This document shows, one piece after another, positions 1 to 64,000 of a DNA stretch of 64,000 nt. Under the pieces are notes generated by a model. It was not told the origin of the DNA, made no database searches, and saw only the letters and a list, made by a program, of their open reading frames with translations. The stretch covers positions 1 through 64,000 of the forward strand of contig JAVZHQ010000002.1 in assembly GCA_038998335.1 (NCBI GenBank), read 5' to 3'. Origin of the DNA: Candidatus Aenigmatarchaeota archaeon. GTDB lineage: Archaea; Aenigmatarchaeota; Aenigmatarchaeia; CG10238-14; SCSR01. Both the position numbers and the translations under genes were made by a program. Each line of letters begins with the position of its first letter. The first letter of the stretch is position 1.

Positions 1-127
1 AAAATCCGAAGTTGTTGTAAGTAGAATTGTCAAATACTCCTGAAGAGTTGTACCAGTCGAAGCTCCAGTAACCTACTAATGAATAGTTCCAGTCTATGAA
101 GGCAGAAGTGTTTGAAGCATCGGTTAT
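1..127. repeat. Exact intragenic direct repeat, copy of 3778-3904 (start of LamG module)
   Basis: 1-127 is identical to 3778-3904; offset 3777 nt is in frame; probably continues beyond the window edge. Confidence 0.95.
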
Positions 128-3100
128 AGTTGTATTTAAATAAACCCAGTTGTTTGAAGTTATTGAATTGTTAGGAGGAGTTGGTAATTCCCAAATTATC
201 GTTGGTGAAGTTATGTCTCCTTTATTGCTCAACGGGAGATAGTCTGTGTTGTTTCCAGTCTGTCCGGGGTCTATTATATAAGGAGAATCACAGAATCCGT
301 CTTTATTATCATCATCACAGGTGTCTGAATAGCCGTTATTAGTAAAATTTGTCCAGTAGTTGCCTCCTATTTCATTTCCAGCAGAGTAGATTCTTTGTCC
401 TGATTGCTTAGTAGTATTCCAGTAGTTGGAATAAATTGTTCCTTCAAAGTAGAAGTTGTTGGTGTTATTGAATAGGTTGTTGTAGATTTTGTTAGGAATA
501 CTTCCAGAGTATCCCACACGAATGCCCCGGCTATTATCTTGAATTATTGAACTAGTTATAGTATTGCCGTTAGAAAAATAAAACCTTATTCCATCGTTGT
601 TGGAAACTAAAGTTACATTTGTTATGTTATTGTTATCAGAAGAACGAATCATGATGCCAGTTCCAAAATTTTTTATATAAATATTTGTTATATTCGAATA
701 ATCGGTTCTCATTAGAACAATCCCGTTATTTTTTGTGCCACTCCTAACCATAGTTATATTCCTAATTATCGAATAGTCTGCGTTGCAGAGAAATATTTCA
801 GAAACATTGTTATACCAGTTCTCTATCACTACTGTAGAATTGTAGTAAACTATAGGTTTATCATCAGTCCCGTTCAAATTTGTTACTATATGATTGCATC
901 TTGAATCAATATTTTCCGCTAAAACATAAAAGTCATACAACCAACCTCCATGCGTATCGAATGCTTTTGAGTCAGTTAAAATATTGTTTACAGAATTCCA
1001 AAAATGTATACCAAAGCTGGAACAAGAGGAAACTGAGACATTAGTTATCTTAGTATTACTGGCGTATATGATCTCTATTCCAACAGAAAAATCGGTAATA
1101 ATGCAGTTCTTGATTTCATTATTAATTGCTGCGCTATCATTCAGAAGCACTCCATAATCAAGATGATTTCCGTCTATAGCGAAACCTTGACAGTCTAGAG
1201 TTGAGTTTTGAATAACCCAAGAAGAGGAATTTCCAAACTGTATCGCTGTTCCTGCCAAATCGCTAGAAGAAGTGTTCAAGCAGTAATAAGTGTTGTTCTG
1301 GGTGATGTTATAAGGTAAAGAGTTTATATAAACTTCACAAGGAGTTTCTTGAACTTTTATTTCTCTTTCTCCTGATAGGTAAATAGTAAAGCTCAATGAG
1401 CCAGAGGAGTCTGTTTTTAAAGTGTAAGTTAATACTGAGTTGTTGTAGATTAAATAGTATTTGTTTGGGTTTAGTCCAGAAATGTTGTAGAAAGCTGTTA
1501 TTGCTGATGAAGAAGAATCGTTCCATATCATTAAGGATTTTTCCCAGGAAATAAGCTTTCTTGTTAGAGTTGAAGAAGAAGAAACAGAAGTTTTTAGCCA
1601 GAGTTCTATATCTGTTCTATTATTATAATTGAACCAATTTGATGACGGTGCTTCAAAGTAAATTTTTCTTGGAGCAGTGAAGTTTGTGTTAGTAAAGTTG
1701 TTGGTGGAACCTGACAAAGCTAGGTAATAATCGTACTCGGTGTTTGACGCTATTGAAGTGTCTGTTATGCCAATAGAGCTAGATGTTATTAATTCGACAC
1801 CGTAATAATTAGAATTAAAGGTTGAGTTGATGATTTGATTGTTAGAACTATCTTCAAGATAAACGCCATGAAAATTAAAAGAAGAGTTTATTCTACTGAA
1901 GTTCGAATAATCTGTAAGAATAACTAACATACCGTTATTTTGCTTTGATGGAGAAGCATCAATTGTTATGTTTGTTATATTCGAGTAATCTGCGTTACAA
2001 AGAATTAATTCTGAAAGAACTTCATTGCTAAACGTTACTGAAGAGTTAAAGTATTTTATTGGTTTGTTACCTGAACCTAATACATTTTCTAGTTCGTTAT
2101 TACACTCGTTAAGAAAGTATGCATAAAGGTTAAAATCGTATAATTCGTTTTCAGACATAGTAGAATTGATGATTTGATTGTTAGAGGCAGAATCGAGCCA
2201 AAACCCTGTGTCCAAGTTATTGTTGAAAGTGGAATTTATAATTCTGTTAGAAGAGCTAGAAATAAGGAACATTCCGTAATAATTAAAGTTAAAAGTTGAG
2301 TTGATGATTTGATTGTTAGAACCAGCTTCAAGATAAATACCCTCGCCACCATTAAAATTGACGATTGAGTTGATGATGTAATTGTTAGAACTGTAATCAT
2401 GATAGATACCTTCAGAATTGTTGTTGAAAACAGAATTGATAATGTAGTTGTTGGAGCTTTTGTAGAGATAAAAACCAGCAAATACATTGAACGAAAAATT
2501 AGAATTTATTATTGAGTTATTATTTGCGTATTCTAAGTGGATACCATCATCCCAACCGGTAACTATGCAATTTTTTATTGTTATGTTTGTGTTTTGGGAA
2601 GAGCTTCTTGAAATGTAGATTCCGTAAGTATCAGAAGTGCTTGTTCCGTCTATCGTATAGCCTTGACAGTCTAAGGTAATGTTGTTAGCTGAGATGTTAA
2701 TGCAAGCTATAGAAGAAGAGTCTAGGATGCTTTGGTTTAGACAATAATAGGTATTAGGTTGGTTTAGGTCTGAGCAGGAAGAAATGTATTGCTGGCAAGG
2801 AGAAGACGAAGTTGTAGTATAGCTGAATACTTCGGTTTCGTTCCAGTTGTTGGAAGTATCGTTAGCGTATACTTTCCATTTTATTAAGCAACCTACAGTT
2901 TCGTTTATAACTACAGTAAAGTTACTCCAAGCTTGAGTTCCACTTAAAGACATTTCACTTATGTTTTGAAATTCTCCTGTACAGTTGTCAAAGGAAAAAA
3001 TAGCATGGCTTAGTCCATAATTGTCTTGCCAGAATAGGTTGTGGCTAACAGCAGTTCCTGCTATAGTTGAATTAGTTGAGTTTAAGGAATAGAAAGGAGG

Positions 3101-6100
3101 AGTTGTGTCTACGGTTACAGTTCTTGTTTCTGTTTTGTTTGCGTTTCCCGCTGCATCTATAGCATAAGCGTAGTATTGATAAGTTCCATCAGATAAATTA
3201 GTGAAGTTTCTGTACAAGCGATATAAGCCTGAATTGTAAGAAGCGTTAACTTCTTCCGGAGCTAAAGCACGACTCCAGATTCTTACTTCATCTATGATAC
3301 CGTTGAAAGTTCTATCTAGACCATCCCTGTTTCCTATATAAAGAGGCTCTGTATTAACTGGAACCGAAGTTGTTCTGGTTGCGGTTCCTACTAAACTACC
3401 GTTAACATAAAACTTTATTTGTGCAGATGCAAGATATCTGTTAAAAGTTACAACAACATGTTGCCATCTATTCAGTTCTATGGTATAGTTTGGTGGGGAG
3501 TATGCAGAATTTCCTATACCTACTCTAAGTGTTTGTACATTTGTCGAAGTGTTAGAAACATAAAAAGCATAAGCGGAGGAATAATTCTTATCGATTATCC
3601 TTCCGTAATTGTTTTCTCCCCAGCCTGTTGGATAAATCCATGCCTCAAAAGTGAACTCATCTGTCAAATCCAGATTGCTGCTATGTGATATGTTCACCCT
3701 GTCATCAACACCGTCAAATCGTAAGCCTTTTCCGTATTGTCCAGTAGTTATGTTATCTATTCCTAAGCCGCCTTGGAAAAATCCGAAGTTGTTGTAAGTA
3801 GAATTGTCAAATACTCCTGAAGAGTTGTACCAGTCGAAGCTCCAGTAACCTACTAATGAATAGTTCCAGTCTATGAAGGCAGAAGTGTTTGAAGCATCGG
3901 TTATGGTAGTATTTACGTAAACAAAGTTGTTTTGTACGATGCTGTTATTGGCAGGGGTTGGAGGGACAAATTGAATGAGAGGAGGTTCTAGGTCTGCTGT
4001 AGTGTTTACTGTTATTTCTCTTATGTCTGTTGTTATCGTTAAGTTGAAAGTAAGGTTTCCTGTAGAGGTAGCGTTTTGAGTATAAACTAATTCAGAGCCG
4101 TTGTAGATTTTGTATTCTTGGTTTGGGTATAAACCGTTGATTTCATAGTAAGCTGTTATTGTTGTCGAGGCATTTTCATTCCATTTGATTTCTTGTTGAG
4201 TCCATTTAATTAAACTTCTGTTTATAGCTGCTGCTGAAGAGATTCTTGTTTTTAGCCATAGCTCAATATCAGTTCTGTTGTTGTAGTTGAACCAGCTTGT
4301 ATTATCATAAAAATAGATTCTTCTTGGAGCAGTGAAGTTTGTGTTAGTAAAGTTGTTGGTTGAGGAAGCACCCCTCAAATAAAAATCATAAGAACTTCCT
4401 CTACCTAAAGCAAGGTAAGAACCTCCTGTTATGTTGTTCCGAGAGGAGGAGTAAAGATAGATGCCATGAGAAGAGGTAGAGTGAGACGTAGTTACTACAT
4501 TTGAAGTTATAGTGTTGTAATTGGAGCTGGAGTAAAGATAGATGCCATGGCTGTACGAATTGGTTGTTGAGATAGTGTTTGAAGCTAGGATGTTTCTAGA
4601 GCTGGAGTAAAGATAGATGCCATAACCATATGAATTGGTTGTTGAGATAGTATTGTTAGTGACATTGTTCAAAATTGAATTAGAATACAAAAATATACCT
4701 CGACCTCTGCTTGTAGCTACTGAACTGTTTTCTATCTTGCTGTAGCTAACATTGAAGAAATTAAATCCGTCGTTAGACATAGTAATGTTATTTATAGTAA
4801 CATTTTTAGACCAGGCAAATATTATTTGGCCATAAGTGTTTGAATAGTCTTGGTTTTCCATTTTAGCATTATTGCAATTGAAGCAGTAATATATGGGTAA
4901 ACCTTCTGCTAGATTAGTTTGGTCTATGCTATGGTTGAAATGGTTCACTATTGTTCCTTCGACGATAAGACTATTCGCTTTACTTGTGTTTAATTTATTG
5001 AATGTTAAAGTAGCGTTGGTGCTTGAATCTAGATAAACGCCATAACTAGGAGCACCAGAAGTTGTTATTATATTTGAAGTTATGATGTTATTGGAAGAAG
5101 AGTTAATATACATTCCGCCGCAATTGCTACCACTAGTCGATATTGTATTTAAACTAATGTTATTATCAAAACCAAAATTTAGAGAAATTCCATCACTAGA
5201 ACTGCCAGAAGTTATTATACTATTGTTAAAAATCAAGCTATTGTTCATTCTTGAACCATAAATAGCATGAGAACTAGAAAGAGTAGAGCTTCCTTGAACG
5301 ATATTACAGCTCTTTATTACTATGTTGTTGTAACCTGTAATGTTAATCGCATATCCTGTGGAAGATTGGGAGTAGTTAATCCAATAGCCTTGGCAGTCTA
5401 AGGTAATACTATTAGCTGTAATATTTATACATGTGCCTGGGGAGCTTATGTTATTGCTTAGACAGTAGTATTTGTTAGTTTGGTCTAAATTTGAACAAGA
5501 AGATATGTAAAAATCGCAGATAGGTGGGTCGGTAGAATTGCTTATCCAAAATTCATAAATGGAATTTGTACTTTGGGTATAAGTTTTATTCATAAGAACA
5601 ATAACATACTCATATCCCCAGTAAGTGTTGTTACCCTCTTGAACAATAAAATCCGTACCATTAGTCAGCTTTTGCCACGTATTACCTGCTGTATAGTTTT
5701 TAAACCAAACATGAGACGCTACTTCTACGGCATTTTTTAAGTTTTTTATGTAGAAAACAGGTTGGATTCTACCATAGCTTTCCAGAGTAAAGTTGAAGTT
5801 TACTATGTTAGAAGATGGTGTAAAGTTATATGTACCTTCTATTTTATTAAACCCTAAATAAGTTCCTGTTTCCATTGTTATCGAAGCTGGAAAGTGAAAA
5901 TCAACAAAAGTTTTATTCAACTCGTTATTAACGGTATGATTAAGCTCCAAACCTCCACCACCAGAATTTCCAAACCAAGTCATCCACCCCCAACTAACAT
6001 TATTCTGATATAAATAGGAACTTCCAACTATGTTTATGGCTGTATGATTATAACCGCCTATATTCTCAAAAGAGAAGCGTGGAGGGGTTGTTACATAAAA

Positions 6101-8551
6101 TCCAGAAACAGTACCAGCTGTAGCTGCTGTTTTCGTATGCGATGTATTCCAAAGAAAAGCGTAAGAAGAGTTGAAAGAAACCGTTAACGTATATCCTCCT
6201 GCAGGATAAAGACTTCCGCTATTGTTTAAAATTCCTTGTAAATTTTCTACAGCACCGTAGAATGTAAAGTTATTTGGTAAGGTAGACGAAATACTCCTAA
6301 AATAAAGAGGTCTGAATCCATAACTCCCTGTGCTTATAGCCGTAAAATTACCCTCGACGTAATATTTAACAAAGTACCTACTAGGATAAAGATAATAGTC
6401 TATGGTAAAGTTAAAGCATAGAACCTCTGGTGTTGATACACAAATAGTGGACTTATTTTCAAATCTCAACTCAACCCTTGCTGGACCGTTCTCAACGACC
6501 CAAGAAGTTGAAGGATGATCTGCCAAATCAACAGTTGTTGATTGGTCTGTAGAGTTACGAATGTTAATAAATCTGTTAGAAGCGATGACTTGAGGGAAAG
6601 CTAAATTGTCTATGTAAATGGTCCTTTCTATCCCATAACTGGAGCTCGTAGTTCTTCCTATCTCGACTATATAATTGTCGGCCGTAACATTATAAACACT
6701 ACCAACACTTACAGAAACTGTGCTTGAGTTAAGCCCCCACTTCAAGCTTAAATTTCTTGGTAGTTTTAAAGCATATTTCTTGAAATCTAATGAGAAATAA
6801 AACTTATCTTCCCCTGCATTTTTTTTAATTCTCAAATCCTTCATAATACAAATGTTAGAACTGCATAAAAAACCAAAATCTTTTTCAAACTTTTTTATAT
6901 ACTCCTTATCTAAACCTTCTACTTGAAAGTTACCCGTCAGTATTTCTTTTTCTGAGCTAGAATTGAACGTAAGGTAACCAGCTATTCTATCCTTACTACA
7001 CTCTATTATTTCTATGTAAAAATCTTCATCAGCTTCTACAAGTTCACAGATAGGAATTTCAACTTCCTCGACAGATAATAAAGACTTAGTATAACTTTTT
7101 TCTGTTGCGCTTATATTTTCTATAATTTCAAAAGTTCCATAAAAACTATTTGAATTGTAGACAAGCGTTATTATATAAATACCAGGAATGTCAAAACCAT
7201 TTTTTATTTCTAAGTCAAATTCTCCTTTTTCATCTGTAACACCGAATAAACGAAAAACTTCCTCATCATAAGGATTGACCACGAATAACTCGAAACTTTT
7301 GTTCCTGCTTCCTCTTATCTTCACTTTTACGCTTTCATTAACCAAATAAACTTTCTTATCAGTTATAATCTCAAATTTTACATCTTCATTCACACTCTCC
7401 GCACTAGCATTCATTTCTTCTATACTTATGTTTTCAATTCTTTCTAACACTTCAAAAATTGTTAATTCTTCTTTTTCTCCGTACTTTAAAATTGCAGAAT
7501 AATTTCCTTTTTCAAAAAGCTTGAAATAAATTTCGCTTAAGCCAGAAGAATTGGTTTGACCTAAAAAGCTAAAAACTGGTAATCCTTCTTTAAAAACGCT
7601 TAAATCAAATTTTTGGTCAGGAGTGCCGCTGACTATTAAAGTAATGTTTTCATCCAAATAGTAAAATTCTTTTGAAATTAGCTCAAGCTTTATTTCTTCC
7701 TTTTCTTCAAGAACTTCAAAGCTCGCTTCAGAACTTAAAATTCTTGCAGAATAATTTCCAGAAGGAAAAGTTTTGTTAAAAATGTAAAATCCTTTTTCGT
7801 CAGTGGTTAGGGTAAAATTCTCAGTAATTTCTTGACCAAAAATTTCTAGAGTAAACTCCTTATTTGCTTCTCCTTTAACAAAAATGCTAACTGTTTCGTT
7901 AGCTTTAAAAACGCTTTTCTCCAAGGTTATATTAAAAGGAATTTCCAAAACTTCAAAGTTTAAAGATGCTTCTAATTCTCCGGAAGATGCTACAATAGTG
8001 TAATTTCCTTGATTAAGGTTAAAAGAAAGAGAAAAAGTTCCGTTCAAGTCAGTAGAAACTATTTGATTTGTTAAGCTATCAGAAGAAATTAGAGTTAAGG
8101 ATAAGCTTTGATTTTCTATGGAAGTTTTATCAGTTAAACCAAAGAAACCAGAAATTTTTATTAGCTCGTTAGTGAAGAATTTTTGTTTTTCTAATTCTAT
8201 TTCTAGCCTATAACCATTAAGCTCAGTGAAGTTAAAAATCTTGTCGACACTTCCCTTTATTGGAATGGTATAATGGAAAAGGAAGATAAGGATAATCATT
8301 AAAGCAAGAATAGCTAAGGAAAGCTTTGCTATTGACTTTTTCCCTAGGAAAAAACCTTTTTTCTGTTTTTTTAAGGAGCATAGAGCTACTTTTCCTATTC
8401 TTCTTTGGTCTATTATTCCTGCTTTTGCTAAGGCAAAAATGTATTTTGAAGTAGTGTTGCGATGAATATTAAGCTCTTTTGAAATGTTTGTTATTGTTAA
8501 GCCTTCAGGATGTTTCGAAAGAATATCAACAATCCTTTCCTCAACGCTCAT
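2..8551 (-). CDS. Giant membrane-anchored surface protein (>=2850 aa, 3' end outside window): N-terminal winged-HTH, TM helix, Ig/MG2-like repeats, three NosD/pectin-lyase beta-helix blocks, LamG domains
   Basis: Manual translation from ATG 8551: MSVEERIVDILSKHPEGLTITNISKELNIHRNTTSKYIFALAKAGIIDQRRIGKV..., then LSLAILALMIILIFLFHYTI. The same frame reads ...LVGYWSFDWYNSSGVFDNSTYNNFGF at the window edge. The ORF track has no closed ORF in this frame, consistent with no internal stop; I did not check every codon. Confidence 0.88.
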   Translation of the reverse strand, partial: MSVEERIVDILSKHPEGLTITNISKELNIHRNTTSKYIFALAKAGIIDQRRIGKVALCSLKKQKKGFFLGKKSIAKLSLAILALMIILIFLFHYTIPIKGSVDKIFNFTELNGYRLEIELEKQKFFTNELIKISGFFGLTDKTSIENQSLSLTLISSDSLTNQIVSTDLNGTFSLSFNLNQGNYTIVASSGELEASLNFEVLEIPFNITLEKSVFKANETVSIFVKGEANKEFTLEIFGQEITENFTLTTDEKGFYIFNKTFPSGNYSARILSSEASFEVLEEKEEIKLELISKEFYYLDENITLIVSGTPDQKFDLSVFKEGLPVFSFLGQTNSSGLSEIYFKLFEKGNYSAILKYGEKEELTIFEVLERIENISIEEMNASAESVNEDVKFEIITDKKVYLVNESVKVKIRGSRNKSFELFVVNPYDEEVFRLFGVTDEKGEFDLEIKNGFDIPGIYIITLVYNSNSFYGTFEIIENISATEKSYTKSLLSVEEVEIPICELVEADEDFYIEIIECSKDRIAGYLTFNSSSEKEILTGNFQVEGLDKEYIKKFEKDFGFLCSSNICIMKDLRIKKNAGEDKFYFSLDFKKYALKLPRNLSLKWGLNSSTVSVSVGSVYNVTADNYIVEIGRTTSSSYGIERTIYIDNLAFPQVIASNRFINIRNSTDQSTTVDLADHPSTSWVVENGPARVELRFENKSTICVSTPEVLCFNFTIDYYLYPSRYFVKYYVEGNFTAISTGSYGFRPLYFRSISSTLPNNFTFYGAVENLQGILNNSGSLYPAGGYTLTVSFNSSYAFLWNTSHTKTAATAGTVSGFYVTTPPRFSFENIGGYNHTAINIVGSSYLYQNNVSWGWMTWFGNSGGGGLELNHTVNNELNKTFVDFHFPASITMETGTYLGFNKIEGTYNFTPSSNIVNFNFTLESYGRIQPVFYIKNLKNAVEVASHVWFKNYTAGNTWQKLTNGTDFIVQEGNNTYWGYEYVIVLMNKTYTQSTNSIYEFWISNSTDPPICDFYISSCSNLDQTNKYYCLSNNISSPGTCINITANSITLDCQGYWINYSQSSTGYAINITGYNNIVIKSCNIVQGSSTLSSSHAIYGSRMNNSLIFNNSIITSGSSSDGISLNFGFDNNISLNTISTSGSNCGGMYINSSSNNIITSNIITTSGAPSYGVYLDSSTNATLTFNKLNTSKANSLIVEGTIVNHFNHSIDQTNLAEGLPIYYCFNCNNAKMENQDYSNTYGQIIFAWSKNVTINNITMSNDGFNFFNVSYSKIENSSVATSRGRGIFLYSNSILNNVTNNTISTTNSYGYGIYLYSSSRNILASNTISTTNSYSHGIYLYSSSNYNTITSNVVTTSHSTSSHGIYLYSSSRNNITGGSYLALGRGSSYDFYLRGASSTNNFTNTNFTAPRRIYFYDNTSWFNYNNRTDIELWLKTRISSAAAINRSLIKWTQQEIKWNENASTTITAYYEINGLYPNQEYKIYNGSELVYTQNATSTGNLTFNLTITTDIREITVNTTADLEPPLIQFVPPTPANNSIVQNNFVYVNTTITDASNTSAFIDWNYSLVGYWSFDWYNSSGVFDNSTYNNFGFFQGGLGIDNITTGQYGKGLRFDGVDDRVNISHSSNLDLTDEFTFEAWIYPTGWGENNYGRIIDKNYSSAYAFYVSNTSTNVQTLRVGIGNSAYSPPNYTIELNRWQHVVVTFNRYLASAQIKFYVNGSLVGTATRTTSVPVNTEPLYIGNRDGLDRTFNGIIDEVRIWSRALAPEEVNASYNSGLYRLYRNFTNLSDGTYQYYAYAIDAAGNANKTETRTVTVDTTPPFYSLNSTNSTIAGTAVSHNLFWQDNYGLSHAIFSFDNCTGEFQNISEMSLSGTQAWSNFTVVINETVGCLIKWKVYANDTSNNWNETEVFSYTTTSSSPCQQYISSCSDLNQPNTYYCLNQSILDSSSIACINISANNITLDCQGYTIDGTSTSDTYGIYISRSSSQNTNITIKNCIVTGWDDGIHLEYANNNSIINSNFSFNVFAGFYLYKSSNNYIINSVFNNNSEGIYHDYSSNNYIINSIVNFNGGEGIYLEAGSNNQIINSTFNFNYYGMFLISSSSNRIINSTFNNNLDTGFWLDSASNNQIINSTMSENELYDFNLYAYFLNECNNELENVLGSGNKPIKYFNSSVTFSNEVLSELILCNADYSNITNITIDASPSKQNNGMLVILTDYSNFSRINSSFNFHGVYLEDSSNNQIINSTFNSNYYGVELITSSSIGITDTSIASNTEYDYYLALSGSTNNFTNTNFTAPRKIYFEAPSSNWFNYNNRTDIELWLKTSVSSSSTLTRKLISWEKSLMIWNDSSSSAITAFYNISGLNPNKYYLIYNNSVLTYTLKTDSSGSLSFTIYLSGEREIKVQETPCEVYINSLPYNITQNNTYYCLNTSSSDLAGTAIQFGNSSSWVIQNSTLDCQGFAIDGNHLDYGVLLNDSAAINNEIKNCIITDFSVGIEIIYASNTKITNVSVSSCSSFGIHFWNSVNNILTDSKAFDTHGGWLYDFYVLAENIDSRCNHIVTNLNGTDDKPIVYYNSTVVIENWYNNVSEIFLCNADYSIIRNITMVRSGTKNNGIVLMRTDYSNITNIYIKNFGTGIMIRSSDNNNITNVTLVSNNDGIRFYFSNGNTITSSIIQDNSRGIRVGYSGSIPNKIYNNLFNNTNNFYFEGTIYSNYWNTTKQSGQRIYSAGNEIGGNYWTNFTNNGYSDTCDDDNKDGFCDSPYIIDPGQTGNNTDYLPLSNKGDITSPTIIWELPTPPNNSITSNNWVYLNTTITDASNTSAFIDWNYSLVGYWSFDWYNSSGVFDNSTYNNFGF
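3778..3904. repeat. Exact intragenic direct repeat, copy of 1-127
   Basis: Direct sequence identity. Confidence 0.95.
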
Positions 8552-8567
8552 AGCAATCAAAACTTAC

Positions 8568-8586
8568 GTTGTGCATAATGCACAAC
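8568..8586. promoter_or_regulatory. Perfect 9-1-9 inverted repeat GTTGTGCAT-A-ATGCACAAC, candidate operator
   Basis: Lies between a minus-strand TTTTTAAA TATA-like box (8594-8587) and the ATG at 8551 of the HTH-bearing giant gene. Confidence 0.65.
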
Positions 8587-8821
8587 TTTAAAAAATTAAG
8601 AGTGTCGATGTAGTTAAGGCTTAAAGAAATAAAAGAAGTTTAAAAAGAACCCTTTAAAAATCGCTTCTTAGAGCGAAAATTCCTTTAAAATTTGAGCTTT
8701 TTTGTAAAAGACAAAAAAGTTATTAGGTTAAAGAGAAAAAAAGCCTAAATGTCGATTTCCGACTTTAAAATCAAAAAAGAATTTTAAAACAAACTTAAGA
8801 TTAAGTGTCGGTCGACAGTTT

Positions 8822-10099
8822 CTAAATTTGAAGAAGCCATTTCCATAAAGGTTTGAAAACAATTTTTTTGTTGTTGATTTTTATTTCGTCCTCGTAATCC
8901 CATGTTATTATTAAAAGATTTTTACATTTGAGTAAGGAAGAAGCTTTTAATAAAGATTTAATTTCTCTTTTTTCTATTTCATCTTTTGAAGAAGAATAAG
9001 TTACTTGGATTAATTGTTTTATTTTCAAACCTTCTTTTAGAACGAAATCTACTTCATTCTGCTGATAGTCTTTAAAATAGAAAATTTCAAGTAAAGGAAT
9101 ATCGTTCGTTTTTCTTAATAATTCTAAAAACACAACATTTTCCATTCTCTTTCCCATATCTCTTTCTATACTTAATGCAGATGCCAAACCCAAATCGCAA
9201 ATATAAACCTTTCTTCCCAAAGACTTTCTTTCATAAACACTTTTGCTAAACTTCTCCACAAAAAACACACTCAAGCTCTCGGGCAATTTTTTTGCATAAT
9301 CGTAAACAACATTCTTCAAATTTTTCCCTATTCTTGAAGAAACAAAATTTGATATTTTATTTAGACTTATCTCTTTTGAAAAATTTTGTAGAATGAATTC
9401 AAAAATCAATTTTGCAACATAAGTGTTTACTATTTCAAACCTTTCTACAAAATCCTTCTGGAAAATTGTGTCAAAATATTCTCTCAAAATTTTCTCTCTT
9501 TTTTCAGGATAAATCAATATCTCAGGGTAACTTCCCCACTCTAAAAACTCTTCTAGGAGCTTAATTGTTTTCACTTTTTCAGAGATTGAAAGGAATTTTT
9601 TCCTTTCCACGTTTTTAAAATCAAGGTACTCCCTAAAGCTGAGAGGTAAAAAAAGATAGGTTATGCTCCTTCCTCTTAGTTGAGTTGCAATCTCTTTGCT
9701 TAAAAGTTTTGAAGAAGAGCCTGAAATCATCAAGTAATAACCGCTATCTAATAAACTTCTAACCAAGCTTTCCCAATTGTTTAACCTTTGTATTTCATCG
9801 ATCAACACTTTTTCAACCTTAGTATTGAAGTATTCCTCAAAAACAGATATTATTTCAAAAAAGTCTTTGTGTGTAATTTCTCTAAAAGCCGAGTGCTCTA
9901 AGTCGATATAAATTATGTTCTTATTCTTCCTTAGAACATTAAGCAAAAAATAAGTTTTGCCTGACCTTCTTGGACCGATTATCGATATTACCTTATTTTT
10001 AAGAAAATCAAATTTTAATTCTCTGTCCAAAATCTTTTCGGTTTTGATTCTTTCTACCAACCTAGTAAAAAATTGGAGTACGAATTCTTTTTCAAACAT
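8822..10099 (-). CDS. AAA+ ATPase, COG1373 / AAA_14 + DUF4143 type
   Basis: Walker A GPRRSGKT, Walker B LIDEIQ, SGSSS, LRGR; C-terminal EVDFV...IQVT motif. Confidence 0.9.
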   Translation of the reverse strand: MFEKEFVLQFFTRLVERIKTEKILDRELKFDFLKNKVISIIGPRRSGKTYFLLNVLRKNKNIIYIDLEHSAFREITHKDFFEIISVFEEYFNTKVEKVLIDEIQRLNNWESLVRSLLDSGYYLMISGSSSKLLSKEIATQLRGRSITYLFLPLSFREYLDFKNVERKKFLSISEKVKTIKLLEEFLEWGSYPEILIYPEKREKILREYFDTIFQKDFVERFEIVNTYVAKLIFEFILQNFSKEISLNKISNFVSSRIGKNLKNVVYDYAKKLPESLSVFFVEKFSKSVYERKSLGRKVYICDLGLASALSIERDMGKRMENVVFLELLRKTNDIPLLEIFYFKDYQQNEVDFVLKEGLKIKQLIQVTYSSSKDEIEKREIKSLLKASSLLKCKNLLIITWDYEDEIKINNKKIVFKPLWKWLLQI

Positions 10100-10159
10100 A
10101 TCATATATTTAGGAAAGATTATTTAAAAAGTTTCCTATTATAGTGAAACTTTTTAAATA

Positions 10160-10315
10160 GAAGCCATTTTCCATGAAAGTTTGAAAACAATTTTTTTGTT
10201 CTATTTTTAATTGATTTTCATAATCCCAGGTAATTATCCACAAATTCTTGAATTTAAGCAAGGAAGAAGCTTTTAATAAAGATTTAATTTCTCTTTTTTC
10301 TATTTCTTCCTTTGG
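10160..10315 (-). pseudogene. Degenerate fragment of a second COG1373 ATPase 3' end
   Basis: Encodes KEEIEKREIKSLLKASSLLKFKNLWIITWDYE..., near-identical to 8832-8990, with small indels and no start codon. Confidence 0.85.
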
Positions 10316-10377
10316 TGAAAATTCTCATAACCTACATTATTAGCAAATTTTACTCAAAGAATTAAAAGTTAAGATAG

Positions 10378-10452
10378 TGCCCTCGGCGGGATTTGAACCC
10401 GCGACCTTCAGCTTAGAAGGCTGCTGCTCTATCCAAACTGAGCTACGAGGGC
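10378..10452 (-). tRNA. tRNA-Arg(TCT)
   Basis: GCCCTCG...CGAGGGCA acceptor stem, anticodon arm CAGC-CTTCTAA-GCTG, T loop GGTTCAAATCC. Confidence 0.95.
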
Positions 10453-10569
10453 TTAAACTCACTCTTTACTTCAAAATCTATTATGTTATTTTAAATTATC
10501 TTTTTTATATAAAAGTTGCTAAAATTTAAAAAAAGAAGTTTTAAATACTTGTACTTCATAGAAAAAATT

Positions 10570-10602
10570 ATGAAGCTTGGTGGGCAAGTTCTCAAACTTT
10601 AA
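10570..10602 (+). other. Candidate leader uORF MKLGGQVLKL* upstream of leuS
   Basis: ATG about 30 nt after TTTTAAATA box (10539); 3 Leu codons in 10; function inferred. Confidence 0.35.
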
Positions 10603-10646
10603 GTTTAGACTTCTTCTATTCATTAGCATTATAAAGGAGGTTGTTT

Positions 10647-13340
10647 ATGGTTATTAAATTAACTGCAATAGAGAAAAAATGGCAAAAAGTTTGGGAAAAA
10701 GAAAAAATTTTTGAAGCTAATGTAGATAAACAAAAACCAAAGTTTTTTGTAACTTTTCCTTATCCCTATGTTAATGGTGCTCCTCACGTTGGGGCAGCTT
10801 TTACTGCTTTTAGAGTAGATTCTTACGCTAGGTTCAAAAGAATGCAAGGTTTTAACGTTTTGTATCCGCAAGGTTTTCATGCTACTGGTGAACCCATACT
10901 TGGAGCAATAGAAAGATTAAAACAAAAAGATAAAACACAGGAAGAGACTTTCAAGCTTTACGGAGCAACAAAAAAGGATATAGAAAATTTTATCAAGAAA
11001 GGGGCTGAATTTACTGCAAGATTCTGGATGAAAAGATGGATAGAAGACTTAAAACTTGCTGGCTTTTCTATCGATTGGAGAAGAAGTTTTATAACTGCTG
11101 TAACTCCAACTTATTCTCGCTTTATCGAATGGCAGTATAACACTTTAAGAAAAAAGGGTTATGTAGTTCAAGGCACGCATCCTGTGATTTATTGCCCTAA
11201 ATGTCAAAGCCCAACAGGAGATCATGATAGGTTAGAAGGTGAAGGTGAAAGCCCAATAGACTTTGTTTTGATAAAGTTTAAACTTGATTCTAGGGAAATA
11301 TTGCCTTGTGGTACTTTAAGACCAGAAACAGTTTTTGGAGTAACGAACATTTGGGTTAACCCAAGTATAGAATACGTGAGAGCAAAAGTTGATTCTGAAG
11401 TTTGGATAATAAGTAAAGAAGCAAGCGAAAAATTAAAGGATCAACTTAAAAAAGTTGAAATTTTGGGAAAGATAAAAGGCGAAGAATTAATAGGAAAATA
11501 TGTTGAGAACCCAAAAACAAAAGAAAAGATAATAATTCTGCCAGCAGAATTTGTTGACCCTGATGCTGCTTCAGGAGTAGTTATGTCTGTTCCTTCTCAT
11601 GCTCCTTATGACTGGATTGCTTTGTATGAACTACAAAAAAACCCTGAAAAAATCAAAAAGTATGGGATAGAGGAAGAAGTAAAGAAAATAAAGCCAGTTT
11701 CTATAATAAAAACTCCTGGCTTTGGCGAGCATCCAGCAATAGAAGTTTGCAACAATTTGAAAATAGAAAGTCAGAAAGAAAAAGAAAAACTTGATGAAGC
11801 AACAAGCATAGTTTACAAAAGAGAATTTCACCAAGGTATTCTAAAGGAAAACTGCCAAGAATATTCTGGTTTAAAAGTTTCTGATTGTAAAGAAAGACTT
11901 TCAAAAGAGTTTATTGAAAAGGGAATCGCAGATATAATGTGGGAATCTACAGGAAAAGTTGTTTGTAGGTGTGGAACAAAGAATTATGTAAAAATTTTGG
12001 AAAACCAATGGTTTTTGAAGTATTCAGATTTAGAGTGGAAGAAAAAAGCCTTAGATTGTATAAGAAAAATGAAGTTTTATCCAGAAGAAGTTAGAACGCA
12101 ATTTGAAAAAACTGTTGAATGGCTTAAGGATAAAGCATGCACAAGAAAAGCAGGCTTAGGAACAAACTTACCTTGGGATAAAGAATGGAAGGTTGAAACC
12201 CTTTCGGACAGCACAATCTACATGGCTTATTATACCATAGCAAGAATAATAAACGAGAATAAAATTCCTGCTGAAAAGCTTACTGATGAAGTTTTTGACT
12301 ATGTTTTTCTAGGAAAAGGAAGCTTAGAAGAAATAAGCAAAAATTCTAAACTTGATAAAAAAATCATACAAGAAATGAGGGAAGAATTCGAGTATTTTTA
12401 CCCAGTTGACTTAAGAAATTCAGGAAAAGACTTGGTTCCAAACCATTTAACATTTTACATTTTCCATCATGTTGCAATTTTTGAAGAAAAGCATTGGCCA
12501 AAAGCTATAGGAGTTAATGGTTACGTAAACGTTTTCGGAACAAAGATGAGCAAGTCAAAAGGAAACATAATTCCTTTAAGAAACTTGGTTGAAAAAATTG
12601 GTTCAGATTTAGTGAGAATAAACCTAATAGCTTCAAACGAAGGCCTTAACGATGCTGAATGGAGAGACGAACCCTTAGAAAGCTATAAGGTAAGAATAAA
12701 ATTCTTAGAAGAAATTGTAAAAAATGTAAAGAAGGCAAAGAGAAAAGAAAAGAGAAAAGTGGATCTTTTCTTGAGAAGTAAAGTTCAAGAGCACATAAAA
12801 AATTCCACTCAAGCTTATGAGGAAATGAGGTTTAGGAGTGCGGTACAGCATGCTTTCTTCGATTTTATTAATGATTTAAAATGGTACTTGGAAAGAAACG
12901 GAAAAATAGAAAATTGTAACAAAGAAATTTTGATGGAAGCTTTAGAGAGTATTGTTAAGCTCCTGACTCCTGTTTTACCTCATTTGTGCGAGGAATTCTG
13001 GCACAAGCTTGGTAAAAAAACCCTAATCGTAAAAGAAAAATGGCCAAGTTATGAGGAGAGTAAAGTAGACAAAAAAGCCTTAGAGTTAGAGGAGATATTG
13101 AAGAAAACCATAGAAGATTTAAAGGAAGTTATAAAACTTGCAGGAAAAAAAGAGAATTGTTATTTATACTTAGCTTCTCCCCAGGAATATGAATACTTTA
13201 AGGAAGCTGAAGAATTTATCACAAGGCACTTTGGTTTTAAGAAAACATTTGTTTTTAGAGCTTCTGACGAGAAAAGGTTTGATCCAAAAAACAAAGCAAG
13301 TAGAGCAAAGTACGGAAAACCAGGAATTTACCTTGCTTAA
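10647..13340 (+). CDS. leuS: Leucyl-tRNA synthetase (archaeal type)
   Basis: FPYPYVNGAPHVG (HIGH-like), KMSKS, CP1 TLRPET; GGAGG at 10636 favours ATG 10647. Confidence 0.97.
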   Translation: MVIKLTAIEKKWQKVWEKEKIFEANVDKQKPKFFVTFPYPYVNGAPHVGAAFTAFRVDSYARFKRMQGFNVLYPQGFHATGEPILGAIERLKQKDKTQEETFKLYGATKKDIENFIKKGAEFTARFWMKRWIEDLKLAGFSIDWRRSFITAVTPTYSRFIEWQYNTLRKKGYVVQGTHPVIYCPKCQSPTGDHDRLEGEGESPIDFVLIKFKLDSREILPCGTLRPETVFGVTNIWVNPSIEYVRAKVDSEVWIISKEASEKLKDQLKKVEILGKIKGEELIGKYVENPKTKEKIIILPAEFVDPDAASGVVMSVPSHAPYDWIALYELQKNPEKIKKYGIEEEVKKIKPVSIIKTPGFGEHPAIEVCNNLKIESQKEKEKLDEATSIVYKREFHQGILKENCQEYSGLKVSDCKERLSKEFIEKGIADIMWESTGKVVCRCGTKNYVKILENQWFLKYSDLEWKKKALDCIRKMKFYPEEVRTQFEKTVEWLKDKACTRKAGLGTNLPWDKEWKVETLSDSTIYMAYYTIARIINENKIPAEKLTDEVFDYVFLGKGSLEEISKNSKLDKKIIQEMREEFEYFYPVDLRNSGKDLVPNHLTFYIFHHVAIFEEKHWPKAIGVNGYVNVFGTKMSKSKGNIIPLRNLVEKIGSDLVRINLIASNEGLNDAEWRDEPLESYKVRIKFLEEIVKNVKKAKRKEKRKVDLFLRSKVQEHIKNSTQAYEEMRFRSAVQHAFFDFINDLKWYLERNGKIENCNKEILMEALESIVKLLTPVLPHLCEEFWHKLGKKTLIVKEKWPSYEESKVDKKALELEEILKKTIEDLKEVIKLAGKKENCYLYLASPQEYEYFKEAEEFITRHFGFKKTFVFRASDEKRFDPKNKASRAKYGKPGIYLA

Positions 13341-13341
13341 A

Positions 13342-14127
13342 TTATAAAGCTAAAGAAATTGTTTCTATAAAGGCTGCGATTCCAAGAATTACGATAGAAA
13401 TTAAAAGAAGTTTTAAGCTGTCGAAAACTATTAACCAAAAGTTTTTAGATTTTCTTCTTGTGATTGCGACAGAAATTAGCCCGCCAGCTATCGCTCCTAT
13501 GAAAAAAGCTAAAAATTCTAAGCTACCGTGAGGAAGAAACGGTAAAGCAGCTACCGGTAAAGCTTTTACTCCACCAATACTTTTTGCTAAGGAGCCAATG
13601 GCTGCAGCTAAAACAGAAGCATTCCAGGAAATTATGAATACGGCACCCGCGCCAAAAAGGAAAGAAAGCAAGAAAGATAAAAACATTACTCCTACATTAT
13701 TGAAAAATATTGCTTGGAAGGTGTCAGCAAATGTTGCTTTTCCTCTTATCGCGTTTATTGTGTCTATTTGATCTTTAAAAAGTTTGTAGCCTGTTTCTTC
13801 TGGAAGGAGAACGTAAGTTAAAGATAAAGCAATGACTACGCCTACACAAAAAGCTGCATAAACTTTTAGTATGTCAGCATGTCTTTTTAGAAGAGAGGTA
13901 TCTTTTTCTATCACTTCCTCTTCCTTAGCTTCATGGTATCTTATTAAGTTAAGCATGAAAGGAAGGGAAGCTATAGTAATCAAAAGGTTTGTCATTAAGC
14001 CGATCGAAGATTCAAAAATTATGGAAGCGATAAAGAGGCATGCTAAGGAAATTATTGCTCCGTAGATTATCATTACCAAAGGATTTCTCAAGGCAAGTTT
14101 TAAAGGTACAAGCTTTTCAAGAACCAT
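13342..14127 (-). CDS. SpoIIM-family integral membrane protein
   Basis: Multi-TM; IFFNN...WNAS...LPHGSLEF motif; start taken at MVLEKL. Confidence 0.8.
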   Translation of the reverse strand: MVLEKLVPLKLALRNPLVMIIYGAIISLACLFIASIIFESSIGLMTNLLITIASLPFMLNLIRYHEAKEEEVIEKDTSLLKRHADILKVYAAFCVGVVIALSLTYVLLPEETGYKLFKDQIDTINAIRGKATFADTFQAIFFNNVGVMFLSFLLSFLFGAGAVFIISWNASVLAAAIGSLAKSIGGVKALPVAALPFLPHGSLEFLAFFIGAIAGGLISVAITRRKSKNFWLIVFDSLKLLLISIVILGIAAFIETISLAL

Positions 14128-14168
14128 AATCTCTAAATTTAAATAGGTTAGAAGAAAATAAATTTCTT

Positions 14169-14615
14169 GTGAAGATAAAGATAAACACAGCAACCATGAT
14201 TAGCTTGGTACTCATTTTCTTAATGCTAGGCTCAAGCATAATAGTAGGAATTGAAAGGTTTTTAAGTCCAACCGCTTCTACAATAAAACTTCCTGAGAAG
14301 AATATAATAAATTATGAACTTGGAATAAACGAAGAAAAATATCTTCTGGAAAGAGGGGTAACAATAGTCAAAGCTTATTTTCCAAGAAATTGTGTTGAGT
14401 GCCTAGAAATAAAAAATTACCTAGAAAATTTTATCACTCAAAACTCAAACCAAGTTATAATGCAAGAGCTTGATTCAAACGTTTCTAAAATAGAAATCAG
14501 AAGTTATAGAGGAAGAGAAATATTAGAGAATGCTACTCAAGAAAAAATTTTTGAATCTTTTTGCGAGCTAATGCTTCAGCCTCCTGCTAACTGCGTTTTG
14601 AAAGGTCTAACATGA
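14169..14615 (+). CDS. Membrane-anchored hypothetical protein, CxxC, possibly thioredoxin-like
   Basis: N-terminal hydrophobic helix, CVEC motif. Confidence 0.6.
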   Translation: MKIKINTATMISLVLIFLMLGSSIIVGIERFLSPTASTIKLPEKNIINYELGINEEKYLLERGVTIVKAYFPRNCVECLEIKNYLENFITQNSNQVIMQELDSNVSKIEIRSYRGREILENATQEKIFESFCELMLQPPANCVLKGLT

Positions 14616-15199
14616 AAGTTGTTGGAATAGATTTAGCAGGAAGTGAGAAAAGAGAAACAGGTTTTTGCATTCTCGACAAAAACTTGAAGGCAGAAACTTC
14701 GATTCTTTTCACGGATAAGGAAATAATAGAAGAAATTGAAAAGGTTAAGCCAAGAGTAGTAAGCATAGACGCTCCTCTTGCTTTACCTAAAGGGAGGCCA
14801 AACCTTTCAAAAAAGTATAAGAATTATCCTCATTTAAGAGAGTGCGATAAGGAATTGTTGAAAATGAAAATTAAATTTTTTCCTATAACTCTTGGGCCTA
14901 TGAGAAAGCTAACAGAAAGAGGAATTAGATTGAAAAAAATTCTTGAAAAAAAAGGTTTTGAAGTTATAGAAACTTTTCCTGGAGCAGCTCAAGACTTGCT
15001 AAAAATTCCAAGAAGGAAAGAAAAAGAAAAATTGAGAAAAGGTTTGATAAAACTTGGAATAAAAGGAATAAAGAAAAATATAAGTGAGCATGAACTAGAT
15101 GCTATAACTTGTGCTTTAGTTGGAAAACTTTACCTTGAAGGAAATTATTTAGCTATAGGTGATAAGGAAGAAGTTTTGATGATTCTTCCAAAAGTTTAA
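14612..15199 (+). CDS. DUF429-type RNase H-fold predicted nuclease
   Basis: VGIDLAG, IDAPL, IETFPGA, HELDA motifs. Confidence 0.85.
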   Translation: MKVVGIDLAGSEKRETGFCILDKNLKAETSILFTDKEIIEEIEKVKPRVVSIDAPLALPKGRPNLSKKYKNYPHLRECDKELLKMKIKFFPITLGPMRKLTERGIRLKKILEKKGFEVIETFPGAAQDLLKIPRRKEKEKLRKGLIKLGIKGIKKNISEHELDAITCALVGKLYLEGNYLAIGDKEEVLMILPKV

Positions 15200-15201
15200 A
15201 T

Positions 15202-16974
15202 TTATTCTAGAATCGCTTTTATCCTTCTTATCCCAGCAGCAACCCCTTCTTCTTTTATTATCTTAAACCTTCCTAGCTCTTTTGTATTTTTTACGTGTGG
15301 TCCTCCACAAATTTCAACCGAAAAATTGCCAATAAAATAGACAGAAACTTTTTCCCCATACTTATGCTCAAAAACTGCTTGTGCACCTCTTTTCTTTGCT
15401 TCTTCTACAGTCATCTCTTCCCTCCAAACAGGCAAACCTTTTCTTATTTGTTCGTTAACCAAATCTTCAATCTTTTTAATTTCTTCTTCAGTCAATTTCC
15501 TTTCAAAGTTGAAGTCAAACCTTAATCTTTCAGGAGTAATGTTAGAACCTTTTTGAACTATATCTTTTCTTTTCAAGACTCTTCTTATTGCTTCGTTTAG
15601 CAAATGAGTTGCTGTATGAAGCTTGATAGTTTGTTCAGAAGCATCTATTAGTCCACCTTTAAACTTTTTCTCAGCTCCTTTCCTTGAAATTTGTTTATGT
15701 TTTTCGTATTCTTTCCAAAATCCTTCCTCGTCAACCTCTATTCCTTTTTCTTTCGCGAGCTCTTTTGTCATCTCAAAAGGAAAGCCGAAGCTTTGGAATA
15801 AGAGAAAAGCATCCTTTCCACTTATCATTTTTCCCTTTGCCATTTCCTCAAACTTTTTCAAACCTTTTGAAAGAGTATTCCTAAATTTATTTTCTTCCCT
15901 TCCAAGCTCTTCAAGAATAAAGTTTTCTTTTTCTTGTAAAAGAGGATACCTTTTCTTGTAAATTTCTATAACAACCTTTGCAATCTCGCCCAAAAACCCT
16001 TTCTCTATTCCTAAAATCTTTCCGTACCTAATAGCTCTTCTTATAAGTCTTCTCAAAATATAGCCTCTGTCAACATTGCTAGGCAGAACAGGATTTTCAT
16101 CACCGAGGATAAAAGTGGAAGCTCTCAAATGGTCTGTAACAATTCTTATAGAAATTTCCTGCTTTTCGTCTGGTTTTTCTATCCCAGCAATTTCTTTTAT
16201 CTTTTCGTATATTGGCCTTAAAGTTTCTATTTCATAAACACTTTTTCTCCCTTGCAAAATAGCAACAGTTCTTTCAACTCCCATTCCTGTATCAACATTC
16301 TTTTGTTTCAAAGGTTCAAATTTTCCTTCTTTTGTTTTATTGTATTCCATAAAAACATTGTTCCAAAGCTCGAAGTATTTTCCGCAATTGCATCCAGGTC
16401 TACAATTTTTACTGCAAGCCTTTTTTCCACTATCGTAAAAAATTTCTGTGCATGGACCACAAGGTCCTGTTGAACCGACAGGTCCCCAGAAATTCTCTTC
16501 TCTGGAAAGGAAAAAAATCCTTTCCCTAGGAATTCCCAAGCTTTGCCATATCCTCGCGCTTTCTTCGTCTCTTGGCAAATCTTTGTCACCAGCAAAAACT
16601 GTAACATAGATTCTTTCTTTATCTAAACCGAGCCATTTCTTGCTAGTTAAAAACTCCAAGCTCCATTTTATAGATTCCTCCTTGAAATAATCTCCTAAGG
16701 ACCAGTTCCCAAGCATCTCAAAAAATGTTAGATGAAAAGCGTCACCAACCTTTTCTATATCATCAGTTCTCAAGCATCTTTGAACGTTAACAAGCCTTTT
16801 CCCCAAGGGATGAGGCTGGCCTAAAAGATAAGGAATTAAAGGATGCATGCCTGCAGGAGTAAACAAAACAGTAGGGTCATGCTCAGGAACTAGCGAAACG
16901 TTAGGAATAACTTTATGACCTTTTTCTTCAAAAAATTTTATGTAGAGTTGGATAAGCTTTTCTGAATCTATCAT
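15202..16974 (-). CDS. alaS: Alanyl-tRNA synthetase, short form lacking C-Ala domain
   Basis: LFTPAGM, HLTFFEMLGNWS, GPCGPCTE, VDTGMG, editing HTATH...CGGPH; ends after GIRRIKA. Confidence 0.95.
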   Translation of the reverse strand: MIDSEKLIQLYIKFFEEKGHKVIPNVSLVPEHDPTVLFTPAGMHPLIPYLLGQPHPLGKRLVNVQRCLRTDDIEKVGDAFHLTFFEMLGNWSLGDYFKEESIKWSLEFLTSKKWLGLDKERIYVTVFAGDKDLPRDEESARIWQSLGIPRERIFFLSREENFWGPVGSTGPCGPCTEIFYDSGKKACSKNCRPGCNCGKYFELWNNVFMEYNKTKEGKFEPLKQKNVDTGMGVERTVAILQGRKSVYEIETLRPIYEKIKEIAGIEKPDEKQEISIRIVTDHLRASTFILGDENPVLPSNVDRGYILRRLIRRAIRYGKILGIEKGFLGEIAKVVIEIYKKRYPLLQEKENFILEELGREENKFRNTLSKGLKKFEEMAKGKMISGKDAFLLFQSFGFPFEMTKELAKEKGIEVDEEGFWKEYEKHKQISRKGAEKKFKGGLIDASEQTIKLHTATHLLNEAIRRVLKRKDIVQKGSNITPERLRFDFNFERKLTEEEIKKIEDLVNEQIRKGLPVWREEMTVEEAKKRGAQAVFEHKYGEKVSVYFIGNFSVEICGGPHVKNTKELGRFKIIKEEGVAAGIRRIKAILE

Positions 16975-17010
16975 AATATCACTTTTAAATTTTTACCTTA
17001 AAGAATTTAT

Positions 17011-18276
17011 TTAAATTCCAAGAAAGGATAAAACTGCACAATTTAAACCTGAAAAATAAAGAATTGAAGGAATAAGCAAGCAGCCCATGCAATGCGAGCG
17101 TTTAATTTCTAAAAGAGCACAAAGTAAGCCTATACTAGTTGAAACAAAAGCTATAAGTAGACCAAAAATTCCAGTTATCAAAAAAATTATTGTTGAAATA
17201 AAGATTAAAATAAAAATGCAAAGTTTTCTGTAGTTCAGCTTTTCTAAAAATTTTGGAATTTTTTTACCAAGAAATAAAGTTAAAGCTGAAGCTATGCCAG
17301 CAGAAAAACAAACCGAACCAATAAGGTAAACTATATCATAAAAATTTAGCTCAGTTAAAACTCTTTGAACTGCAACGCTGCTCCCGCTTCTCGGGTTTCC
17401 TACTAAAAACAAATTGACCAAGGAAAAAATTTCATTTCCAACGTTTATTCCAGAAACAGTAATCAAAAAGCTTCTTGCGTCGCTTGCTTTGCCCAAATAC
17501 TGAACTAGAGTAGCAGCCTGAGAAACTCCTATTGCTGGAAGTAAGCCTACAATAATTCCAGCAAAACAACCTAAAATTACCGATTTAATTATTTGAAAAT
17601 TTCCAATTTTCAATTTAGAATCTTCTTCTTGCTTCGGGATAAAAGCCCTTTCTGTTAAGCTTAAAATGAGAGTGCTTAAACCAAAAAGTCCTGTTAGAAT
17701 CGGAAAAAGAACGTTCTGTTGCGAGACTAAAGAAGAATTAAGAGTTATTATTCCTAAAAAACCTGAAAGGAAGATTATTAGAATTGCGTAAAAAATTTTC
17801 TTTAATTTTTTCTCAGAACCTACCATAAGAATTACAACAAAAGCTATTAAATAATGGACATAAGGCCTGGAAATTTCATAAAGATAAACAAAAGCATTTC
17901 CAAAAGCTAAGATAAAAGCTAGGCTTAAAATTAAAGATAAAATTCCTCCCAAAACGGTAAGTTTAATTGCTTCGTATCCTCTTCCTTCTAGCAAAAGTCT
18001 GTGACCAGGCAAAACAGAAAGGCTTGTGTCTTCGTCTGGTGCGCCAAGAAATATCGAAGGAATAAAATTCATGAAAATTTCTGATATGCTAGTTGAAACT
18101 ATTAACACTGCGAGAAAGTAAGGGTTTTGAACAAGAAATGAAAAAGAAAGTATAATCGGAACTATAAGGTTGACATGAAAGCCTGGCACCAAACCACAAA
18201 ATATTCCAAAAGCAATTCCAATCAAACAAAAAATTAGAGTCTCAAAAATCATGAGAATCAACTTTAATATCCTCAA
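17011..18276 (-). CDS. TctA-family tripartite tricarboxylate transporter permease-like protein
   Basis: GLVPGFHVN, FLGAPDEDTSLSVLPGH, GNPRSG; many TM helices; true start may be MIFETL. Confidence 0.85.
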   Translation of the reverse strand: MRILKLILMIFETLIFCLIGIAFGIFCGLVPGFHVNLIVPIILSFSFLVQNPYFLAVLIVSTSISEIFMNFIPSIFLGAPDEDTSLSVLPGHRLLLEGRGYEAIKLTVLGGILSLILSLAFILAFGNAFVYLYEISRPYVHYLIAFVVILMVGSEKKLKKIFYAILIIFLSGFLGIITLNSSLVSQQNVLFPILTGLFGLSTLILSLTERAFIPKQEEDSKLKIGNFQIIKSVILGCFAGIIVGLLPAIGVSQAATLVQYLGKASDARSFLITVSGINVGNEIFSLVNLFLVGNPRSGSSVAVQRVLTELNFYDIVYLIGSVCFSAGIASALTLFLGKKIPKFLEKLNYRKLCIFILIFISTIIFLITGIFGLLIAFVSTSIGLLCALLEIKRSHCMGCLLIPSILYFSGLNCAVLSFLGI

Positions 18277-18637
18277 CTTTCCTTGGAATTATTTGTAACT
18301 CTCCTTTGTATTCGCTAACAATTCCTGTAACACTTATAATTTTCCCTTCCTTAAGCTCTTCTTCACCAATTCTTTCTTTCAACTTTTCCATAAAACTTGA
18401 GAAAAGTGGGACTTGCAACTTTTTCTTTCCGTCGGTAATCGTTAGGAACAAATGGCCTGAAGGATGAGAGTTTGCGTAAATTATTTTTCCGCTCGTTCTC
18501 ACACTTTTCCCGACAAACTCAAAGGTAATTTCGCTTATCTTTACTTCCTGAGGTTGAATGCTTAGAGCAGAAAAGTAGATTAAAATCAAACCTAAGATAG
18601 AGCAAAAAAAGCAGAACAAAGTAAAAAAGTTTTCCAT
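18242..18637 (-). CDS. Membrane-anchored OB-fold protein
   Basis: N-terminal TM; VRTSG...HLFLTITDG...VTGIVSEYKGELQI OB pattern. Confidence 0.75.
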   Translation of the reverse strand: MENFFTLFCFFCSILGLILIYFSALSIQPQEVKISEITFEFVGKSVRTSGKIIYANSHPSGHLFLTITDGKKKLQVPLFSSFMEKLKERIGEEELKEGKIISVTGIVSEYKGELQIIPRKVEDIKVDSHDF

Positions 18638-18678
18638 AATCTAAGGGAAACAGTAAAAAATTTTTATAAAATTTTAAC

Positions 18679-21600
18679 TTACTTTGGTGGTAGTTTTTGA
18701 AAAGCTATTTTTATTTCTTTATCTTCAAACTTTAAGACATCTTGGAATTCGCCTTTAAGCTTTCCTAAGGAAACCTTGCTTGCTCCCACTTCTTTCTTAA
18801 GTTTTTTAGAATAACTTTTAATAACTTCCAAAGTTTTTTCATCACTTTCTAAGGTTAGAGCAATTCTTTCCTCAACTTTAAAGCCATGTTTCTTCCTCAT
18901 CTCCTGTATTTTTCTTGTTAACTCTTTCAGCAAAGCTTCTTCCATAAGCTTTTCATCAAGCTTAGGGTTAACAAAAACTTTCCCGAAATCAAAGCTTGCT
19001 TCACAATAACCTTTTGGTTCTTCCTCTGCTATTTTAACAGTCTTTGAGTTGCAAATAAAAGCTAGAATTTTTTCCAGCCTTTTAAGTGCAGATAAAACTT
19101 TTTCTTCTTTTGAGAAAACTAAAACTTCAGAAACAGGCCATCTCAACTTAATCCTTGCTTTTTGCCTTGCAGCACTACAAGCCTCAAAGATTTTTTTCGC
19201 AACTTCCATCTCTTCTTCAAGTTTTTTATCTATAAGTTTTTTGTTTGCTTTTGGCCAAAGGCAAAGATGAACAGATTCTTCCCCTCCTTTTAAAGGTTTA
19301 ACTATTTCTTGATAAACTTCTTCTGCGAAGAAAGGAACGAAAGGAGCAAGAAGCTTGGCAAGATTTTCTGTTATAGTTAGCAAAGTGAAGAAAGCTGCCT
19401 TCTTATCCTTTCCCTTATACTCAGGCCAGACCCTATCTCTTATCAACTTAATGTACCATCGTGAAAAATCGTTTATTATAAAATCAACTATTTCTTGCGC
19501 TGCTTTGAAAGAGTGATAATTCCAAAAGTTTTTCTCACAACTTTCTATCAGAGAATTAAGTCTTGAGATTATCCACTTATCTTCTTCCTCCAGTTTTCTC
19601 ACTTTTTCATAACTTTTCACGTAAGTCTTAACAAAGTTGAAAACGTTTTTTACTATCATAAAAGATTTTGCTATTTCCTCAACATCTTGCCATTTGAAGT
19701 AATAATCTTCCCAAGGTGGAGAAAGCAAGTAATATAGCCTTAAAACATCCCTTCCATACTTTTCTATAACCTCTTCAGTTGTTACTATGTTTCCTATACT
19801 TTTAGACATTTTTTGGCCATGCACATCTAAAACAAAACCATGGAACAAAACACTCTTGAAAGAAGCTTTACCAAAAGTCATTAAGCTTGTTATCATCAAA
19901 GAATTCCACCAGCCTCTAATCTGATCAGGCCCTTCAAGGATAAAATCAGCTGGAAACATTTTCTCAAAAGGTTCTTTTTTCTCTGGATAACCTAAGGAAG
20001 CCCAAGGAGCTACCCCAGAATCGAACCAAACATCCAGCACGTCAGAAACTCTTCTCATCTTTTTCCCACATTTTTCACAATCCAAAAGAATTTCGTCTAT
20101 ATAAGGCTTGTGCAAATCCTCTGGAACATAAGGTAATTCTTTCCTTGAGCCTACAACTCTAATGTTTTCACAATTCTCACAAACCCATATTGGTAGAGGA
20201 ATTCCCCAGTACCTTTGCCTTGAGATTGGCCAATCTCCCAGACTTTCTAACCAATTTCTAAACCTTTGTTTTGCCCATTCAGGAACCCATTTTATTTTCT
20301 CATTTTCTTTCAAAAGCTTTTCTCTTATAGCAGTAACTTTAAAGAACCACTGAGGAACCGAAATTAAGAGTAAAGGAGATTCACATCTCCAGCAAACCGG
20401 ATAATCGTGCTGGATCGTTTCCTCGTGAAGAAGTAAACCTTTTTCTCTAAGTTCCTGAATTATTAATTTATCCGCATCTTTAACAAACATCCCAGAATAT
20501 TTCCCACAACTCTCGTCAAAAGTTCCATCTATTTTCACAGGAGAAACTATGGGTAAACCTGTCTCTAAACCTACTTTATAATCTTCCTCTCCATGACCTG
20601 GAGCTGTATGAACCAAACCTGTACCTTCTTCCAGACTAACAAACTGCTCAGAAAGGACAACCCTATGAGCATTCTTCAGATTTTGCTGAAACTTAAACTC
20701 CTCAAGAAAGGGATGTTCATACCTTAAGTTTTCCATATCCTTTCCACTTCTTACGTCCAGGATTTCGTATTTTTCTATGCCAACCTTTCTCATTACACTT
20801 TCTAACAACTGCTTAGCCAAAATCAGAATTTCACCGTTAATTTTAACTCTTACATATTCACCCTTTGGGTTAGCCATTATCCCTGTATTTGCTGGCAACG
20901 TCCATGGCGTAGTAGTAAAACAAACCAAAAATAAGTTGGGGTCTTCTTTTGTTCTAAACTTTACATAAATAGCAGGATCTCTAATCTTTGTGTATTCTAT
21001 CTCATTATAAGCAACTACCGTTTCACAATTATGCGTAATAAAACCGTTTACGATGAAGTTATGAGTTCCTCTAACGTTTAAGTCGGCTACTTCTTTTAGA
21101 CCACTAAACTCTATCTTATCGATTTTCTCCCATATTAATCCGTTTTTAATTCCATTATTTTTAACGTAAATTTCAAATTTTGGTAAAGATTCTCTGTTTA
21201 GTTTTTTTCTAAGTTTTGTTTTCAAGTAAGAAAGTACATAAGAAGAAATTTCTTCCCTTTTTTTGCAATAGGAGTATCCAATACTCTCTAAAAATTTTAC
21301 TGTGTTCAAAATACTACAACTTATTCTTCCTGTAACTATAGCTTTTTCTTTTCCGTTAACATTTTTGTAAGTCTTTTTAAAAGGCCTTATCATTACACCA
21401 AGCTCTTTAAGCAACTTATAAATAGATTTCACAAACTTTACAGCAGAAGCTTCTAAATTTCTGTTTTTTTCTACTCTAAAAATCAACTCCTTAAAATATT
21501 TTTCTGTTTCTCTTAAACTTGGTTTACTTAACTCAGCACCAAAATATCCACGCAAAAACTCTGTCTTAAAAGCTTTTAATTCCTTCTTTTTTAATACATT

Positions 21601-22926
21601 TGGAATGTCGAAATCGATTTCCCACTTTTTACCGGAAGGCATACCTAAGGTCAACAATAAAATCCCAAAGGAAGAGGAATAACAGTACATTTCGATACTC
21701 TGGCCTTTTACTTCTTTCTCATTTATTTTGGATTTCTTTTCTCTGCTTTTAATTTTACTTGATTTAAAACCTAATTTCTTCAGGTCTTTTTTAATCTTCT
21801 TGAGATCGTCTTTTTCTTCGGCCGAGAAAAACACTATAATCTCTGGGAAGTTTCTTTTTTTCTTTTTTCTTATTATCAGAGAGCCGTCCCCAAACGAATA
21901 TCCTAAAATTCTAAAAAGAATTCTAGTTTTTTCATCCTTCTCATACAACGGTAAAAGCCTTTTACATTCAAGCTCGTGTAAAACCCTCTTTATAATACCA
22001 TTCACTCTCTTAGAATTTCCATACTTTTCGTTAAGTTTCTCAATAGTCTTTATAACTTCTTTTTTTGTTAAAATAACTTTATTTGAGTTAGTGTTTTCTT
22101 TAAAAACTGGAAGATGGACTACTGCAACTTCATCACCCACTTTCAAATGCTTAAGTTCTCTCCAACCACTCTTGGTTAAAAATGGGTGATCTAAGGTTGC
22201 CTCGATGTTTAAACCACTTTGAGTTGTAACTCTAAAGGTCTTGTCCTTTACTTCTAGATAACCATCTATACACGACTCCTTAAAATCAAAATTTTTAAGG
22301 TCTAAAGTTACGACTTTTTCATTTTCCCAACAGTTTTTAAGTTCATCCATACTTTTCCAACTATAATTAGTAAAAACTATAGAATCTTTCGTAATACACC
22401 TTGGACAAACATGAACAGGATAGCTCCCTTTGTATAGTAAACCTTTTTCAAAAGCTTTCTTAAACGTAAACCATGCCCCTTCTATATAATCGTTAGTCAA
22501 AGTTAAGTAAGGATTTTCCCAGTCCATCCAGACTCCTAAATTTTTGAACTGGTTGCTCATTGTATCTATAAATTGAGTTGCAAATTTCCTGCATTCTTTT
22601 ATGAAATTCTCAACGCCAAACTTTTCTATATCCTTCTTTGATTTAAAACCAAGCTGCTTTTCAACTTTGTTCTCTATTGGTACGCCATGGCAATCATAGC
22701 CTGGCTGGTCCCAAGTATTAAAACCTTGCATCCTGAAAAACCTTAAAAAGCAATCTTTTATAACTTTGTTAAATGCTGTGCCAACATGGATTGAACCAGT
22801 AGCATAAGGGGGCCCGTCCAAGAAAAAGAATTTTTTACCTTCTTTCCTCATTTCCTTAAGCTTTTCATAAACCTTTTTCTCTTCCCAAAATTTTAGTATT
22901 TGCTCCTCTTTTTCTGAATCTTTCAT
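18679..22926 (-). CDS. ileS: Isoleucyl-tRNA synthetase with intein
   Basis: DGPPYATGSIHVG, DWPISRQRYWG, KMSKS; 457-aa insertion in the CPR/C zinc knuckle. Confidence 0.97.
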   Translation of the reverse strand: MKDSEKEEQILKFWEEKKVYEKLKEMRKEGKKFFFLDGPPYATGSIHVGTAFNKVIKDCFLRFFRMQGFNTWDQPGYDCHGVPIENKVEKQLGFKSKKDIEKFGVENFIKECRKFATQFIDTMSNQFKNLGVWMDWENPYLTLTNDYIEGAWFTFKKAFEKGLLYKGSYPVHVCPRCITKDSIVFTNYSWKSMDELKNCWENEKVVTLDLKNFDFKESCIDGYLEVKDKTFRVTTQSGLNIEATLDHPFLTKSGWRELKHLKVGDEVAVVHLPVFKENTNSNKVILTKKEVIKTIEKLNEKYGNSKRVNGIIKRVLHELECKRLLPLYEKDEKTRILFRILGYSFGDGSLIIRKKKKRNFPEIIVFFSAEEKDDLKKIKKDLKKLGFKSSKIKSREKKSKINEKEVKGQSIEMYCYSSSFGILLLTLGMPSGKKWEIDFDIPNVLKKKELKAFKTEFLRGYFGAELSKPSLRETEKYFKELIFRVEKNRNLEASAVKFVKSIYKLLKELGVMIRPFKKTYKNVNGKEKAIVTGRISCSILNTVKFLESIGYSYCKKREEISSYVLSYLKTKLRKKLNRESLPKFEIYVKNNGIKNGLIWEKIDKIEFSGLKEVADLNVRGTHNFIVNGFITHNCETVVAYNEIEYTKIRDPAIYVKFRTKEDPNLFLVCFTTTPWTLPANTGIMANPKGEYVRVKINGEILILAKQLLESVMRKVGIEKYEILDVRSGKDMENLRYEHPFLEEFKFQQNLKNAHRVVLSEQFVSLEEGTGLVHTAPGHGEEDYKVGLETGLPIVSPVKIDGTFDESCGKYSGMFVKDADKLIIQELREKGLLLHEETIQHDYPVCWRCESPLLLISVPQWFFKVTAIREKLLKENEKIKWVPEWAKQRFRNWLESLGDWPISRQRYWGIPLPIWVCENCENIRVVGSRKELPYVPEDLHKPYIDEILLDCEKCGKKMRRVSDVLDVWFDSGVAPWASLGYPEKKEPFEKMFPADFILEGPDQIRGWWNSLMITSLMTFGKASFKSVLFHGFVLDVHGQKMSKSIGNIVTTEEVIEKYGRDVLRLYYLLSPPWEDYYFKWQDVEEIAKSFMIVKNVFNFVKTYVKSYEKVRKLEEEDKWIISRLNSLIESCEKNFWNYHSFKAAQEIVDFIINDFSRWYIKLIRDRVWPEYKGKDKKAAFFTLLTITENLAKLLAPFVPFFAEEVYQEIVKPLKGGEESVHLCLWPKANKKLIDKKLEEEMEVAKKIFEACSAARQKARIKLRWPVSEVLVFSKEEKVLSALKRLEKILAFICNSKTVKIAEEEPKGYCEASFDFGKVFVNPKLDEKLMEEALLKELTRKIQEMRKKHGFKVEERIALTLESDEKTLEVIKSYSKKLKKEVGASKVSLGKLKGEFQDVLKFEDKEIKIAFQKLPPK
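21028..22398 (-). mobile_element. Intein with LAGLIDADG homing endonuclease domain
   Basis: Begins CITKDS (aa 177), block B ATLDHPF, LAGLIDADG-like LGYSFGDG and FLRGYFGAE, ends NFIVNGFITHN before extein Cys. Confidence 0.95.
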
Positions 22927-22965
22927 AAATTCACCTTAGAAATAGGAATAAATAAAAATTTAGAA

Positions 22966-22995
22966 TCAGATCCGCTTATCACTCACTTGCCTCAC
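22966..22995 (-). other. Candidate leader uORF (V)RQ(V/M)SDKRI* upstream of ileS
   Basis: GTG about 30 nt after a TTTTATA box; last sense codon ATC (Ile). Confidence 0.35.
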
Positions 22996-23027
22996 CTTAA
23001 AAAATTATAAAAGCAAGTATAAAAAAC

Positions 23028-24023
23028 TTATAGCTTCCTTATCTGATTGCAAAAATCTGTAGCAAGCTTTGCTTTATCTTGTGTTTTTTCTGAAGAAAGA
23101 ATAAACCAGCACATAAGATAATCTATTTCCTTCCTTTTTTCTTCCTCAAGCTTTTTTGAAATTTTTATTTCATACTCTATCTTTGCCCTTCTTTCGTGAA
23201 AATTGTAAGCTGGAGGAGAGTAAGAACTTACAATTTCTTTAACTTTATCGTAAGGAATTTCTTTAACTTTTTCTAGAGTAATCTCTTCCTTCACTTCTTT
23301 AACTTCCTTTTTCTCGATTTTCCTTTTGCATGTTTTTGCTTTAACTTTTTCTTTCTTTTCCTCTATAATTATAGGAACAGTTTCCTTAATTTCAGGCTTA
23401 GCTTGTAAGGGTTGAGGTTGTGAAGGTATAAATGAAAAAACTTTTGGGAAAATTTCTGGATAATAATCCTTAACAAGATTGTTTATTTCATCCTCAGAAA
23501 GCCTCTTTCCAAAAGAAATGTGATATAGTTTAGCCAAATCCTCTTCCAGCTTATCCAAAGAAGCCTCTCCTTCTTTTCCAACAAAATCACTCCCTAAGTA
23601 AATAATCAGAGAACCTTCACCTATATGTAAACCTAAAACAGTAGTAGTTTCTCCTTTAAGCTCAACATACCTTTTTCCAAAGATTGGAAGGAGTTTTCTT
23701 CCATAAACTACTTTCTCTATAAAATGTGTCTTTTTACCACGAAAAAAAGAAGGAAAATAAAAAATTAAATTTCCTTTCTCGCAAATTATCGGAACCCTGT
23801 GAAACTCATAACCAACTTCTTCGAAAAGATTTTTAAGTAAAGTTTCAAAAGTATGATAGCTTTTTTCTCTTAAGCTATCAAAGTTTGTTATTCTGACTCT
23901 TTCCCACTTTCCCTCTTTTTTATACTTTACATACTTTTTATCGATTATTTTTAACTCTGTTATTTCGCTTGTATCAAAACATGGAAAAATTTTTTTAACA
24001 CGCTCGAAAAGGTCTATCATCAA
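23028..24023 (-). CDS. Hypothetical protein
   Basis: 331-aa ORF, no recognised motif. Confidence 0.75.
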   Translation of the reverse strand: MMIDLFERVKKIFPCFDTSEITELKIIDKKYVKYKKEGKWERVRITNFDSLREKSYHTFETLLKNLFEEVGYEFHRVPIICEKGNLIFYFPSFFRGKKTHFIEKVVYGRKLLPIFGKRYVELKGETTTVLGLHIGEGSLIIYLGSDFVGKEGEASLDKLEEDLAKLYHISFGKRLSEDEINNLVKDYYPEIFPKVFSFIPSQPQPLQAKPEIKETVPIIIEEKKEKVKAKTCKRKIEKKEVKEVKEEITLEKVKEIPYDKVKEIVSSYSPPAYNFHERRAKIEYEIKISKKLEEEKRKEIDYLMCWFILSSEKTQDKAKLATDFCNQIRKL

Positions 24024-24052
24024 ATAAAAAATAAACTAAAAATTTTTAAGTT

Positions 24053-25510
24053 TTACTCGTACAACCTTCCTTCCCTTTTAATTCCTCTTTCAAAATCTTT
24101 TCTTGCCGAATCAGCAATTTCTTGAGCTTTTCTTGTAGGGTATTTTCCTGTAACGCAACCAAAGCATAGCTCGCTTTCTTTAAAACCTGTAGCCTTTACA
24201 TAATTTTTAATAGATTGATAAAAAACTCCGTCTGCTCCTATAATTTTTGCTATTTCTTCTGGCTCATACCTTGAACCAATAAGTTCGTCAAAAGTTGCCA
24301 TGTCTATGCCATAAAAGCAAGGAGAAGTTATTCTTGGAAAAGTAACGAAAACATAAACTTTTTGTGCACCCATATCTCTTAACTTCTTGACAGTAACTTT
24401 TGTTGTATCGCCTCTAACAATACTATCATCTAAAACAGCAATTCTTTTTCCAAAAATTTTTTGTTTCAAAACGTTAATTTTTCTGAAAATTTTTTCTTGT
24501 CTTTCATTCTGCAAAAGAATAAAAGCTCTTTCAGTGACGTAGCGATGCCTTCTTGTTGCTCTTTCCCATCTTATACCACTTTCCTCCTGAAAACCATAAG
24601 CTGCATCGTCAGCAGTTTCTGGCATAGAAATTACTATATCTATCTTATCCAGCAAGTCAGAATATTCTCTTGCTAGGTTTCTTCCAAACTCTTCCCTTAT
24701 CTCATAAACATATTTACTTCCGTAAATTGTGTCTGGTCTTGAGAAGTAAGCAAACTCAAAAGAGCAAAATGCTTTTTTGGAAGTTTTGAGCTTACATCTT
24801 TCGAAACCCTTTCTATCAAGAGTTATAAGTTCTCCAGGCTCTAATTCAAACATAAAATCTATTCCGTTAATGTCAAAACCAACGCTTTCTGAAGAAAAAG
24901 CATAAAGGTTTTTGGTTTTTCCGAAGCACAAGGGTTTAATTCCATAGGGGTCTTTAAAAGCAAACATTTCTCCCTTTTTGTTCAACCCTACAACAGAAAA
25001 CGCACCGTCTATTTCTTCCATGCAACTTTTAACTGCAGCACAAACATCTTTTTTCTCTTTTAACTCAAGAAAAAGTTTACCTGTAAGCAGTTCTAAATCA
25101 CAGTTATAAGAAGCCTTTCCTAATTCTTCTTTAATTTCTAAAGCATTTACAATGTTACCGTTAAAAACTGTCGCAAGAGCAAGCTCTTTATCCTTAACGA
25201 CTATTGGCTGAGCTCCTCTAATCAAAGACTGTTTGTCAGTTTTCCCAGAAGTTGTATACCTTACATTACCTATTCCCAAATTCCCTCTTAATTTTTCTTC
25301 CCATTTTTTAGCATCTTCTTTGCTAATTTTTGGAACCAAGTCTAAAGCTTTGTAGAGATTAAATTTTCCGTCGTAAGTTAAAATTCCATGGGATTGATGA
25401 CCTCTATGATTTAAAGCCCTCAATCCCCAGTAAACATAAGGAAAGGCTTGCTCGTCAAAACAATAAGCAGCAAAAACGCCGCAAGCCTCTTTTACTTCCA
25501 TTTTCTTCAC
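24053..25510 (-). CDS. purF: Amidophosphoribosyltransferase
   Basis: Propeptide then CGVF Ntn nucleophile, RYTT, FNGNI, PRPP loop VLDDSIVRGDT, PCFYGIDM. Confidence 0.93.
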   Translation of the reverse strand: MKKMEVKEACGVFAAYCFDEQAFPYVYWGLRALNHRGHQSHGILTYDGKFNLYKALDLVPKISKEDAKKWEEKLRGNLGIGNVRYTTSGKTDKQSLIRGAQPIVVKDKELALATVFNGNIVNALEIKEELGKASYNCDLELLTGKLFLELKEKKDVCAAVKSCMEEIDGAFSVVGLNKKGEMFAFKDPYGIKPLCFGKTKNLYAFSSESVGFDINGIDFMFELEPGELITLDRKGFERCKLKTSKKAFCSFEFAYFSRPDTIYGSKYVYEIREEFGRNLAREYSDLLDKIDIVISMPETADDAAYGFQEESGIRWERATRRHRYVTERAFILLQNERQEKIFRKINVLKQKIFGKRIAVLDDSIVRGDTTKVTVKKLRDMGAQKVYVFVTFPRITSPCFYGIDMATFDELIGSRYEPEEIAKIIGADGVFYQSIKNYVKATGFKESELCFGCVTGKYPTRKAQEIADSARKDFERGIKREGRLYE

Positions 25511-26760
25511 TCGTATTCTATTGTAGCAGGTGGCTTGCTTGAAACATCAAAGTAGACTGTAGCAACATTACATTCATCAACTATTTTCTTTCCTATCTTT
25601 TCCAAAACATCAAAAGGAACTTCAAAAATTTCAGCATAGATAGCGTCTTTGCTTCTGACAGCTCTCAAAGAAACAACATAAGGCGAAGCTTCGTTTCCTT
25701 TAGCTATTTTATAAAGGGTTCTGGAATAACCTGTAACATAAGGAGTCACTTTTCCTCCCCAGCACTTAAGTTCTTCCATGTTTGGGATTTTTTCTTCCAC
25801 ACAAAGCGGAAAACTATAAACTCTTTTTTCATTAACTATTCCTGTAGCCTTAGAGCAGAGAACCCTTGCCCTTACTTTCCCCCATGCCAATTTAATTCTT
25901 TCATAAATTTCTTTCGGGACTTTTTCAAACTTGTTGTCAAAAGTTGCGGCAAAATATTGAAACGGAATTTGTTCCTCTGTTTCTGGGTCGATAAACATAG
26001 TTGTACCGTAAAGTTCTTTTGTGTATTTCTCTATTCCTTGCTCAACTATATCGTTTGCATTTTTTTCCACTTCTAGCTTTTCTATGTTTATCTTACCAAC
26101 AGTTCTAACTGCTAAGCCAGGACCAGGAAAAGGCTGCCTTTTATCAACGCCTTTCAAAAACTTATAACCATAATCTTCAAACAAAGCTTTTGCAAGTTTT
26201 CTAACGTCATTTTTATACAAGCTTGCTAAAGGCTCGACAACTTTTTTAACTTTTTTAAATGGAACATCAACATTATGCTGAGTTTTGATTACAGGTGTTT
26301 CCTTTATATCAGGAAAAATTGTGCCATGCGTCATAGCATTACAATCAAGAGAAGAAACAAGGTTATCTGTAGTTAATGCATAAGCTTCTTGGAACCCTTT
26401 CCTTTTCTCTTCTGCATCCTCCTTACCAAAAACTTTTTCGTAAAAAACTTCTCTTGCACTTACTAAAGAAAAGTTTTCTAAAGAAGAAAACCTTTCTTTT
26501 ACTATTTCCGGTTCTTCCCTTCCTCTTATTCTTCTCATAAAGCCTGTATCTATATGAACAGGATATAGCCTTTTACCAATCGCGAGATCAAAAAGGGCAG
26601 TGTTAACTGAAGAGTCAACACCACCAGAAACCAAAGTTAGAACTTTATCTTTAGGCTCTATCTTTTCTTTTATAAATTTCGTTGCTTCCTCGATAAACTT
26701 TCTTGGATCTTTTCTTATTTCATCTTCAGGAAAAAACCTATGGCATACAGCTAAACTCAT
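25507..26760 (-). CDS. guaAB: GMP synthase ATP-pyrophosphatase subunit B
   Basis: SGGVDS PP-loop, GTIFPD, IKTQHNV, PFPGPGLAVR, C-terminal SKPPATIEYE; no glutaminase domain; start uncertain (frame open to 26808). Confidence 0.9.
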   Translation of the reverse strand: MSLAVCHRFFPEDEIRKDPRKFIEEATKFIKEKIEPKDKVLTLVSGGVDSSVNTALFDLAIGKRLYPVHIDTGFMRRIRGREEPEIVKERFSSLENFSLVSAREVFYEKVFGKEDAEEKRKGFQEAYALTTDNLVSSLDCNAMTHGTIFPDIKETPVIKTQHNVDVPFKKVKKVVEPLASLYKNDVRKLAKALFEDYGYKFLKGVDKRQPFPGPGLAVRTVGKINIEKLEVEKNANDIVEQGIEKYTKELYGTTMFIDPETEEQIPFQYFAATFDNKFEKVPKEIYERIKLAWGKVRARVLCSKATGIVNEKRVYSFPLCVEEKIPNMEELKCWGGKVTPYVTGYSRTLYKIAKGNEASPYVVSLRAVRSKDAIYAEIFEVPFDVLEKIGKKIVDECNVATVYFDVSSKPPATIEYE

Positions 26761-26840
26761 GAGTAAAATAAAATCGTTAAAAAATAAATATTTTCGGTCC
26801 CACCTCAAACTATTTAAAAGCTTTTTCTAATTAATTTTTA

Positions 26841-26879
26841 GTGAGCAAGATGGGAGGTAAGCGCCTTCACGAAAAGTGA
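26841..26879 (+). other. Candidate leader uORF (V)SKMGGKRLHEK* upstream of AbrB-tRNA-His-hisS
   Basis: GTG about 28 nt after TTTAAAA; contains CAC (His); stop overlaps AAAGTGA/TCACTTT hairpin. Confidence 0.35.
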
Positions 26880-26890
26880 TTTAGTTCACT

Positions 26891-27136
26891 TTGCTTAGTG
26901 CTGTTTCTAAAGTTGACTCGAAGGGAAGAGTTTCTATTCCTATTAAGTTAAGAGCAAAGTTAAAGATACTTGAAGGCTGTAGGGTGAAAATTCTAGTCAA
27001 AAAAGGTAGACTGATTCTTATTCCTGAAAGATGGCCAGAATGGTGTAAGGGTAGCACAGGAGTCTGTGGAACTCCTGGAGCGGGTTCGAATCCCGCTTCT
27101 GGCCCAAAAGAATTAAAAAAGAATTCACTCTTATAA
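26891..27136 (+). CDS. AbrB/MazE/SpoVT-family DNA-binding protein overlapping tRNA-His
   Basis: KVDSKGRVSIPIKLRAKLKILEG is an AbrB swapped-hairpin signature; no stop before the tRNA. Confidence 0.75.
   Translation: MLSAVSKVDSKGRVSIPIKLRAKLKILEGCRVKILVKKGRLILIPERWPEWCKGSTGVCGTPGAGSNPASGPKELKKNSLL
27033..27104 (+). tRNA. tRNA-His(GTG), G-1 genomically encoded
   Basis: G-GCCAGAA...TTCTGGC-C; anticodon arm GGAGT-CTGTGGA-ACTCC; T loop GGTTCGAATCC. Confidence 0.95.
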
Positions 27137-27150
27137 ATTAAGGGAGAAAA

Positions 27151-28455
27151 ATGGAACTCAAGCCTTTAAAAGGGACAAGAGATTTTTTGCCGGAAGAAAT
27201 GATAATAAGACAGAAAATTTTGGAAAAAGTTAAGAATACTTTTGAATTGTTTGGTTTTCAGCCTCTAGAAACTCCTGCTCTCGAATCTTGGGAAATACTT
27301 TCGGCAAAAGGGGCTGGTGGAGAAGAGATTTTAAAAGAAACTTACAACTTTGAGGATTTAGGGAAAAGAAGAGTTGGGTTAAGATATGATTTAACAGTTC
27401 CTCTAGCAAGAGTTGTTGCTTCAAACCCGAACTTACCATTACCTTTTAAAAGGTATCAAATTCAAAACGTTTGGCGCTACGGAGATGTTTCAAAAGGCAG
27501 GTTAAGGGAATTTTTGCAAGCAGATATTGATATAGTAGGCTCAGAAAGTATGCTTGCAGATGCTGAAGTAATTGCCTGTGCGGTTTCTTGTTTGAATTCC
27601 TTAGGATTCAAAAATTTTCTTGTAAGAATAAATAACAGGAAAATTTTGAGCGCTTTAGTTAAATTTGTTAGAATAGAAGAAGAAAAAGCTTTGGAAGTTT
27701 TTAGAAGTATAGACAAGCTTGAAAAGATTGGTGAAGAAAAAGTAAAGAAAGAACTGGAAGAAAAGGGAATTTCTCAAGACTCTATCAAAAAAATTTTTGA
27801 TTTTATAAAAATAGATGAAACTCCGGAAAAAGTTTTTGAAAAGATTAAAGACTTAAGCTTTGACGAAGGGAAAGAAGGAATAGAAGAATTGAAAGAAATC
27901 GTTTTTTATCTTAAGGAAATGGGAACTAATGCAAAAATTAAAATTGATTTAAGCTTGGCAAGAGGCTTGGATTACTACACTGGCCCTATTTTCGAGATTT
28001 CTGCTGAAAAAGAAATAGGAAGCATAGCCGGAGGAGGAAGGTACGATAAGCTAATAGGAATATTCGCAAAGAAGGAAATTCCAGCAACAGGAATTAGCTT
28101 GGGGATTGAAAGAATAATTGAAGTTATGAAAAAAAGGAAAATGGTTGAAGAAAAAAAGTGTAAAACTAAAGTTTTTGTAGCAACAATCAACAAAGAAATT
28201 CTCAAAAAATCTTTACCTATAATCCAAAAGTTAAGAGAAAATGGAATAGAAACTGACTTTGACTTGAGGGAAAGAAGTTTAACTAGACAATTAGAGTATG
28301 CAAACTCTTTGGGAATTCCTTTTGTCTTGATTTTAGGAGAAAAAGAGCTTAAAGAGAAAAAGTTCAGGCTAAGGTTTATGGAAAAAAAGATTGAAAAAGA
28401 GCTTAGCTTAGATGAAGTGATTAGAATTTTAAAAGAACCTCAAGAAAATTCTTGA
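27151..28455 (+). CDS. hisS: Histidyl-tRNA synthetase
   Basis: KGTRDF, LRYDLTVP, GRLREFLQAD, RGLDYYTG, GGGRYD. Confidence 0.97.
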   Translation: MELKPLKGTRDFLPEEMIIRQKILEKVKNTFELFGFQPLETPALESWEILSAKGAGGEEILKETYNFEDLGKRRVGLRYDLTVPLARVVASNPNLPLPFKRYQIQNVWRYGDVSKGRLREFLQADIDIVGSESMLADAEVIACAVSCLNSLGFKNFLVRINNRKILSALVKFVRIEEEKALEVFRSIDKLEKIGEEKVKKELEEKGISQDSIKKIFDFIKIDETPEKVFEKIKDLSFDEGKEGIEELKEIVFYLKEMGTNAKIKIDLSLARGLDYYTGPIFEISAEKEIGSIAGGGRYDKLIGIFAKKEIPATGISLGIERIIEVMKKRKMVEEKKCKTKVFVATINKEILKKSLPIIQKLRENGIETDFDLRERSLTRQLEYANSLGIPFVLILGEKELKEKKFRLRFMEKKIEKELSLDEVIRILKEPQENS

Positions 28456-28546
28456 AAAAATGTAGCTTTTGAGAAATTTTCCTTTAAATTTTATAGCTTT
28501 TGAAAAATGAAATAGAGAGAAGTACAAAAATCTAAGGATTAGTTTT

Positions 28547-28651
28547 TTATTCAGTTGTGAATTCTAAAATAACCAAACCACATTTTTTACAAACGATCTC
28601 GCTCGATTTTTTCTCTAGCTTCTCGCTTCCGCACTCTGGGCATGACTTCAT
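28547..28651 (-). CDS. Stand-alone TFIIB/TFB-type zinc-ribbon microprotein (34 aa)
   Basis: Manual translation MKSCPECGSEKLEKKSSEIVCKKCGLVILEFTTE*; below the ORF-track size cutoff. Confidence 0.75.
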   Translation of the reverse strand: MKSCPECGSEKLEKKSSEIVCKKCGLVILEFTTE

Positions 28652-28773
28652 TCCTTACCCTTAATTAAAACATTAACCAAACTTTAAATTTTTTTCTGTT
28701 TAGTAAAAGCTATTTTTTGTTAACCCAAAATCAAAAGTTTAAATAACCAGAAAATAATTTTAAAGAGATTAGC

Positions 28774-30573
28774 ATGGTAAAAAAGTTTGTTTTAGATACA
28801 AGCATAATAATCGATAGAAAAGTCAAGGAATTGTTGGAAAAAGAGAAAGAAGTAGAAGTAATTATTCCTTTGGCTGTTCTTGACGAATTGCAAGCTCAAG
28901 CCTCAAAAGGAAGAGAGCCTGGGTTTATTGGTTTAGATGAACTTAAAAAGTTAAGAGAATTTTGTAAGGAGAAAAACATAAAGATTAGATTCACAGGAGA
29001 AAGACCAAGTTTAGAAGATATAAAACTTGCAAGGAGCGGAAGAATCGATGCTTTGATTAGAGATGTGGCAAAAACAGAGAAAGCAATTTTGGTAACAGCA
29101 GATTATGTACAAGCTTTGGTAGCTGAGGCTGAAGGTTTAGAAGTGCTTTATATTGCTCCAGAAGTAAAAGTTACTGGCTTAAAGTTTGAAAAATTCTTTA
29201 CTCCTGACACTTTAAGCGTTCATTTGAAAGAAAAAGTTCCTCCCTTAGCGAAAAGAGGAAAACCTGGAAGGTTTGAACTTGTAAAAATAAGGGAAGAGCC
29301 TTGTACTTCTGAAGAAATAGAAGAAATAATAAGAGAAATTTCTGAAGCAACAAGAATAAGCGAAGAAGGTTATGTAGAAGTTGCAAGAGCAGGAGCAACA
29401 GTTTTGCAACTAGGAAATTACAGAATTGCAATAGCTAGACCGCCTTTTTCTGACGGTTTAGAAGTTACTATTGTAAGGCCTATAGTTAAGCTTAGATTAG
29501 AAGATTACAAGCTTTCAGACAAACTAATGCAAAGATTGAAAGAAAAAGCAGCAGGAATCTTGATTGCAGGTCCTCCTGGTTCTGGAAAAACAACTTTGGC
29601 CTCAAGCTTAGCAGAGTTTTATAAAAATCAAGGGAAAATAGTTAAAGCAGTCGAAAGTCCTCGCGACCTACAAGTTGGTCCTGAAATTACTCAGTATGGC
29701 CCCTTAGAAGGAGATTTTGAAAAAACTGCTGAGATTCTTTTGCTTGTTAGGCCTGATTATTCGATATTCGACGAAGTGAAAAAAACAAAAGATTTTGAAA
29801 TATTTGCAGATTTAAGGTTAGCGGGAGTTGGAATGATCGGCACAGTACATGCTACTGACCCAATAGATGCTATTCAAAGGTTTATAACGAGAATTGAATT
29901 GGGAATGATTCCTCACATAATAGATACGATAATTTTTGTTAAAGATGGAGAAGTAAAAAAAGTCTACAAGCTTAGCATGGTAGTAAAAGTTCCTACTGGC
30001 ATGACAGAAGCAGATTTGGCTAGGCCTGTTGTTGAAGTTAGAGATTTTGAAACTGATAAGTTAGAGTATGAAATTTACACTTATGGTGAAGAAAATGTGA
30101 TAGTTCCTGTTAGCGAAAAAGAAAAAGTTTCTGCTTTAAGAAAGTTAGCAAGTGAAAGAATCTTGCAAGAAATAAGAAAGTTTGATTCTAATGCTGAAGT
30201 TGAGTTCGTTACTGATGAAAAAGTTTTGGTAAGAGTTGATAATGAAGTTATTCCTCGTTTGATAGGAAAGAATGGAAGCATGATTTCAAAAATAGAAGAA
30301 AAGCTTGGAATAAGCATAGAAGTTGAACCAAAAATTCCTGCCTTAGGGAAGGAAGTATTTTTTCAAATAAACGAAACTGGAAATAGTTTAGAGTTTATTT
30401 TTGATCGTAACTTAACAGGAAAACCTGCAAACTTTTATGTTGATGAAGATTTCCTATTTTCAGCAACCATAGGTAAAAAAGGTAGTATAAAAATAACTAA
30501 AGCTTCTGAAATAGGAAAGGAATTGATAAAAGCTATAGTTTCGAAGAAAAAAATTAAAGTACTGACTTATTAA
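28774..30573 (+). CDS. pina: PINA ATPase (PIN domain + PilT-like ATPase + KH)
   Basis: VLDTSIIID PIN start, GPPGSGKTT, ESPRDL, C-terminal KH LIGKNG. Confidence 0.92.
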   Translation: MVKKFVLDTSIIIDRKVKELLEKEKEVEVIIPLAVLDELQAQASKGREPGFIGLDELKKLREFCKEKNIKIRFTGERPSLEDIKLARSGRIDALIRDVAKTEKAILVTADYVQALVAEAEGLEVLYIAPEVKVTGLKFEKFFTPDTLSVHLKEKVPPLAKRGKPGRFELVKIREEPCTSEEIEEIIREISEATRISEEGYVEVARAGATVLQLGNYRIAIARPPFSDGLEVTIVRPIVKLRLEDYKLSDKLMQRLKEKAAGILIAGPPGSGKTTLASSLAEFYKNQGKIVKAVESPRDLQVGPEITQYGPLEGDFEKTAEILLLVRPDYSIFDEVKKTKDFEIFADLRLAGVGMIGTVHATDPIDAIQRFITRIELGMIPHIIDTIIFVKDGEVKKVYKLSMVVKVPTGMTEADLARPVVEVRDFETDKLEYEIYTYGEENVIVPVSEKEKVSALRKLASERILQEIRKFDSNAEVEFVTDEKVLVRVDNEVIPRLIGKNGSMISKIEEKLGISIEVEPKIPALGKEVFFQINETGNSLEFIFDRNLTGKPANFYVDEDFLFSATIGKKGSIKITKASEIGKELIKAIVSKKKIKVLTY

Positions 30574-30586
30574 ATTTTAGTAGGGA

Positions 30587-31141
30587 TTGATTATCAAAAA
30601 ATTAGGAAACTTTGAGATTCTCTTGCTTTCAACTTCCATTGCTAGTTTCGCAAGTGGTTTGATAGGACCGTTTTATGTATTATACATCAACAAGCTGGGT
30701 GGGGCTATAGAAAACTTTGGAATCGCTTATGGTTTACTTATTTTAACTAACTCTTTAGCTTCTTACTTTAGTGGTAAATACTCGGATAGACTGGGGAGAA
30801 AGATGTTTTTAATAGCAAGTAATATCGCCTCTGCAATCATAATTCTCTTTTATTTGTTTGTTTCAGCTTTATGGCATCTGTTTTTTCTCCAAATTTTAAA
30901 TGGTTTAATTAACGCAATGTGGAATGTCGCAGAGACAACATTCCTTGCAGACATTACAAAAAAGAAAACGAGAGGTTTAATGGTAGGAAAATATCGCGGT
31001 GTAATTGGTTTACTTACAGGAATTGCGGTAATGGTAAGTGGAATGATAATCGGAAAGTTTGGATTTGAGCTAATGTTTTATATCTACTCCCTTATCGTTG
31101 GAATTTCTACCTTACCTTTATTTTTTATAGAAGAGAAGTAG
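30587..31141 (+). CDS. Half-size MFS-type membrane protein
   Basis: GKYSDRLGRK motif A; about 6 TM helices in 184 aa. Confidence 0.85.
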   Translation: MIIKKLGNFEILLLSTSIASFASGLIGPFYVLYINKLGGAIENFGIAYGLLILTNSLASYFSGKYSDRLGRKMFLIASNIASAIIILFYLFVSALWHLFFLQILNGLINAMWNVAETTFLADITKKKTRGLMVGKYRGVIGLLTGIAVMVSGMIIGKFGFELMFYIYSLIVGISTLPLFFIEEK

Positions 31142-31888
31142 TTAAACTTCGATTTCCAGCAATTTAGACTTTGTTAAAATTCTTACTCCTTTTCTAGTTA
31201 GTAAAGCATCGTTCTCTATCCTACAACCTGAAATTCCTTTAACATAAATTCCTGGCTCTATAGTAAAAACCATGCCTGGTTGAAAACTTATTTTTTTGAT
31301 TTTTTTCCACTTCTCTTTCAGTTTTTTTAGTTTTTTCTTGCTCATTTTTTTCCTAAAGTTTGGTTTCCCTATTGTTGGCAATTCATGAATTTTCTTACCA
31401 AGACCATGACCTAAGGAATGACCAAGCTTGAAACTTTTTTTTCTCAAAAAAGAGTTTACTTTTTCATGCAGTTTCCAACAAGGCATTCCTACCTTTATCG
31501 ATTTTATCGCAATTTCATAAGCCTTTAAAGTTGCTTCAACTATTTCTCTTTCTTTTTTACTTATTTTTCCTTTTATAAAAGGAACTGTCACATCAGATTT
31601 GTAACCTTTGTAGCATGCTCCAAAATCAACATAACCTAAGCCTTTTATTATTTTATTAGTTGCCCTCGGCTTAGGATGAATACTTGCTGCTCTTTTACTG
31701 CAAGCAACTATTGTTCTAAAAGAGAGAGTAGCCCCTTGCTTTCTTATGTTTTTTTCTATTCTTCTTCTCAACTCTTTTTCTGTAATTTTTTCTTTTAAAG
31801 ATTCTTCTATAATTTTCAAGCAAGAATTAGATATTCCACAAGCTTTTTTTATAAGTTGAATTTCCTTGCCTTTTTTAATTATGCCCAT
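31142..31888 (-). CDS. M24-family metallopeptidase, catalytic domain only
   Basis: VDFGA...SDVT, HSLGHGLG..IHE, TIEPGIY, RIEND. Confidence 0.9.
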   Translation of the reverse strand: MGIIKKGKEIQLIKKACGISNSCLKIIEESLKEKITEKELRRRIEKNIRKQGATLSFRTIVACSKRAASIHPKPRATNKIIKGLGYVDFGACYKGYKSDVTVPFIKGKISKKEREIVEATLKAYEIAIKSIKVGMPCWKLHEKVNSFLRKKSFKLGHSLGHGLGKKIHELPTIGKPNFRKKMSKKKLKKLKEKWKKIKKISFQPGMVFTIEPGIYVKGISGCRIENDALLTRKGVRILTKSKLLEIEV

Positions 31889-31901
31889 GAATAAGTACCG
31901 T

Positions 31902-32195
31902 TTATTCTCCCCAATCTTCTCCTTCTATTACTAATTCTTTCAGTTCAATTTTTTTATACGGATTGCCTTTTTCATCTAGCAGCTCTTTGACCACTATTTC
32001 ATACTCCAAACCACAATCTGGACAAGAATAAATTTCACCATTCTCAACATCTTCTTCAACCTCTATAGTTCTGCCACAATCTAAGCACTGAAGCTTGTAC
32101 TTTCCTATTTTTCTAATCCCCTTTATAGAGATTGGACGATTTTCTGGAAGTGCTACTTTATTCAAATAATTTTCCATATCAATTTTATTTCTCAC
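31902..32195 (-). CDS. lysW: LysW/ArgW-family amino-group carrier protein
   Basis: Two CxxC motifs (CLDC, CPDC), acidic, C-terminal EDWGE. Confidence 0.85.
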   Translation of the reverse strand: MRNKIDMENYLNKVALPENRPISIKGIRKIGKYKLQCLDCGRTIEVEEDVENGEIYSCPDCGLEYEIVVKELLDEKGNPYKKIELKELVIEGEDWGE

Positions 32196-32352
32196 TTAAA
32201 ATTAAAAAACATTTCCATTTTTCGTAACTAGCTTTTTGTTAGCGTAAATTTCGCTATTTTTTTAACATCTATCAGACTAATCCTTAAACACGATTAAGTT
32301 TTAAAAAATTTGTAATATCAATCTTTATAAAATAAAAAAATAAATTAAAATT

Positions 32353-33549
32353 ATGAAACAACTCTTGATTATTTTAATTATTCTAATTCTTGCTGTTGTT
32401 CTTGTGGCTGGTTACTATTTTGGAATAGAACTTGAAATTTTTAGAGATCCGGGACAAATACTTTTTGAAGCAATAGAAAAGTCATCAAAAATTGACAAGT
32501 ACAGAATTAGTTATTCTGTTGGAGGTAGTATAGCTTTAGGAAGTATGGAAGTTTCGGTTAACGGAGACGCAACAATAGTAAAATTTGAAAATAAATATAA
32601 AACTGTAGCTAATGTTTCTATGCCAAGTATGTTTGGAACTGGCACTACTTCAACATATTCAGAAACTTATATACTTCCTGAAGGAAATGTAAAATGTGAA
32701 AAAGCTTCTCTAATAACTCAGAGATACTATTGCGTGGAAGTCGAACCATCGACAGGCTTTTCCCTTGGGGAAAGCATTTCATTCTCACCGCAAGCTCAAA
32801 TAAACTTGCTTAAAGAATGGATGGAGAAGGGCATAATAAGAGTTTCAAACTTGGGTGTAAAATACATAATAAACAGAAAGTGCAATAATCTAAAATTTGA
32901 TGTAGACCTTAACAAACTCATGCAAAATGTTACAGGTGGCTTCACGATTAAAGAGGGAGAAGCAAGTTTTACGATTGAAATGTGTTTAGATAAAGAGTAT
33001 GGTATGGCTTTAGAAACAAAGTATAATATTTGGATTAAAAACTTAATGGGAAATGAGCTTGAGTTTAAAACAAACATAGAAGCAACGAAACTAAGTTATG
33101 ATGTTAGTAGAAGTGATGTTGAACTTCCTGTTCCTATTAGCGAAGTTAAATGGTTACCTAAACTTTCCATAATGAGTTCAGAGTGTGAGGCTAACTCAAA
33201 TCTAGTAAAAGTTACTGTTAAAGCTAAAAAAGATATGCCAACAGGTCAAGCTCTTTTGAACATAACATGGGATGAGTACAAAGTAGGAGAAGGATTTAAA
33301 ACATACAGCTTAACTTCTTCAACACCTTTTCCAGGTGCACGAAGCGGTGAAACTAAAGAATTAAGTTTTACTCTTCAATCTCCTCTAAAAGAAAGTGAAA
33401 TCTACACTATAAAAGTTAAAATTGATGGTATCGAATCTGATACAGATTTATGCTATACTTGGAGTACAAGCATATACTCTTTAGGTTCGATAACAAGTTA
33501 TATGACAAGAATTGCTGAAAAATTTAGAAATATCACAAAAATATTCTAA
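32353..33549 (+). CDS. Exported/membrane-anchored hypothetical protein
   Basis: N-terminal hydrophobic signal, beta-rich body. Confidence 0.75.
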   Translation: MKQLLIILIILILAVVLVAGYYFGIELEIFRDPGQILFEAIEKSSKIDKYRISYSVGGSIALGSMEVSVNGDATIVKFENKYKTVANVSMPSMFGTGTTSTYSETYILPEGNVKCEKASLITQRYYCVEVEPSTGFSLGESISFSPQAQINLLKEWMEKGIIRVSNLGVKYIINRKCNNLKFDVDLNKLMQNVTGGFTIKEGEASFTIEMCLDKEYGMALETKYNIWIKNLMGNELEFKTNIEATKLSYDVSRSDVELPVPISEVKWLPKLSIMSSECEANSNLVKVTVKAKKDMPTGQALLNITWDEYKVGEGFKTYSLTSSTPFPGARSGETKELSFTLQSPLKESEIYTIKVKIDGIESDTDLCYTWSTSIYSLGSITSYMTRIAEKFRNITKIF

Positions 33550-33553
33550 GAAT

Positions 33554-34660
33554 TTATTCCAGAAGTTTTCCGTTCTCCATTATTAGTTTTTTATCAGCGT
33601 ATACAAAGCTATTCTTCATATCCTTAAAGAAATCCCAGTGAATAGTGGAATCATTTTTTCCGCCAAAGTGCCTATTTCTTCCTATTGCTAAATGAACAGT
33701 CCCTCTAACTTTTTCGTCAATTATTATTAGCCCGCCAGTAATTTTTGCTTTCGGGTTTGTTCCTATAGCAAATTCTGCTATTCTATCCTTATCACCAGAA
33801 GCGTTTTCTAAAACCTCTTCAAAACATTTCTTTCCTTTCTTTATATCATATTCTACAACTTTTCCTTTTTCAAACCTAAACCAAACACCTTCTACCTGCT
33901 TACCATAATGCCACATGCATGGCAAATCAAAATAGATTTCGCCGTTAGCTGAATTTTCAACAGGAGCACAAAAAACTTCTCCTTCTGGCAAGTTAATGTA
34001 GCCAAAATTTTCTTTCTCAATTATTCCACAAGAATTTATGAATTTTCTTCCTCTAATCGAAAATTTCAAGTCAGTTTGCTCGCCAACTATTCTGATTTCC
34101 TTTGCGTTTTGCAATTTTTTAATTAGCATTTTATTATACTCATAAAGCTTGAAGTAATTCACTTTCATACAATCCCAGAAAATCTTCTCTAAAGTTTTGA
34201 AAGGAAGCTTTAAAGCCTTGGCTACTTCCTTGTTCGGAAAACCTATCAAAGCTGTTCTAAGCTCTTTTCTCTTTTCTCTTCTTTCTTTCCTTTCTCTTAT
34301 AGGCTTGGTTACTTTCCTTCTTATTTCAATTTTCTTCTGAGGCAATTGTCTTGCAATGAAAGGGTTTGTATCATCTATTATTATTTCAACATCAGCAATT
34401 CTTGACAAAACATCAGCAAGCCTAGGAAAATTTTTCAAGTACTTTATTTTTATCGAGTTGTAAGTTTTAAGTGCTAATTCATCGCTCCCGTAAAAAATTG
34501 CTGGCTGGGCTCCAACCTTAGAAGCTTCTAAAGCCAAAGCTTCAGCAAACTTTAAAGACTTTGGACCAGCGTTTATTATTGTAATATCTTTTTCTTTTAC
34601 CCCAAGATTAATTCTGATTATTGTTCTTGCTATTCTTTGGAGTTCTTCCTCGTGCAGCAT
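33554..34660 (-). CDS. M29-family aminopeptidase (AmpS/AmpT-like)
   Basis: NLPEGEVF, EFAIGTN, DEKVRGTVHLAIG, IHWD. Confidence 0.9.
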   Translation of the reverse strand: MLHEEELQRIARTIIRINLGVKEKDITIINAGPKSLKFAEALALEASKVGAQPAIFYGSDELALKTYNSIKIKYLKNFPRLADVLSRIADVEIIIDDTNPFIARQLPQKKIEIRRKVTKPIRERKERREKRKELRTALIGFPNKEVAKALKLPFKTLEKIFWDCMKVNYFKLYEYNKMLIKKLQNAKEIRIVGEQTDLKFSIRGRKFINSCGIIEKENFGYINLPEGEVFCAPVENSANGEIYFDLPCMWHYGKQVEGVWFRFEKGKVVEYDIKKGKKCFEEVLENASGDKDRIAEFAIGTNPKAKITGGLIIIDEKVRGTVHLAIGRNRHFGGKNDSTIHWDFFKDMKNSFVYADKKLIMENGKLLE

Positions 34661-34697
34661 ATTAATAATTTAAACTAAAGAATAATTTAATAGTTAA

Positions 34698-34797
34698 GCC
34701 CCTGTAGCTCAGTTTGGACAGAGCAGCGGCTTAAGTCTAGTTTAATGAGCTGCCGAACCTAAGCCGATGGTCGAGGGTTCAAATCCCTCCAGGGGCA
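34698..34797 (+). tRNA. tRNA-Arg(CCT) with 25-nt intron at position 33/34 (34733-34757)
   Basis: GCCCCTG...CAGGGGCA; intron removal gives CGGC-TTCCTAA-GCCG; bulge-helix-bulge with TTA and AAC bulges around CGGC/GCCG. Confidence 0.9.
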
Positions 34798-34985
34798 TTA
34801 GTATTTTCTGAATGTGGAAAAAACTATAACAAGCCCTATTTCTAAAGGCAAACCAAAAAGTTTTGAGAGATCGTTAGAAAGAAAATCAAGAGGCTGACTG
34901 TAGGCTATTATGCAATCCTTAAGCTTGCTTCCTACAATTAACTAATTAAACCAAAAATATTAAACTTTTAAGCTCAAAAGTTCAA

Positions 34986-35471
34986 ATGAAAATTATGCTG
35001 CCTTTAATAGTTGGAGTTCTTCTTTTACTAATAGCTGTATATATAGGAATAAAAATTCTAAAAAACATAATCCTAGGAATAATTCTTATTTTCTTAGTTC
35101 TTTTTGGTTCATTCCTTATCTTTGGTTCCGTTCCAAACTTAAGAGAAATTCCTTTTATTGGGCAGTTTCTTCCTTCAATTTCAGGGCCTCAAGACGTTAT
35201 TTTAGCGATAAAAAACATTCTTTATAGCATAGAAATTGTTGATGTTAGCAGAGATTCTCAAAACAATTTACTTATCGCAGTAGCTAACACAGGAAAACTA
35301 GAAGTTTCTCAGATAAAGGTTTTTATTGACAATCAAAGCGCAAGCATTCTTAATAAACCAAAAGACCCTTTAAAATCTGGAGAAATTACTCTTATCCAAA
35401 CAGATTGGAACCAAACTTTTTCTGAAATTTTAGTCCAAACAAAACAAGTAAACGCAACCTACAAAAGCTAA
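34986..35471 (+). CDS. Membrane protein with C-terminal Ig/CARDB-like segment
   Basis: Two N-terminal TM helices; VANTG...IKVFID...LKSGE pattern. Confidence 0.7.
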   Translation: MKIMLPLIVGVLLLLIAVYIGIKILKNIILGIILIFLVLFGSFLIFGSVPNLREIPFIGQFLPSISGPQDVILAIKNILYSIEIVDVSRDSQNNLLIAVANTGKLEVSQIKVFIDNQSASILNKPKDPLKSGEITLIQTDWNQTFSEILVQTKQVNATYKS

Positions 35472-35509
35472 CAATAATTTTATAAAAAACCAAATTATAA
35501 GAAGAGAAA

Positions 35510-38500
35510 ATGAAAAAATTTTTAATTTTTTGCTTTGCAGCAATACTTTTTTTAATCTTGTTAGAAGTTAGTTTTTCTTTATTTAACTCAAGCACAAGTG
35601 GAGAGTTTGATGTTAAAGCTTATGTTAGGCTAAGCCTTGATAATCACTTCACAGAAAATGTTTATGTAAACAATACTAAAGAGTATAATATTTCTGTAAC
35701 TTTTGATAATTCTTCTTCTGTTGAATTTCTCTACGGTCCTTTTAATTTTTTATTTTTACTTGTAGTCAATGACACAGGGGACTTTTCAAACGAAAATTAC
35801 ATTACAAACAATTCGTTAGTTAATTTTACTTTGATAGCATACTGTAATCAAACTTGCTTTCCTGGGAAATATAAAAGCAACTTCACAGTTTATAATTCAA
35901 CAAATTCAACAGAAAACACAACGGTAGAGGTGGAAGTTGATTGGCCCATACTTGTTAACGAAAATGGAACAGGTTTTTTCAATGGAACGTTTCCTTACAA
36001 ATCGGCAACTTATCATTCTTTTTTCTTTAACACAAGCAATATAACGAACTCTACTGGAGTGAGTATTTGGTTAATAGATGTAAACGAATATTTTAACGGA
36101 ACTGAAAATTTAGATGTTTTCCTTGTTGATAAGAACGGTAAACTCAAGGCTAAATCAATTGTTTCTGATATTTTCTGTACGAATGAGACCGAATGTTATA
36201 AGATAAAACCTTTAAGCTATAAGAACTTGCCAGAAAATGAAGTATGGGAAATAAGAATAGCAAATTCAAGCGAAACAGCTTCTTATTCTGGAATGCTAAC
36301 TTTAACCACTTTAAACGTAACTAATGAAAGTGAAATAATAGATGAAATTAATTTTGACGGGCTAAATTCAACTATAAACTTCAGAAGTACTGTTATACAA
36401 TTAAGAAACGAAGGTCAAAGGCCGCTTGAGGTTGATAGCGGCTTGGACTTTATAACATTTTATTACCTTAAAAGGTTTGAGGGTTCTGGACCCAAGGATT
36501 TTTACATTCTCTTGCCTGATAATGATGTAATAAACTATACTGATGTCTCTCTAGTTTGGAATGGAAACAGCGATTACTCGCTAAAAGTTTTTAACCCTCT
36601 AGGAAATCTCGTAGGCGAATCTAGCGACAAATCGATAAGTGCAAAAGTTTGTGATGTTGAAAGGGAAGAACTTGTAAGAATTACGCAAGAAAATATTTTA
36701 CCGGGTTATTGGAGAATAGCAGTTTCTAACTCAACGCCTTCTAACGACAGCTACAATCTCACAGTCTTCCTTTATCTTAACTCAAGGCAATGGTTCGAAA
36801 CAAACTTTTCCAAAATTGTTTTAAATTCTACTAACGTAACAGAAGTAAACATTACTTTAAAACTAGGGAAGTCTTACTTAGACGGAGAATATGGTGGAAA
36901 TATTAAATTTCTCCATAACGATTATGGTCTAGCTTGGGTAGAAGTTCCTGTTCACACCTTTGTTAATACTTCTATGCTTGTTGTAAACGGAACTTTTAAG
37001 ACAGGCTTGATAAAAATAAAGGAAAGTACAGATTTCAACATAACAAAAACTTTTAACGTAACAATAGAAAACCCAGGCTCTTACGAGCTTAAACTCAATT
37101 GCTCTAAACAAATTTTAAGAAATAAAAACAATCAAAACAAAACCATTGATTTAAAAGTTGAGTGCCCTTCTTCCATTCCTTCAAATTCTTCAGGCTTGTT
37201 AAACTTGACACTAGAAATCAACACTCTAAACACAAGCAACCTTCCAGGTTTGTATGAAGGCTGGATTTACTTAAATTCTTCAGAGGCTCAACCTTACAAT
37301 TATTTCAACCTCACGCTTCAAGTTAACTTGAGCAACGAATTAAACGTAAAAATTTATGACTTGAGAACTGCAGACAGCGATACGCAAGTAGAAGATTCAA
37401 ACTTGAGCGAAAACATAACCTTAATTTTCAACGTTACTCTTGCTAATAGCTCAAGCTTTGAAACTTTAACAAAGGATAACTTTAAAGTCAACCTTACTCA
37501 CACGAATGTTAGTTTTTCAAGATATTTTAACGTTTCAAACGCTAATAGCGAAATATTTAACGGAAACTACAGCGTTAACTTTACACTCCCAGCTAAATTC
37601 CCTGGAGGTTATTATAGTGTGATTTTAAACGTAACTTATGGAACTTTAAACGGAAAAGACATTTTCAATTATCTTTTCATCAACAACACTGCTTTAAGAC
37701 TAAGACTTCCTTCTTATGATTTCTCTGTTACAAATGGAAGTAGCTTCTTAGTTAATGTTTCTGTAGATAATTTTGGTCCTGTAAATGCGACTAATGCAAG
37801 AGTAAAAATTGTAATTGGGACTTATTGTTTAGCAAGCGTTAAGTTCCACTCTGGAAAATGTGAAGGTAGAGATGTGGTAAAGATTCAAGAAAGTGAAGTT
37901 GCTTTCAACTTAAGTGCTAATAAAATTAATTCATGTTATGTTGTTTGGAATGTAACCGCTGGCAACACCATAACTTCTTGCGACTCTCGAATAGAAGGAT
38001 ATAACGCAACATTTTTTGGAAACTTAACCTTTTGGACAACTGTAACCGAACAAACTGCTGGAGGCGGACCTGGAGGTGGAACACAACCATCTTACTTTTA
38101 TAATTTAACCTTTACAAAAGCTGAGAGGCTAATTATAGTTAAACAAAACTCGACAAACTCAACAATAGTAATAGTTAAAAACACAGGAAATGTTTCTCAA
38201 GAAGTATTCTTCGGAGTTCTGTACATTAACTCAAGTTGGTATAGAATTAACTCAACTAATGTAACTCTTGCTCCAAATCAAGAAGCTGCTTTTCTCGTTA
38301 ACTTTACTGTTGGTATGGAAGAACCAAAAGATTATACAGGAAGGTTTAGAGCTTATAGCTCAAACAACACAATAATTTCTGATTTTACCCTAAGAGTTTT
38401 GCCTTTAGTAACTTTAAACGAAAGTCAGATAAGGGAAATAAACGATACACTCTTGCTTTATGAAGTCCAAATGCTTAACCATTCTCTTCAAATAAACGCA

Positions 38501-38881
38501 AGTAGAGAAAAAGGTTATAATGTTTCTAGCGCGGAAGCGATTCTTTCAGAATTGAAAGAAAAAATAGAAGAGGCTAAAAATTACATTGCTCAAGGAAATT
38601 ATCCAGCTGCTCAAGCTTTATTCCCAAGAATCCAAGAATTGCTTAATCAACTAAAAGAAGAAATAGAAAAATTCACAAAACCAGAAAAAGGTTTTGACTG
38701 GATTTTAATCGTGATAATAATAGTTGCGATTATTGGAGTAATAATTCTAATCTATCTATTCTGGCCGACTAAAACTGGCTATATAGCTGAGAAGAAAAGA
38801 TACGTTTATAAACCAAAAAAAGAAAAGATAAGGAAAGAATTGAAAGAAAAATGGGAAAAAGCAACAAAAAGGGTAAAGTGA
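35510..38881 (+). CDS. Large surface glycoprotein-like protein (1123 aa), C-terminal TM anchor
   Basis: Signal peptide, many N-x-S/T sequons, Gly-rich linker, coiled coil, TM and basic tail. Confidence 0.85.
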   Translation: MKKFLIFCFAAILFLILLEVSFSLFNSSTSGEFDVKAYVRLSLDNHFTENVYVNNTKEYNISVTFDNSSSVEFLYGPFNFLFLLVVNDTGDFSNENYITNNSLVNFTLIAYCNQTCFPGKYKSNFTVYNSTNSTENTTVEVEVDWPILVNENGTGFFNGTFPYKSATYHSFFFNTSNITNSTGVSIWLIDVNEYFNGTENLDVFLVDKNGKLKAKSIVSDIFCTNETECYKIKPLSYKNLPENEVWEIRIANSSETASYSGMLTLTTLNVTNESEIIDEINFDGLNSTINFRSTVIQLRNEGQRPLEVDSGLDFITFYYLKRFEGSGPKDFYILLPDNDVINYTDVSLVWNGNSDYSLKVFNPLGNLVGESSDKSISAKVCDVEREELVRITQENILPGYWRIAVSNSTPSNDSYNLTVFLYLNSRQWFETNFSKIVLNSTNVTEVNITLKLGKSYLDGEYGGNIKFLHNDYGLAWVEVPVHTFVNTSMLVVNGTFKTGLIKIKESTDFNITKTFNVTIENPGSYELKLNCSKQILRNKNNQNKTIDLKVECPSSIPSNSSGLLNLTLEINTLNTSNLPGLYEGWIYLNSSEAQPYNYFNLTLQVNLSNELNVKIYDLRTADSDTQVEDSNLSENITLIFNVTLANSSSFETLTKDNFKVNLTHTNVSFSRYFNVSNANSEIFNGNYSVNFTLPAKFPGGYYSVILNVTYGTLNGKDIFNYLFINNTALRLRLPSYDFSVTNGSSFLVNVSVDNFGPVNATNARVKIVIGTYCLASVKFHSGKCEGRDVVKIQESEVAFNLSANKINSCYVVWNVTAGNTITSCDSRIEGYNATFFGNLTFWTTVTEQTAGGGPGGGTQPSYFYNLTFTKAERLIIVKQNSTNSTIVIVKNTGNVSQEVFFGVLYINSSWYRINSTNVTLAPNQEAAFLVNFTVGMEEPKDYTGRFRAYSSNNTIISDFTLRVLPLVTLNESQIREINDTLLLYEVQMLNHSLQINASREKGYNVSSAEAILSELKEKIEEAKNYIAQGNYPAAQALFPRIQELLNQLKEEIEKFTKPEKGFDWILIVIIIVAIIGVIILIYLFWPTKTGYIAEKKRYVYKPKKEKIRKELKEKWEKATKRVK

Positions 38882-39873
38882 AAAAAATGAACAAAAATTT
38901 AATTTTTTCTTTAGTCCCGAACGTCTTTTTCTTTTTAGCTTTAGTTTATTTGATTTTTTCTGGCTTAAACACTTCTAAAGCCGTGGAAGTTGAGTTTAAC
39001 AGCTTCTTGATTTTCTTTGAAAGTTTGGAAAAAATCGATGTCTTGAAAGGCATTATAGATTCTTTCACTTTTGTAATTTTTGAAGCAATAATCCCGCTTG
39101 CTCCCTTTTTATTTCTATTAGGCTTAGGTTTTTTCCTAACTTTTCTTTTTCTTGAAAAAATCAAACCTTACTTTTTTGTTTTTCAATTAATCCTTTTGGT
39201 TTTAATTTTACTCTACACAAGATTTTCAATAATAATCTTAACTTGTTTCTTAGGAATTTTGATTTCTAGCCTTGTTTTACTTAAAGCTACAGAAAAAGAA
39301 AAAAGAGGCTTTTCTTTCGTAAAATCTTTAATATCTAAACACCTTCATTTGGTTGTTTTTTTAATAGCTATAGGTCTATTCTTGAATTCTTACATCAAGT
39401 TCGAGAGTTATAAATCAACCGTTTTAGAAGCAAACATAAAGTTTGCAGAAAGAGTAGTTCCTGACGTAAAGAATTTGGAAAATGAACTGAAGAAAAGCCA
39501 TATAGACTTAATTAACAAAACTTGTGAAGGAATAAAAAGTGGTATGATAGAATCTTACCAAAAGTTTCCTCAGGATTTAAGGGAAAATTGCGAACAAGTT
39601 CATGACTCTTCGATTTTTGTTGTCAACACAGTAAAACAAGAAGTTATAGCTCAAATAAACTCTTGGAACATAACGGAAGAAAAAATTGAAATTATACCAA
39701 AACTATTTCCAATTCTTGAGCAAAGTGTAAAAATTACTCCTTTAATTCTTGCTGTTTCTTTTTATCTCTTAGCAAGATTTGAGAACTTTTTCATTTCCTT
39801 GCTCTTTGGTTTTTTAGGGTTTTTCCTTAAACCAAAAGAAAAAAAGCAAAAAGAGATTTTAAAAAAAGCATAA
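38851..39873 (+). CDS. Polytopic membrane protein
   Basis: Multiple hydrophobic helices. Confidence 0.75.
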   Translation: MGKSNKKGKVKKMNKNLIFSLVPNVFFFLALVYLIFSGLNTSKAVEVEFNSFLIFFESLEKIDVLKGIIDSFTFVIFEAIIPLAPFLFLLGLGFFLTFLFLEKIKPYFFVFQLILLVLILLYTRFSIIILTCFLGILISSLVLLKATEKEKRGFSFVKSLISKHLHLVVFLIAIGLFLNSYIKFESYKSTVLEANIKFAERVVPDVKNLENELKKSHIDLINKTCEGIKSGMIESYQKFPQDLRENCEQVHDSSIFVVNTVKQEVIAQINSWNITEEKIEIIPKLFPILEQSVKITPLILAVSFYLLARFENFFISLLFGFLGFFLKPKEKKQKEILKKA

Positions 39874-39909
39874 AATTTATATATATAAAACAAGGTAAAA
39901 AGTGAATAT

Positions 39910-40230
39910 ATGTGGTTAGAATTCACTACATTGAGCCTTTCATCGTTTTTAGTAGCAGAGATATTTTACAGGTCTAAAATTAAAATCTTCTTAACCTTTC
40001 AAAGCTTAGAAAATGCAAGAAAAAATCTAATGAAAATAGCAGAAAGAATAAACAAAAAAGGAAGCTCAGGAGTTGTAGTAAGCATAGGAAACAAAACTTT
40101 TCACTTCCATCATTCAAGACTTGGTTGGATTTTGGCTGCAATTTCTATGGGAATCGCAAACCTTTATCTTTTTTCAGTTTCATTTGGATTAATTCTTCAT
40201 CATTTAATAAGGGAGAAAAAATTATTCTAG
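39910..40230 (+). CDS. Small membrane protein
   Basis: HFHHSRLGW motif flanked by TM segments. Confidence 0.7.
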   Translation: MWLEFTTLSLSSFLVAEIFYRSKIKIFLTFQSLENARKNLMKIAERINKKGSSGVVVSIGNKTFHFHHSRLGWILAAISMGIANLYLFSVSFGLILHHLIREKKLF

Positions 40231-40400
40231 AGCTTCATCTTAAGTTTTTCTAGAACATTTATTTGTTCATCTATTCTTTTTATCTCATTTTTTATCATTT
40301 CTTTCTGAGCAGAATCTTTTATTAAACCAAGCTTTGTGGTTAACTCTTTTTTCCTAATTTTTAACCTTTCAATTTCTTTTTCAGCATCTTCTGCTAGCAT
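40227..40400 (-). CDS. Small coiled-coil protein (57 aa)
   Basis: Manual translation MLAEDAEKEIERLKIRKKELTTKLGLIKDSAQKEMIKNEIKRIDEQINVLEKLKMKL*; abuts the stop of the upstream gene. Confidence 0.7.
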   Translation of the reverse strand: MLAEDAEKEIERLKIRKKELTTKLGLIKDSAQKEMIKNEIKRIDEQINVLEKLKMKL

Positions 40401-40838
40401 TTAAACACCTGTTTGTTTTAAGTAAGATAAAAACATTTCGTAAACTGGTAAAGTAATTTTTGATTTAAAAACTGGCTCAAGCTTTGCAATTTCCTCAAAA
40501 CTTTCAGCCAAGCTAACTTTTTCTATCAAATCCTTGCCTTCCATAATAACACTCTGAGAAAGCTTTAAATCGATTTTAGAATAGCGTGAAGCTACTAGGC
40601 CAAGAATTTTATCTATGTTGCTTATTATTATTGCTTTATAACCTTCAAGAAACTTTTTTTCCAAACCTTTTGTGTTTAGTTCTCTTTTTATTTTCACAAG
40701 GGTTGGTTCGAGAATTTCATCTCTTGCTCTTAAAAGCAAATTATCGCAAAAGTTTAGCTGGAAACGCTTAGCATCAAAAAGCTCTTGGGTTGAGATGCAC
40801 AAAGCTATAGGAGTTATGTCAGCTAAGGTTATAGGCAT
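40401..40838 (-). CDS. Hypothetical helical protein
   Basis: 145-aa ORF with GTGA RBS-like element. Confidence 0.7.
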   Translation of the reverse strand: MPITLADITPIALCISTQELFDAKRFQLNFCDNLLLRARDEILEPTLVKIKRELNTKGLEKKFLEGYKAIIISNIDKILGLVASRYSKIDLKLSQSVIMEGKDLIEKVSLAESFEEIAKLEPVFKSKITLPVYEMFLSYLKQTGV

Positions 40839-40881
40839 ATTATCACTAATTAATTTATAACTTAAAATTGTTTAAATTGTT

Positions 40882-42627
40882 GTGGTCAACATGATAAGAA
40901 GCCCTATAATAGTATGCGTAGGTCATATAGACCATGGAAAAACAACTTTGTTAGATTGTATAAGAGGTACAACTGTAACTAAGCTTGAGCCTGGGATGAT
41001 TACTCAGCATGCAGGAGCAAGTTATGTACCAATAGAAACTGTTCAAAAAATTTGTGGTGATTTGCTTCAAAAATTGAAAGTAAAGCTTGTTGTTCCTGGT
41101 TTGTTATTTCTTGACACTCCAGGACATGCGGCCTTCATAACCTTGAGAAAAAGAGGAGGAGCAGTTTCAGACCTAGCAATTTTAGTTGTTGATATAACAG
41201 AAGGATTTCAAGAGCAAACTGACGAAAGTCTAAAAGTTTTAAAAGAATTTAAAACTCCATTTGTTGTAGCAGCAACAAAAATTGATAAAATTCCTGGCTG
41301 GACTCCTGTTAAAAATTCCTGTTTTACAGAAAGTTTTAAAAGACAAAGCGAAACGGTAAAGGATGAAATAGAGAAAAGAGTTTATACTATAATCGCTCAA
41401 CTTTCTGAAAGAGGTTTTAACTCAGAAAGGTTCGATAGGGTAGAAGATTTTAGGAAGCAAGTAGCTATAGTTCCTTGCTCAGGAATAACTGGTGAAGGAA
41501 TTCCTGAATTGCTAGTTGTTCTTGCTGGCTTAGCCCAACACTTTCTTAAGGATAGACTTGAACTTTCAAGTATTGCAAAAGGGGTAGTTTTGGAAGTTAA
41601 AGAAACTGTAGGTTTTGGTATAACTATTGATGCTATCCTTTATGATGGAAGAGTTAAGAAAGGAGATTTTTTGGTTGTTGGTGGAAAAGAACCGGTAGTC
41701 ACAAAAATTAGAGCCTTATTAAGACCTAAACCATTGAGAGAGTTAAGAGTTGAAAAACAGTTTGAAAGCGTTGAAGAAGTAAGTGCAGCTGCTGGAATTA
41801 AAATTGCAGCTCCAAACTTAGAAAAAGTTATTGCTGGTTCACCGATAAGGTTTGTTAGTTCTGAAGAAGAAATAGAAAAAGCAAAAGCTGAAGTTCAAAG
41901 AGAAGTTGAAGAAGTTGAGTTTCTTAAACAAGTAGATGGGGTTATAATCAAGGCTGATACCCTTGGAAGCTTAGAAGCTATGATAAAAATTTTAACTGAA
42001 GAAAAAATTCCTATAAGGAAAGCAGAAGTTGGACATGTTACTAAACAAGATGTTATAGAAGCTCAAAATGTTTCAGACGAATTTAGAAAGGTGATTCTTG
42101 CTTTTAACGTAAAAATTTTAGAGGAAGCTAAAAGTCTTGCAAAAGATTTAGGAATAGAAATATTCCAGAACAATATAATTTACCGGTTAATAGAAGATTA
42201 CAAACAATGGTTTGAGAAGAAAAAGGAATTGAAAATAAAAGAAAAGATGGAAAAGCTTGTTTGGCCTGGGAAGATAAAAATTCTTCCTGGTTATGTTTTT
42301 AGAGTGAGCAAGCCAGCTATTTTTGGGGTTGAAGTTTTAGCAGGAAAAATTAAACCAAAGGTTTTGCTTGTTAATAAAGAAGGAAAAGAAATCGGTGAAA
42401 TAAAAGAAATCCAGAGAGAAATGCAAACTATAAGTGAAGCTAAAGCTGGAGATAAAGTTGCTATAAGTATGGAAGAACCAACAGTAGGAAGGCAAATACA
42501 CGAGGGAGAAATACTTTATGTGAAAATTCCCGAATCTGATCTAAAAGAAATTTTGACAGAATTTAAGAATCAACTTACAGAAGCTGACTTGAAAGTTATA
42601 GAAGAAATAAAAGAAATCTTATCTTAA
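40882..42627 (+). CDS. infB: Translation initiation factor aIF5B (IF-2)
   Basis: GHIDHGKTT, GMITQH, DTPGH, TKID, KADTLGSLEA. Confidence 0.97.
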   Translation: MVNMIRSPIIVCVGHIDHGKTTLLDCIRGTTVTKLEPGMITQHAGASYVPIETVQKICGDLLQKLKVKLVVPGLLFLDTPGHAAFITLRKRGGAVSDLAILVVDITEGFQEQTDESLKVLKEFKTPFVVAATKIDKIPGWTPVKNSCFTESFKRQSETVKDEIEKRVYTIIAQLSERGFNSERFDRVEDFRKQVAIVPCSGITGEGIPELLVVLAGLAQHFLKDRLELSSIAKGVVLEVKETVGFGITIDAILYDGRVKKGDFLVVGGKEPVVTKIRALLRPKPLRELRVEKQFESVEEVSAAAGIKIAAPNLEKVIAGSPIRFVSSEEEIEKAKAEVQREVEEVEFLKQVDGVIIKADTLGSLEAMIKILTEEKIPIRKAEVGHVTKQDVIEAQNVSDEFRKVILAFNVKILEEAKSLAKDLGIEIFQNNIIYRLIEDYKQWFEKKKELKIKEKMEKLVWPGKIKILPGYVFRVSKPAIFGVEVLAGKIKPKVLLVNKEGKEIGEIKEIQREMQTISEAKAGDKVAISMEEPTVGRQIHEGEILYVKIPESDLKEILTEFKNQLTEADLKVIEEIKEILS

Positions 42628-43248
42628 ATTTTTCTTTTTAGGCAAAACTAAGAAACCTATAATGCCCCCAATAATTCCACCAAAATGTGCAAATTCACTT
42701 ATGTTGTTTGGAAAATAGTACCAAAGGAGAAATATGTCAAGGAGAATATAAAATAGAACTCCTACAAAAAGCGGAACTTTAAAATTTTTAAGAGTAAAGA
42801 AAATGAAAGGTAAAGCTACTATATTTAAAAGAGGGACAAGCAAAACCGGGATTTCTTCCCATCCTGCTATTGCTCCTGCAAGAAAAATCAAGCCAAAAAT
42901 GCATGCAGAAGAACCTACCGCTAAAACAAATTGGTTTGTTAGAAATTGGATTAGAAAAAGAAAGGGTAAAGCAAAAAATCCTGAAAAAAAGTAGAAGAAA
43001 GCTAAGTTTAAACTTCCTATTTTACTTTCAACAACTGCACCTAAAGCAAGGAAGATTAGCATGTTAATTATAAGATGAATTAAGCCTGTATGAAGAAACA
43101 TGTGAGTAATTAAAGTGTAAGGTTTTGTTTGAAGATTTTCAAGGGCTAAGCCAAACTCACTTATAATATAAGGTTTATTGAAAGTAAGTAAGTAGACTGC
43201 CAAATTTATTATAAAAATTGTGTAAGTAGCTGCGGGGAACTTTTCCAT
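42619..43248 (-). CDS. Rhomboid intramembrane serine protease
   Basis: HMFLH...HL..NM, catalytic GSS, AHFGG. Confidence 0.92.
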   Translation of the reverse strand: MEKFPAATYTIFIINLAVYLLTFNKPYIISEFGLALENLQTKPYTLITHMFLHTGLIHLIINMLIFLALGAVVESKIGSLNLAFFYFFSGFFALPFLFLIQFLTNQFVLAVGSSACIFGLIFLAGAIAGWEEIPVLLVPLLNIVALPFIFFTLKNFKVPLFVGVLFYILLDIFLLWYYFPNNISEFAHFGGIIGGIIGFLVLPKKKNLR

Positions 43249-43325
43249 ACAATATAAGTTTAGTTGGTTAAAATAAATTTTTATAAAAGTTATTTTTTTA
43301 TAAGACAAATTCATTATAGATACAA

Positions 43326-43652
43326 ATGGCTATAGAGCTTCCTTATCTTGAGTTCTTGGTTGTTTTAAGTATAATTTCTATAGTTTATGTTGTAGTTATC
43401 TTAGTTCTTGTTTGGGAGTTAAGGAAAGCTATAAAAAAGATAATAGTCACGAGTAAAAAAATACTAGAAGAAGATATAGTTTCGACTTTAATTTTATGGA
43501 GTTATGAAAAGCTTAAAGCTGGGGTTCCTGAAGAAGAATTAAAAAATATTTTGCTTAAGTCAACTGTTACTAGAGCTGATGAAATTTTAGAAAAAGCAAA
43601 AGATTTGCTTTCTAGAACTATAGAAACAAAAAGTGTCTTTTCTAAAGAATAA
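43326..43652 (+). CDS. Small membrane-anchored hypothetical protein
   Basis: N-terminal TM plus helical tail. Confidence 0.65.
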   Translation: MAIELPYLEFLVVLSIISIVYVVVILVLVWELRKAIKKIIVTSKKILEEDIVSTLILWSYEKLKAGVPEEELKNILLKSTVTRADEILEKAKDLLSRTIETKSVFSKE

Positions 43653-44400
43653 ATTTTTCGATTTTTCCGATATAGGTTCCGTCTAGCAAATAGGCTTCGC
43701 ATTTTCTTATATCAAGAAAATTATTAGCAAGAATTGGGCCAATAAGTTCTTTATCTGCTATTTTATTAATTGCAATTCCGCCCAGAAGTTTGTTGAAAGT
43801 TGGAAAAATTATAATTTCTAATTTACCTACCTTTTCTAAGTTATACTTTTCTTTTACAAGTTTTTTGTTAAGCTCTCCTTTTACCCAAACTTGTTCTATA
43901 CTTCTATACCCTAAGCTGTCCTTAAATTCTACACAAGGATGAACATGCCCCATAAAAAGGTAATCGCACAGCATTAAATTTTTAGAAGGCCATGCATGAC
44001 CGTGAAAAAAACCATATTTTCCAAGTTTAAGGCCTTTTGAAGAATAAACCTTTACTTCTTTTGGAAGTATTGAAGAAATATTGTCGTCATGATTTCCTCT
44101 TACACAAATCACTTTAACTTTTTTAATTAAATGAAAGAAGAGTTTTGGGATTTCTTTAATTTCTCTAAAGCTTATACCGGGAACTTTATGTTTGACGTCG
44201 CCAAGAATCAAAAGAGTTTTTACTTTTGTTTTTTCCAAAAGAAAATCAATCATATTCTTGAACTTTTCGGCCTGTGAAGGAATAATTATTCCAGACTTAA
44301 AAAGTTCGTGCTCTAAACCCAAATGTAAATCTGCTATAACTAATACTTTTTCTTTTTTGATAAAAAGGGCTGGATAATCTCGAATAAACCTTATTTTCAT
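43642..44400 (-). CDS. Calcineurin-like metallophosphoesterase
   Basis: ADLHLG, GDVKH, GNHD, HGH, GHVHP. Confidence 0.9.
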   Translation of the reverse strand: MKIRFIRDYPALFIKKEKVLVIADLHLGLEHELFKSGIIIPSQAEKFKNMIDFLLEKTKVKTLLILGDVKHKVPGISFREIKEIPKLFFHLIKKVKVICVRGNHDDNISSILPKEVKVYSSKGLKLGKYGFFHGHAWPSKNLMLCDYLFMGHVHPCVEFKDSLGYRSIEQVWVKGELNKKLVKEKYNLEKVGKLEIIIFPTFNKLLGGIAINKIADKELIGPILANNFLDIRKCEAYLLDGTYIGKIEKFIL

Positions 44401-44455
44401 AATTCACTATAAGGAGTAAAATATATTTTTATTTTAACAGCTATAAAACTAAACT

Positions 44456-45958
44456 ATGCAAGAAGTTGGAACTGTAATTTCAACACCAGAAGCAAGCAGC
44501 ACAAGGTTTTCCTTTGTTATAAACCAGGAAAAAAACCTAGTTTTAAGGAAAGGTCAATTTGTTCAGTTAGAAACAGAGGAAGGTTTGTTAATAGCGAGAG
44601 TTTCAGAAATTTTTAAGACTAATCGCTACTTCACAAGAGCAGAGTCTGTTAGGGAATATGAAAGGTCTGGAAAGCTTTTACCAGAATTTTTTCCTGTAGA
44701 AAGGTGGGAATATTTAGTTGCAGACGCTATTCCTTTGGGAATTCTTTTTAACGAAACACAAAAAAGGGTTACTTTCCCTCCTTCACCAGGTTTAAAAGTT
44801 TTTCTAGCGGAAAGTGAGGTGCTAACTAAATTTTTAGGTTTAGACGAGAACGGACTTAACATTGGTGAAATAGAATTTCATAACTTACAAGCAAAAATAA
44901 ACTTAACGAGACTTTTCCAAAAACATTGCTCGATTCTCGCTCAAACAGGAGCAGGAAAAAGCTACTTAGTTAGTTGCTTGATAGAAGAAATTTTGGACAG
45001 GAAGGATGAGCTAGGGAAGCCAGCGATAATAGTTATAGACCCGCATGGCGAATATTTAGGTTTTGGTGAAGATGAAAAATATTTAACAAAAACAAAAATT
45101 TTTGATGAGAATACTTTAAAAATAGCTACTCATGAACTTTCTGCAAACCAAATTTGTGAATTGCAACCATTTATTTCTCCTGCTGAAAAAAGAGAATTAG
45201 CAAGAGTAATAGAAAATTTGAGAGAAGAAAAAATTGCTTATGATATGAATGATTTGATCGCTGCAATAGAAATTAGCGACATCAAGCCAAACGTTAAAGC
45301 TCCTTTGGTTTCCTGGCTTAATGACTTAAACTCTACAAACCTTTTTAGTAATGTTACAAGGCCAAGTATAGAGGAACTAGCAAAAAGTGGACAATTAAGT
45401 ATTATAGATTTGTCAAACTTTGTTCACTTGAGGGATAAACAGATAATAGTAACTTTTATAGCAAGAAAGTTATTTGAAGCAAGGAGGTCAAATCAAATTC
45501 CCCCATTCATTCTTTTTATAGAAGAAAGTCATCAGTTTTCTCCAGAAAGAGAAGAAAAGTTTCAAGCAATTTCAAAAAATATAATAGAAACTATAGCAAG
45601 AGAAGGAAGGAAATTTAATGCTTCCTTAGTTCTAATTTCTCAAAGGCCTATACAGCTAAGCGTTACAGCTTTAAGCCAGTGCAACACTTCAATACTCTTA
45701 AGAATTGTTAACCCTTATGATATAAAGCATGTTTCAGAATCTTGCGAGGCAATAAGCTCTGATATAATGGAGATGCTTCCTGGTTTAAAAGTTGGTGAAG
45801 CAATAATAACAGGAGCTGCTGTCAATTATCCCATAATTGTAAGGATAAGGAGGAGAAAAAGCAAGGAATCACCAAAAATTGGAATGAAGTTGGAAGAAGC
45901 GATACTTAAGTATGAGGAAGAGAAAAAGCAAAAGATTGAAGATTTAAAAGCATTCTAG
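44456..45958 (+). CDS. herA: HerA DNA translocase
   Basis: HAS barrel, AQTGAGKS, IDPHGEY, IEESH, AREGRKF, SQRP. Confidence 0.92.
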   Translation: MQEVGTVISTPEASSTRFSFVINQEKNLVLRKGQFVQLETEEGLLIARVSEIFKTNRYFTRAESVREYERSGKLLPEFFPVERWEYLVADAIPLGILFNETQKRVTFPPSPGLKVFLAESEVLTKFLGLDENGLNIGEIEFHNLQAKINLTRLFQKHCSILAQTGAGKSYLVSCLIEEILDRKDELGKPAIIVIDPHGEYLGFGEDEKYLTKTKIFDENTLKIATHELSANQICELQPFISPAEKRELARVIENLREEKIAYDMNDLIAAIEISDIKPNVKAPLVSWLNDLNSTNLFSNVTRPSIEELAKSGQLSIIDLSNFVHLRDKQIIVTFIARKLFEARRSNQIPPFILFIEESHQFSPEREEKFQAISKNIIETIAREGRKFNASLVLISQRPIQLSVTALSQCNTSILLRIVNPYDIKHVSESCEAISSDIMEMLPGLKVGEAIITGAAVNYPIIVRIRRRKSKESPKIGMKLEEAILKYEEEKKQKIEDLKAF

Positions 45959-48330
45959 CTTACTGCTATAACCTTAGTTGGTTCGTCTTTTTCCTTATCC
46001 CTTTCTAACCTGTAAAGATAGCCGGTAACAGCATCTTCAAGCCTTTCTTCGTGAGAAATAAGAAAGACTTGATCAACAAGTTCGCCAACTCTTGTTTTAA
46101 GAGTCAAAGCTAAATCTTCCACAGCCTTTGCATCAAGGTTGTGTGTGGGTTCGTCTAAAACAAGCCACCTTAGTTGAGGAGCTAAAACTCTAGCAAAAGC
46201 AATTCTCAAAGCCAAACAAGCTACACTTCTCTCGCCACCAGAAGCAATTCCATCTGCATTTATAAATCTTCCAGTTCTGTCTTTAAGTTGAAGAACATAA
46301 TCTCCTTCTTCTATGTTGAGTTTAATTTCTATGTAATCTCTATAAGGATAAAGTGTAGGCCAAAGTCTATTCATCTCATAATTTACTGCCTCAACAAACT
46401 CTTTTCTCATTTCTTCTTGAGTAAATTTTAAAGCTAACTCAAAAATCTTTAAGTCGTTTATGATTTTTTCAAGCTTTTTAACCTCTTCCATTTCTTTAAC
46501 TACAAAATTAAATTCATTTTCATATTCTTTCAACCTTTCTTCTTTTTCTTTTTCCAATTTTTCTAATCCAAGAATTTTTTCTTCCAATTCTTTTTCTTTC
46601 ACAAAAACTTCTCTTAATTCTTTTTCTTTTTCTTCAAGATTTCTTCCAGAAATCTTTTCTTCCACTTCAGAAATTTTAGTTTCTAAACGCTTAGCTTCTT
46701 TCATAAGTTCGTTTAATCTCTCTTTTCTTTCTTCATAATCTTTAAACCTATACCTTATAATTTCTAATTCTTGCAGAATTTCTCTAAGTTGTTTTACAGA
46801 TTTTTCTGTTTCTTCGATTTCAACCTTGAGCTTAGAATAAACTTTTTCGTTTTCTTCAATTTCTTTATTCAAATCTCTTGAATCCGTTAATAAGCTATTA
46901 TATTCCTTCTTTTTTTCTTCCAAATCTTTTATCTCTTCTAGCATTTTTTCAACTTTTCTTTTAATTTTCTCGATTTCTTCAAGCTCTTTCTCGTTTGCAG
47001 TTTTATTTTTTATCGCTTCCTCTAGTTTCTTCCTCAGTTCTTCTATTTTTCTTTCTCTTTCTCTTACGAGCAAATCCTTTTTTTCTTGAGTTAAAACAGA
47101 ATCACAAACTGGGCATTTTCCTCCAGCCGAAGAAAGTTTTTCCACACTTTCTTCCAAATCTTTTAACTTACTTTCAAACTCTTTAGCTTCTTCCAAGTAT
47201 TTTTCATTTAACGATTTTTTATTCCTGATTTTTTCTTCTAACTCTTCTAAAGAAAAACCTAAGCTTTCAAGCTCTTCTTTGACTTTGAGTTTATTTTCAA
47301 CCTCTACTCCAAGTTTCTCCATTTCTTTTTTTAGAAGATTGATTTTTGCCTTAGCTTCTGAAAGAGAATTCCCAATCTTTTCGTAATAGCTTCTCTTTTC
47401 CCTTAAACTTTCTTCTAATTCCTTCAACTTTATTTTCATTTTTTCGATTTCTTTTTCTACTTCTTCCTTACTTCTGCCTTTCAAAATTTCTTCCAAACTC
47501 TTAAGATTCTTTGTAGTTTCATCTACTGCGCTGTTTATTCCTTTTTCTTCTTTTCTCAAGTTTTCTAGAAGTTTTTCTAACTCTCCTAATTCTTTAACTT
47601 CCTCTTCCAAACTTTTTTTCTTGCTAAGCACTTCTTCAAAACTCTTTTTTAGTTCTTTTTTTTCAGAAGAAATCTGAATCAAAGAAGATTTTATTTCAGA
47701 AATGCTTTTCTTTAAATTTTCTAAATCTATTGACTCTATTATTTTCTGTTTCTCACTCTTTCTATCCAAAAGCCTGTTTGTTAGAGTTTTTGTGTTTGCT
47801 CTTGCTTCCTCAAACTTGTTTATCATCAAAAGTTCGTCTATCTTTTTCATTCTTTGGCCTTTTGGAATTGTTAGGAAATAGTCTAAAGCATTTTGTTCAG
47901 AGTAAATTGCTCTTGTAAAAAGGTCATAATCAACTTTCAAAATTTTTTCTATAGTTTCTGTTACTCTTTGTGAGTTTGGTCCTTCCAAAAGTTTTCCTTC
48001 TTCCCTTAATTCAGAATAAGTTGTTCCTTTTCCTTTCTCGATAATTCTTTTTACAGAGTATGTTTTACCGTTAGCTTCAAAGAAAACTTCTACTTCGGCT
48101 TTATTTTTTTCTGTAGGTTTGTTCATTATAATTTCATCAAGTTTAATTTTTTTACTCTGTAAATCAGGGAAATTTCCAAAAAGAGCGAAGCATATAGCAT
48201 TTAAAACAGAAGTTTTCCCGCTTCCCATTCCCCCGAACAAAGCGTTAGTTCCTTTTGAGAACCTAAACTCAGACTCTAGATGAGAACGCCAATTCTTAAG
48301 CCTAACTTTTGTTATCATTATTTCACCCAT
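45955..48330 (-). CDS. rad50: Rad50 ATPase
   Basis: GGMGSGKTS, coiled coil with CPVC hook, SGGE, LDEPT. Confidence 0.95.
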   Translation of the reverse strand: MGEIMITKVRLKNWRSHLESEFRFSKGTNALFGGMGSGKTSVLNAICFALFGNFPDLQSKKIKLDEIIMNKPTEKNKAEVEVFFEANGKTYSVKRIIEKGKGTTYSELREEGKLLEGPNSQRVTETIEKILKVDYDLFTRAIYSEQNALDYFLTIPKGQRMKKIDELLMINKFEEARANTKTLTNRLLDRKSEKQKIIESIDLENLKKSISEIKSSLIQISSEKKELKKSFEEVLSKKKSLEEEVKELGELEKLLENLRKEEKGINSAVDETTKNLKSLEEILKGRSKEEVEKEIEKMKIKLKELEESLREKRSYYEKIGNSLSEAKAKINLLKKEMEKLGVEVENKLKVKEELESLGFSLEELEEKIRNKKSLNEKYLEEAKEFESKLKDLEESVEKLSSAGGKCPVCDSVLTQEKKDLLVRERERKIEELRKKLEEAIKNKTANEKELEEIEKIKRKVEKMLEEIKDLEEKKKEYNSLLTDSRDLNKEIEENEKVYSKLKVEIEETEKSVKQLREILQELEIIRYRFKDYEERKERLNELMKEAKRLETKISEVEEKISGRNLEEKEKELREVFVKEKELEEKILGLEKLEKEKEERLKEYENEFNFVVKEMEEVKKLEKIINDLKIFELALKFTQEEMRKEFVEAVNYEMNRLWPTLYPYRDYIEIKLNIEEGDYVLQLKDRTGRFINADGIASGGERSVACLALRIAFARVLAPQLRWLVLDEPTHNLDAKAVEDLALTLKTRVGELVDQVFLISHEERLEDAVTGYLYRLERDKEKDEPTKVIAVS

Positions 48331-49592
48331 TTTTCTAAACCTTTTTGTCTTTCTAAAGATTTTTTCAAATCTTTTTCTAAAGTTAATTGTTCACCAATCA
48401 AAATGTTAAAAGCTTTTTCTATTTCGCCTTCACTTAAAATACTAAAAAATTTTTCAAAGTCATAGGTAAAGCTGAACCCAAGCTCTTCTAAATTCTTTCT
48501 TAAAATGTTTAGGCCAATTTCTTCTACAGAAAGCCTTTGTTCTCTTAAATCTCTTAAAAACTCTATTTTTCTCTCTACTTCTTTAGTTTCTAGCTCTTTG
48601 ACAAGAATTATTACAGCTCTTTCAGAAAACTTTTTCTCTATTTCTCTTAACTCTTGGTCTGAAATTTCTGTTTCTTTTCCTATAACTTTTATTCTAATTA
48701 AAGGTTTTTTCAGAAAATTTTTATCGAGAATTTTTTTAATCAAACTTTCAATTTTTTCTCTTCCCCCACATTCCAAATTAATTTCCTCATAGAAAAACCT
48801 TCTAATTTTTTCAAGCTTTTCAAAAGTAACTTTAATTTTTTCATCAATTTCAATTTTGAAAAAACCTTTTTCACTCAAAGCCTCATTTTTTTCATATTGT
48901 GTAACTATCGTACTTCCTGGAAAAAGTAAAAGAGTGTTATTTACTTTTTCCTGAGCAGAAGAGTGAACGTGCCCATCTATTATAACATCAAAACCTTTTG
49001 GAAGATTAGAAACACTTAAGCTTGGTGGTTCAAGGGGAGAATAAACATAAGGAGAAATGTTTTGATGTAAAAGCAAGATGTTAAAACAATTTTCTAAAGG
49101 TTTTGGATTCCATAGGTTTAAAACCTCTTTTGCAAACCTTTCGGGCACACCAGACATTCCATGAATCGCTACCCTTTTTCCTTCTTTTTCAAAAACTATT
49201 GTATGCTTATGTAAATGAATTAGAATTCCAGCATTTTCCAGAACTTCTACAGCATTTATCTCATCTTTTCCTTTTCTTTCATGAGTACCGTGAATTGCTA
49301 CTATTGGTAAATGAGATAAAGTCCTTTTTGAAATATCTTTCAATTCTTTTGAGGAAGAGATAAGTTTTAAGCCAGAAGACTCTTTGAGTAAAGGTTTAGT
49401 TAAAATTTTCATGGCTCTTGCCCAAGTGTCTGGCCTTGGTATTCTTGTATCAAAGATATCGCCAGCTATTAAAATTAAGTCACAATCTAGAGCTTTTTCT
49501 ATAGCTTCTTCTGCATTTTCAAAACTATCGTTTTCAAGCTCTGAGTTGTAGGCAAAGCCAAAATGAAAATCTGAAAGCACTGCTATTTTCAT
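48318..49592 (-). CDS. mre11: Mre11 nuclease
   Basis: SDFHFG, AGDIFD, HGTHE, GHVH; overlaps rad50 start. Confidence 0.93.
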   Translation of the reverse strand: MKIAVLSDFHFGFAYNSELENDSFENAEEAIEKALDCDLILIAGDIFDTRIPRPDTWARAMKILTKPLLKESSGLKLISSSKELKDISKRTLSHLPIVAIHGTHERKGKDEINAVEVLENAGILIHLHKHTIVFEKEGKRVAIHGMSGVPERFAKEVLNLWNPKPLENCFNILLLHQNISPYVYSPLEPPSLSVSNLPKGFDVIIDGHVHSSAQEKVNNTLLLFPGSTIVTQYEKNEALSEKGFFKIEIDEKIKVTFEKLEKIRRFFYEEINLECGGREKIESLIKKILDKNFLKKPLIRIKVIGKETEISDQELREIEKKFSERAVIILVKELETKEVERKIEFLRDLREQRLSVEEIGLNILRKNLEELGFSFTYDFEKFFSILSEGEIEKAFNILIGEQLTLEKDLKKSLERQKGLEKWVK

Positions 49593-49660
49593 TTTTATCT
49601 ATTTAACTAATCTTTGCTAACTTATAAAAGTTTTTAAGTATTGCAATTAAATATTTAAAA

Positions 49661-49693
49661 GTGGAGCAAATGGGCGATTCACTTCCAAGCTGA
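49661..49693 (+). other. Candidate leader uORF (V)EQMGDSLPS* upstream of proS
   Basis: GTG about 28 nt after TTTTAAG box; contains CCA (Pro). Confidence 0.35.
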
Positions 49694-49734
49694 AAAACTA
49701 ATTCTTTTATCCACAAATTTTATTAGGTGGGAAA

Positions 49735-51180
49735 GTGGCTGAACAAGAAGGTATAACAGTAAAGAAAAATGAAAATTTTTCTGAGTGGTATACCCAAGTT
49801 GTGTTAAAATCGAAGTTAGCTGATTATGGACCTGTTCAAGGGACAATTGTTTTCAGGGAATACTCTTATGAAATCTGGGAAAAGATTCAATCGATTTTTG
49901 ATAAAATGATTAAAAACACTGGACATAAAAATGCTTACTTTCCTTTATTAATTCCTGAAAGTTTTCTCAAGAAAGAAGCTGAGCATTTTAAAGGCTTTGT
50001 TCCAGAAGTTTTTTGGGTAACTCATGCAGGTGATGATAAGCTTGGTGAAAGACTAGCTATTAGACCTACATCAGAAACTATAATCTACTATTTTTTCTCT
50101 AGGTGGATAAGAAGTTGGCGCGATTTACCTGTTTTATTAAATCAATGGTGTAACATCTTAAGGGCTGAAATAAAATCCACTAAACCTTTTATCAGAACTT
50201 CGGAATTCTTGTGGCAAGAAGGCCACACAGCACATGCAACAAAAGAGGAAGCAGACAAGGAAGTTATGCTCATCTTAAATTTCTATAAAGATTTGATTGA
50301 AAATTATTTAGCAATTCCTGTATTGGTTGGTAAAAAAACAGAAAGAGAAAAGTTTGCTGGAGCTCTGTATACAACAACACTCGAAGCAATAATGCCTGAC
50401 GGTAAAGCTTTGCAGATGGGAACTTCCCATAACTTAGGGCAAAACTTCTCCAAACCTTTTGAAATAAAATTTATGGATAAAGACAAAAAGGAAAAGTATG
50501 TTTGGACAACTTCTTGGGGAATAGCTACTCGTTTAATCGGGGCAATTATTATGGCTCATGGTGATGACAAAGGTTTAATAATTCCTCCAAAAGTTGCTCC
50601 TTATAAAGTAGTTATAGTTCCCATTTATTACAAAGAAAAAGAGAAGGAAAAAATAATGAAGAAATGTAGCGAAGTTCAGGAGATTTTACAGAGAAATAGT
50701 ATTGAGACTATTTTTGACAAAAGAGAAGAGTATACTCCTGGTTGGAAGTTTAACGAATGGGAGCTTAAAGGTATACCTTTAAGAATCGAAATAGGGCCAA
50801 AGGATGTTGAGAAAAAGCAAATAGTTTTGGTAAGAAGAGATACAAACGAGAAAATTGTAGCAAAAGAAAAGGAAATAGTAGAAAAAACTCTTTATCTTTT
50901 GGAAGAAATTCAAAAAAATCTTTTTAAAAAAGCAAAGAAGTTTCTTGAAGAGCATATAACAACAGTAAAAGATTACAAAGAATTTAAAGAAAAGTTAGAA
51001 GAAAAAGGTGGTTTCATAAGAGCTTGCTGGTGTGAAAGTGAAGAGTGTGAAGCAAAAATCAAAGAAGAAACTGGTGCAACTATCAGGCTAATACCTTTTG
51101 AAAAAGAAAAGATTTTTTCAAGTTGTGTTTATTGCGGTAAAAAAGCAAAGAAAGTTGCTTACTTTGCAAAATCTTATTAG
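49735..51180 (+). CDS. proS: Prolyl-tRNA synthetase (archaeal/eukaryote type)
   Basis: IRPTSET, FIRTSEFLWQEGHT, QMGTSH, C-terminal zinc domain ending AKSY. Confidence 0.97.
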   Translation: MAEQEGITVKKNENFSEWYTQVVLKSKLADYGPVQGTIVFREYSYEIWEKIQSIFDKMIKNTGHKNAYFPLLIPESFLKKEAEHFKGFVPEVFWVTHAGDDKLGERLAIRPTSETIIYYFFSRWIRSWRDLPVLLNQWCNILRAEIKSTKPFIRTSEFLWQEGHTAHATKEEADKEVMLILNFYKDLIENYLAIPVLVGKKTEREKFAGALYTTTLEAIMPDGKALQMGTSHNLGQNFSKPFEIKFMDKDKKEKYVWTTSWGIATRLIGAIIMAHGDDKGLIIPPKVAPYKVVIVPIYYKEKEKEKIMKKCSEVQEILQRNSIETIFDKREEYTPGWKFNEWELKGIPLRIEIGPKDVEKKQIVLVRRDTNEKIVAKEKEIVEKTLYLLEEIQKNLFKKAKKFLEEHITTVKDYKEFKEKLEEKGGFIRACWCESEECEAKIKEETGATIRLIPFEKEKIFSSCVYCGKKAKKVAYFAKSY

Positions 51181-51241
51181 TTTAATGAATTATATTAACC
51201 TCTTTACTTCTAACATACTCTTCAGGTTGGCTGCTATTACT

Positions 51242-51940
51242 TTAACAAAACCCTGGTCTATCGTTTAGCTTATAAACTATATTTCCTTTCGCTTCTGTCA
51301 CAATTAAAGGTGGAGAAATTGGATTATGGCCGTGCTCTACAGTTATTATTGTTGGAATTTTAGAAGCTATGAGAGCTAAGGCAACAGCGTTTGTAGAAAT
51401 ATTCTCATTTTCAAAGACATACGTCTCTTTCATTTTTAGATCGTCTCCTGCTGAGCCACCGCTAAACTTGATATGACTACCTAATGTTCTTATCGTAGCA
51501 GTTACAATTTCCTCTCCCTTCCCAGCCAAACCATCATGTAAGTTTATCGCTGATAAATAAGGATAATTCTCTACATAACTAGGAAATTGTTTAGTAGCTT
51601 CTTTTAACGCTTCCATTTCATTTTCTCTTACCCCTTTTCCCAAACCTGTGAAAAATTTATGAGTATCGCTAGAGATAAGAGCTAGAGCCACACTTCCTTT
51701 ATAAATAGCTTCTTCCGTGAATTCTCCTGCAGAAGAACAACCAATAAGCTTTGCTTCTCTTCCTATAACTTCTCTTATTCCTTCTATAACTTTTTTATAA
51801 TCGTATTCTGAAGAACTGAAAACTAATGCAAAATCTGGCTTTTTTCCTTCTAGTTTTTCTAAAGCTTTAGTCGCTACTTCCCTTCCCACCTCTAAGGAAT
51901 CTTTCCCTTTAACTATACTTGTAACAAACTTGGTTGCCAT
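51242..51940 (-). pseudogene. FIST-domain sensor, apparently truncated (FIST_N only)
   Basis: GCSSAGEF, GGSAGDDL, HG..PISPP...VT.A.GN; ends just where FIST_C should begin. Confidence 0.6.
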
Positions 51941-52034
51941 AAATTTTATTTAAGCTTTTTTATTTTTGAAATTAAAATTGGTTAAACGAAAGATATTTAA
52001 ATTAAATCACATAATTATTTTTAGCTGTTCTTTG

Positions 52035-52679
52035 GTGAACTATTTGAAACCTAAAATAAGAACAACAGGAACAACAACAGTAGGAATAGTTTGTAAGGAA
52101 GGGGTAGTGCTAGCTGCTGAGAAAAAGTCTACTATGGGGTATTTAGTAGCTAGCAAAGAAAGTGTTAAAATTTTGCCTATAGAGGACAACATAGCAATAA
52201 CTATAGCAGGAGCTAGTGGAGATGCTCAAGCTTTAGTAAGATACATGAAAGCTGAATGCAGACTTTTTGAGATTCAAAACAATAGAAAAATTTCTGTTCA
52301 AGCTGCTGCAACACTTCTAGCAAATATTTTATATTCTGGAAGATGGACGTTTTTACCTTACATGGTTCAACTGATAATTGCAGGTTATGATGATTCTGGT
52401 CCTTCCATTTATACTCTTGACGCAATTGGCTCTGTAGAAGAGGAAAAAAGGTTTTTCTCTACAGGCTCAGGCTCGCCAATAGCCTTAGGTGTTTTGGAAG
52501 ATAAGTACAAGGATGGTATTTCTTTAAGCGAAGGGATAAAGCTTGCTGTCCAAGCAATTAAAGCTGCTATAGAGCGTGATATAGCATCTGGAGGAAAAAG
52601 TATTGATGTTGCTGTCATAACTAAAGATGGTTTTAAGTTACTTGGAAAAGAAGAAATTGAAAAAATAACGAAACAGTAA
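52035..52679 (+). CDS. psmB: Proteasome beta subunit
   Basis: TG/TTTVG propeptide junction, TGSGS, RDIASGG; start uncertain. Confidence 0.95.
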   Translation: MNYLKPKIRTTGTTTVGIVCKEGVVLAAEKKSTMGYLVASKESVKILPIEDNIAITIAGASGDAQALVRYMKAECRLFEIQNNRKISVQAAATLLANILYSGRWTFLPYMVQLIIAGYDDSGPSIYTLDAIGSVEEEKRFFSTGSGSPIALGVLEDKYKDGISLSEGIKLAVQAIKAAIERDIASGGKSIDVAVITKDGFKLLGKEEIEKITKQ

Positions 52680-52688
52680 AATTCTAAA

Positions 52689-54566
52689 GTGAATAAAATG
52701 GAAATTCTCGAAAAAGTTAAGAATATACTGCCAAAAGAAGCGATAAGTAAGGTAGAGCTAGAAGGTTCAGAGATAATAGTTTACACAAAGGATAAGGATT
52801 TCTTCGTAGAGCATGAAGAAGTAGTAAAAAAAGCAGTAGAGGAATTGAAGAAAAGAATAGAAATAAGACCTGAAAGCGATTTATGCTTAGACCAAGAGTA
52901 TACAAAAGAAAAGATAATGGAAATAGTTCCAAAAGAAGCTAACATAAAAAACATTTATTTTGAACCAGAGCGTAGCATAGTTATAATTGCTGCAGAAAAG
53001 CCTGGTTTGGTCATAGGAAAAGGTGGGGAAACTTTCAAACAGATTAAAAAAGAGACCTTTTGGGTCCCGAGAATTGAGAGAGTCCCGCCCATAAAATCTG
53101 ATATTATAGAAGGGATAAGAAAGGTTATTCACACAGAAGTGAAATTTAGAAAAGAGTTCTTGAATAAAATAGGTGAGCAAATTTTTTCTGAAAGAAAAAC
53201 TAACAGAGATTGGATAAGAGTTATTGGTTTAGGTTCTTGTAGAGAAGTTGGAAGAAGTTGCTTTTTGATAGAAACACCAAAGTCAAAAGTTTTGATAGAT
53301 TGTGGAATTAATGTGGGGGGAACTAATTCAAGTATTTTTCCTTACTTCCAGACTAAGGAGTTTGATTATAATGAGCTAGATGCTATAATAGTTTCTCACG
53401 CTCATCTAGACCATTTAGGCTGCGTACCAATGCTTTATGAGCATGGTTATGATGGGCCATTATACCTAACTACTCCAACAATAGATTTAGCAACTCTCCT
53501 TTGGCTTGATTACATTGATGTTATGCAAAAAAATGCTGTTAACCCTTTATTTACTGCTCGTGGTGTAAAAGAAGCAGTAAAGCATAGCATTTCTTTAGAG
53601 TATGGGGAAGTTTCTGACGTTGCTCCTGACGTAAGGCTTACTTTTCAGAATGCAGGACATGTTTTAGGTTCAGCTTTAATTCACTTGCATATTGGTGAAG
53701 GTTTGCACAATATTGTTTATGCTTGTGATATGAAGTTTGGGAAAACTCCTCTGCTTGAGCCAGCTTTCACAAATTTTCAAAGGGTTGAAACTCTAATAAT
53801 AGAAAGCACTTATGGTGGAACAAACGATATAATGCCTCCTCGTGACGAAGCAGAAAAGCAACTTGTGGAAATTATAAACAAAACTATGGAGAGAAATGGT
53901 ATAGCTTTGATTCCAAGTTTTGCAGTTGAAAGAGCTCAAGATGTTATGGCCATACTTGTCGAAAATAATTTTCAGTATCCTGTTTTTATTGACGGGATGA
54001 TTTGGGATGCTACAGGAATTTATACTGCTTATCCTGAGTACATGTCAAGAGTAACTCAAAGAAAAATTTTTAGCGGAAAAGATCCTTTTGTTAGCGATAT
54101 TTTTAAAAGAGTGGCTTCTCCTCAAGAAAGGGAAAAAGTTTTGGAGCAAAGGCCTTGTGTTATAATTTCAACATCTGGCATGCTAGTTGGTGGGCCAGCA
54201 ATAAACTACTTGCAAAACTTGGCAGAAGACCCAAAAAATACTTTAATATTTGTTGGTTATCAAGGTGAAGGAACCTTAGGAAGAAGAATTCAGAAAGGAT
54301 GGAAGGAAATTCCTATGAGAACAGAAAATGGAAAAACTATAGCTATTAATTTACAAATGGAAGTTCAGACTATAGATGGGTTGTCAGGACATTCTGACAG
54401 AAATCAGCTCTTAAGCTTTATTCACAGGTTAGCTTCCAAGCCTGATAAAGTGATAATTGCTCATGGTGAGAATCAAAAGGCTTTGGAATTGGCTAGAAGC
54501 ATTCATAAATTGTTTAGAGTAGAAACTGTTGCTCCTAGAAATTTGGAAGCAATAAGACTTAAATGA
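52689..54566 (+). CDS. fttA: aCPSF1/FttA beta-CASP ribonuclease, transcription termination factor
   Basis: N-terminal KH domains (PGLVIGKGG), HAHLDH, AGHVLGS, SGHSD; conserved adjacency to psmB. Confidence 0.95.
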   Translation: MNKMEILEKVKNILPKEAISKVELEGSEIIVYTKDKDFFVEHEEVVKKAVEELKKRIEIRPESDLCLDQEYTKEKIMEIVPKEANIKNIYFEPERSIVIIAAEKPGLVIGKGGETFKQIKKETFWVPRIERVPPIKSDIIEGIRKVIHTEVKFRKEFLNKIGEQIFSERKTNRDWIRVIGLGSCREVGRSCFLIETPKSKVLIDCGINVGGTNSSIFPYFQTKEFDYNELDAIIVSHAHLDHLGCVPMLYEHGYDGPLYLTTPTIDLATLLWLDYIDVMQKNAVNPLFTARGVKEAVKHSISLEYGEVSDVAPDVRLTFQNAGHVLGSALIHLHIGEGLHNIVYACDMKFGKTPLLEPAFTNFQRVETLIIESTYGGTNDIMPPRDEAEKQLVEIINKTMERNGIALIPSFAVERAQDVMAILVENNFQYPVFIDGMIWDATGIYTAYPEYMSRVTQRKIFSGKDPFVSDIFKRVASPQEREKVLEQRPCVIISTSGMLVGGPAINYLQNLAEDPKNTLIFVGYQGEGTLGRRIQKGWKEIPMRTENGKTIAINLQMEVQTIDGLSGHSDRNQLLSFIHRLASKPDKVIIAHGENQKALELARSIHKLFRVETVAPRNLEAIRLK

Positions 54567-54573
54567 AACTGTT

Positions 54574-54814
54574 ACAATATCTATATGAACCCCCACTGCT
54601 TACAACCTTCTAATTGTCTTTTTAAGTTTACTAGTTTTTTAACTTATTCATTAAAATTTCTTAACCATAAAGAATAAGTCCAGCACCTGAAATATCAACA
54701 GTTGCGCTATCTGGGCATGTATCACCTGCTGGATAGGAAGGACAGCCACCTTTTCTAAATTCTACAACCAAAAATCTGTAGTCACAATATCTATATGAAC
54801 CCCACTGCTTACAA
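54574..54814. repeat. About 31-bp direct repeat pair (54574-54605 and 54784-54814)
   Basis: ACAATATCTATATGAACCCC(C)ACTGCTTACAA; one copy intergenic, one within the 3' end of 54661-55800. Confidence 0.9.
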
Positions 54815-55800
54815 TCTCCAATTTCTCCTAAAGGTTTAAGAGTAAATTCGTTGCTTATAACTCTGCAAGTTCTTCGCCACTCTCCAGTATTACAACATGT
54901 CGCTGGAGGAATTGTTACAGTTGCAGCCTCTCCATCATCATAAAAATTGCCAGTTTCACGCTCATATTTTATATACCTTAATCTGGCTTCTACGCCGTTA
55001 CATTGTTCATAATAAAAGGTTGCACTACCATCAGGAATATCAATACGTAGTTGACCCCATCTTTCACCAGCCAAATCGGCCCAGAACCTTGCTTTTGTTC
55101 CATAAGGAATGGTTACTGTTGCTGCATATTTTGACCAACTGGTTGAACGTGTGTATTCGTAGGCGTTCCCTCCTCCGACATAACCACCACCAATCCTAAT
55201 AGGATAGAACCAAATTCCAGTAGGTGTATTACTGGTTAAGTTGCCAGAAACAACCAAATTATCCCACAAGCGTACTGTTCCGGTACCGCTTGAATGAGCG
55301 TCTATTATCAAATCTCCTGTATAACTTCTTAACCCCTTTCCACTATCCACATAAATGTCCCCTCCACTTACATGTAATTTTGCTTGAGGACTCGTTGTTC
55401 CGATTCCTACATTTCCACCGCTTGGATTTATTGCTAAAGGAAATGCTGCACTGTCTGTACTACGAAAGGCTTGCATCCAAACAGCCCAAGTACCTGTGTT
55501 AAGAGCACCGATATACAAGAAAACATCACCACCACCTACGGCAGCTACAGCTCTATCAACTCCAACATTCGAGTATCTTGGGCCATTAACACTCAAAGTT
55601 CTTACATCTAATGCTCCAAGAAAAGTGTACTTTCCAGAAGAAGCAAAGGTTCTTTCTGCATCGGTATCCCCTCCTATTTGACTTGCTGTATGCCCTGGGC
55701 TAGGAGCTCCTGGTCCAGGAGAAGCCAAGCTTGGAATATAGCCAACTATTAAACCTAGGGAAAAGATTAGCAAAAAGGATAAAATTAAAGCTTTTTTCAT
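54661..55800 (-). CDS. Secreted fibre/adhesin-like protein
   Basis: Signal peptide, GNVGIGTTSPQAKLHVSG motif typical of fibre-like proteins, Cys-rich C-terminal head. Confidence 0.75.
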   Translation of the reverse strand: MKKALILSFLLIFSLGLIVGYIPSLASPGPGAPSPGHTASQIGGDTDAERTFASSGKYTFLGALDVRTLSVNGPRYSNVGVDRAVAAVGGGDVFLYIGALNTGTWAVWMQAFRSTDSAAFPLAINPSGGNVGIGTTSPQAKLHVSGGDIYVDSGKGLRSYTGDLIIDAHSSGTGTVRLWDNLVVSGNLTSNTPTGIWFYPIRIGGGYVGGGNAYEYTRSTSWSKYAATVTIPYGTKARFWADLAGERWGQLRIDIPDGSATFYYEQCNGVEARLRYIKYERETGNFYDDGEAATVTIPPATCCNTGEWRRTCRVISNEFTLKPLGEIGDCKQWGSYRYCDYRFLVVEFRKGGCPSYPAGDTCPDSATVDISGAGLILYG

Positions 55801-55885
55801 AATTTATTATTTAATTTATTAATACTAATTTCTTACTTTTCTCGTAACCAATACTTTTAACTATTCAGAAAAACTAATTTAAATT

Positions 55886-56167
55886 ATGGGTAAAAAATTT
55901 TTACTGCTTATTCCAATTCTTATTGCTTGTTTGTTATTAATTTTATTGATTTGTTATTTTGGTTTTTTGAGAAAAAATTACGAACCAGAAATTCAAGAAA
56001 GAATGAAAGAATTTTTAATAGATAATCCAAACTCTACCGAAAGTTATGCAAGAGATGTAGTCATTCATGATTTAGCTATAGAAGAGAAAGACTCTAGTTT
56101 ATGCGAAAAAATAATTACTAATTGGTTAAAAGAAGATTGCCTGAATTTTTTCAAGGTGAATGAATGA
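55886..56167 (+). CDS. Small membrane-anchored protein
   Basis: N-terminal TM; D..LCEKI......DC motif. Confidence 0.7.
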   Translation: MGKKFLLLIPILIACLLLILLICYFGFLRKNYEPEIQERMKEFLIDNPNSTESYARDVVIHDLAIEEKDSSLCEKIITNWLKEDCLNFFKVNE

Positions 56168-57978
56168 AAAAAATTATTTTTTTAATTTTCATACCACTAC
56201 TTCTTGTTCCAAATTTAACTCTAGCTCTTACTTGCACTATTTCTACAAGTTGTAACGCGGTAACACTTTTTAAAATTTCATCTTTAACTAATGCTCATGC
56301 AGAATTGCCAGGGCAAACAAATTACGGATACTATGTTTGTTGCAACGAAAATGGTTTAGGAAATAGTTGTAGTGGAACTTATACAATAGTATTAAAACTT
56401 TCTTCTCAAACCAATGCTCATGTAGAAGAAAAAACTTACATAAACTATGTCAATTCAGTTTGTTTATCTTTATCTTCTGGGAGTATAGATTGTCAGTATG
56501 CTGATGATAATTGTAACAATCTTGGCTCTGATTATGTCTGTGTAGCTTCTATTTCTTCCAGAACAAATGCACATGTTGGTGATTGTAACGCATATTCAAG
56601 AAAAATATGCTGTAAAGCGGTAGTCTCAGGCCCGCCTACTTGTGTAAGAAGCAATCCTACAGTATCGATTATTCCGCAATCGCAATCAACTAGTGTAGCA
56701 GGAACTACTCTAACTTATACTGTTAGTATTATCAATAACGATAACTTAGCTTGCGGTTCCTCTATTTTCAGCTTGTCTGTGAATTGTCCTTCAGGTTGGA
56801 TTTGTAATTTAGCTCAGACTTCTCTTACTGTTTCACCAGGTGGGAACAGCAATTCAACTACAATAAATGTTACTTCACCTTTAACAGCCTCTCAAGGAAC
56901 TTATAGTTTTACAGTAAGAGCAACGAACAACAACGACCCTAGCTATTATGGGCAAGGAACCGGAAATTATACAATAACACCTTCTGTTAATTGTGTTGGT
57001 AATTTAAGCTTAAGCATTTCAGGCTCTGGTACTTGCACAGTAAACGCAAGGGTAACAGCTTCAAATTGCGATGGAAAAAGTTTTGATGTAAAAGATGAAA
57101 GTGGAAATATAAAATGCTCTGGAGTAATTTCAGGAAACAACTTTTTATACGATTGTGCTCCATGGGATGTTGTATCAAACGGGGGAATAACTTACACTTA
57201 TAAGCTGTTTGTAGATAATGTAGAGAATGATAGCGCCCAAGTTACTTGTAACCCTTCTGTTCTTGTTTGTAGTGGGGATATACAATTAACTCTAGATAAA
57301 ACTGTTGTCCCTCCTAGTGCTTCTGTAACACCTTCAGCTTCTGGATTATCAAATTGTGACGGGAAAAAGATATCTTTCAGAGATAACGCTTGCGGCTTAG
57401 GAAATGAAGTTTCTAGTTGTATTGTTAGCGGAAATGGTTGCCAAGGCTCATCATTTACTGCACCCTCTAGTGATGGTTTTTATCGTTACTATGCTTGCAT
57501 AGATAAGAATGAAAATGGAAACTTTAACGATCAAGGCGAAAGCGATGACGAAACTCTGCAAGTAGATTCTTCCTTACAAGCAGATTTTATAGCTTGGTTA
57601 GGAATGGAAGAAGTAAATGTTATTACACAACAAAATTTTCCCGTTTCTGTTTATGTTAAAAACACTGGAAGCTTAAAAGATAATTATGAATTTAAAGTTC
57701 AAACTTCTTCTTCAAACGTTCAAGCAAGAGTTTATGATAAAGAAATTTCAAACGTTTTTCCAGGTTCTGTAATTTCAACAAAAGTAGAAATAAAAGTTCT
57801 TGCTCTTTCTTCTCAAGAAGAAGTTAAAGTTAATGTAACTTCAAAAAGTTCAAGAGAAAGCAAAGAACTAACTATAACCCTAAAAATTGGAAGTAGTAGT
57901 ATGAGTGATTTGGATGTTTTATCTGTTCTTTTGATTATAGGTCTTTCGGTAATTTTTTTAATAAAAAGAATGCATTAG
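56164..57978 (+). CDS. Cys-rich surface protein with triple SxxTNAH repeat, Ig-like domains and C-terminal TM
   Basis: Signal peptide; SSLTNAH, SSQTNAH, SSRTNAH; MSDL then TM at the C-terminus. Confidence 0.85.
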   Translation: MKKIIFLIFIPLLLVPNLTLALTCTISTSCNAVTLFKISSLTNAHAELPGQTNYGYYVCCNENGLGNSCSGTYTIVLKLSSQTNAHVEEKTYINYVNSVCLSLSSGSIDCQYADDNCNNLGSDYVCVASISSRTNAHVGDCNAYSRKICCKAVVSGPPTCVRSNPTVSIIPQSQSTSVAGTTLTYTVSIINNDNLACGSSIFSLSVNCPSGWICNLAQTSLTVSPGGNSNSTTINVTSPLTASQGTYSFTVRATNNNDPSYYGQGTGNYTITPSVNCVGNLSLSISGSGTCTVNARVTASNCDGKSFDVKDESGNIKCSGVISGNNFLYDCAPWDVVSNGGITYTYKLFVDNVENDSAQVTCNPSVLVCSGDIQLTLDKTVVPPSASVTPSASGLSNCDGKKISFRDNACGLGNEVSSCIVSGNGCQGSSFTAPSSDGFYRYYACIDKNENGNFNDQGESDDETLQVDSSLQADFIAWLGMEEVNVITQQNFPVSVYVKNTGSLKDNYEFKVQTSSSNVQARVYDKEISNVFPGSVISTKVEIKVLALSSQEEVKVNVTSKSSRESKELTITLKIGSSSMSDLDVLSVLLIIGLSVIFLIKRMH

Positions 57979-57989
57979 TAGCTTATGTT

Positions 57990-58307
57990 TTATTCGATAT
58001 AATTTTTAACTGTCGCTTCAGTTATTATTCCAACATCTATTATCCTGCTGTAAATCAAGGTTTTATTCAGCAAAGAATCGTAAAGCCTTTGATTTTTTTG
58101 TAAGCAAAAGCAGTGATTATCTTTATCTATATGACTAAACTCTGTATCGGGAATAAACTCACAAAATTTTTTACAATTTTCTATTAATTGTGATTTAGAG
58201 TTTGGTAAAAAGGTGTTGCCTATGAAAATTCCAAGTAAAAAAATAGCTATTGCAAATATTGCATAAGCTAGATAATGCTTGATTTTAAAACTTGACATTT
58301 TTTTCAT
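57990..58307 (-). CDS. Small membrane-anchored Cys-containing protein
   Basis: TM then CKKFC...CFC. Confidence 0.7.
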   Translation of the reverse strand: MKKMSSFKIKHYLAYAIFAIAIFLLGIFIGNTFLPNSKSQLIENCKKFCEFIPDTEFSHIDKDNHCFCLQKNQRLYDSLLNKTLIYSRIIDVGIITEATVKNYIE

Positions 58308-58442
58308 AATTGTTTATTTCTTCTTATAAATTTATTGGTTTAAGGTGGAGAGTAGAAGTATGATTAAGAGTTTGTTTGACGGAAATGCAAAGTGCTTCTT
58401 TAAATTAAAATATATTTAGAAATTCCAAACCTAAATATAAAT

Positions 58443-59039
58443 ATGAGAAAAGCTTTACTTTTACCTGTAATCTTTCTTTTGACGATATCAGGTTTAATTT
58501 TATATCTACACTATCAAACAAAAACAGAAGAGCAATTGATAAAAGAGTGTATGGCCATAGCACAAGAAGATAGAAAGACATGTTTTCCAGGTTCTAGACC
58601 TTTCATCATTTGCAAAATTAACGGCAGCCAGATTATTAAAACAGAAAATTTGAGTGATATCAAATGTGGTGAAACTATAATGTATACAGTTAATTTAAAC
58701 TTAGCATCAAAATTACCCGAAAAATTTTATGCTTGTGCCTTGTATGATAAGTTGTTGAATGTAACGGAATGGCGTTGTATAGAACAAGTCTCATTTCCTG
58801 GTATGGCGAAAACATCTTATATAAACGGAAAAGTCTTGACTTGCCTTCATGTGCTTGAATCTAACTCAACCTCAATTATGTTTTTCTATAAGGGTGTTGT
58901 TCCAAACGTAACCAAAATAAATTTATTAGAATTTTATATTTTCCCTCCTGATGTTCCAGAAATCTCACAAAAATATTTTGAAAATAATCTTAATCTTGGA
59001 AAAAAAGTTTACGAGTTATACGGTAATGTAGTATGTTGA
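58443..59039 (+). CDS. Exported hypothetical protein
   Basis: N-terminal hydrophobic signal, several Cys. Confidence 0.7.
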   Translation: MRKALLLPVIFLLTISGLILYLHYQTKTEEQLIKECMAIAQEDRKTCFPGSRPFIICKINGSQIIKTENLSDIKCGETIMYTVNLNLASKLPEKFYACALYDKLLNVTEWRCIEQVSFPGMAKTSYINGKVLTCLHVLESNSTSIMFFYKGVVPNVTKINLLEFYIFPPDVPEISQKYFENNLNLGKKVYELYGNVVC

Positions 59040-61798
59040 GAAAAAAAATAAAATTTTTGATTTTTTTCTCGTTTTTACTTTTTTTAGTAATTTTTTTAAG
59101 TATTTCGAAGGGAAATATCTACACCGAGACTGGCTGCTACAAAAGCGGGGACAAGAGAACTTATGATTGCTGGGCAAGTATCTCCTATAGAAACCCTTGT
59201 ACCGAATTTTGTGGCTATGATGGTCCAAGTGGATGGGACGCAAAATCTTGCTGGATTAAAATTTGTATAGAGTCTGGTGCAGAGCCAATGCCGGAATGTT
59301 GTAATTATATCGAAGGATGCTCTCCATGCTGTATAAAGGGACAGTTTGGTGCGGAATGCGAAGTAGATGCAGATTGTCCGACTGATGGCTGGTATTGCTC
59401 TGGTTCGGTAAAGGAATACAGAGACTATTATTGTGGTAGCGTCTCAGGAAATTGTGAGTGTAAATACTCTACAAGCTCAAGGGAAGATTGCTCAGCAAAA
59501 TCTTCTTACAATACTGGTGACACTGGTGATCAACCTACTGTTGCTGGAGGATGTTATGACTATACTGGTTGCTCTGCTGGTAATTGTATAGGCTCTCAAC
59601 TAAATGAATACTGCTCAGGGAATTCTGTTTATGAATATTATGCAAATGGTGCGTCTTGTTCAGGCTACTGGAAAAACTGTGAAGATTACGAAAGCTTATA
59701 TTGTAATTCAGAAGATGGTGATATTTACAGAAACGAATGGCAATGCTCAGGTTCTCCGGGATATTGTAATGACGGAGCCCCAGATACAAAAATATACGAT
59801 TGTTCGAATAATTGCTCAGACTCAGATGGAGGAAGGTCATACTTTATTCGAGGAACTGTTACAGACAATAATTTATGCTCTTCTGGACAAACTTCTTGCC
59901 CAGTAACAACAAAAACAGATGAATGTATAAGCTCGACTGTTTTAAGAGAATATTTTTGCTCTGGAAATGATTACTCTTATGAAGATAAGGATTGTACTAC
60001 CTTAGGTTCTGGATATACATGCTCTAACGGAAAATGTGTAGAAACTATTCCTCCTACTACAACCATAACTCCTAATGGCCATGCTTGGACTAATCAAGAT
60101 GTAAGCTTTACTTTAACTTGCACCGATACTGGTTCAGGCTGTGCAAATACTTACTATAAAATTATAAACGACGGTGAATCTTGCGGAACAGGATTTTCAA
60201 CAGGAACCTCAGGAACTGTTACTTGTCCTTCAAACTCAGTTTGTAAAAAAAGAGTTTGTTATTATAGTATAGATAATAGTGATAATGTAGAGAGCATCAA
60301 GGTAAGTAATATTTTCTACATAGATAAAGAACCACCAAGCACACCTTCACCTTCAGTTTCACCTTCAGGCTGGACAAATGTAAACTCATTTAACTTCAGT
60401 TGGTCTGTACCTAGCGATGGATCTGGTTCAGGAATTTCAGGTTATTACTGGCATACTAATAATAACCCGGATGCTTGGACTACTTCAACATCATTACCTC
60501 AAGGAAGTTATGCCTATCAAGAAGGAATAAATGTTTTCTACGTAAAAGCAAAAGATATAGCTGGGAATGAAGGTCCTTACGGAAGTATTAATTATTACTA
60601 TGACAGCATTCCGCCAACTTTAATAAAATCTCATTCGCCTTTCAGACCAATAACAAATCAGCAAGTTTTATTTGAAGCAAACGCAAGCGACTCTTCTTCA
60701 GGATTATCTTGGATAAAAATTTATGTCGATGGACAAGAGGTAAAGACTTGCACTTACTCTGGAGAAAAAACTCTTCAAACTTGCAGATATATTGGTGGAC
60801 CGTATTCTTATGGCTTACATACTTACTATGCTGAAGCAAAAGATATAGCTGGAAACTACATAAGAATACCAGCTACAGGAACAAATACTTTTGATGTCAC
60901 AGCCTGCGGTAATGGAACCGTAGAAACAGTATATGGTGAAGAATGTGAACTCCCAAACACTCAAAACAATAATTATTGTGTAAACCCTCCTGATCATTGT
61001 GAATCTACTCCTGGAAAGTATTGTACTTATAGTGATTTGTACGGTAATTGTGATGAAAATTGTGTATGCGTACTTGATACTCCAACTTGCAAATGTTATT
61101 GGGGTGGTGACGGTGAAGGAGAAACTTATTGTAACGCTCAATGTGACTCAGATGATGACTGCTTACCAAGTTTAAGTGGAGATTATTGCTACTATAACAA
61201 AAAATGTTTGGAAGATTGCTCATGCTCAGAAGGAGATAAAATGTTTTGCCCTCAAACAGTTCCTTATTTTAATCCTAACACAAATACTTGCTACTATGGT
61301 GATAGGGGTTGTGACCAGAATGGATGTACCTTAAGAACTTGTATGCCTCAATCAAATGAAGCTTGTACACAATACGGATGTACTGGTGATATTGATTTTG
61401 ATTTAAAAGTTGGGGTAGAAAAACTAAGCTCAACAGTTGACCAAAAAATTTCTATAAAAGTTTATGTTAGAAACATAGGAAATTATGAAGATGGCTATAA
61501 ATTTGAATTAAAAACTACACAAAATGTCCAAGCAAAACTTTACGACGCTGAAATCAGAAATGTTAAACCAAACTCTTTAGTAACTAATACAATTGAAGCC
61601 AAAGTCTTGACCCAAACACAACATGCCGAAATTAATGTAACTGTTAGTTCTATTTTATTACCAGCGCGAAACAAAACAGCAGTGATAGGAATTAGAGCTG
61701 AAAAAGCAAACATGAGTGATTTAAGCACTTTTTCAATAATTTTGCTACTCTTAATTTCCATTTCAGTTTTAACTAAGGATGTCCTAAACCAAGAGTAA
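59033..61798 (+). CDS. Large Cys-rich surface protein with Ig-like domains and C-terminal TM
   Basis: Signal peptide, CSDSDGG and CGNG..E..EEC motifs, DIAGN Ig repeats; C-terminal domain paralogous to 56164-57978. Confidence 0.87.
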   Translation: MLRKKIKFLIFFSFLLFLVIFLSISKGNIYTETGCYKSGDKRTYDCWASISYRNPCTEFCGYDGPSGWDAKSCWIKICIESGAEPMPECCNYIEGCSPCCIKGQFGAECEVDADCPTDGWYCSGSVKEYRDYYCGSVSGNCECKYSTSSREDCSAKSSYNTGDTGDQPTVAGGCYDYTGCSAGNCIGSQLNEYCSGNSVYEYYANGASCSGYWKNCEDYESLYCNSEDGDIYRNEWQCSGSPGYCNDGAPDTKIYDCSNNCSDSDGGRSYFIRGTVTDNNLCSSGQTSCPVTTKTDECISSTVLREYFCSGNDYSYEDKDCTTLGSGYTCSNGKCVETIPPTTTITPNGHAWTNQDVSFTLTCTDTGSGCANTYYKIINDGESCGTGFSTGTSGTVTCPSNSVCKKRVCYYSIDNSDNVESIKVSNIFYIDKEPPSTPSPSVSPSGWTNVNSFNFSWSVPSDGSGSGISGYYWHTNNNPDAWTTSTSLPQGSYAYQEGINVFYVKAKDIAGNEGPYGSINYYYDSIPPTLIKSHSPFRPITNQQVLFEANASDSSSGLSWIKIYVDGQEVKTCTYSGEKTLQTCRYIGGPYSYGLHTYYAEAKDIAGNYIRIPATGTNTFDVTACGNGTVETVYGEECELPNTQNNNYCVNPPDHCESTPGKYCTYSDLYGNCDENCVCVLDTPTCKCYWGGDGEGETYCNAQCDSDDDCLPSLSGDYCYYNKKCLEDCSCSEGDKMFCPQTVPYFNPNTNTCYYGDRGCDQNGCTLRTCMPQSNEACTQYGCTGDIDFDLKVGVEKLSSTVDQKISIKVYVRNIGNYEDGYKFELKTTQNVQAKLYDAEIRNVKPNSLVTNTIEAKVLTQTQHAEINVTVSSILLPARNKTAVIGIRAEKANMSDLSTFSIILLLLISISVLTKDVLNQE

Positions 61799-62807
61799 AA
61801 GCATAAACTTCAAAAAAATCTCCATTATAAACGTTTATATAAGAGTTTTCACAACCTAAAGGAACTTTTGTCCCACTTTTTTCATGTTTATTAGAAGCCC
61901 AAAGCAATAACCATATCAAAATCCATTTTTCTTCGTTATTTATACCACCTTCTGAAAAATCTGAAATCCAAGCAGCTTTTCCATATTTATCGTTAAGAAC
62001 AACTGCTGGTGCTATCTCGTTAGCAGTAGTCTTAACATCAGCTTTCAAAAGAACTTTTCTCTCATCTTGTGCTATTATTTTATCATAATTTAAGAAATTT
62101 GAAAATTGATAGTTTTGACTGAAATTTACTCGCAAATATTTCCATGCTTCGTAAATGATATCTGAGGAACTTTCAGGTGCTCGAGAAAACTCTAAATGAT
62201 GAAGATTTGAAAGTGTTCCAACTCCAGTTGTTAACCCAAAAATTTCTCTATGTCCGGAATCTGCGTTAATTTGTGCATAAGTTATATCTGAAACTTCAAC
62301 TATTCCGTTACCCTCTGCCAAATATTTTTTCAAAGATTCAAAAGTTTCAGGAACGCTTAAGTCATTATACCCCCAGATTAGAAGGACATCAGAAACTGGA
62401 ATTAAAGTTAAATCAGAAGATTTGATCTCAAATTTTATCTCTCTTTCGTTTATTTTCAAGTCAGTTAATAAATTGGTTAAATCGTTTATCACGTTGGCTG
62501 GACATTTACATGCTATGGTAATTTTTTTCTTTATCGCATTTTCTGTTTCTGACCATTCAACAATAGAGCTAGGGATTATTTTTCTTTGGTAAAGAGTTTC
62601 TTTTAGTTCGTCAAGATTAAAAGAATACTTGTAAAGCTCGTTATTCCTTTCTATTGAAAGGATTATGTCTCTAGAAAGTAGACTAAGCAAAGCTTTATCC
62701 CAGTTATGTTGGAAAGAAATTGGAGGAAAGAAAAAATTAAAGAGTATAAAAATAATTATAGCTGCAGTAATCATTTCAACAACAAAAATAAAACCTTTAT
62801 TTTTCAT
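61773..62807 (-). CDS. Pilin-like protein with class III-type signal peptide
   Basis: MKNKG/FIFVVE then hydrophobic helix; in operon with a T2SS-F gene. Confidence 0.7.
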   Translation of the reverse strand: MKNKGFIFVVEMITAAIIIFILFNFFFPPISFQHNWDKALLSLLSRDIILSIERNNELYKYSFNLDELKETLYQRKIIPSSIVEWSETENAIKKKITIACKCPANVINDLTNLLTDLKINEREIKFEIKSSDLTLIPVSDVLLIWGYNDLSVPETFESLKKYLAEGNGIVEVSDITYAQINADSGHREIFGLTTGVGTLSNLHHLEFSRAPESSSDIIYEAWKYLRVNFSQNYQFSNFLNYDKIIAQDERKVLLKADVKTTANEIAPAVVLNDKYGKAAWISDFSEGGINNEEKWILIWLLLWASNKHEKSGTKVPLGCENSYINVYNGDFFEVYAFTLGLGHP

Positions 62808-63314
62808 TCACCACACCTGAACTATTAATTCAGCATAACCTCCTGAAGAAAAGGCTGCTATTCTTCTCACAGTTATGTTTGTTGCAGTAATAACAACTTT
62901 TGGAGGAAAACAGTTAATTAAAAGCTGGTTGTTTGATAAATCAAACAAAATCAAAGAAAAATCAAAGTCAGAACCAATCTTTTCCTTAACCTTGTAATAA
63001 TCCTGATTGCAAAAACTTTGAAGCGAATTAATTTTTGCTAAGTTTAAAAGGTTTGTTTTATTTTTTAAGTCGTCTGAAAGTCCAATTCTTTTAACCGAAT
63101 CTAACACAAGAGTTTCCCAGTTTGCTGGTTCGCCAAAATCGTTTATCAAAAGTTCAGAAATTTGATAAGCTTCCAATCTTTTTCTCTCACTTTCCATTTC
63201 CTGAAGATAAAGAGGGTAATATCTTAACAGTAAGAAAAAAATGTAAGCTACAAAACTTATAAAAATCCCCATAGAAGCTATGTACTCAACAAAGCTTAGC
63301 TCGCCCTTCATCAT
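62808..63314 (-). CDS. Pilin-like protein with class III-type signal peptide
   Basis: MMKG/ELSFVE then hydrophobic helix; GEPANW motif. Confidence 0.7.
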   Translation of the reverse strand: MMKGELSFVEYIASMGIFISFVAYIFFLLLRYYPLYLQEMESERKRLEAYQISELLINDFGEPANWETLVLDSVKRIGLSDDLKNKTNLLNLAKINSLQSFCNQDYYKVKEKIGSDFDFSLILFDLSNNQLLINCFPPKVVITATNITVRRIAAFSSGGYAELIVQVW

Positions 63315-64000
63315 ACTCCCATTATCCCGAAGTTTACAAGTATAAAGAAAGAGCCAAAAGTAATGATAGCCATTATAATGCTATGCTTAAGCCCTGCTAT
63401 AGCTGAACCTTCGCTAATTTCGCCTGCAACCAAACCACAAAATATTGATTCAACTATTGCCATTAAAAAGAACAAAGAAGTATAGTAAGAGCCCATGTTT
63501 TCCAGAGCTCTTATGTTACCAAGGTTAAAAACTGAGGCAATACTCCCTAAAATGTCACAAAAAACACAAGAAAGTTGAGAACAAAAAGCACAAGGGTTTT
63601 GCAACCCAATCATTTCTAATTGACCTACAGTTTCTACTTTAAATATAGGGACCATAAGCCTGTTTATTCCAACCACTATACCTATAAACAAAAAGTTTAT
63701 TATATACATGAGAACAACATATTGGCTTAACAAACTTTTCCTTTCTTTTTCGTAATCATCAAGAATTGTCATGTTTTCTGCAACAGTTTCTAGAGTAGAG
63801 ATTATATCTCCTCCAGAAAGATAAGCTTCTTTTATTATCTTGGAAACTACGGTAAGCCTTTTGCTTGCTCTAACTCTTTCTGCAAATTGATCTAAGACTT
63901 TGTCAAAAGACATGCCCCAAGAAATTTGAGATGCCATTTTTTTAATTTCTGGTGTAAGTTTTCCGTACTCATACTTGCTAGCTAAAATTACAGAAGTGTG
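63311..64000 (-). CDS. Type II secretion F / TadC-like pilus platform protein (5' end outside window)
   Basis: Frame open to the edge (YGKLTPEIKKMASQISWG), SGGD...LE, GLVAGEISEGS...GLKH. Confidence 0.9.
   Translation of the reverse strand, partial: HTSVILASKYEYGKLTPEIKKMASQISWGMSFDKVLDQFAERVRASKRLTVVSKIIKEAYLSGGDIISTLETVAENMTILDDYEKERKSLLSQYVVLMYIINFLFIGIVVGINRLMVPIFKVETVGQLEMIGLQNPCAFCSQLSCVFCDILGSIASVFNLGNIRALENMGSYYTSLFFLMAIVESIFCGLVAGEISEGSAIAGLKHSIIMAIITFGSFFILVNFGIMGV

Follow-up and report, generated by a model that had tools for sequence, protein, structure and literature searches.

A probable membrane-tethered winged helix-turn-helix autoregulator on the anchor of a giant surface protein in Aenigmatarchaeota

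The window, a stretch of 64,000 nucleotides from a Candidatus Aenigmatarchaeota archaeon, begins with a gene that joins a winged helix-turn-helix (wHTH), one transmembrane (TM) helix and a giant ectodomain in a single reading frame. Its product, a giant surface protein, probably carries a membrane-tethered autoregulator on its anchor and would be a variant among the transmembrane transcription regulators (TTRs); DNA binding, repression and binding as a dimer are predicted. In the proposed mechanism, a wHTH would have been fused onto the signal anchor of a surface protein, two wHTH copies would bind the dyad TGTGCA-N3-TGCACA, and the bound wHTH would repress this costly gene according to the amount of product that the membrane already contains. 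The same dyad may also be a target of a free paralogue of 69 aa.

The fused gene and its product

The frame was open on the minus strand from 2 to 8560 of the window and left the contig at the contig start. The first ATG was at 8551, and 2,850 aa were encoded from there to the contig end (2..8551, minus strand, 3' end cut by the contig start). A contig of run X1 covered 7600-8864 without a gap, and three other runs also gave contigs with a gapless wHTH-TM junction, so that three studies and four runs are represented in all. None of these contigs had an indel in 7600-8551, and neither a stop nor a frameshift was present over the junction, which confirmed that the frame is intact between the wHTH and the TM helix, as the earlier note had assumed. 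The sole indel listed was an additional A at 8589, in the intergenic region, and the strain differences listed within the wHTH were synonymous changes at R50 and R51, and D48E. Two more database proteins, with 98-99% identity, had an identical N-terminus. The only in-frame start-type codons within aa 1-130 were those of aa 1 and aa 85, and aa 85 lies within the TM helix. No orthologue of the fused gene was found in a genome of the same genus (G096, 91% complete), and because of this the gene may vary between strains or be difficult to assemble; the search of five genomes of the same family yielded no more than free or differently fused members of the wHTH family. The source organism is a hot-spring archaeon with a 1.0-Mb genome.

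The N-terminus (aa 1-60; 8372..8551, minus strand) was assigned as a cytoplasmic wHTH, with recognition helix HRNTTSKY and wing RRIGKVALC, by Pfam, AlphaFold2 (AF2), Foldseek and a PDB profile search. When the N-terminal 120 aa were scanned alone, HTH_IclR (28.1 bits, cut-off 22) and HTH_24 (25.0 bits, cut-off 21.9) were both above the Pfam cut-offs; in the scan of the whole protein HTH_IclR scored 22.3 and HTH_24 scored 19.6, the latter under its cut-off. NCBIfam returned wHTH families at sub-threshold scores only. The AF2 model, based on a 104-row alignment, showed a core of three helices (H1, 3-13; H2, 20-27; H3, 31-43) and strands at 47-52 and 55-60 that form a beta-hairpin wing (47-60), with a block-mean pLDDT of 96-98 across aa 1-60, in keeping with the wHTH read here in the earlier note. 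A single-sequence AF2 model that drew the wing as a helix with low confidence was replaced by this alignment-based model.

The nearest folds found by Foldseek were ArsR/MarR repressors, the best being ArsR (6j05), Rv1404 (2nyx) and PcaV (4fht), and comparison with CzrA, ZitR and PcaV gave an rmsd of 1-2 A over 57-68 columns. In the PDB profile search, TtgV (2xrn, E 3e-5) was the best sequence match to a solved structure. The best ESM Atlas scores, 0.81-0.83, were under the 0.9 line and serve as leads only; the nearest clusters were small wHTH proteins, most commonly from Aenigmatarchaeota and other DPANN. The near-invariant positions of the family (R31, T33, K36, Y37, R50 and G53) belong to the recognition helix and the wing. 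The wHTH seems fit to bind DNA in a sequence-specific manner, and its own promoter contains a candidate operator.

A basic linker, KKQKKGFFLGKK (aa 61-72; 8336..8371, minus strand), stands directly before the single TM helix or signal anchor (aa 73-94; 8270..8335, minus strand). G66 of this linker was polymorphic (G66V in other strains). Hydropathy placed the TM segment at aa 74-92 and the AF2 model showed a helix at 73-94, which agreed with each other and with the linker and single helix originally described. The orientation of the helix (N-in) was indicated by the 62 fused homologues, in which the 15 aa before the TM helix contained 4.1 K+R versus 0.15 after it, and NxS/T sequons numbered 5.7 per 100 aa outside versus 0.16 inside. 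The window protein contained 139 sequons in 2,756 ectodomain residues. The best explanation is that the gene product is a type-II (N-in) membrane protein with a surface part predicted to be heavily N-glycosylated.

The ectodomain, at least 2,750 aa long and cut by the contig end, was composed of Ig-like, beta-helix and LamG modules, and the whole-protein Pfam scores over the cut-offs were NosD 172.8 bits, Beta_helix 115.9 and Laminin_G_3 110.4. The Ig-like repeat region (aa 95-470; 7142..8269, minus strand), where four Ig/MG2-like units had been proposed, matched CarboxypepD_reg (27.5, cut-off 32.3) and MG2 (24.2, cut-off 32.8) at sub-threshold level only. The next stretch (aa 471-1000; 5552..7141, minus strand) had no match in the Pfam scan. 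The three beta-helix blocks of the earlier note were recovered at about the same positions, with NosD and Beta_helix over the cut-offs: block 1 at 4352..5551 (NosD 6.2e-19, Beta_helix 9.6e-16), block 2 at 1652..2851 (Beta_helix 7.2e-25, NosD 2.8e-20) and block 3 at 2..1651 (NosD 9.3e-24), all on the minus strand. Of two proposed LamG domains, one was matched by Laminin_G_3 over the cut-off (2.8e-33) and is followed by a Big_13-like Ig domain (3245..3715, minus strand); the other, below 130, is a second LamG repeat of which only the opening residues were present, in 2..1651 together with block 3 and at the contig end. The domain scans of the window protein gave neither a protease nor a nuclease domain. 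One frame, the predicted fold and the Pfam matches together bear out the initial reading of a wHTH, a single TM helix and an adhesin-like ectodomain of >2700 aa in one protein.

The second LamG repeat, at the start of the window's contig (C2), duplicated window 3778-3932 at the DNA level (96%), and another contig of the genome (C1) started with a 99% repeat of C1:92161-92378. A metagenome scan with the last 300 aa gave 44 loci (best 67% identity), none of which bridged the contig end. Because both contig starts are repeats and no locus bridges them, the join of C2 to C1 is one that we infer; it would give a single gene of about 6,500 aa with the small wHTH gene after it. A free 69-aa wHTH paralogue (C1:10652-10861), 63% identical (40/63) and with nearly the same recognition helix as the window wHTH, overlaps the stop of the giant frame on C1, and is probably encoded directly after the 3' end of the fused gene. 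The same genome also encodes an 11,409-aa giant surface protein.

The module in Aenigmatarchaeota and its candidate operator

The wHTH family was matched in 119 of the 151 Aenigmatarchaeota genomes sampled. It occurred in three forms: free (~70 aa; range 64-95 aa), TM-fused to a small Ig-like ectodomain, and fused to giant open frames. There were at least 62 fused homologues, including fused N-termini on open frames of 14,526, 14,236, 3,670 and 2,543 aa, among others, and the ectodomains on the same module were highly varied (CBM_4_9, MG2, beta-propellers, FG-GAP, Hint and LamG). Split operons of the order wHTH-wHTH-TM protein-giant(-wHTH) were present at metagenome loci L083 and L102, and split wHTH and giant genes were parted by only a stop codon and a few bases. 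The HTH is not always a separate gene in homologues, as the reading in the earlier note requires: many of them are fused, side by side with free and split forms. The window protein is not unique, and the module is found across the phylum. The wHTH is best explained as a phylum-wide family of small putative regulators genetically tied to surface-protein operons. The free and split forms indicate that tethering is not required for the function of the family, which speaks against the tethered autoregulator. No paper reporting giant archaeal surface proteins with a fused wHTH was found among the main texts of open-access papers that were searched.

A perfect 19-bp dyad, GTTGTGCAT-T-ATGCACAAC (8568..8586), was present 17-35 nt upstream of the ATG and is a candidate operator for the wHTH. 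It lies between the start codon and a TATA-like box, TTTTTTAAA (8587..8595, minus strand, by eye), which abuts it, and it has one copy in the 1.0-Mb genome. The 270-nt intergenic region also contained three TGTCGA/TCGACA boxes (8603..8817), whose start positions are 8603, 8750 and 8812. No RNA run was listed as covering window 7600-9000, which includes this region. The strict pattern TTGTRCA-N0-6-TGYACAA gave 27 sites in the 151 genomes versus 10 for a control pattern, and 10 of the 27 lay 80 nt or less upstream of a family wHTH domain. Between -120 and +30 relative to the start, 16 of 31 fused loci had a relaxed dyad versus 0 of 28 free or short ones, with gene starts chosen heuristically and 11 of 69 loci dropped (10 with no motif, one with no start); these counts, like those for the strict pattern, overstate the significance because related genomes are not independent. 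The other 15 fused loci had no dyad by regex, although three of them had a one-mismatch version by eye, and some further dyad-less fused loci bore other palindromes. In L081, L083, L084 and L102, the free wHTH genes had no TGTRCR dyad upstream of them; they had other palindromes or, in L084, a GCATTATGC core (by eye). The half-site tracked the recognition helix, with HRHT accompanied by TGTACA in 7/7 cases and HRNT by TGTGCA in 3/3.

Alternative explanations

Binding of the dyad by the free paralogue only, and not by the tethered domain, would count against the tethered autoregulator. Because the linker has only ~12 residues, the tethered domain could act only on a promoter located at the membrane.

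Another explanation, possible but not favoured, is release: the wHTH would be cut from the giant protein at or in the membrane and would then be a soluble regulator, one for each surface protein inserted. The enzyme might be of the prepilin-peptidase type, cutting at the side of the helix that faces the cytoplasm, or signal peptidase might act first and an intramembrane protease after it. The motif [GSA]-Q-x-[QKRE] was present at the cytoplasmic edge of the helix in 35 of the 62 fused homologues, 25 having G at -1 and 15 having K at -2, and the same motif test matched only 3 of the 1,945 ORFs of this genome. In archaea, class III cleavage depends on positions -2, -1 and +1, the first of which is positively charged (PMC3387779). 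The genome contains one Peptidase_A24 gene (C1:309871-310227), the free 64-95-aa members show that the untethered domain works, and IPIKG-S after the helix of the window protein could be a signal-peptidase site (by eye). However, K-K-S-I-A-K is the corresponding sequence of the window protein, which has S at -1 and no Q at +1, and the only K-G of its linker, at G66, is lost in the strains with G66V. Known class III leaders are short, but the leader here would be 70-95 aa, and the hydrophobic stretch of ~20 residues is anchor-like. A class III signal peptide for the window protein itself was rejected (K-K-S / I-A-K site, leader of ~72 aa, G66 polymorphic).

It is unlikely that release serves for counting exported molecules. 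The wHTH leader would then be clipped after insertion to give one repressor per exported molecule, many relatives being cut at a prepilin-peptidase-like K-G/Q-x-Q site, and the cell would count finished proteins, not transcripts.

We give an equally low probability to contact sensing of the ToxR/CadC kind, in which attachment to a host or surface would be perceived by the ectodomain, and DNA binding by the wHTH would change when the protein is clustered or pulled. The protein shares its topology with TTRs, the lectin-like LamG and beta-helix modules are typical of adhesins, and the dyad would need two wHTH copies, so clustering driven by the ectodomain could matter. However, the highly varied ectodomains on the same module are easier to reconcile with a general-purpose module for anchoring and feedback than with a specialised sensor, and the single helix with its 12-aa linker contains no obvious transmission device such as HAMP. 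Feedback from the product level, as in the tethered autoregulator, accounts for the data equally well as contact sensing does.

A non-regulatory wHTH, serving as a structural or topogenic plug, a nucleoid-membrane tether or a protein adaptor while the dyad belongs to another factor, is improbable. Winged helices also act as protein-binding modules, the free paralogue could be the sole binder of the dyad, and the short linker disfavours reach to DNA. However, conservation was centred on the recognition helix and wing, the half-site varied with the recognition helix in 10/10 cases, and the dyad was linked to fused genes, not free ones. The joining of a small wHTH gene to a giant gene by assembly or sequencing error, which the split versions elsewhere might suggest, is hardly credible given the indel-free contigs of four runs, the two database proteins with the same N-terminus, the absence of any in-frame start codon after aa 1 and before the TM helix, and the fused homologues.

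Comparison with known systems

The leading candidates for the attachment of DPANN archaea to their hosts are giant surface proteins, each of which consumes a large share of the resources of a 1-Mb genome. The 60-aa domain, the 19-bp dyad and the covariation of H/N in the recognition helix with A/G in the half-site provide a testable handle. Known giant DPANN surface proteins include the 'SPEARE' proteins of Nanohaloarchaeota, which have cytoplasmic ATPase or other domains and are not known to have an N-terminal DNA-binding domain. The window protein is like them in its very large, membrane-anchored and probably glycosylated ectodomain, found in small-genome archaea thought to be symbionts, and differs from them in its N-terminal wHTH.

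Membrane-tethered regulators that are released by proteolysis include SREBP and Notch in eukaryotes and the anti-sigma/RIP systems in bacteria. The release model would work in this manner, but the window protein lacks the motif of the 35 relatives. If the wHTH were released, this would be a new way of coupling secretion to transcription. With MarR/ArsR/IclR repressors the tethered wHTH shares a three-helix core, a beta-hairpin wing, a dyad over the promoter, here a candidate operator, and signs of autoregulation; unlike them, it has ~60 aa, no dimerisation helices and no ligand-binding domain, and is membrane-tethered.

TTRs were surveyed by Demey et al. (2023), with ToxR, TcpP and CadC as bacterial members, and single-pass forms were the commonest, 56% of the survey (PMC10269533). 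The word DPANN does not occur in the main text of that survey, whose supplementary lists might include such proteins (PMC10269533). ArnR/ArnR1 of Sulfolobus (PMC6396743) are a further comparison. Like TTRs, and in line with part of their definition, the window protein combines a predicted DNA-binding domain in the cytoplasm with a membrane helix in one protein. The likeness to ToxR/CadC first noted holds for the topology (cytoplasmic domain, one TM helix, outside domain) and not for the type of domain: none of the 21 families listed with E values of 0.1 or less for the N-terminus was OmpR-type Trans_reg_C, and the matches were of the IclR/MarR/ArsR types. Unlike TTRs, the window protein has a candidate operator in its own promoter, and in this family the outside part is a surface protein of 2,750 to >14,000 aa and not a small sensor. 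Should the domain act from the membrane, TTRs would be extended to proteins with an adhesin ectodomain that, to our knowledge, exceeds every characterised sensor in size by a factor of tens.

Domain architecture and extent of the fused gene

The minus-strand frame at 2-8551 was open from 8560 to base 2, where it left the contig, and its first ATG (8551) gave a protein of 2,850 aa. When aa 1-120 alone were compared with Pfam, HTH_IclR (28.1 bits, cut-off 22) and HTH_24 (25.0 bits, cut-off 21.9) were matched. AlphaFold2 produced a mediocre model of the N-terminus from the single sequence; a rerun on alignment A3, which held 104 rows of relatives, gave helices at aa 3-13, 20-27, and 31-43 and strands at 47-52 and 55-60, with pLDDT block means of 96-98 across aa 1-60, followed by a low-confidence linker (61-72) and a helix at 73-94. 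As modelled, the N-terminus is a textbook winged helix-turn-helix (wHTH). Foldseek matched this model to the ArsR, MarR, CzrA, and ZitR repressors with 1-2 A rmsd over 57-68 columns, and, among solved structures, the IclR-type repressor TtgV gave the top sequence match, through its DNA-binding domain (E 3e-5). The positions that were nearly invariant in the family alignment (I7, L11, G17, R31, T33, K36, Y37, L41, R50, G53, and L57) make up the hydrophobic core, the recognition helix, and the wing. Pfam, AlphaFold2, and Foldseek thus all bore out the earlier note, which had read aa 1-60 as a wHTH.

The same note had proposed a single membrane helix after a basic linker. Hydropathy analysis identified one helix, at aa 74-92, with KKQKKGFFLGKK just before it. 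In the 62 fused homologues among the matches listed, the mean number of K+R per 15 residues was 4.1 before the helix vs 0.15 after it, and the density of NxS/T sequons rose from 0.16 per 100 aa before the helix to 5.7 beyond it; the window ectodomain has 139 sequons in 2,756 residues. From this asymmetry of charge and sequons, which agrees with the proposed topology, the window wHTH is predicted to be cytoplasmic and the remaining protein outside. With regard to a possible release of the wHTH, the motif [GSA]-Q-x-[QKRE] stood at the cytoplasmic helix edge in 35 of these 62 homologues and was absent from the window protein; the genome has one Peptidase_A24 gene. An A-Q-N-x-T/S-like motif (an N-glycosylation sequon) was also seen exactly at the outer helix edge in 33 of the 62.

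The modules of the ectodomain were compared with those named earlier. Three beta-helix blocks were recovered by Pfam as NosD/Beta_helix matches on the minus strand, in segments 5551-4352, 2851-1652, and 1651-2. For the two LamG domains, Pfam detected one Laminin_G_3 domain (3715-3245, minus strand), followed by a Big_13-like Ig domain, while the second was visible as a 155-nt repeat of the LamG start. The proposed Ig/MG2-like units were represented in aa 95-470 by Ig-like matches (CarboxypepD_reg and MG2), all of them sub-threshold, and no Pfam match was found in aa 471-1000.

Metagenome contigs of four runs from three hot-spring studies were compared with the junction over window 7600-9000. 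One contig of run X1 spanned 7600-8864 with 40 substitutions and zero gaps, and contigs of X2, X3, and X6 covered the linker and helix gap-free. Among the differences listed, the sole indel was an additional A at 8589, which is intergenic; those in the wHTH were D48E and synonymous changes at R50 and R51, and that in the linker was G66V. Two database proteins (1,741 and 1,519 aa) shared the window N-terminus at 99% and 98%, respectively. The wHTH-ectodomain fusion is real, and the overall observation of a wHTH, one membrane helix, and a giant ectodomain held for frame, fold, topology, and gap-free contigs. In aa 1-130, in-frame ATG, GTG, or TTG codons occurred only at aa 1 and aa 85, the latter within the membrane helix; therefore, the anchored ectodomain can be translated only jointly with the N-terminal domain.

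The genome comprises 1,009,365 bp in nine contigs with 33% G+C, and the window covers 64 kb from the start of contig C2; where named, relatives of the window proteins come from Candidatus Aenigm(at)archaeota MAGs. Window 3778-3932 encodes the start of the LamG domain, and the final 155 nt of the gene at the C2 end repeat it at 96%; the assembly broke at the C2 end because of this repeat. Apart from the C2 end, the start of contig C1 was the sole contig end with a giant open frame. This frame, in locus L077 (G000:C1:3-10861), is open-ended, opens mid-LamG, and encodes 3,551 aa with 13 NosD/Beta_helix stretches, two Laminin_G_3 domains, and one MAM-like domain, the same kinds of modules as in the window ectodomain, and has no C-terminal membrane helix. 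The C2 and C1 ends fit as opposite sides of a single LamG domain from which some 60-100 aa are missing. The C1 start also occurs, as a 99% repeat, in another gene (C1:92161-92378), and a contig bridging the gap was not found among public contigs. We consider it fairly probable that the two giant frames are one gene, and the window protein would then have about 6,500 aa. The stop codon of the C1 frame is overlapped by a free 69-aa wHTH paralogue (C1:10652-10861) with 63% identity to the window N-terminus (40/63) and a nearly identical recognition helix (HRNTVSKY vs HRNTTSKY in the window protein); by eye, many of the DNA differences between the two fall at third codon positions.

Two further window genes were noted. 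A 425-aa P-loop ATPase-like gene with a GPRRSGKT motif (8822-10099, minus strand) immediately precedes the giant gene in the same orientation, and metagenome-contig depth rises at it, as if the ATPase-like gene were multi-copy or widely shared. A 1,415-aa isoleucyl-tRNA-synthetase-like frame (18679-22926, minus strand) carries a large insertion that begins with C after VCPR and ends in THN before C; by eye, it looks like an intein.

The wHTH family across the phylum

A HMMER scan with aa 1-110 against 1.84 billion representatives gave 338 matches at E <= 1e-3, of which 150 were listed for classification; one was a near-identical copy, leaving 149. Among these, 56 were free wHTH proteins without a membrane helix (<=125 aa), 49 were mid-sized proteins with a wHTH and one helix (140-599 aa), and 13 were large proteins of the same layout (>=600 aa). 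Among the other 31 were proteins with wHTHs in tandem, short fragments, and proteins about 200 aa long whose wHTH sits at 136-200. The mid-sized proteins listed have one terminal Ig-like domain (NPCBM_assoc in 8/49, DUF11 in 5/49, A2M in 4/49, and CARDB in 2/49). The ectodomains of the large class, scanned in 14 proteins (the 13 large ones and P0103), were highly varied, with MG2, Laminin_G_3, CBM_4_9, beta-propellers, FG-GAP, Big_1, and Hint. Of 151 sampled phylum genomes, 119 were positive for the family in a profile search, as were 68 of the 89 high-quality ones.

The N-termini at nine loci were inspected, and in all nine a wHTH and one helix open the frame (14,526, 14,236, 3,670, 2,543, 2,452, 1,596, 1,407, 1,139, and 839 aa). 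Together with the 62 fused homologues listed, these loci answer the earlier call for fusions elsewhere, and, judged from these sequences, the wHTH-helix-ectodomain architecture is a family trait. Split forms were also found: a strong wHTH match was present in 4 of 44 metagenome loci, and in all four the wHTH was a separate gene. In L083 and L102 the order was wHTH, wHTH, a 220-226-aa TM protein, and a 3,096- or 4,775-aa TM protein, with stops and starts that overlap or abut, and L083 has an additional wHTH after the large TM gene; in L081 and L084 a single free wHTH lies immediately ahead of the large gene.

Other arrangements were also observed. An extra domain of about 135 aa precedes the wHTH in about ten relatives (P0103, P0015, P0041, P0061, P0063, P0065, P0075, P0109, P0123, and P0137); in P0103 (2,200 aa) the wHTH leads on to a TM helix and then to a large ectodomain. 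In P0004, P0040, P0042, and P0133 a related HTH recurs 5-8 times in tandem. P0009 (1,164 aa) repeats a 55-aa unit exactly, about 20 times, and may be an assembly artefact. At L138 (G112:C25) and L141 (G027:C15), a family wHTH with an HRNT helix is fused to a soluble C-terminal domain (…GIGISDLQDGYNAAVSAAKQAV…) without a membrane helix, and a TTGTGCA…TGCACAA dyad precedes each.

Candidate operator sites

A perfect dyad, GTTGTGCAT-T-ATGCACAAC, lies at window 8568-8586, 17 to 35 nt 5' of the ATG, where it abuts a TTTTTTAAA box; the genome has no second site like it. Homologue promoters were surveyed at 69 loci (L006 and L009-L076), of which 11 were dropped (10 without a regex motif and one without a start), and the 58 kept gave 59 heuristically chosen gene starts. 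With these starts, TGTRCR-N3-4-YGYACA occurred within -120 to +30 in 16/31 fused genes vs 0/28 free or short ones, and by eye a one-mismatch dyad, TGTACA-N4-TGTATA, was seen in three further fused genes. Eight larger loci (73,311 nt) contained the motif five times and five of the eight had it in the promoter window, so that the five copies are presumably the promoter copies. The stricter pattern TTGTRCA-N0-6-TGYACAA gave 27 sites in 25 of 151 genomes vs 10 sites in the backwards-read control. Ten of the 27 preceded a family wHTH domain at a distance of at most 80 nt: eight were identified by coordinate comparison, and an HMM search of the flanking sequence added two. For the remaining 17, many of them inside long frames, the flank search found no wHTH within 450 nt.

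The half-site was compared with the recognition helix. TGTACA accompanied HRHT in 7/7 cases and TGTGCA accompanied HRNT in 3/3, the window included; because the genomes concerned are related, the pairing serves as a hint rather than as a statistical test. Other subfamilies carried other palindromes at the equivalent position; for example, CAATATTGT-N3-ACAATATTG stood there in 3/3 loci from a single genus, and NRMT helices went with ATTAATGAT-like dyads.

Three TGTCGA/TCGACA boxes (window 8603-8817) were present in the 270-nt intergenic region vs 0.15 per kb genome-wide. The genome has a single denser cluster, with five boxes within 600 nt; it lies, together with a TAACATTAATGTTA dyad, in the promoter region of the other giant gene's operon, at the second giant-gene locus (G000:C1:570290-607467; its first part is locus L078). 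This locus comprises a free 85-aa wHTH, a ParA-like gene, a 141-aa TM protein that matches the ectodomain of the wHTH family, and an 11,409-aa gene whose product begins with K-S-E-V-G-Q-S-Q and a hydrophobic stretch; two TTGATATTC-N-ATATCAA-type palindromes lie upstream of the 85-aa wHTH. By eye, homologous promoters from other genomes also carry the hexamer beside TATA-like boxes; a second regulator may bind it, or it may act as a promoter element.

Proposed autoregulation and comparison with known systems

The simplest account of all the data would be that the wHTH family are autoregulators dedicated to the surface-protein operons of the phylum, and that fusion of the wHTH to a signal anchor was a repeated event. 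In archaea, the stretch between the TATA box and the start is the usual place for repression, and the window wHTH would bind its own promoter there, between the TATA-like box and the start. Tethering would then make transcription of the gene (at least 8.5 kb, probably about 19.5 kb) respond to the level of its product in the membrane. Given such small cells, the nucleoid would always lie close to the membrane. The earlier note had interpreted the protein as an adhesin that couples host or surface contact to transcription, and this was supported in part: on sequence grounds, the window protein is likely a regulator, while contact sensing is a hypothesis. Its 60-aa domain and 19-bp site make the locus directly testable.

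In the literature searched, no paper was found that describes giant archaeal surface proteins with a DNA-binding domain. The wHTH of ToxR/CadC is of the OmpR type and that of the window protein is of another type by Pfam, and membership of the ToxR/CadC family was ruled out for this reason. The survey of Demey et al. (2023; PMC10269533) reports 1,384 archaeal transmembrane transcription regulators, and its text does not contain the word DPANN; as that text defines the class, the window protein is a transmembrane transcription regulator.

Follow-up and report, generated by a model that had tools for sequence, protein, structure and literature searches.

Leader ORFs in the window

The window, the whole 64,000-nucleotide stretch analysed here, contains the aminoacyl-tRNA synthetase (aaRS) genes leuS, ileS, hisS, proS and alaS (Table 1). 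The four leader strings that an earlier sequence-only reading had picked out before leuS, ileS, the His locus and proS are all present at the positions in Table 1, and we judge the observation to be stronger than that reading had assumed. As it had also proposed, a predicted TATA-like box precedes each leader; we place the uORF start about 26-27 nt past the box centre. The string GTG-nnn-nnn-RTG shared by three of them exists as described, but as a motif it is better read as an SD-like GTGA/GGTG followed by the uORF start codon. At the His locus, the string and its position stood, but the leader is not directly adjacent to hisS, as an AbrB-like ORF and tRNA-His intervene. This AbrB/SpoVT-type ORF, with a possible start of its own at TTG 26891, crosses the tRNA-His gene and stops 14 nt 5' of hisS. 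The remark that alaS lacks a leader was borne out, with no cassette within 1300 nt upstream of the gene. In the source genome (G000), 7 of the 21 aaRS loci bear a leader and 14 have none; the leaders are therefore not a general feature of aaRS genes.

Table 1. Features of the leader loci, in positions of the window
Feature	Position	Strand	Remarks
TATA-like box, leuS leader promoter (predicted)	10540..10547	+	TTTAAATA; centre ~26 nt 5' of uORF ATG
Leu leader uORF, 0 frame, MKLGGQVLKL*	10570..10602	+	conserved in L063, L064, L066, L069, L088
Leu cassette	10579..10593	+	SD-like GGTGGG, spacer CAA, P-site GTT, sensed codon CTC
Leu +1 frame bridge, FSNFKFRLLLFISIIKEVVYGY*	10589..10657	+	open from shift site; stop 11 nt into leuS
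leuS, leucyl-tRNA synthetase	10647..13340	+	Pfam PF00133/PF13603/PF08264; GGAGG before ATG 10647
alaS (catalytic part), negative example	15202..16974	-	PF01411, 473.6 bits
ileS, isoleucyl-tRNA synthetase with intein	18679..22926	-	PF00133, 427 bits; PF14890, 70 bits
Ile +1 frame bridge, GSDSKFLFIPISKVNL*	22923..22973	-	terminal TGA overlaps ileS ATG (ATGA)
Ile leader uORF, 0 frame, VRQVSDKRI*	22966..22995	-	alternative MSDKRI* from GTG at 22986
Ile cassette	22969..22983	-	SD-like AGTGAT, spacer AAG, P-site CGG, sensed codon ATC
TATA-like box, ileS leader (predicted)	23018..23026	-	TTTTTTATA; second box at 23005-23012
TATA-like box, His leader (predicted)	26811..26819	+	TATTTAAAA
His leader uORF, 0 frame, VSKMGGKRLHEK*	26841..26879	+	orthologs L092, L093, L095, L100, L105, L110, L117, L118
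His cassette 1, GGT AAG CGC CTT CAC	26856..26870	+	SD-like GGAGGT/GGTAAG, P-site CTT, sensed codon CAC
+1 frame of His cassette 1, FTKSDLVHFA*	26866..26898	+	contains cassette 2
His cassette 2, AGTGAT TTA GTT CAC	26875..26889	+	located in +1 frame of cassette 1
AbrB/SpoVT-type ORF, +1 frame of His cassette 2	26885..27136	+	PF04014, 35.2 bits
tRNA-His (GUG)	27034..27105	+	Watson-Crick reader of sensed codon CAC
hisS, histidyl-tRNA synthetase	27151..28455	+	PF13393, 168.7 bits
Candidate TATA-like box, proS leader (uncertain)	49632..49640	+	TTTTAAGTA; other A/T boxes close by
Pro leader uORF, 0 frame, VEQMGDSLPS*	49661..49693	+	orthologs L002, L003, L005, L006, L011, L027, L013, L015, L016
Pro cassette	49673..49687	+	SD-like GGCGAT, spacer TCA, P-site CTT, sensed codon CCA
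Pro +1 frame bridge, FQAEKLILLSTNFIRWESG*	49683..49742	+	no canonical start 5' of Pro codon; stop 8 nt into proS
proS, prolyl-tRNA synthetase, archaeal type	49735..51180	+	PF00587, PF09180, PF03129; GTG start following GGTGG

Conservation of the cognate codon

Among 40 related genomes, the leaders share a conserved anatomy, in which SD-like Gly-Asp/Glu codons (GGTGAN) are followed by one codon, an XYY codon, the cognate codon and, 0-6 codons on, the stop. We counted residues at the tested position, X, of the fixed register G-[DEGNSAV]-x-[RLFVI]-X in 30 loci per aaRS family. X is Ile in 8 loci of the Ile family (another residue in 1), Val in 4 of the Val family (no other residue), Leu in 7 of the Leu family (others in 2), Pro in 9 of the Pro family (others in 2), Cys in 12 of the Cys family (others, six singletons) and His in 5 of the His family, where L (4), S (3), N (1) and W (1) mostly reflect register slips. 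The family-by-residue matrix of these six families is nearly diagonal; because the loci, spanning 3 to 11 genera per family, are kin and not independent samples, the counts overstate the independent support. Thr leaders (CAA, GAA or AAA followed by ACA) and Asn leaders (CAA followed by AAC), found later, fit the same register, and the cognate codon occupies a fixed place in the orthologous leaders of eight amino-acid families. No such leaders were found in this comparison for Arg, Ser and one class II (Asp-like) family. The assignment of cognate codons also held against shuffled labels: in our own enumeration over the source-genome peptides with five labels (Ile, Leu, Pro, His and Cys), one of 120 permutations gives the cognate residue in every peptide.

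The frame of the sensed codon is preserved as well. Although the Ile leaders differ in length, their start and stop codons are kept in frame in 17 of 17, CGG ATY is conserved and in frame at 17 of 30 ileS loci, and ileS leaders occur in records labelled as three different phyla. In one Pro leader (L011), a 1-nt deletion coincides with the use of another start codon, and the Pro codon stays in frame. The sensed codon, usually the single cognate codon of its leader, varies synonymously (ATC/ATT and CTC/CTA).

The putative shift site and the +1 frame

The second and third bases of the putative P-site codon are identical in 38 of 38 leaders (CGG 20, CTT 7, GTT 6, CAA 4 and TTT 1). The SD-like element lies 4 nt 5' of this codon, which is the commonest SD-to-start spacing among the aaRS starts listed; since the 16S rRNA 3' end is absent from the assembly, gene SD motifs served to deduce anti-SD pairing. 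By codon usage, both the sensed and the P-site codons are rare, with CGG making up 1% of Arg, CTC 4% of Leu, ATC 10% of Ile and CAC 24% of His codons. The starts of the aaRS genes are themselves preceded by good SD sequences. By analogy, the combination of an SD-like element, XYY, a rare cognate codon, a close 0-frame stop and an open +1 frame matches a prfB/Ty1-like +1 frameshift site.

The downstream frames were scored in 38 curated leaders that lie directly 5' of an aaRS gene and were chosen by 0-frame features only; a frame was counted as reaching the gene if it runs without a stop from the cognate codon up to the aaRS start, with a tolerance of 12 nt, or past it. The +1 frame does so in 36 of the 38 leaders, versus 15 for the +2 frame (mostly in the close relatives); shuffles expect 12.1. 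L043 entered as a +1 miss solely through a wrongly assigned start, as seen on inspection of its upstream sequence, and in L063 the first +1 codon is a stop. Relative to the aaRS start, the +1 stop lies at +4 in 13/38 (an ATGA/GTGA overlap), at +8 in 7/38, at +10/+11 in 6/38 and at -4 in 4/38, while the +1 frame is fused in frame to the aaRS in 3/38 (L036, L042 and L117). In the Thr leaders, for which the outcome was predicted beforehand, the +1 frame ends in a TGA over the thrS start in all four cases seen. A canonical +1-frame start codon, often the GTG inside GGTGA, lies 5' of the sensed codon in 28 of 32 curated leaders; none is present in the window proS leader, L027, L042, L117, or the Cys and His cases.

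At the His and Cys loci, the +1 frame encodes more than a bridge. All eight His loci with cassette 1 and an AbrB-like ORF have tandem cassettes: the +1 frame of the first contains the second, which has its own CAC, and the +1 frame of the second contains the AbrB-like ORF. At the Cys loci, an ArsR-type wHTH occupies the +1 frame (PF01022, 23.5 and 24.6 bits; cut-off 22); its conserved sequence starts at the putative shift site, with no ATG, GTG or TTG before codon 45 (L130), 79 (L131) or 17 (L139). This frame, 58-112 codons long, crosses tRNA-Cys and ends -9 to +1 nt from cysS in 6 of 9 loci.

A proposed sensor of charged tRNA

Taken together, we consider it rather likely that every leader senses charged cognate tRNA and that, at a 'hungry' codon, programmed +1 frameshifting of the ribosome gates translation towards the synthetase. 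The promoter, about 26 nt upstream, would yield an mRNA beginning with an SD-like GTGA/GGTG and the short uORF, whose Gly-Asp/Glu codons (GGTGAN) may serve as a second SD-like element 4 nt 5' of XYY (CGG, CTT, GTT, TTT, TCC, CAA or GAA). With XYY in the P site, the A site would be occupied by a single codon that specifies the downstream synthetase's amino acid; this is usually a minor codon ending in C or A, presumably read by Watson-Crick pairing. When charged cognate tRNA is plentiful, the ribosome would continue and stop 0-6 codons on, far short of the synthetase gene; when it is scarce, the ribosome would pause, be held by the SD-like pairing and slip into the +1 frame. That frame, open to the next start codon, would stop at the start of the aaRS or within a few bases of it, often in ATGA, or be fused to the aaRS. 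Alternatively, its product would be a small DNA-binding protein, AbrB-like (His, Asn) or an ArsR-type wHTH (Cys), the frame of which would cross the cognate tRNA gene and extend up to the start of the aaRS. Frameshifted ribosomes would give more synthetase, and probably also more tRNA and regulator, by termination-reinitiation coupling, by translation sparing the transcript from termination or degradation, or by both; coupling of translation by stop/start overlaps in archaea is described in PMC6728339. The analysis shows the conserved anatomy and the frame statistics; frameshifting itself, its dependence on charging and the direction of its effect we infer from these. If true, it would add a new means of charged-tRNA sensing in archaea, and we found no earlier report of such leaders in the literature.

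Several points weigh against frameshifting. Because 28 of 32 leaders have a canonical +1 start, the +1 ORF could start independently in those leaders, and because the aaRS genes have good SDs, a bridge is not needed for their translation. By our own reasoning, re-pairing of the CGG-reading tRNA on GGA after a +1 slip in the Ile leaders would be poor. The first-codon stop in L063, the 15 of 38 leaders in which the +2 frame also gets through, the kinship of the loci, the indirect derivation of anti-SD pairing and a conserved U-rich element that the model has no need of count on the same side.

We regard as unlikely a sensor without frameshifting, in which a ribosome waiting at the cognate codon would alter the fate of the transcript. 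It could, for example, shield a U/C-rich stretch just past the end of the uORF against oligo-U or FttA/aCPSF1-dependent termination, protect the 5' end, or make the downstream SD accessible. The +1 ORF would then be a separate, independently started uORF coupled to the aaRS start, in keeping with the start codons just mentioned. Such shielding has a model in tnaC, which shields against Rho. The cognate codon is conserved 0-6 codons 5' of the stop, as stalling would have it, and a conserved U-rich element lies 10-20 nt past the sensed codon in Ile and Val leaders and also before valS genes without a uORF (L159, L164, L165 and L188). Furthermore, tRNA genes lie inside the controlled units at His, Cys and, in relatives, Pro, and therefore favour RNA-level control; FttA quality control of coupling is put forward as a hypothesis in PMC11616081. 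Stalling alone, however, leaves unexplained the XYY codon in 38/38 leaders, its exact 4-nt spacing from the SD-like element, the second complete His cassette in the +1 frame (8/8), and the startless ArsR-type ORFs (L130, L131, L139) and +1 frame of the window proS leader, and hairpins are not predicted in the leaders.

We think it very unlikely that the conserved GC-rich island is an RNA-level site for a protein or for uncharged tRNA (a T-box-like specifier), with the frames incidental. Such an element could account for the recurrence of GGGnGnTTCACTTCC in another frame, in the proS leader and two non-aaRS leaders of the source genome (C2:80140 and C1:220528), for UCACUUCC, which resembles an anti-SD sequence, and for the match of adjacent tRNA gene anticodons to the sensed codons. 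However, tRNA is the sole Rfam family matched, folding energies are no better than those of shuffles, the frame is held by start and stop in 17/17 Ile leaders and by the offset deletion in L011, and the sensed codon varies synonymously. At 30-40 nt, moreover, the leaders are far too short for contact with both ends of a tRNA, as a T-box makes. Hardly credible, finally, is that the ORFs are chance or non-regulatory, promoter-proximal leftovers or trans-acting micropeptides: the frames were initially picked post hoc, the peptides have just 6-15 residues and 14 of 21 aaRS loci lack a leader, but the diagonal matrix, the conservation over many genera (and, for ileS, three labelled phyla) and the +1 frame statistics (36/38 versus 15/38 for +2) argue against chance, and a trans-acting peptide needs no neighbour-gene amino acid at a fixed place.

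Comparison with known systems

The sequence-only reading had proposed a leader system for archaeal aaRS genes, analogous to attenuators or T-boxes. A ribosome-based, amino-acid-specific system is well supported by the comparison, with the cognate codon fixed in eight families, but both analogies fall away. The T-box analogy failed as an Rfam search found tRNAs only and no RNA structure beyond shuffles was seen in the leaders (folding z -0.10, +1.46, -1.11 and +1.46), and that of the classical attenuator as terminator/antiterminator hairpins are absent and a leader usually has just one cognate codon.

One of the systems closest to the proposed frameshifting sensor is bacterial prfB, the autoregulatory gene of release factor 2. 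There too, an internal SD-like element lies a few nt 5' of a slippery P-site codon (CUU in prfB; CTT, GTT or TTT here), the A-site codon is decoded slowly at low levels of the gene's own product or of its activity, the 0 frame ends early, and the shift boosts the factor decoding that codon, a negative feedback that we propose for the leaders. Unlike in prfB, where it is a stop codon, the codon decoded slowly would here be a sense codon, for which charged tRNA is needed. The +1 frame mostly forms a short bridge to another ORF downstream, or a regulator gene, and does not usually encode the body of the protein itself (fusions, 3/38). The SD-like spacing, unusually short in prfB, is here 4 nt, the normal initiation spacing of this genome, and the leaders are archaeal. 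In the eukaryotic Ty1, EST3, ABP140 and antizyme genes, a +1 shift takes place on a P-site codon such as CUU or UCC if the codon behind it is 'hungry' (rare tRNA) or otherwise slow; these sense one fixed rare tRNA or polyamines, and are not known to have an SD-like element or to form a family of sites, each tuned to the neighbouring gene's amino acid.

Like the trpL, hisL, pheL and pheM attenuators, of which pheM controls the aaRS operon pheST, the leaders are short upstream ORFs with relevant codons, in which ribosome speed would report the supply of charged tRNA. They differ in having no alternative terminator/antiterminator hairpins, usually one cognate codon instead of a run, and a frame change as the proposed read-out; for pheL, incidental frameshifting has been reported (PMC3082878). 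The T-box of Gram-positive aaRS genes shares amino-acid-specific cis control and a codon matching the cognate tRNA, but is a long structured RNA that binds uncharged tRNA without translation, whereas the leaders lack an Rfam match or structure and conserve their frames. In tnaC/Rho and ermC-type leaders, ribosome arrest near the end of a short ORF alters access to the RNA just downstream. An arrested leader ribosome would likewise affect downstream RNA here, but those systems respond through the nascent peptide to free tryptophan or an antibiotic, and not to how much charged tRNA is available at a single codon.

Separately, a U-rich element (~TTTTATTTAC) 3' of the 0-frame stop, which frameshifting would not require, is conserved at the nucleotide level between Ile and Val leaders.

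Leader ORFs at the synthetase loci of the window and its genome

The sequence-only reading had placed short ORFs carrying a cognate codon before ileS, the His locus, proS and leuS, and all four leader strings were found in the window letter for letter. Each begins ~26-27 nt past the centre of a TATA-like box predicted from the sequence, a spacing that fits a predicted archaeal promoter. Downstream of the 'His' leader lie an AbrB/SpoVT-type ORF (PF04014, 35.2 bits), the tRNA-His(GUG) gene and hisS, in that order. Inspection of the region upstream of alaS bore out the claim that this gene has no leader.

The assembly comprises 1.01 Mb in nine contigs with 33% G+C, its contig 2 opening with the 64 kb of the window, and nine family searches yielded 23 aaRS-related genes. 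A scan of this genome (G000; contigs C1 and C2) for short ORFs revealed a fifth leader, MGGSLCC, preceding the tRNA-Cys/cysS locus. An Asn leader, (V)KTLGGRQNFEARR, lies before an AbrB-like ORF, an AsnRS-like gene, tRNA-Asn and a class II synthetase, and a Thr leader lies 285 nt upstream of thrS. Leaders are present at 7 of the 21 aaRS loci, with the cognate codon in each of the seven. Within 1300 nt upstream of the remaining loci no leader was found; these include valS, metS, gluS, two class Ib genes, pheS, alaS, class I lysS and two class IIb genes. The argS gene also has no leader. According to their upstream regions, most aaRS genes of this genome have their start codon ~20-30 nt after an A/T-rich box, with no leader.

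As a leader marker, the nucleotide motif GTG[AG]{1,2}GCAA[AG] was uninformative, since its 52 matches in the genome fell mostly in coding sequence. The candidate MGEFIRI was rejected, as it sits in a gene broken by in-frame stops. This gene, which by eye we take to be fructose-1,6-bisphosphate aldolase/phosphatase-like, has its stops near the 5' end.

Coordinates of features in the window and elsewhere in G000 (peptides are given up to the stop codon)
Feature	Sequence	Positions	Strand	Remark
Very long ORF	window	2-8560	minus	at least 2853 aa, runs off the window start
leuS bridge	window	10589-10657		ends 11 nt within leuS
leuS	window	10647-13340		behind Leu leader; profile match
alaS	window	15202-16974	minus	leaderless; 590-aa catalytic part
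ileS	window	18679-22926	minus	behind Ile leader; 1415 aa, intein PF14890 at residues 184-633
ileS bridge	window	22973-22923	minus	ends in ATGA
U-rich element	window	22930-22960	minus
AbrB-like frame	window	26885-27136		passes through tRNA-His
tRNA-His(GUG)	window	27034-27105
hisS	window	from 27151
Rfam tRNA match	window	34698-34797		100 nt, 55.5 bits
proS bridge	window	49683-49742		ends 8 nt within proS
proS	window	49735-51180		behind Pro leader
921-aa ORF	window	59033-61798		no Pfam match at E <= 0.001
Aldolase/phosphatase-like gene (presumed)	C1	46.55-47.73 kb		in-frame stops
MGEFIRI	C1	46689		rejected
tRNA-Asn	C1	within 165.5-166.7 kb	minus
MGVNFR	C1	220528-220548		49 nt before tRNA-Ile(GAU)
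LAGLIDADG-type ORF	C1	370930-371550 (L121:331-951)		PF14528, 54.5 bits
tRNA-Cys	C1	371.55-371.66 kb		apparently with intron
230-aa ORF	C1	498.0-498.7 kb		matches end of PF01411 model, positions 471-552
tRNA-Val(UAC)	C2	78995-79066		upstream of class I lysS
MGVHFR	C2	80140-80160		4 nt before winged-helix-like ORF
Winged-helix-like ORF	C2	80165-80620		in the +1 frame of MGVHFR
Thr-leader +1 ORF	C2	98354-98611 (L124:55-312)		86 codons

Conservation and cognate-codon enrichment in relatives

For each gene, up to 30 orthologous loci were taken from 40 genomes belonging to this genus, its family and its order; these genomes are kin, and all counts overstate the number of independent events. As judged from the sequences, leader conservation extends well past the genus. 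With the register fixed as G-[DEGNSAV]-x-[RLFVI]-X and residue X tallied in 30 loci per family, the matrix of family against residue was nearly diagonal.

Leader peptides of relatives (up to the stop codon) and residue X at the fixed register
Family	Peptides	X cognate	X other
Ile	MKGDTRI, MGDCRISF, MGVDRIVF, MSDYRITTSI	8	1
Val (no leader in G000)	MKGDHRVQA, MSGESRVLV	4	0
Leu	MGERLLL, MKGESVLSC	7	2
Pro	MGELFPE, MGERVPQN	9	2
His	MGERLHGW.., MKGDILHKE..	5	L 4, S 3, N 1, W 1, largely register slips
Cys	MGDSLCFKL, MGDRVCY	12	6 singletons
Thr	MKGELQTF, MQGEHQTLF

Three families were searched in the relatives without a leader being found: argS (0/30 loci, 150 nt upstream, by eye), the serS-like gene (0/30, 600 nt upstream) and the class II '2_b' (Asp-like) gene (0/29, 600 nt upstream, one spurious match aside).

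A common five-codon cassette

Read codon by codon, all of the leaders contain one five-codon cassette. Codons 1 and 2 form a Shine-Dalgarno (SD)-like hexamer (GGTGAN, AGTGAT, GGCGAT and similar), codon 3 is free, codon 4 would occupy the P site, and codon 5 is the cognate, sensed codon in the A site. The second and third bases of the P-site codon are identical in 38/38 curated leaders. This codon is CGG in Ile and Val leaders, CTT, GTT or TTT in Leu, Pro, His and Cys leaders, and CAA in Thr and Asn leaders; the His leader L105 has TTC. The hexamer opens with [AG]GTG in 29 of the 38 and with GGCG or GGAG in most others, and it is always separated from the P-site codon by a single 3-nt codon. 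A gap of 4 nt separates the SD-like GGTGA from the XYY codon; at the start codons of the aaRS genes themselves, GGTGA most often stands at this distance too. As the 3' end of 16S rRNA was not found in the nine contigs, pairing with the anti-SD is predicted from the SDs of the genes.

The sensed codons are mostly minor (CTC 4%, ATC 10%, CAC 24%), and CGG is the rarest Arg codon (1%). They match the anticodons of adjacent tRNA genes: GUG for His, GCA for Cys and, in relatives, UGG for Pro. The uORF frame (0 frame) terminates 0-6 codons past the sensed codon in 32/32 curated leaders.

A generic scan that did not require the cognate residue gave 83 matches in the fetched loci. In 51 of them the A site held the codon cognate to the target gene, and 7 further matches were neighbouring ileS, hisS or cys leaders. 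Several matches were dropped as normal gene starts plus their SD, and sORF matches within tRNA genes (L013, L018) and at contig ends (L062) were discarded as false positives. Among 80 public ileS loci, the Ile cassette was found in 25, and the nearest records are labelled Candidatus Aenigmatarchaeota. Seven of the 25 carry a second variant, ..RRDCQIL.., with CAA as the P-site codon, in records labelled Micrarchaeota, Iainarchaeum or otherwise. The cassette was not detected in those of the 80 labelled Woese-, Pace- or Nanoarchaeota.

The +1 frame leads from the cassette to the synthetase start

That the +1 frame is free of stops from the cognate codon to the aaRS start was first spotted during frame testing and then tested. 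The test set comprised 38 leaders lying directly before an aaRS gene, selected on 0-frame features only. It left out L032 (the same as L031), the Pro leaders L013, L015 and L016 (separated from proS by a tRNA), every Cys leader and, L117 excepted, every His leader (an ORF and a tRNA in between), and the Thr leaders of L202, L203 and G000 (an ORF in between). In 36 of the 38 leaders the +1 frame comes as close as 12 nt or less to the aaRS start, or passes it, as compared to 15 for the +2 frame and 12.1 expected when the bases in between are shuffled. One miss, L043, reflects a wrong start codon chosen by the script; the other, L063, is real.

The 0-frame stop lies 36-127 nt upstream of the aaRS start. 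The +1 stop falls between -11 and +17 nt of that start in most of the 38, at +4 in 13 (TGA over ATG/GTG, an ATGA/GTGA overlap), +8 in seven, +10/+11 in six and -4 in four. In three loci (L036, L042 and L117) the +1 frame is fused in frame to the synthetase. Four Thr leaders found after the +1 idea arose all end in TGA over the thrS start (4/4). In G000, the Thr leader opens in +1 into an 86-codon ORF, which is kept from the shift site on in the relatives L202 and L203 and has no Pfam match.

Tandem cassettes, regulator ORFs and embedded tRNA genes

In the window His leader, the +1 frame of cassette 1 (FTKSDLVHFA, then a stop) holds a second full cassette, AGTGAT TTA GTT CAC. The AbrB-like ORF is the +1 frame of this cassette 2; it passes through tRNA-His and stops 14 nt before hisS. 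Such tandem cassettes occur in 8/8 His loci with both cassette 1 and an AbrB-like ORF.

At the Cys loci, the +1 frame encodes a winged helix protein of the ArsR type (PF01022 at 23.5 and 24.6 bits, against a cut-off of 22), whose conserved sequence begins right at the shift site. No ATG, GTG or TTG occurs in this ORF ahead of codon 45 in L130, codon 79 in L131 and codon 17 in L139. The frame crosses tRNA-Cys and ends -9 to +1 nt from cysS in 6/9 loci. In L136, L140 and L149, from three genomes, the Cys cassette opens in +1 into another ORF, recognised by eye as presumably cysteine synthase-like. Between its Cys leader and tRNA-Cys, G000 has a LAGLIDADG-type ORF, in the place of the relatives' ArsR-type ORF, and the +1 frame is left as a 12-codon remnant.

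Coding frames that pass through a cognate tRNA gene and stop just before the synthetase start were observed in the window (AbrB-like frame) and in the relatives L093, L095, L100 and L105 (His) and L013, L015 and L016 (Pro). In each of the five Cys loci L130, L131, L143, L151 and L152, the frame continues unchanged through the tRNA. The AbrB-like ORF has no stop ahead of tRNA-His. If the tRNA were excised from the transcript, the upstream ORF would lose its stop codon. The tRNA-Asn, tRNA-His and tRNA-Cys genes each lie directly upstream of their cognate synthetase, and the tRNA-Val(UAC) gene lies upstream of a non-cognate one.

A candidate +1 frameshift switch and its alternatives

At the level of sequence, the cassette resembles a prfB- or Ty1-type programmed +1 frameshift site in its components. 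An SD-like element lies immediately upstream, the A-site codon would be decoded slowly, the old frame soon ends and the new frame is open. The XYY codon may also let its P-site tRNA retain the middle pair after a one-base slip. The new frame reaches the aaRS start in 36 of the 38 leaders, and at other loci holds ArsR-type or AbrB-type ORFs. In prfB the slow codon is the stop itself, whereas here it is a cognate sense codon, so that the shift rate would report the supply of charged tRNA, that is, the activity of the synthetase encoded downstream, and a negative feedback loop would close.

We lean slightly towards the view that the leaders form a family of amino-acid-specific 'hungry codon' +1 frameshift switches in small-genome (DPANN-type) archaea, which would be the first such archaeal sensor. 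One modular cassette (SD-like element, spacer, XYY and a single cognate codon) would be re-tuned for at least eight amino acids. It would gate translation into bridge ORFs or start-less small transcription factors and through embedded cognate tRNA genes to the synthetase, with two gates in series at the His loci. The shifted ribosome could act in three ways. It may terminate and reinitiate at the overlapping aaRS start, and the proximity of the +1 stop to this start in most of the 38 leaders suits such coupling; stop/start overlaps are described as coupling translation in archaea (PMC6728339). Alternatively, the nascent RNA may stay translated and so escape termination, and the Discussion of PMC11616081 offers the hypothesis that FttA polices coupling. 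Finally, the shift may yield a regulator protein. Given that tRNA genes sit inside the gated units, we argue that part of the effect is at the RNA level.

The main rival is ribosome stalling at the leader with no change of frame, which we consider unlikely, yet well short of negligible. The aaRS genes carry an SD of their own, and 28/32 curated leaders have a start codon in the +1 frame, so that the bridge ORF could be initiated independently in those. By our own reasoning, NUU followed by C or U would re-pair well in the +1 frame, and CGG-A of the Ile leaders would do so poorly.

The proposed analogy to bacterial attenuators holds for the leader ORF and fails for the hairpins. As in trpL/pheM-type attenuators, the leader ORF carries regulatory cognate codons; the overlapping, mutually exclusive terminator and antiterminator hairpins of those systems found no counterpart in the four window leaders. 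The predicted folds of these leaders are no more stable than those of shuffles (z -0.10, +1.46, -1.11 and +1.46), and no terminator hairpin was predicted in them. The reading frame is kept. The CGG ATY pair, present in 17/30 ileS loci, is in frame in 17/17, with a start codon 3-10 codons before and a stop 1-6 codons after, the lengths differing. Leaders alternate synonymously between ATC and ATT and between CTC and CTA, and in L011 a one-base deletion is accompanied by a change of start codon that leaves the Pro codon in frame. Since the frame is kept, folding is not in excess and an Rfam scan of the whole window (cmscan, gathering thresholds) returned three tRNAs and nothing else, the leader appears to be a translated element; the T-box analogy fails, as neither a T-box match nor its stem I specifier loop, T-box sequence and antiterminator were found.

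The frameshift model leaves one conserved feature unexplained. A U-rich element, approximately TTTTATTTAC and then TYCTATTTCTAA, recurs with its nucleotide sequence conserved in Ile and Val leaders from different genera (the window ileS locus; L040, L048, L052, L164, L165, L173 and L188). It follows the uORF stop, and also precedes some valS genes that have no uORF. It may serve as a terminator, for pausing or as a binding site. A second TATA box appears a less likely explanation, because its distance to the aaRS start varies (~30-60 nt, by eye) and a conserved SD lies downstream of it.

Reading of charged tRNA through ribosome speed in a leader ORF and autoregulatory +1 frameshifting are both known from bacteria, and T-boxes and hairpin attenuators are bacterial devices. 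To our knowledge, little has been established on how archaea adjust their synthetase and tRNA levels to the supply of amino acids. The literature searched, which covers few subscription journals, contained nothing on leader peptides of archaeal aaRS genes, nor on the control of aaRS genes by frameshifting. A 2021 review of recoding in archaea gives a single -1 case for cellular genes, and has +1 events only as suggestions, in a haloarchaeal virus and in magnesium chelatase (PMC8211752). New here are the way the two principles are combined, the domain of the host and the modular re-tuning across eight amino acids.

If true, the switch family would give archaea their first cis-acting sensor of charged tRNA, and archaeal cellular genes their first case of regulatory +1 frameshifting, a parallel to RF2 autoregulation that uses a sense codon. 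Within ~40 nt, a compact and portable device would read the charging of one tRNA directly at the ribosome and convert it into a change of reading frame, a question open to direct testing through the 15-nt cassette and a possible programmable amino-acid sensor for synthetic biology. It would also bear on how host-dependent, amino-acid-importing archaea face uneven supply, and would call for corrected annotation of start-less small regulators, ORFs through tRNA genes and N-terminally extended IleRS and HisRS.

Other observations

Two look-alike leaders of G000, MGVHFR and MGVNFR, carry a rare Arg codon, CGG/CGC, directly ahead of their stop. They share TTCACTTCC with the proS leader, in which it lies in a different frame. 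AlaRS appears to be split between the window gene and the 230-aa ORF on C1, and an ORF of 921 aa and another of very great length also lie in the window. The intein-bearing IleRS compares with ORFs of ~960-1000 aa in relatives. The Rfam tRNA match, which ARAGORN did not report, is probably an intron-bearing tRNA.
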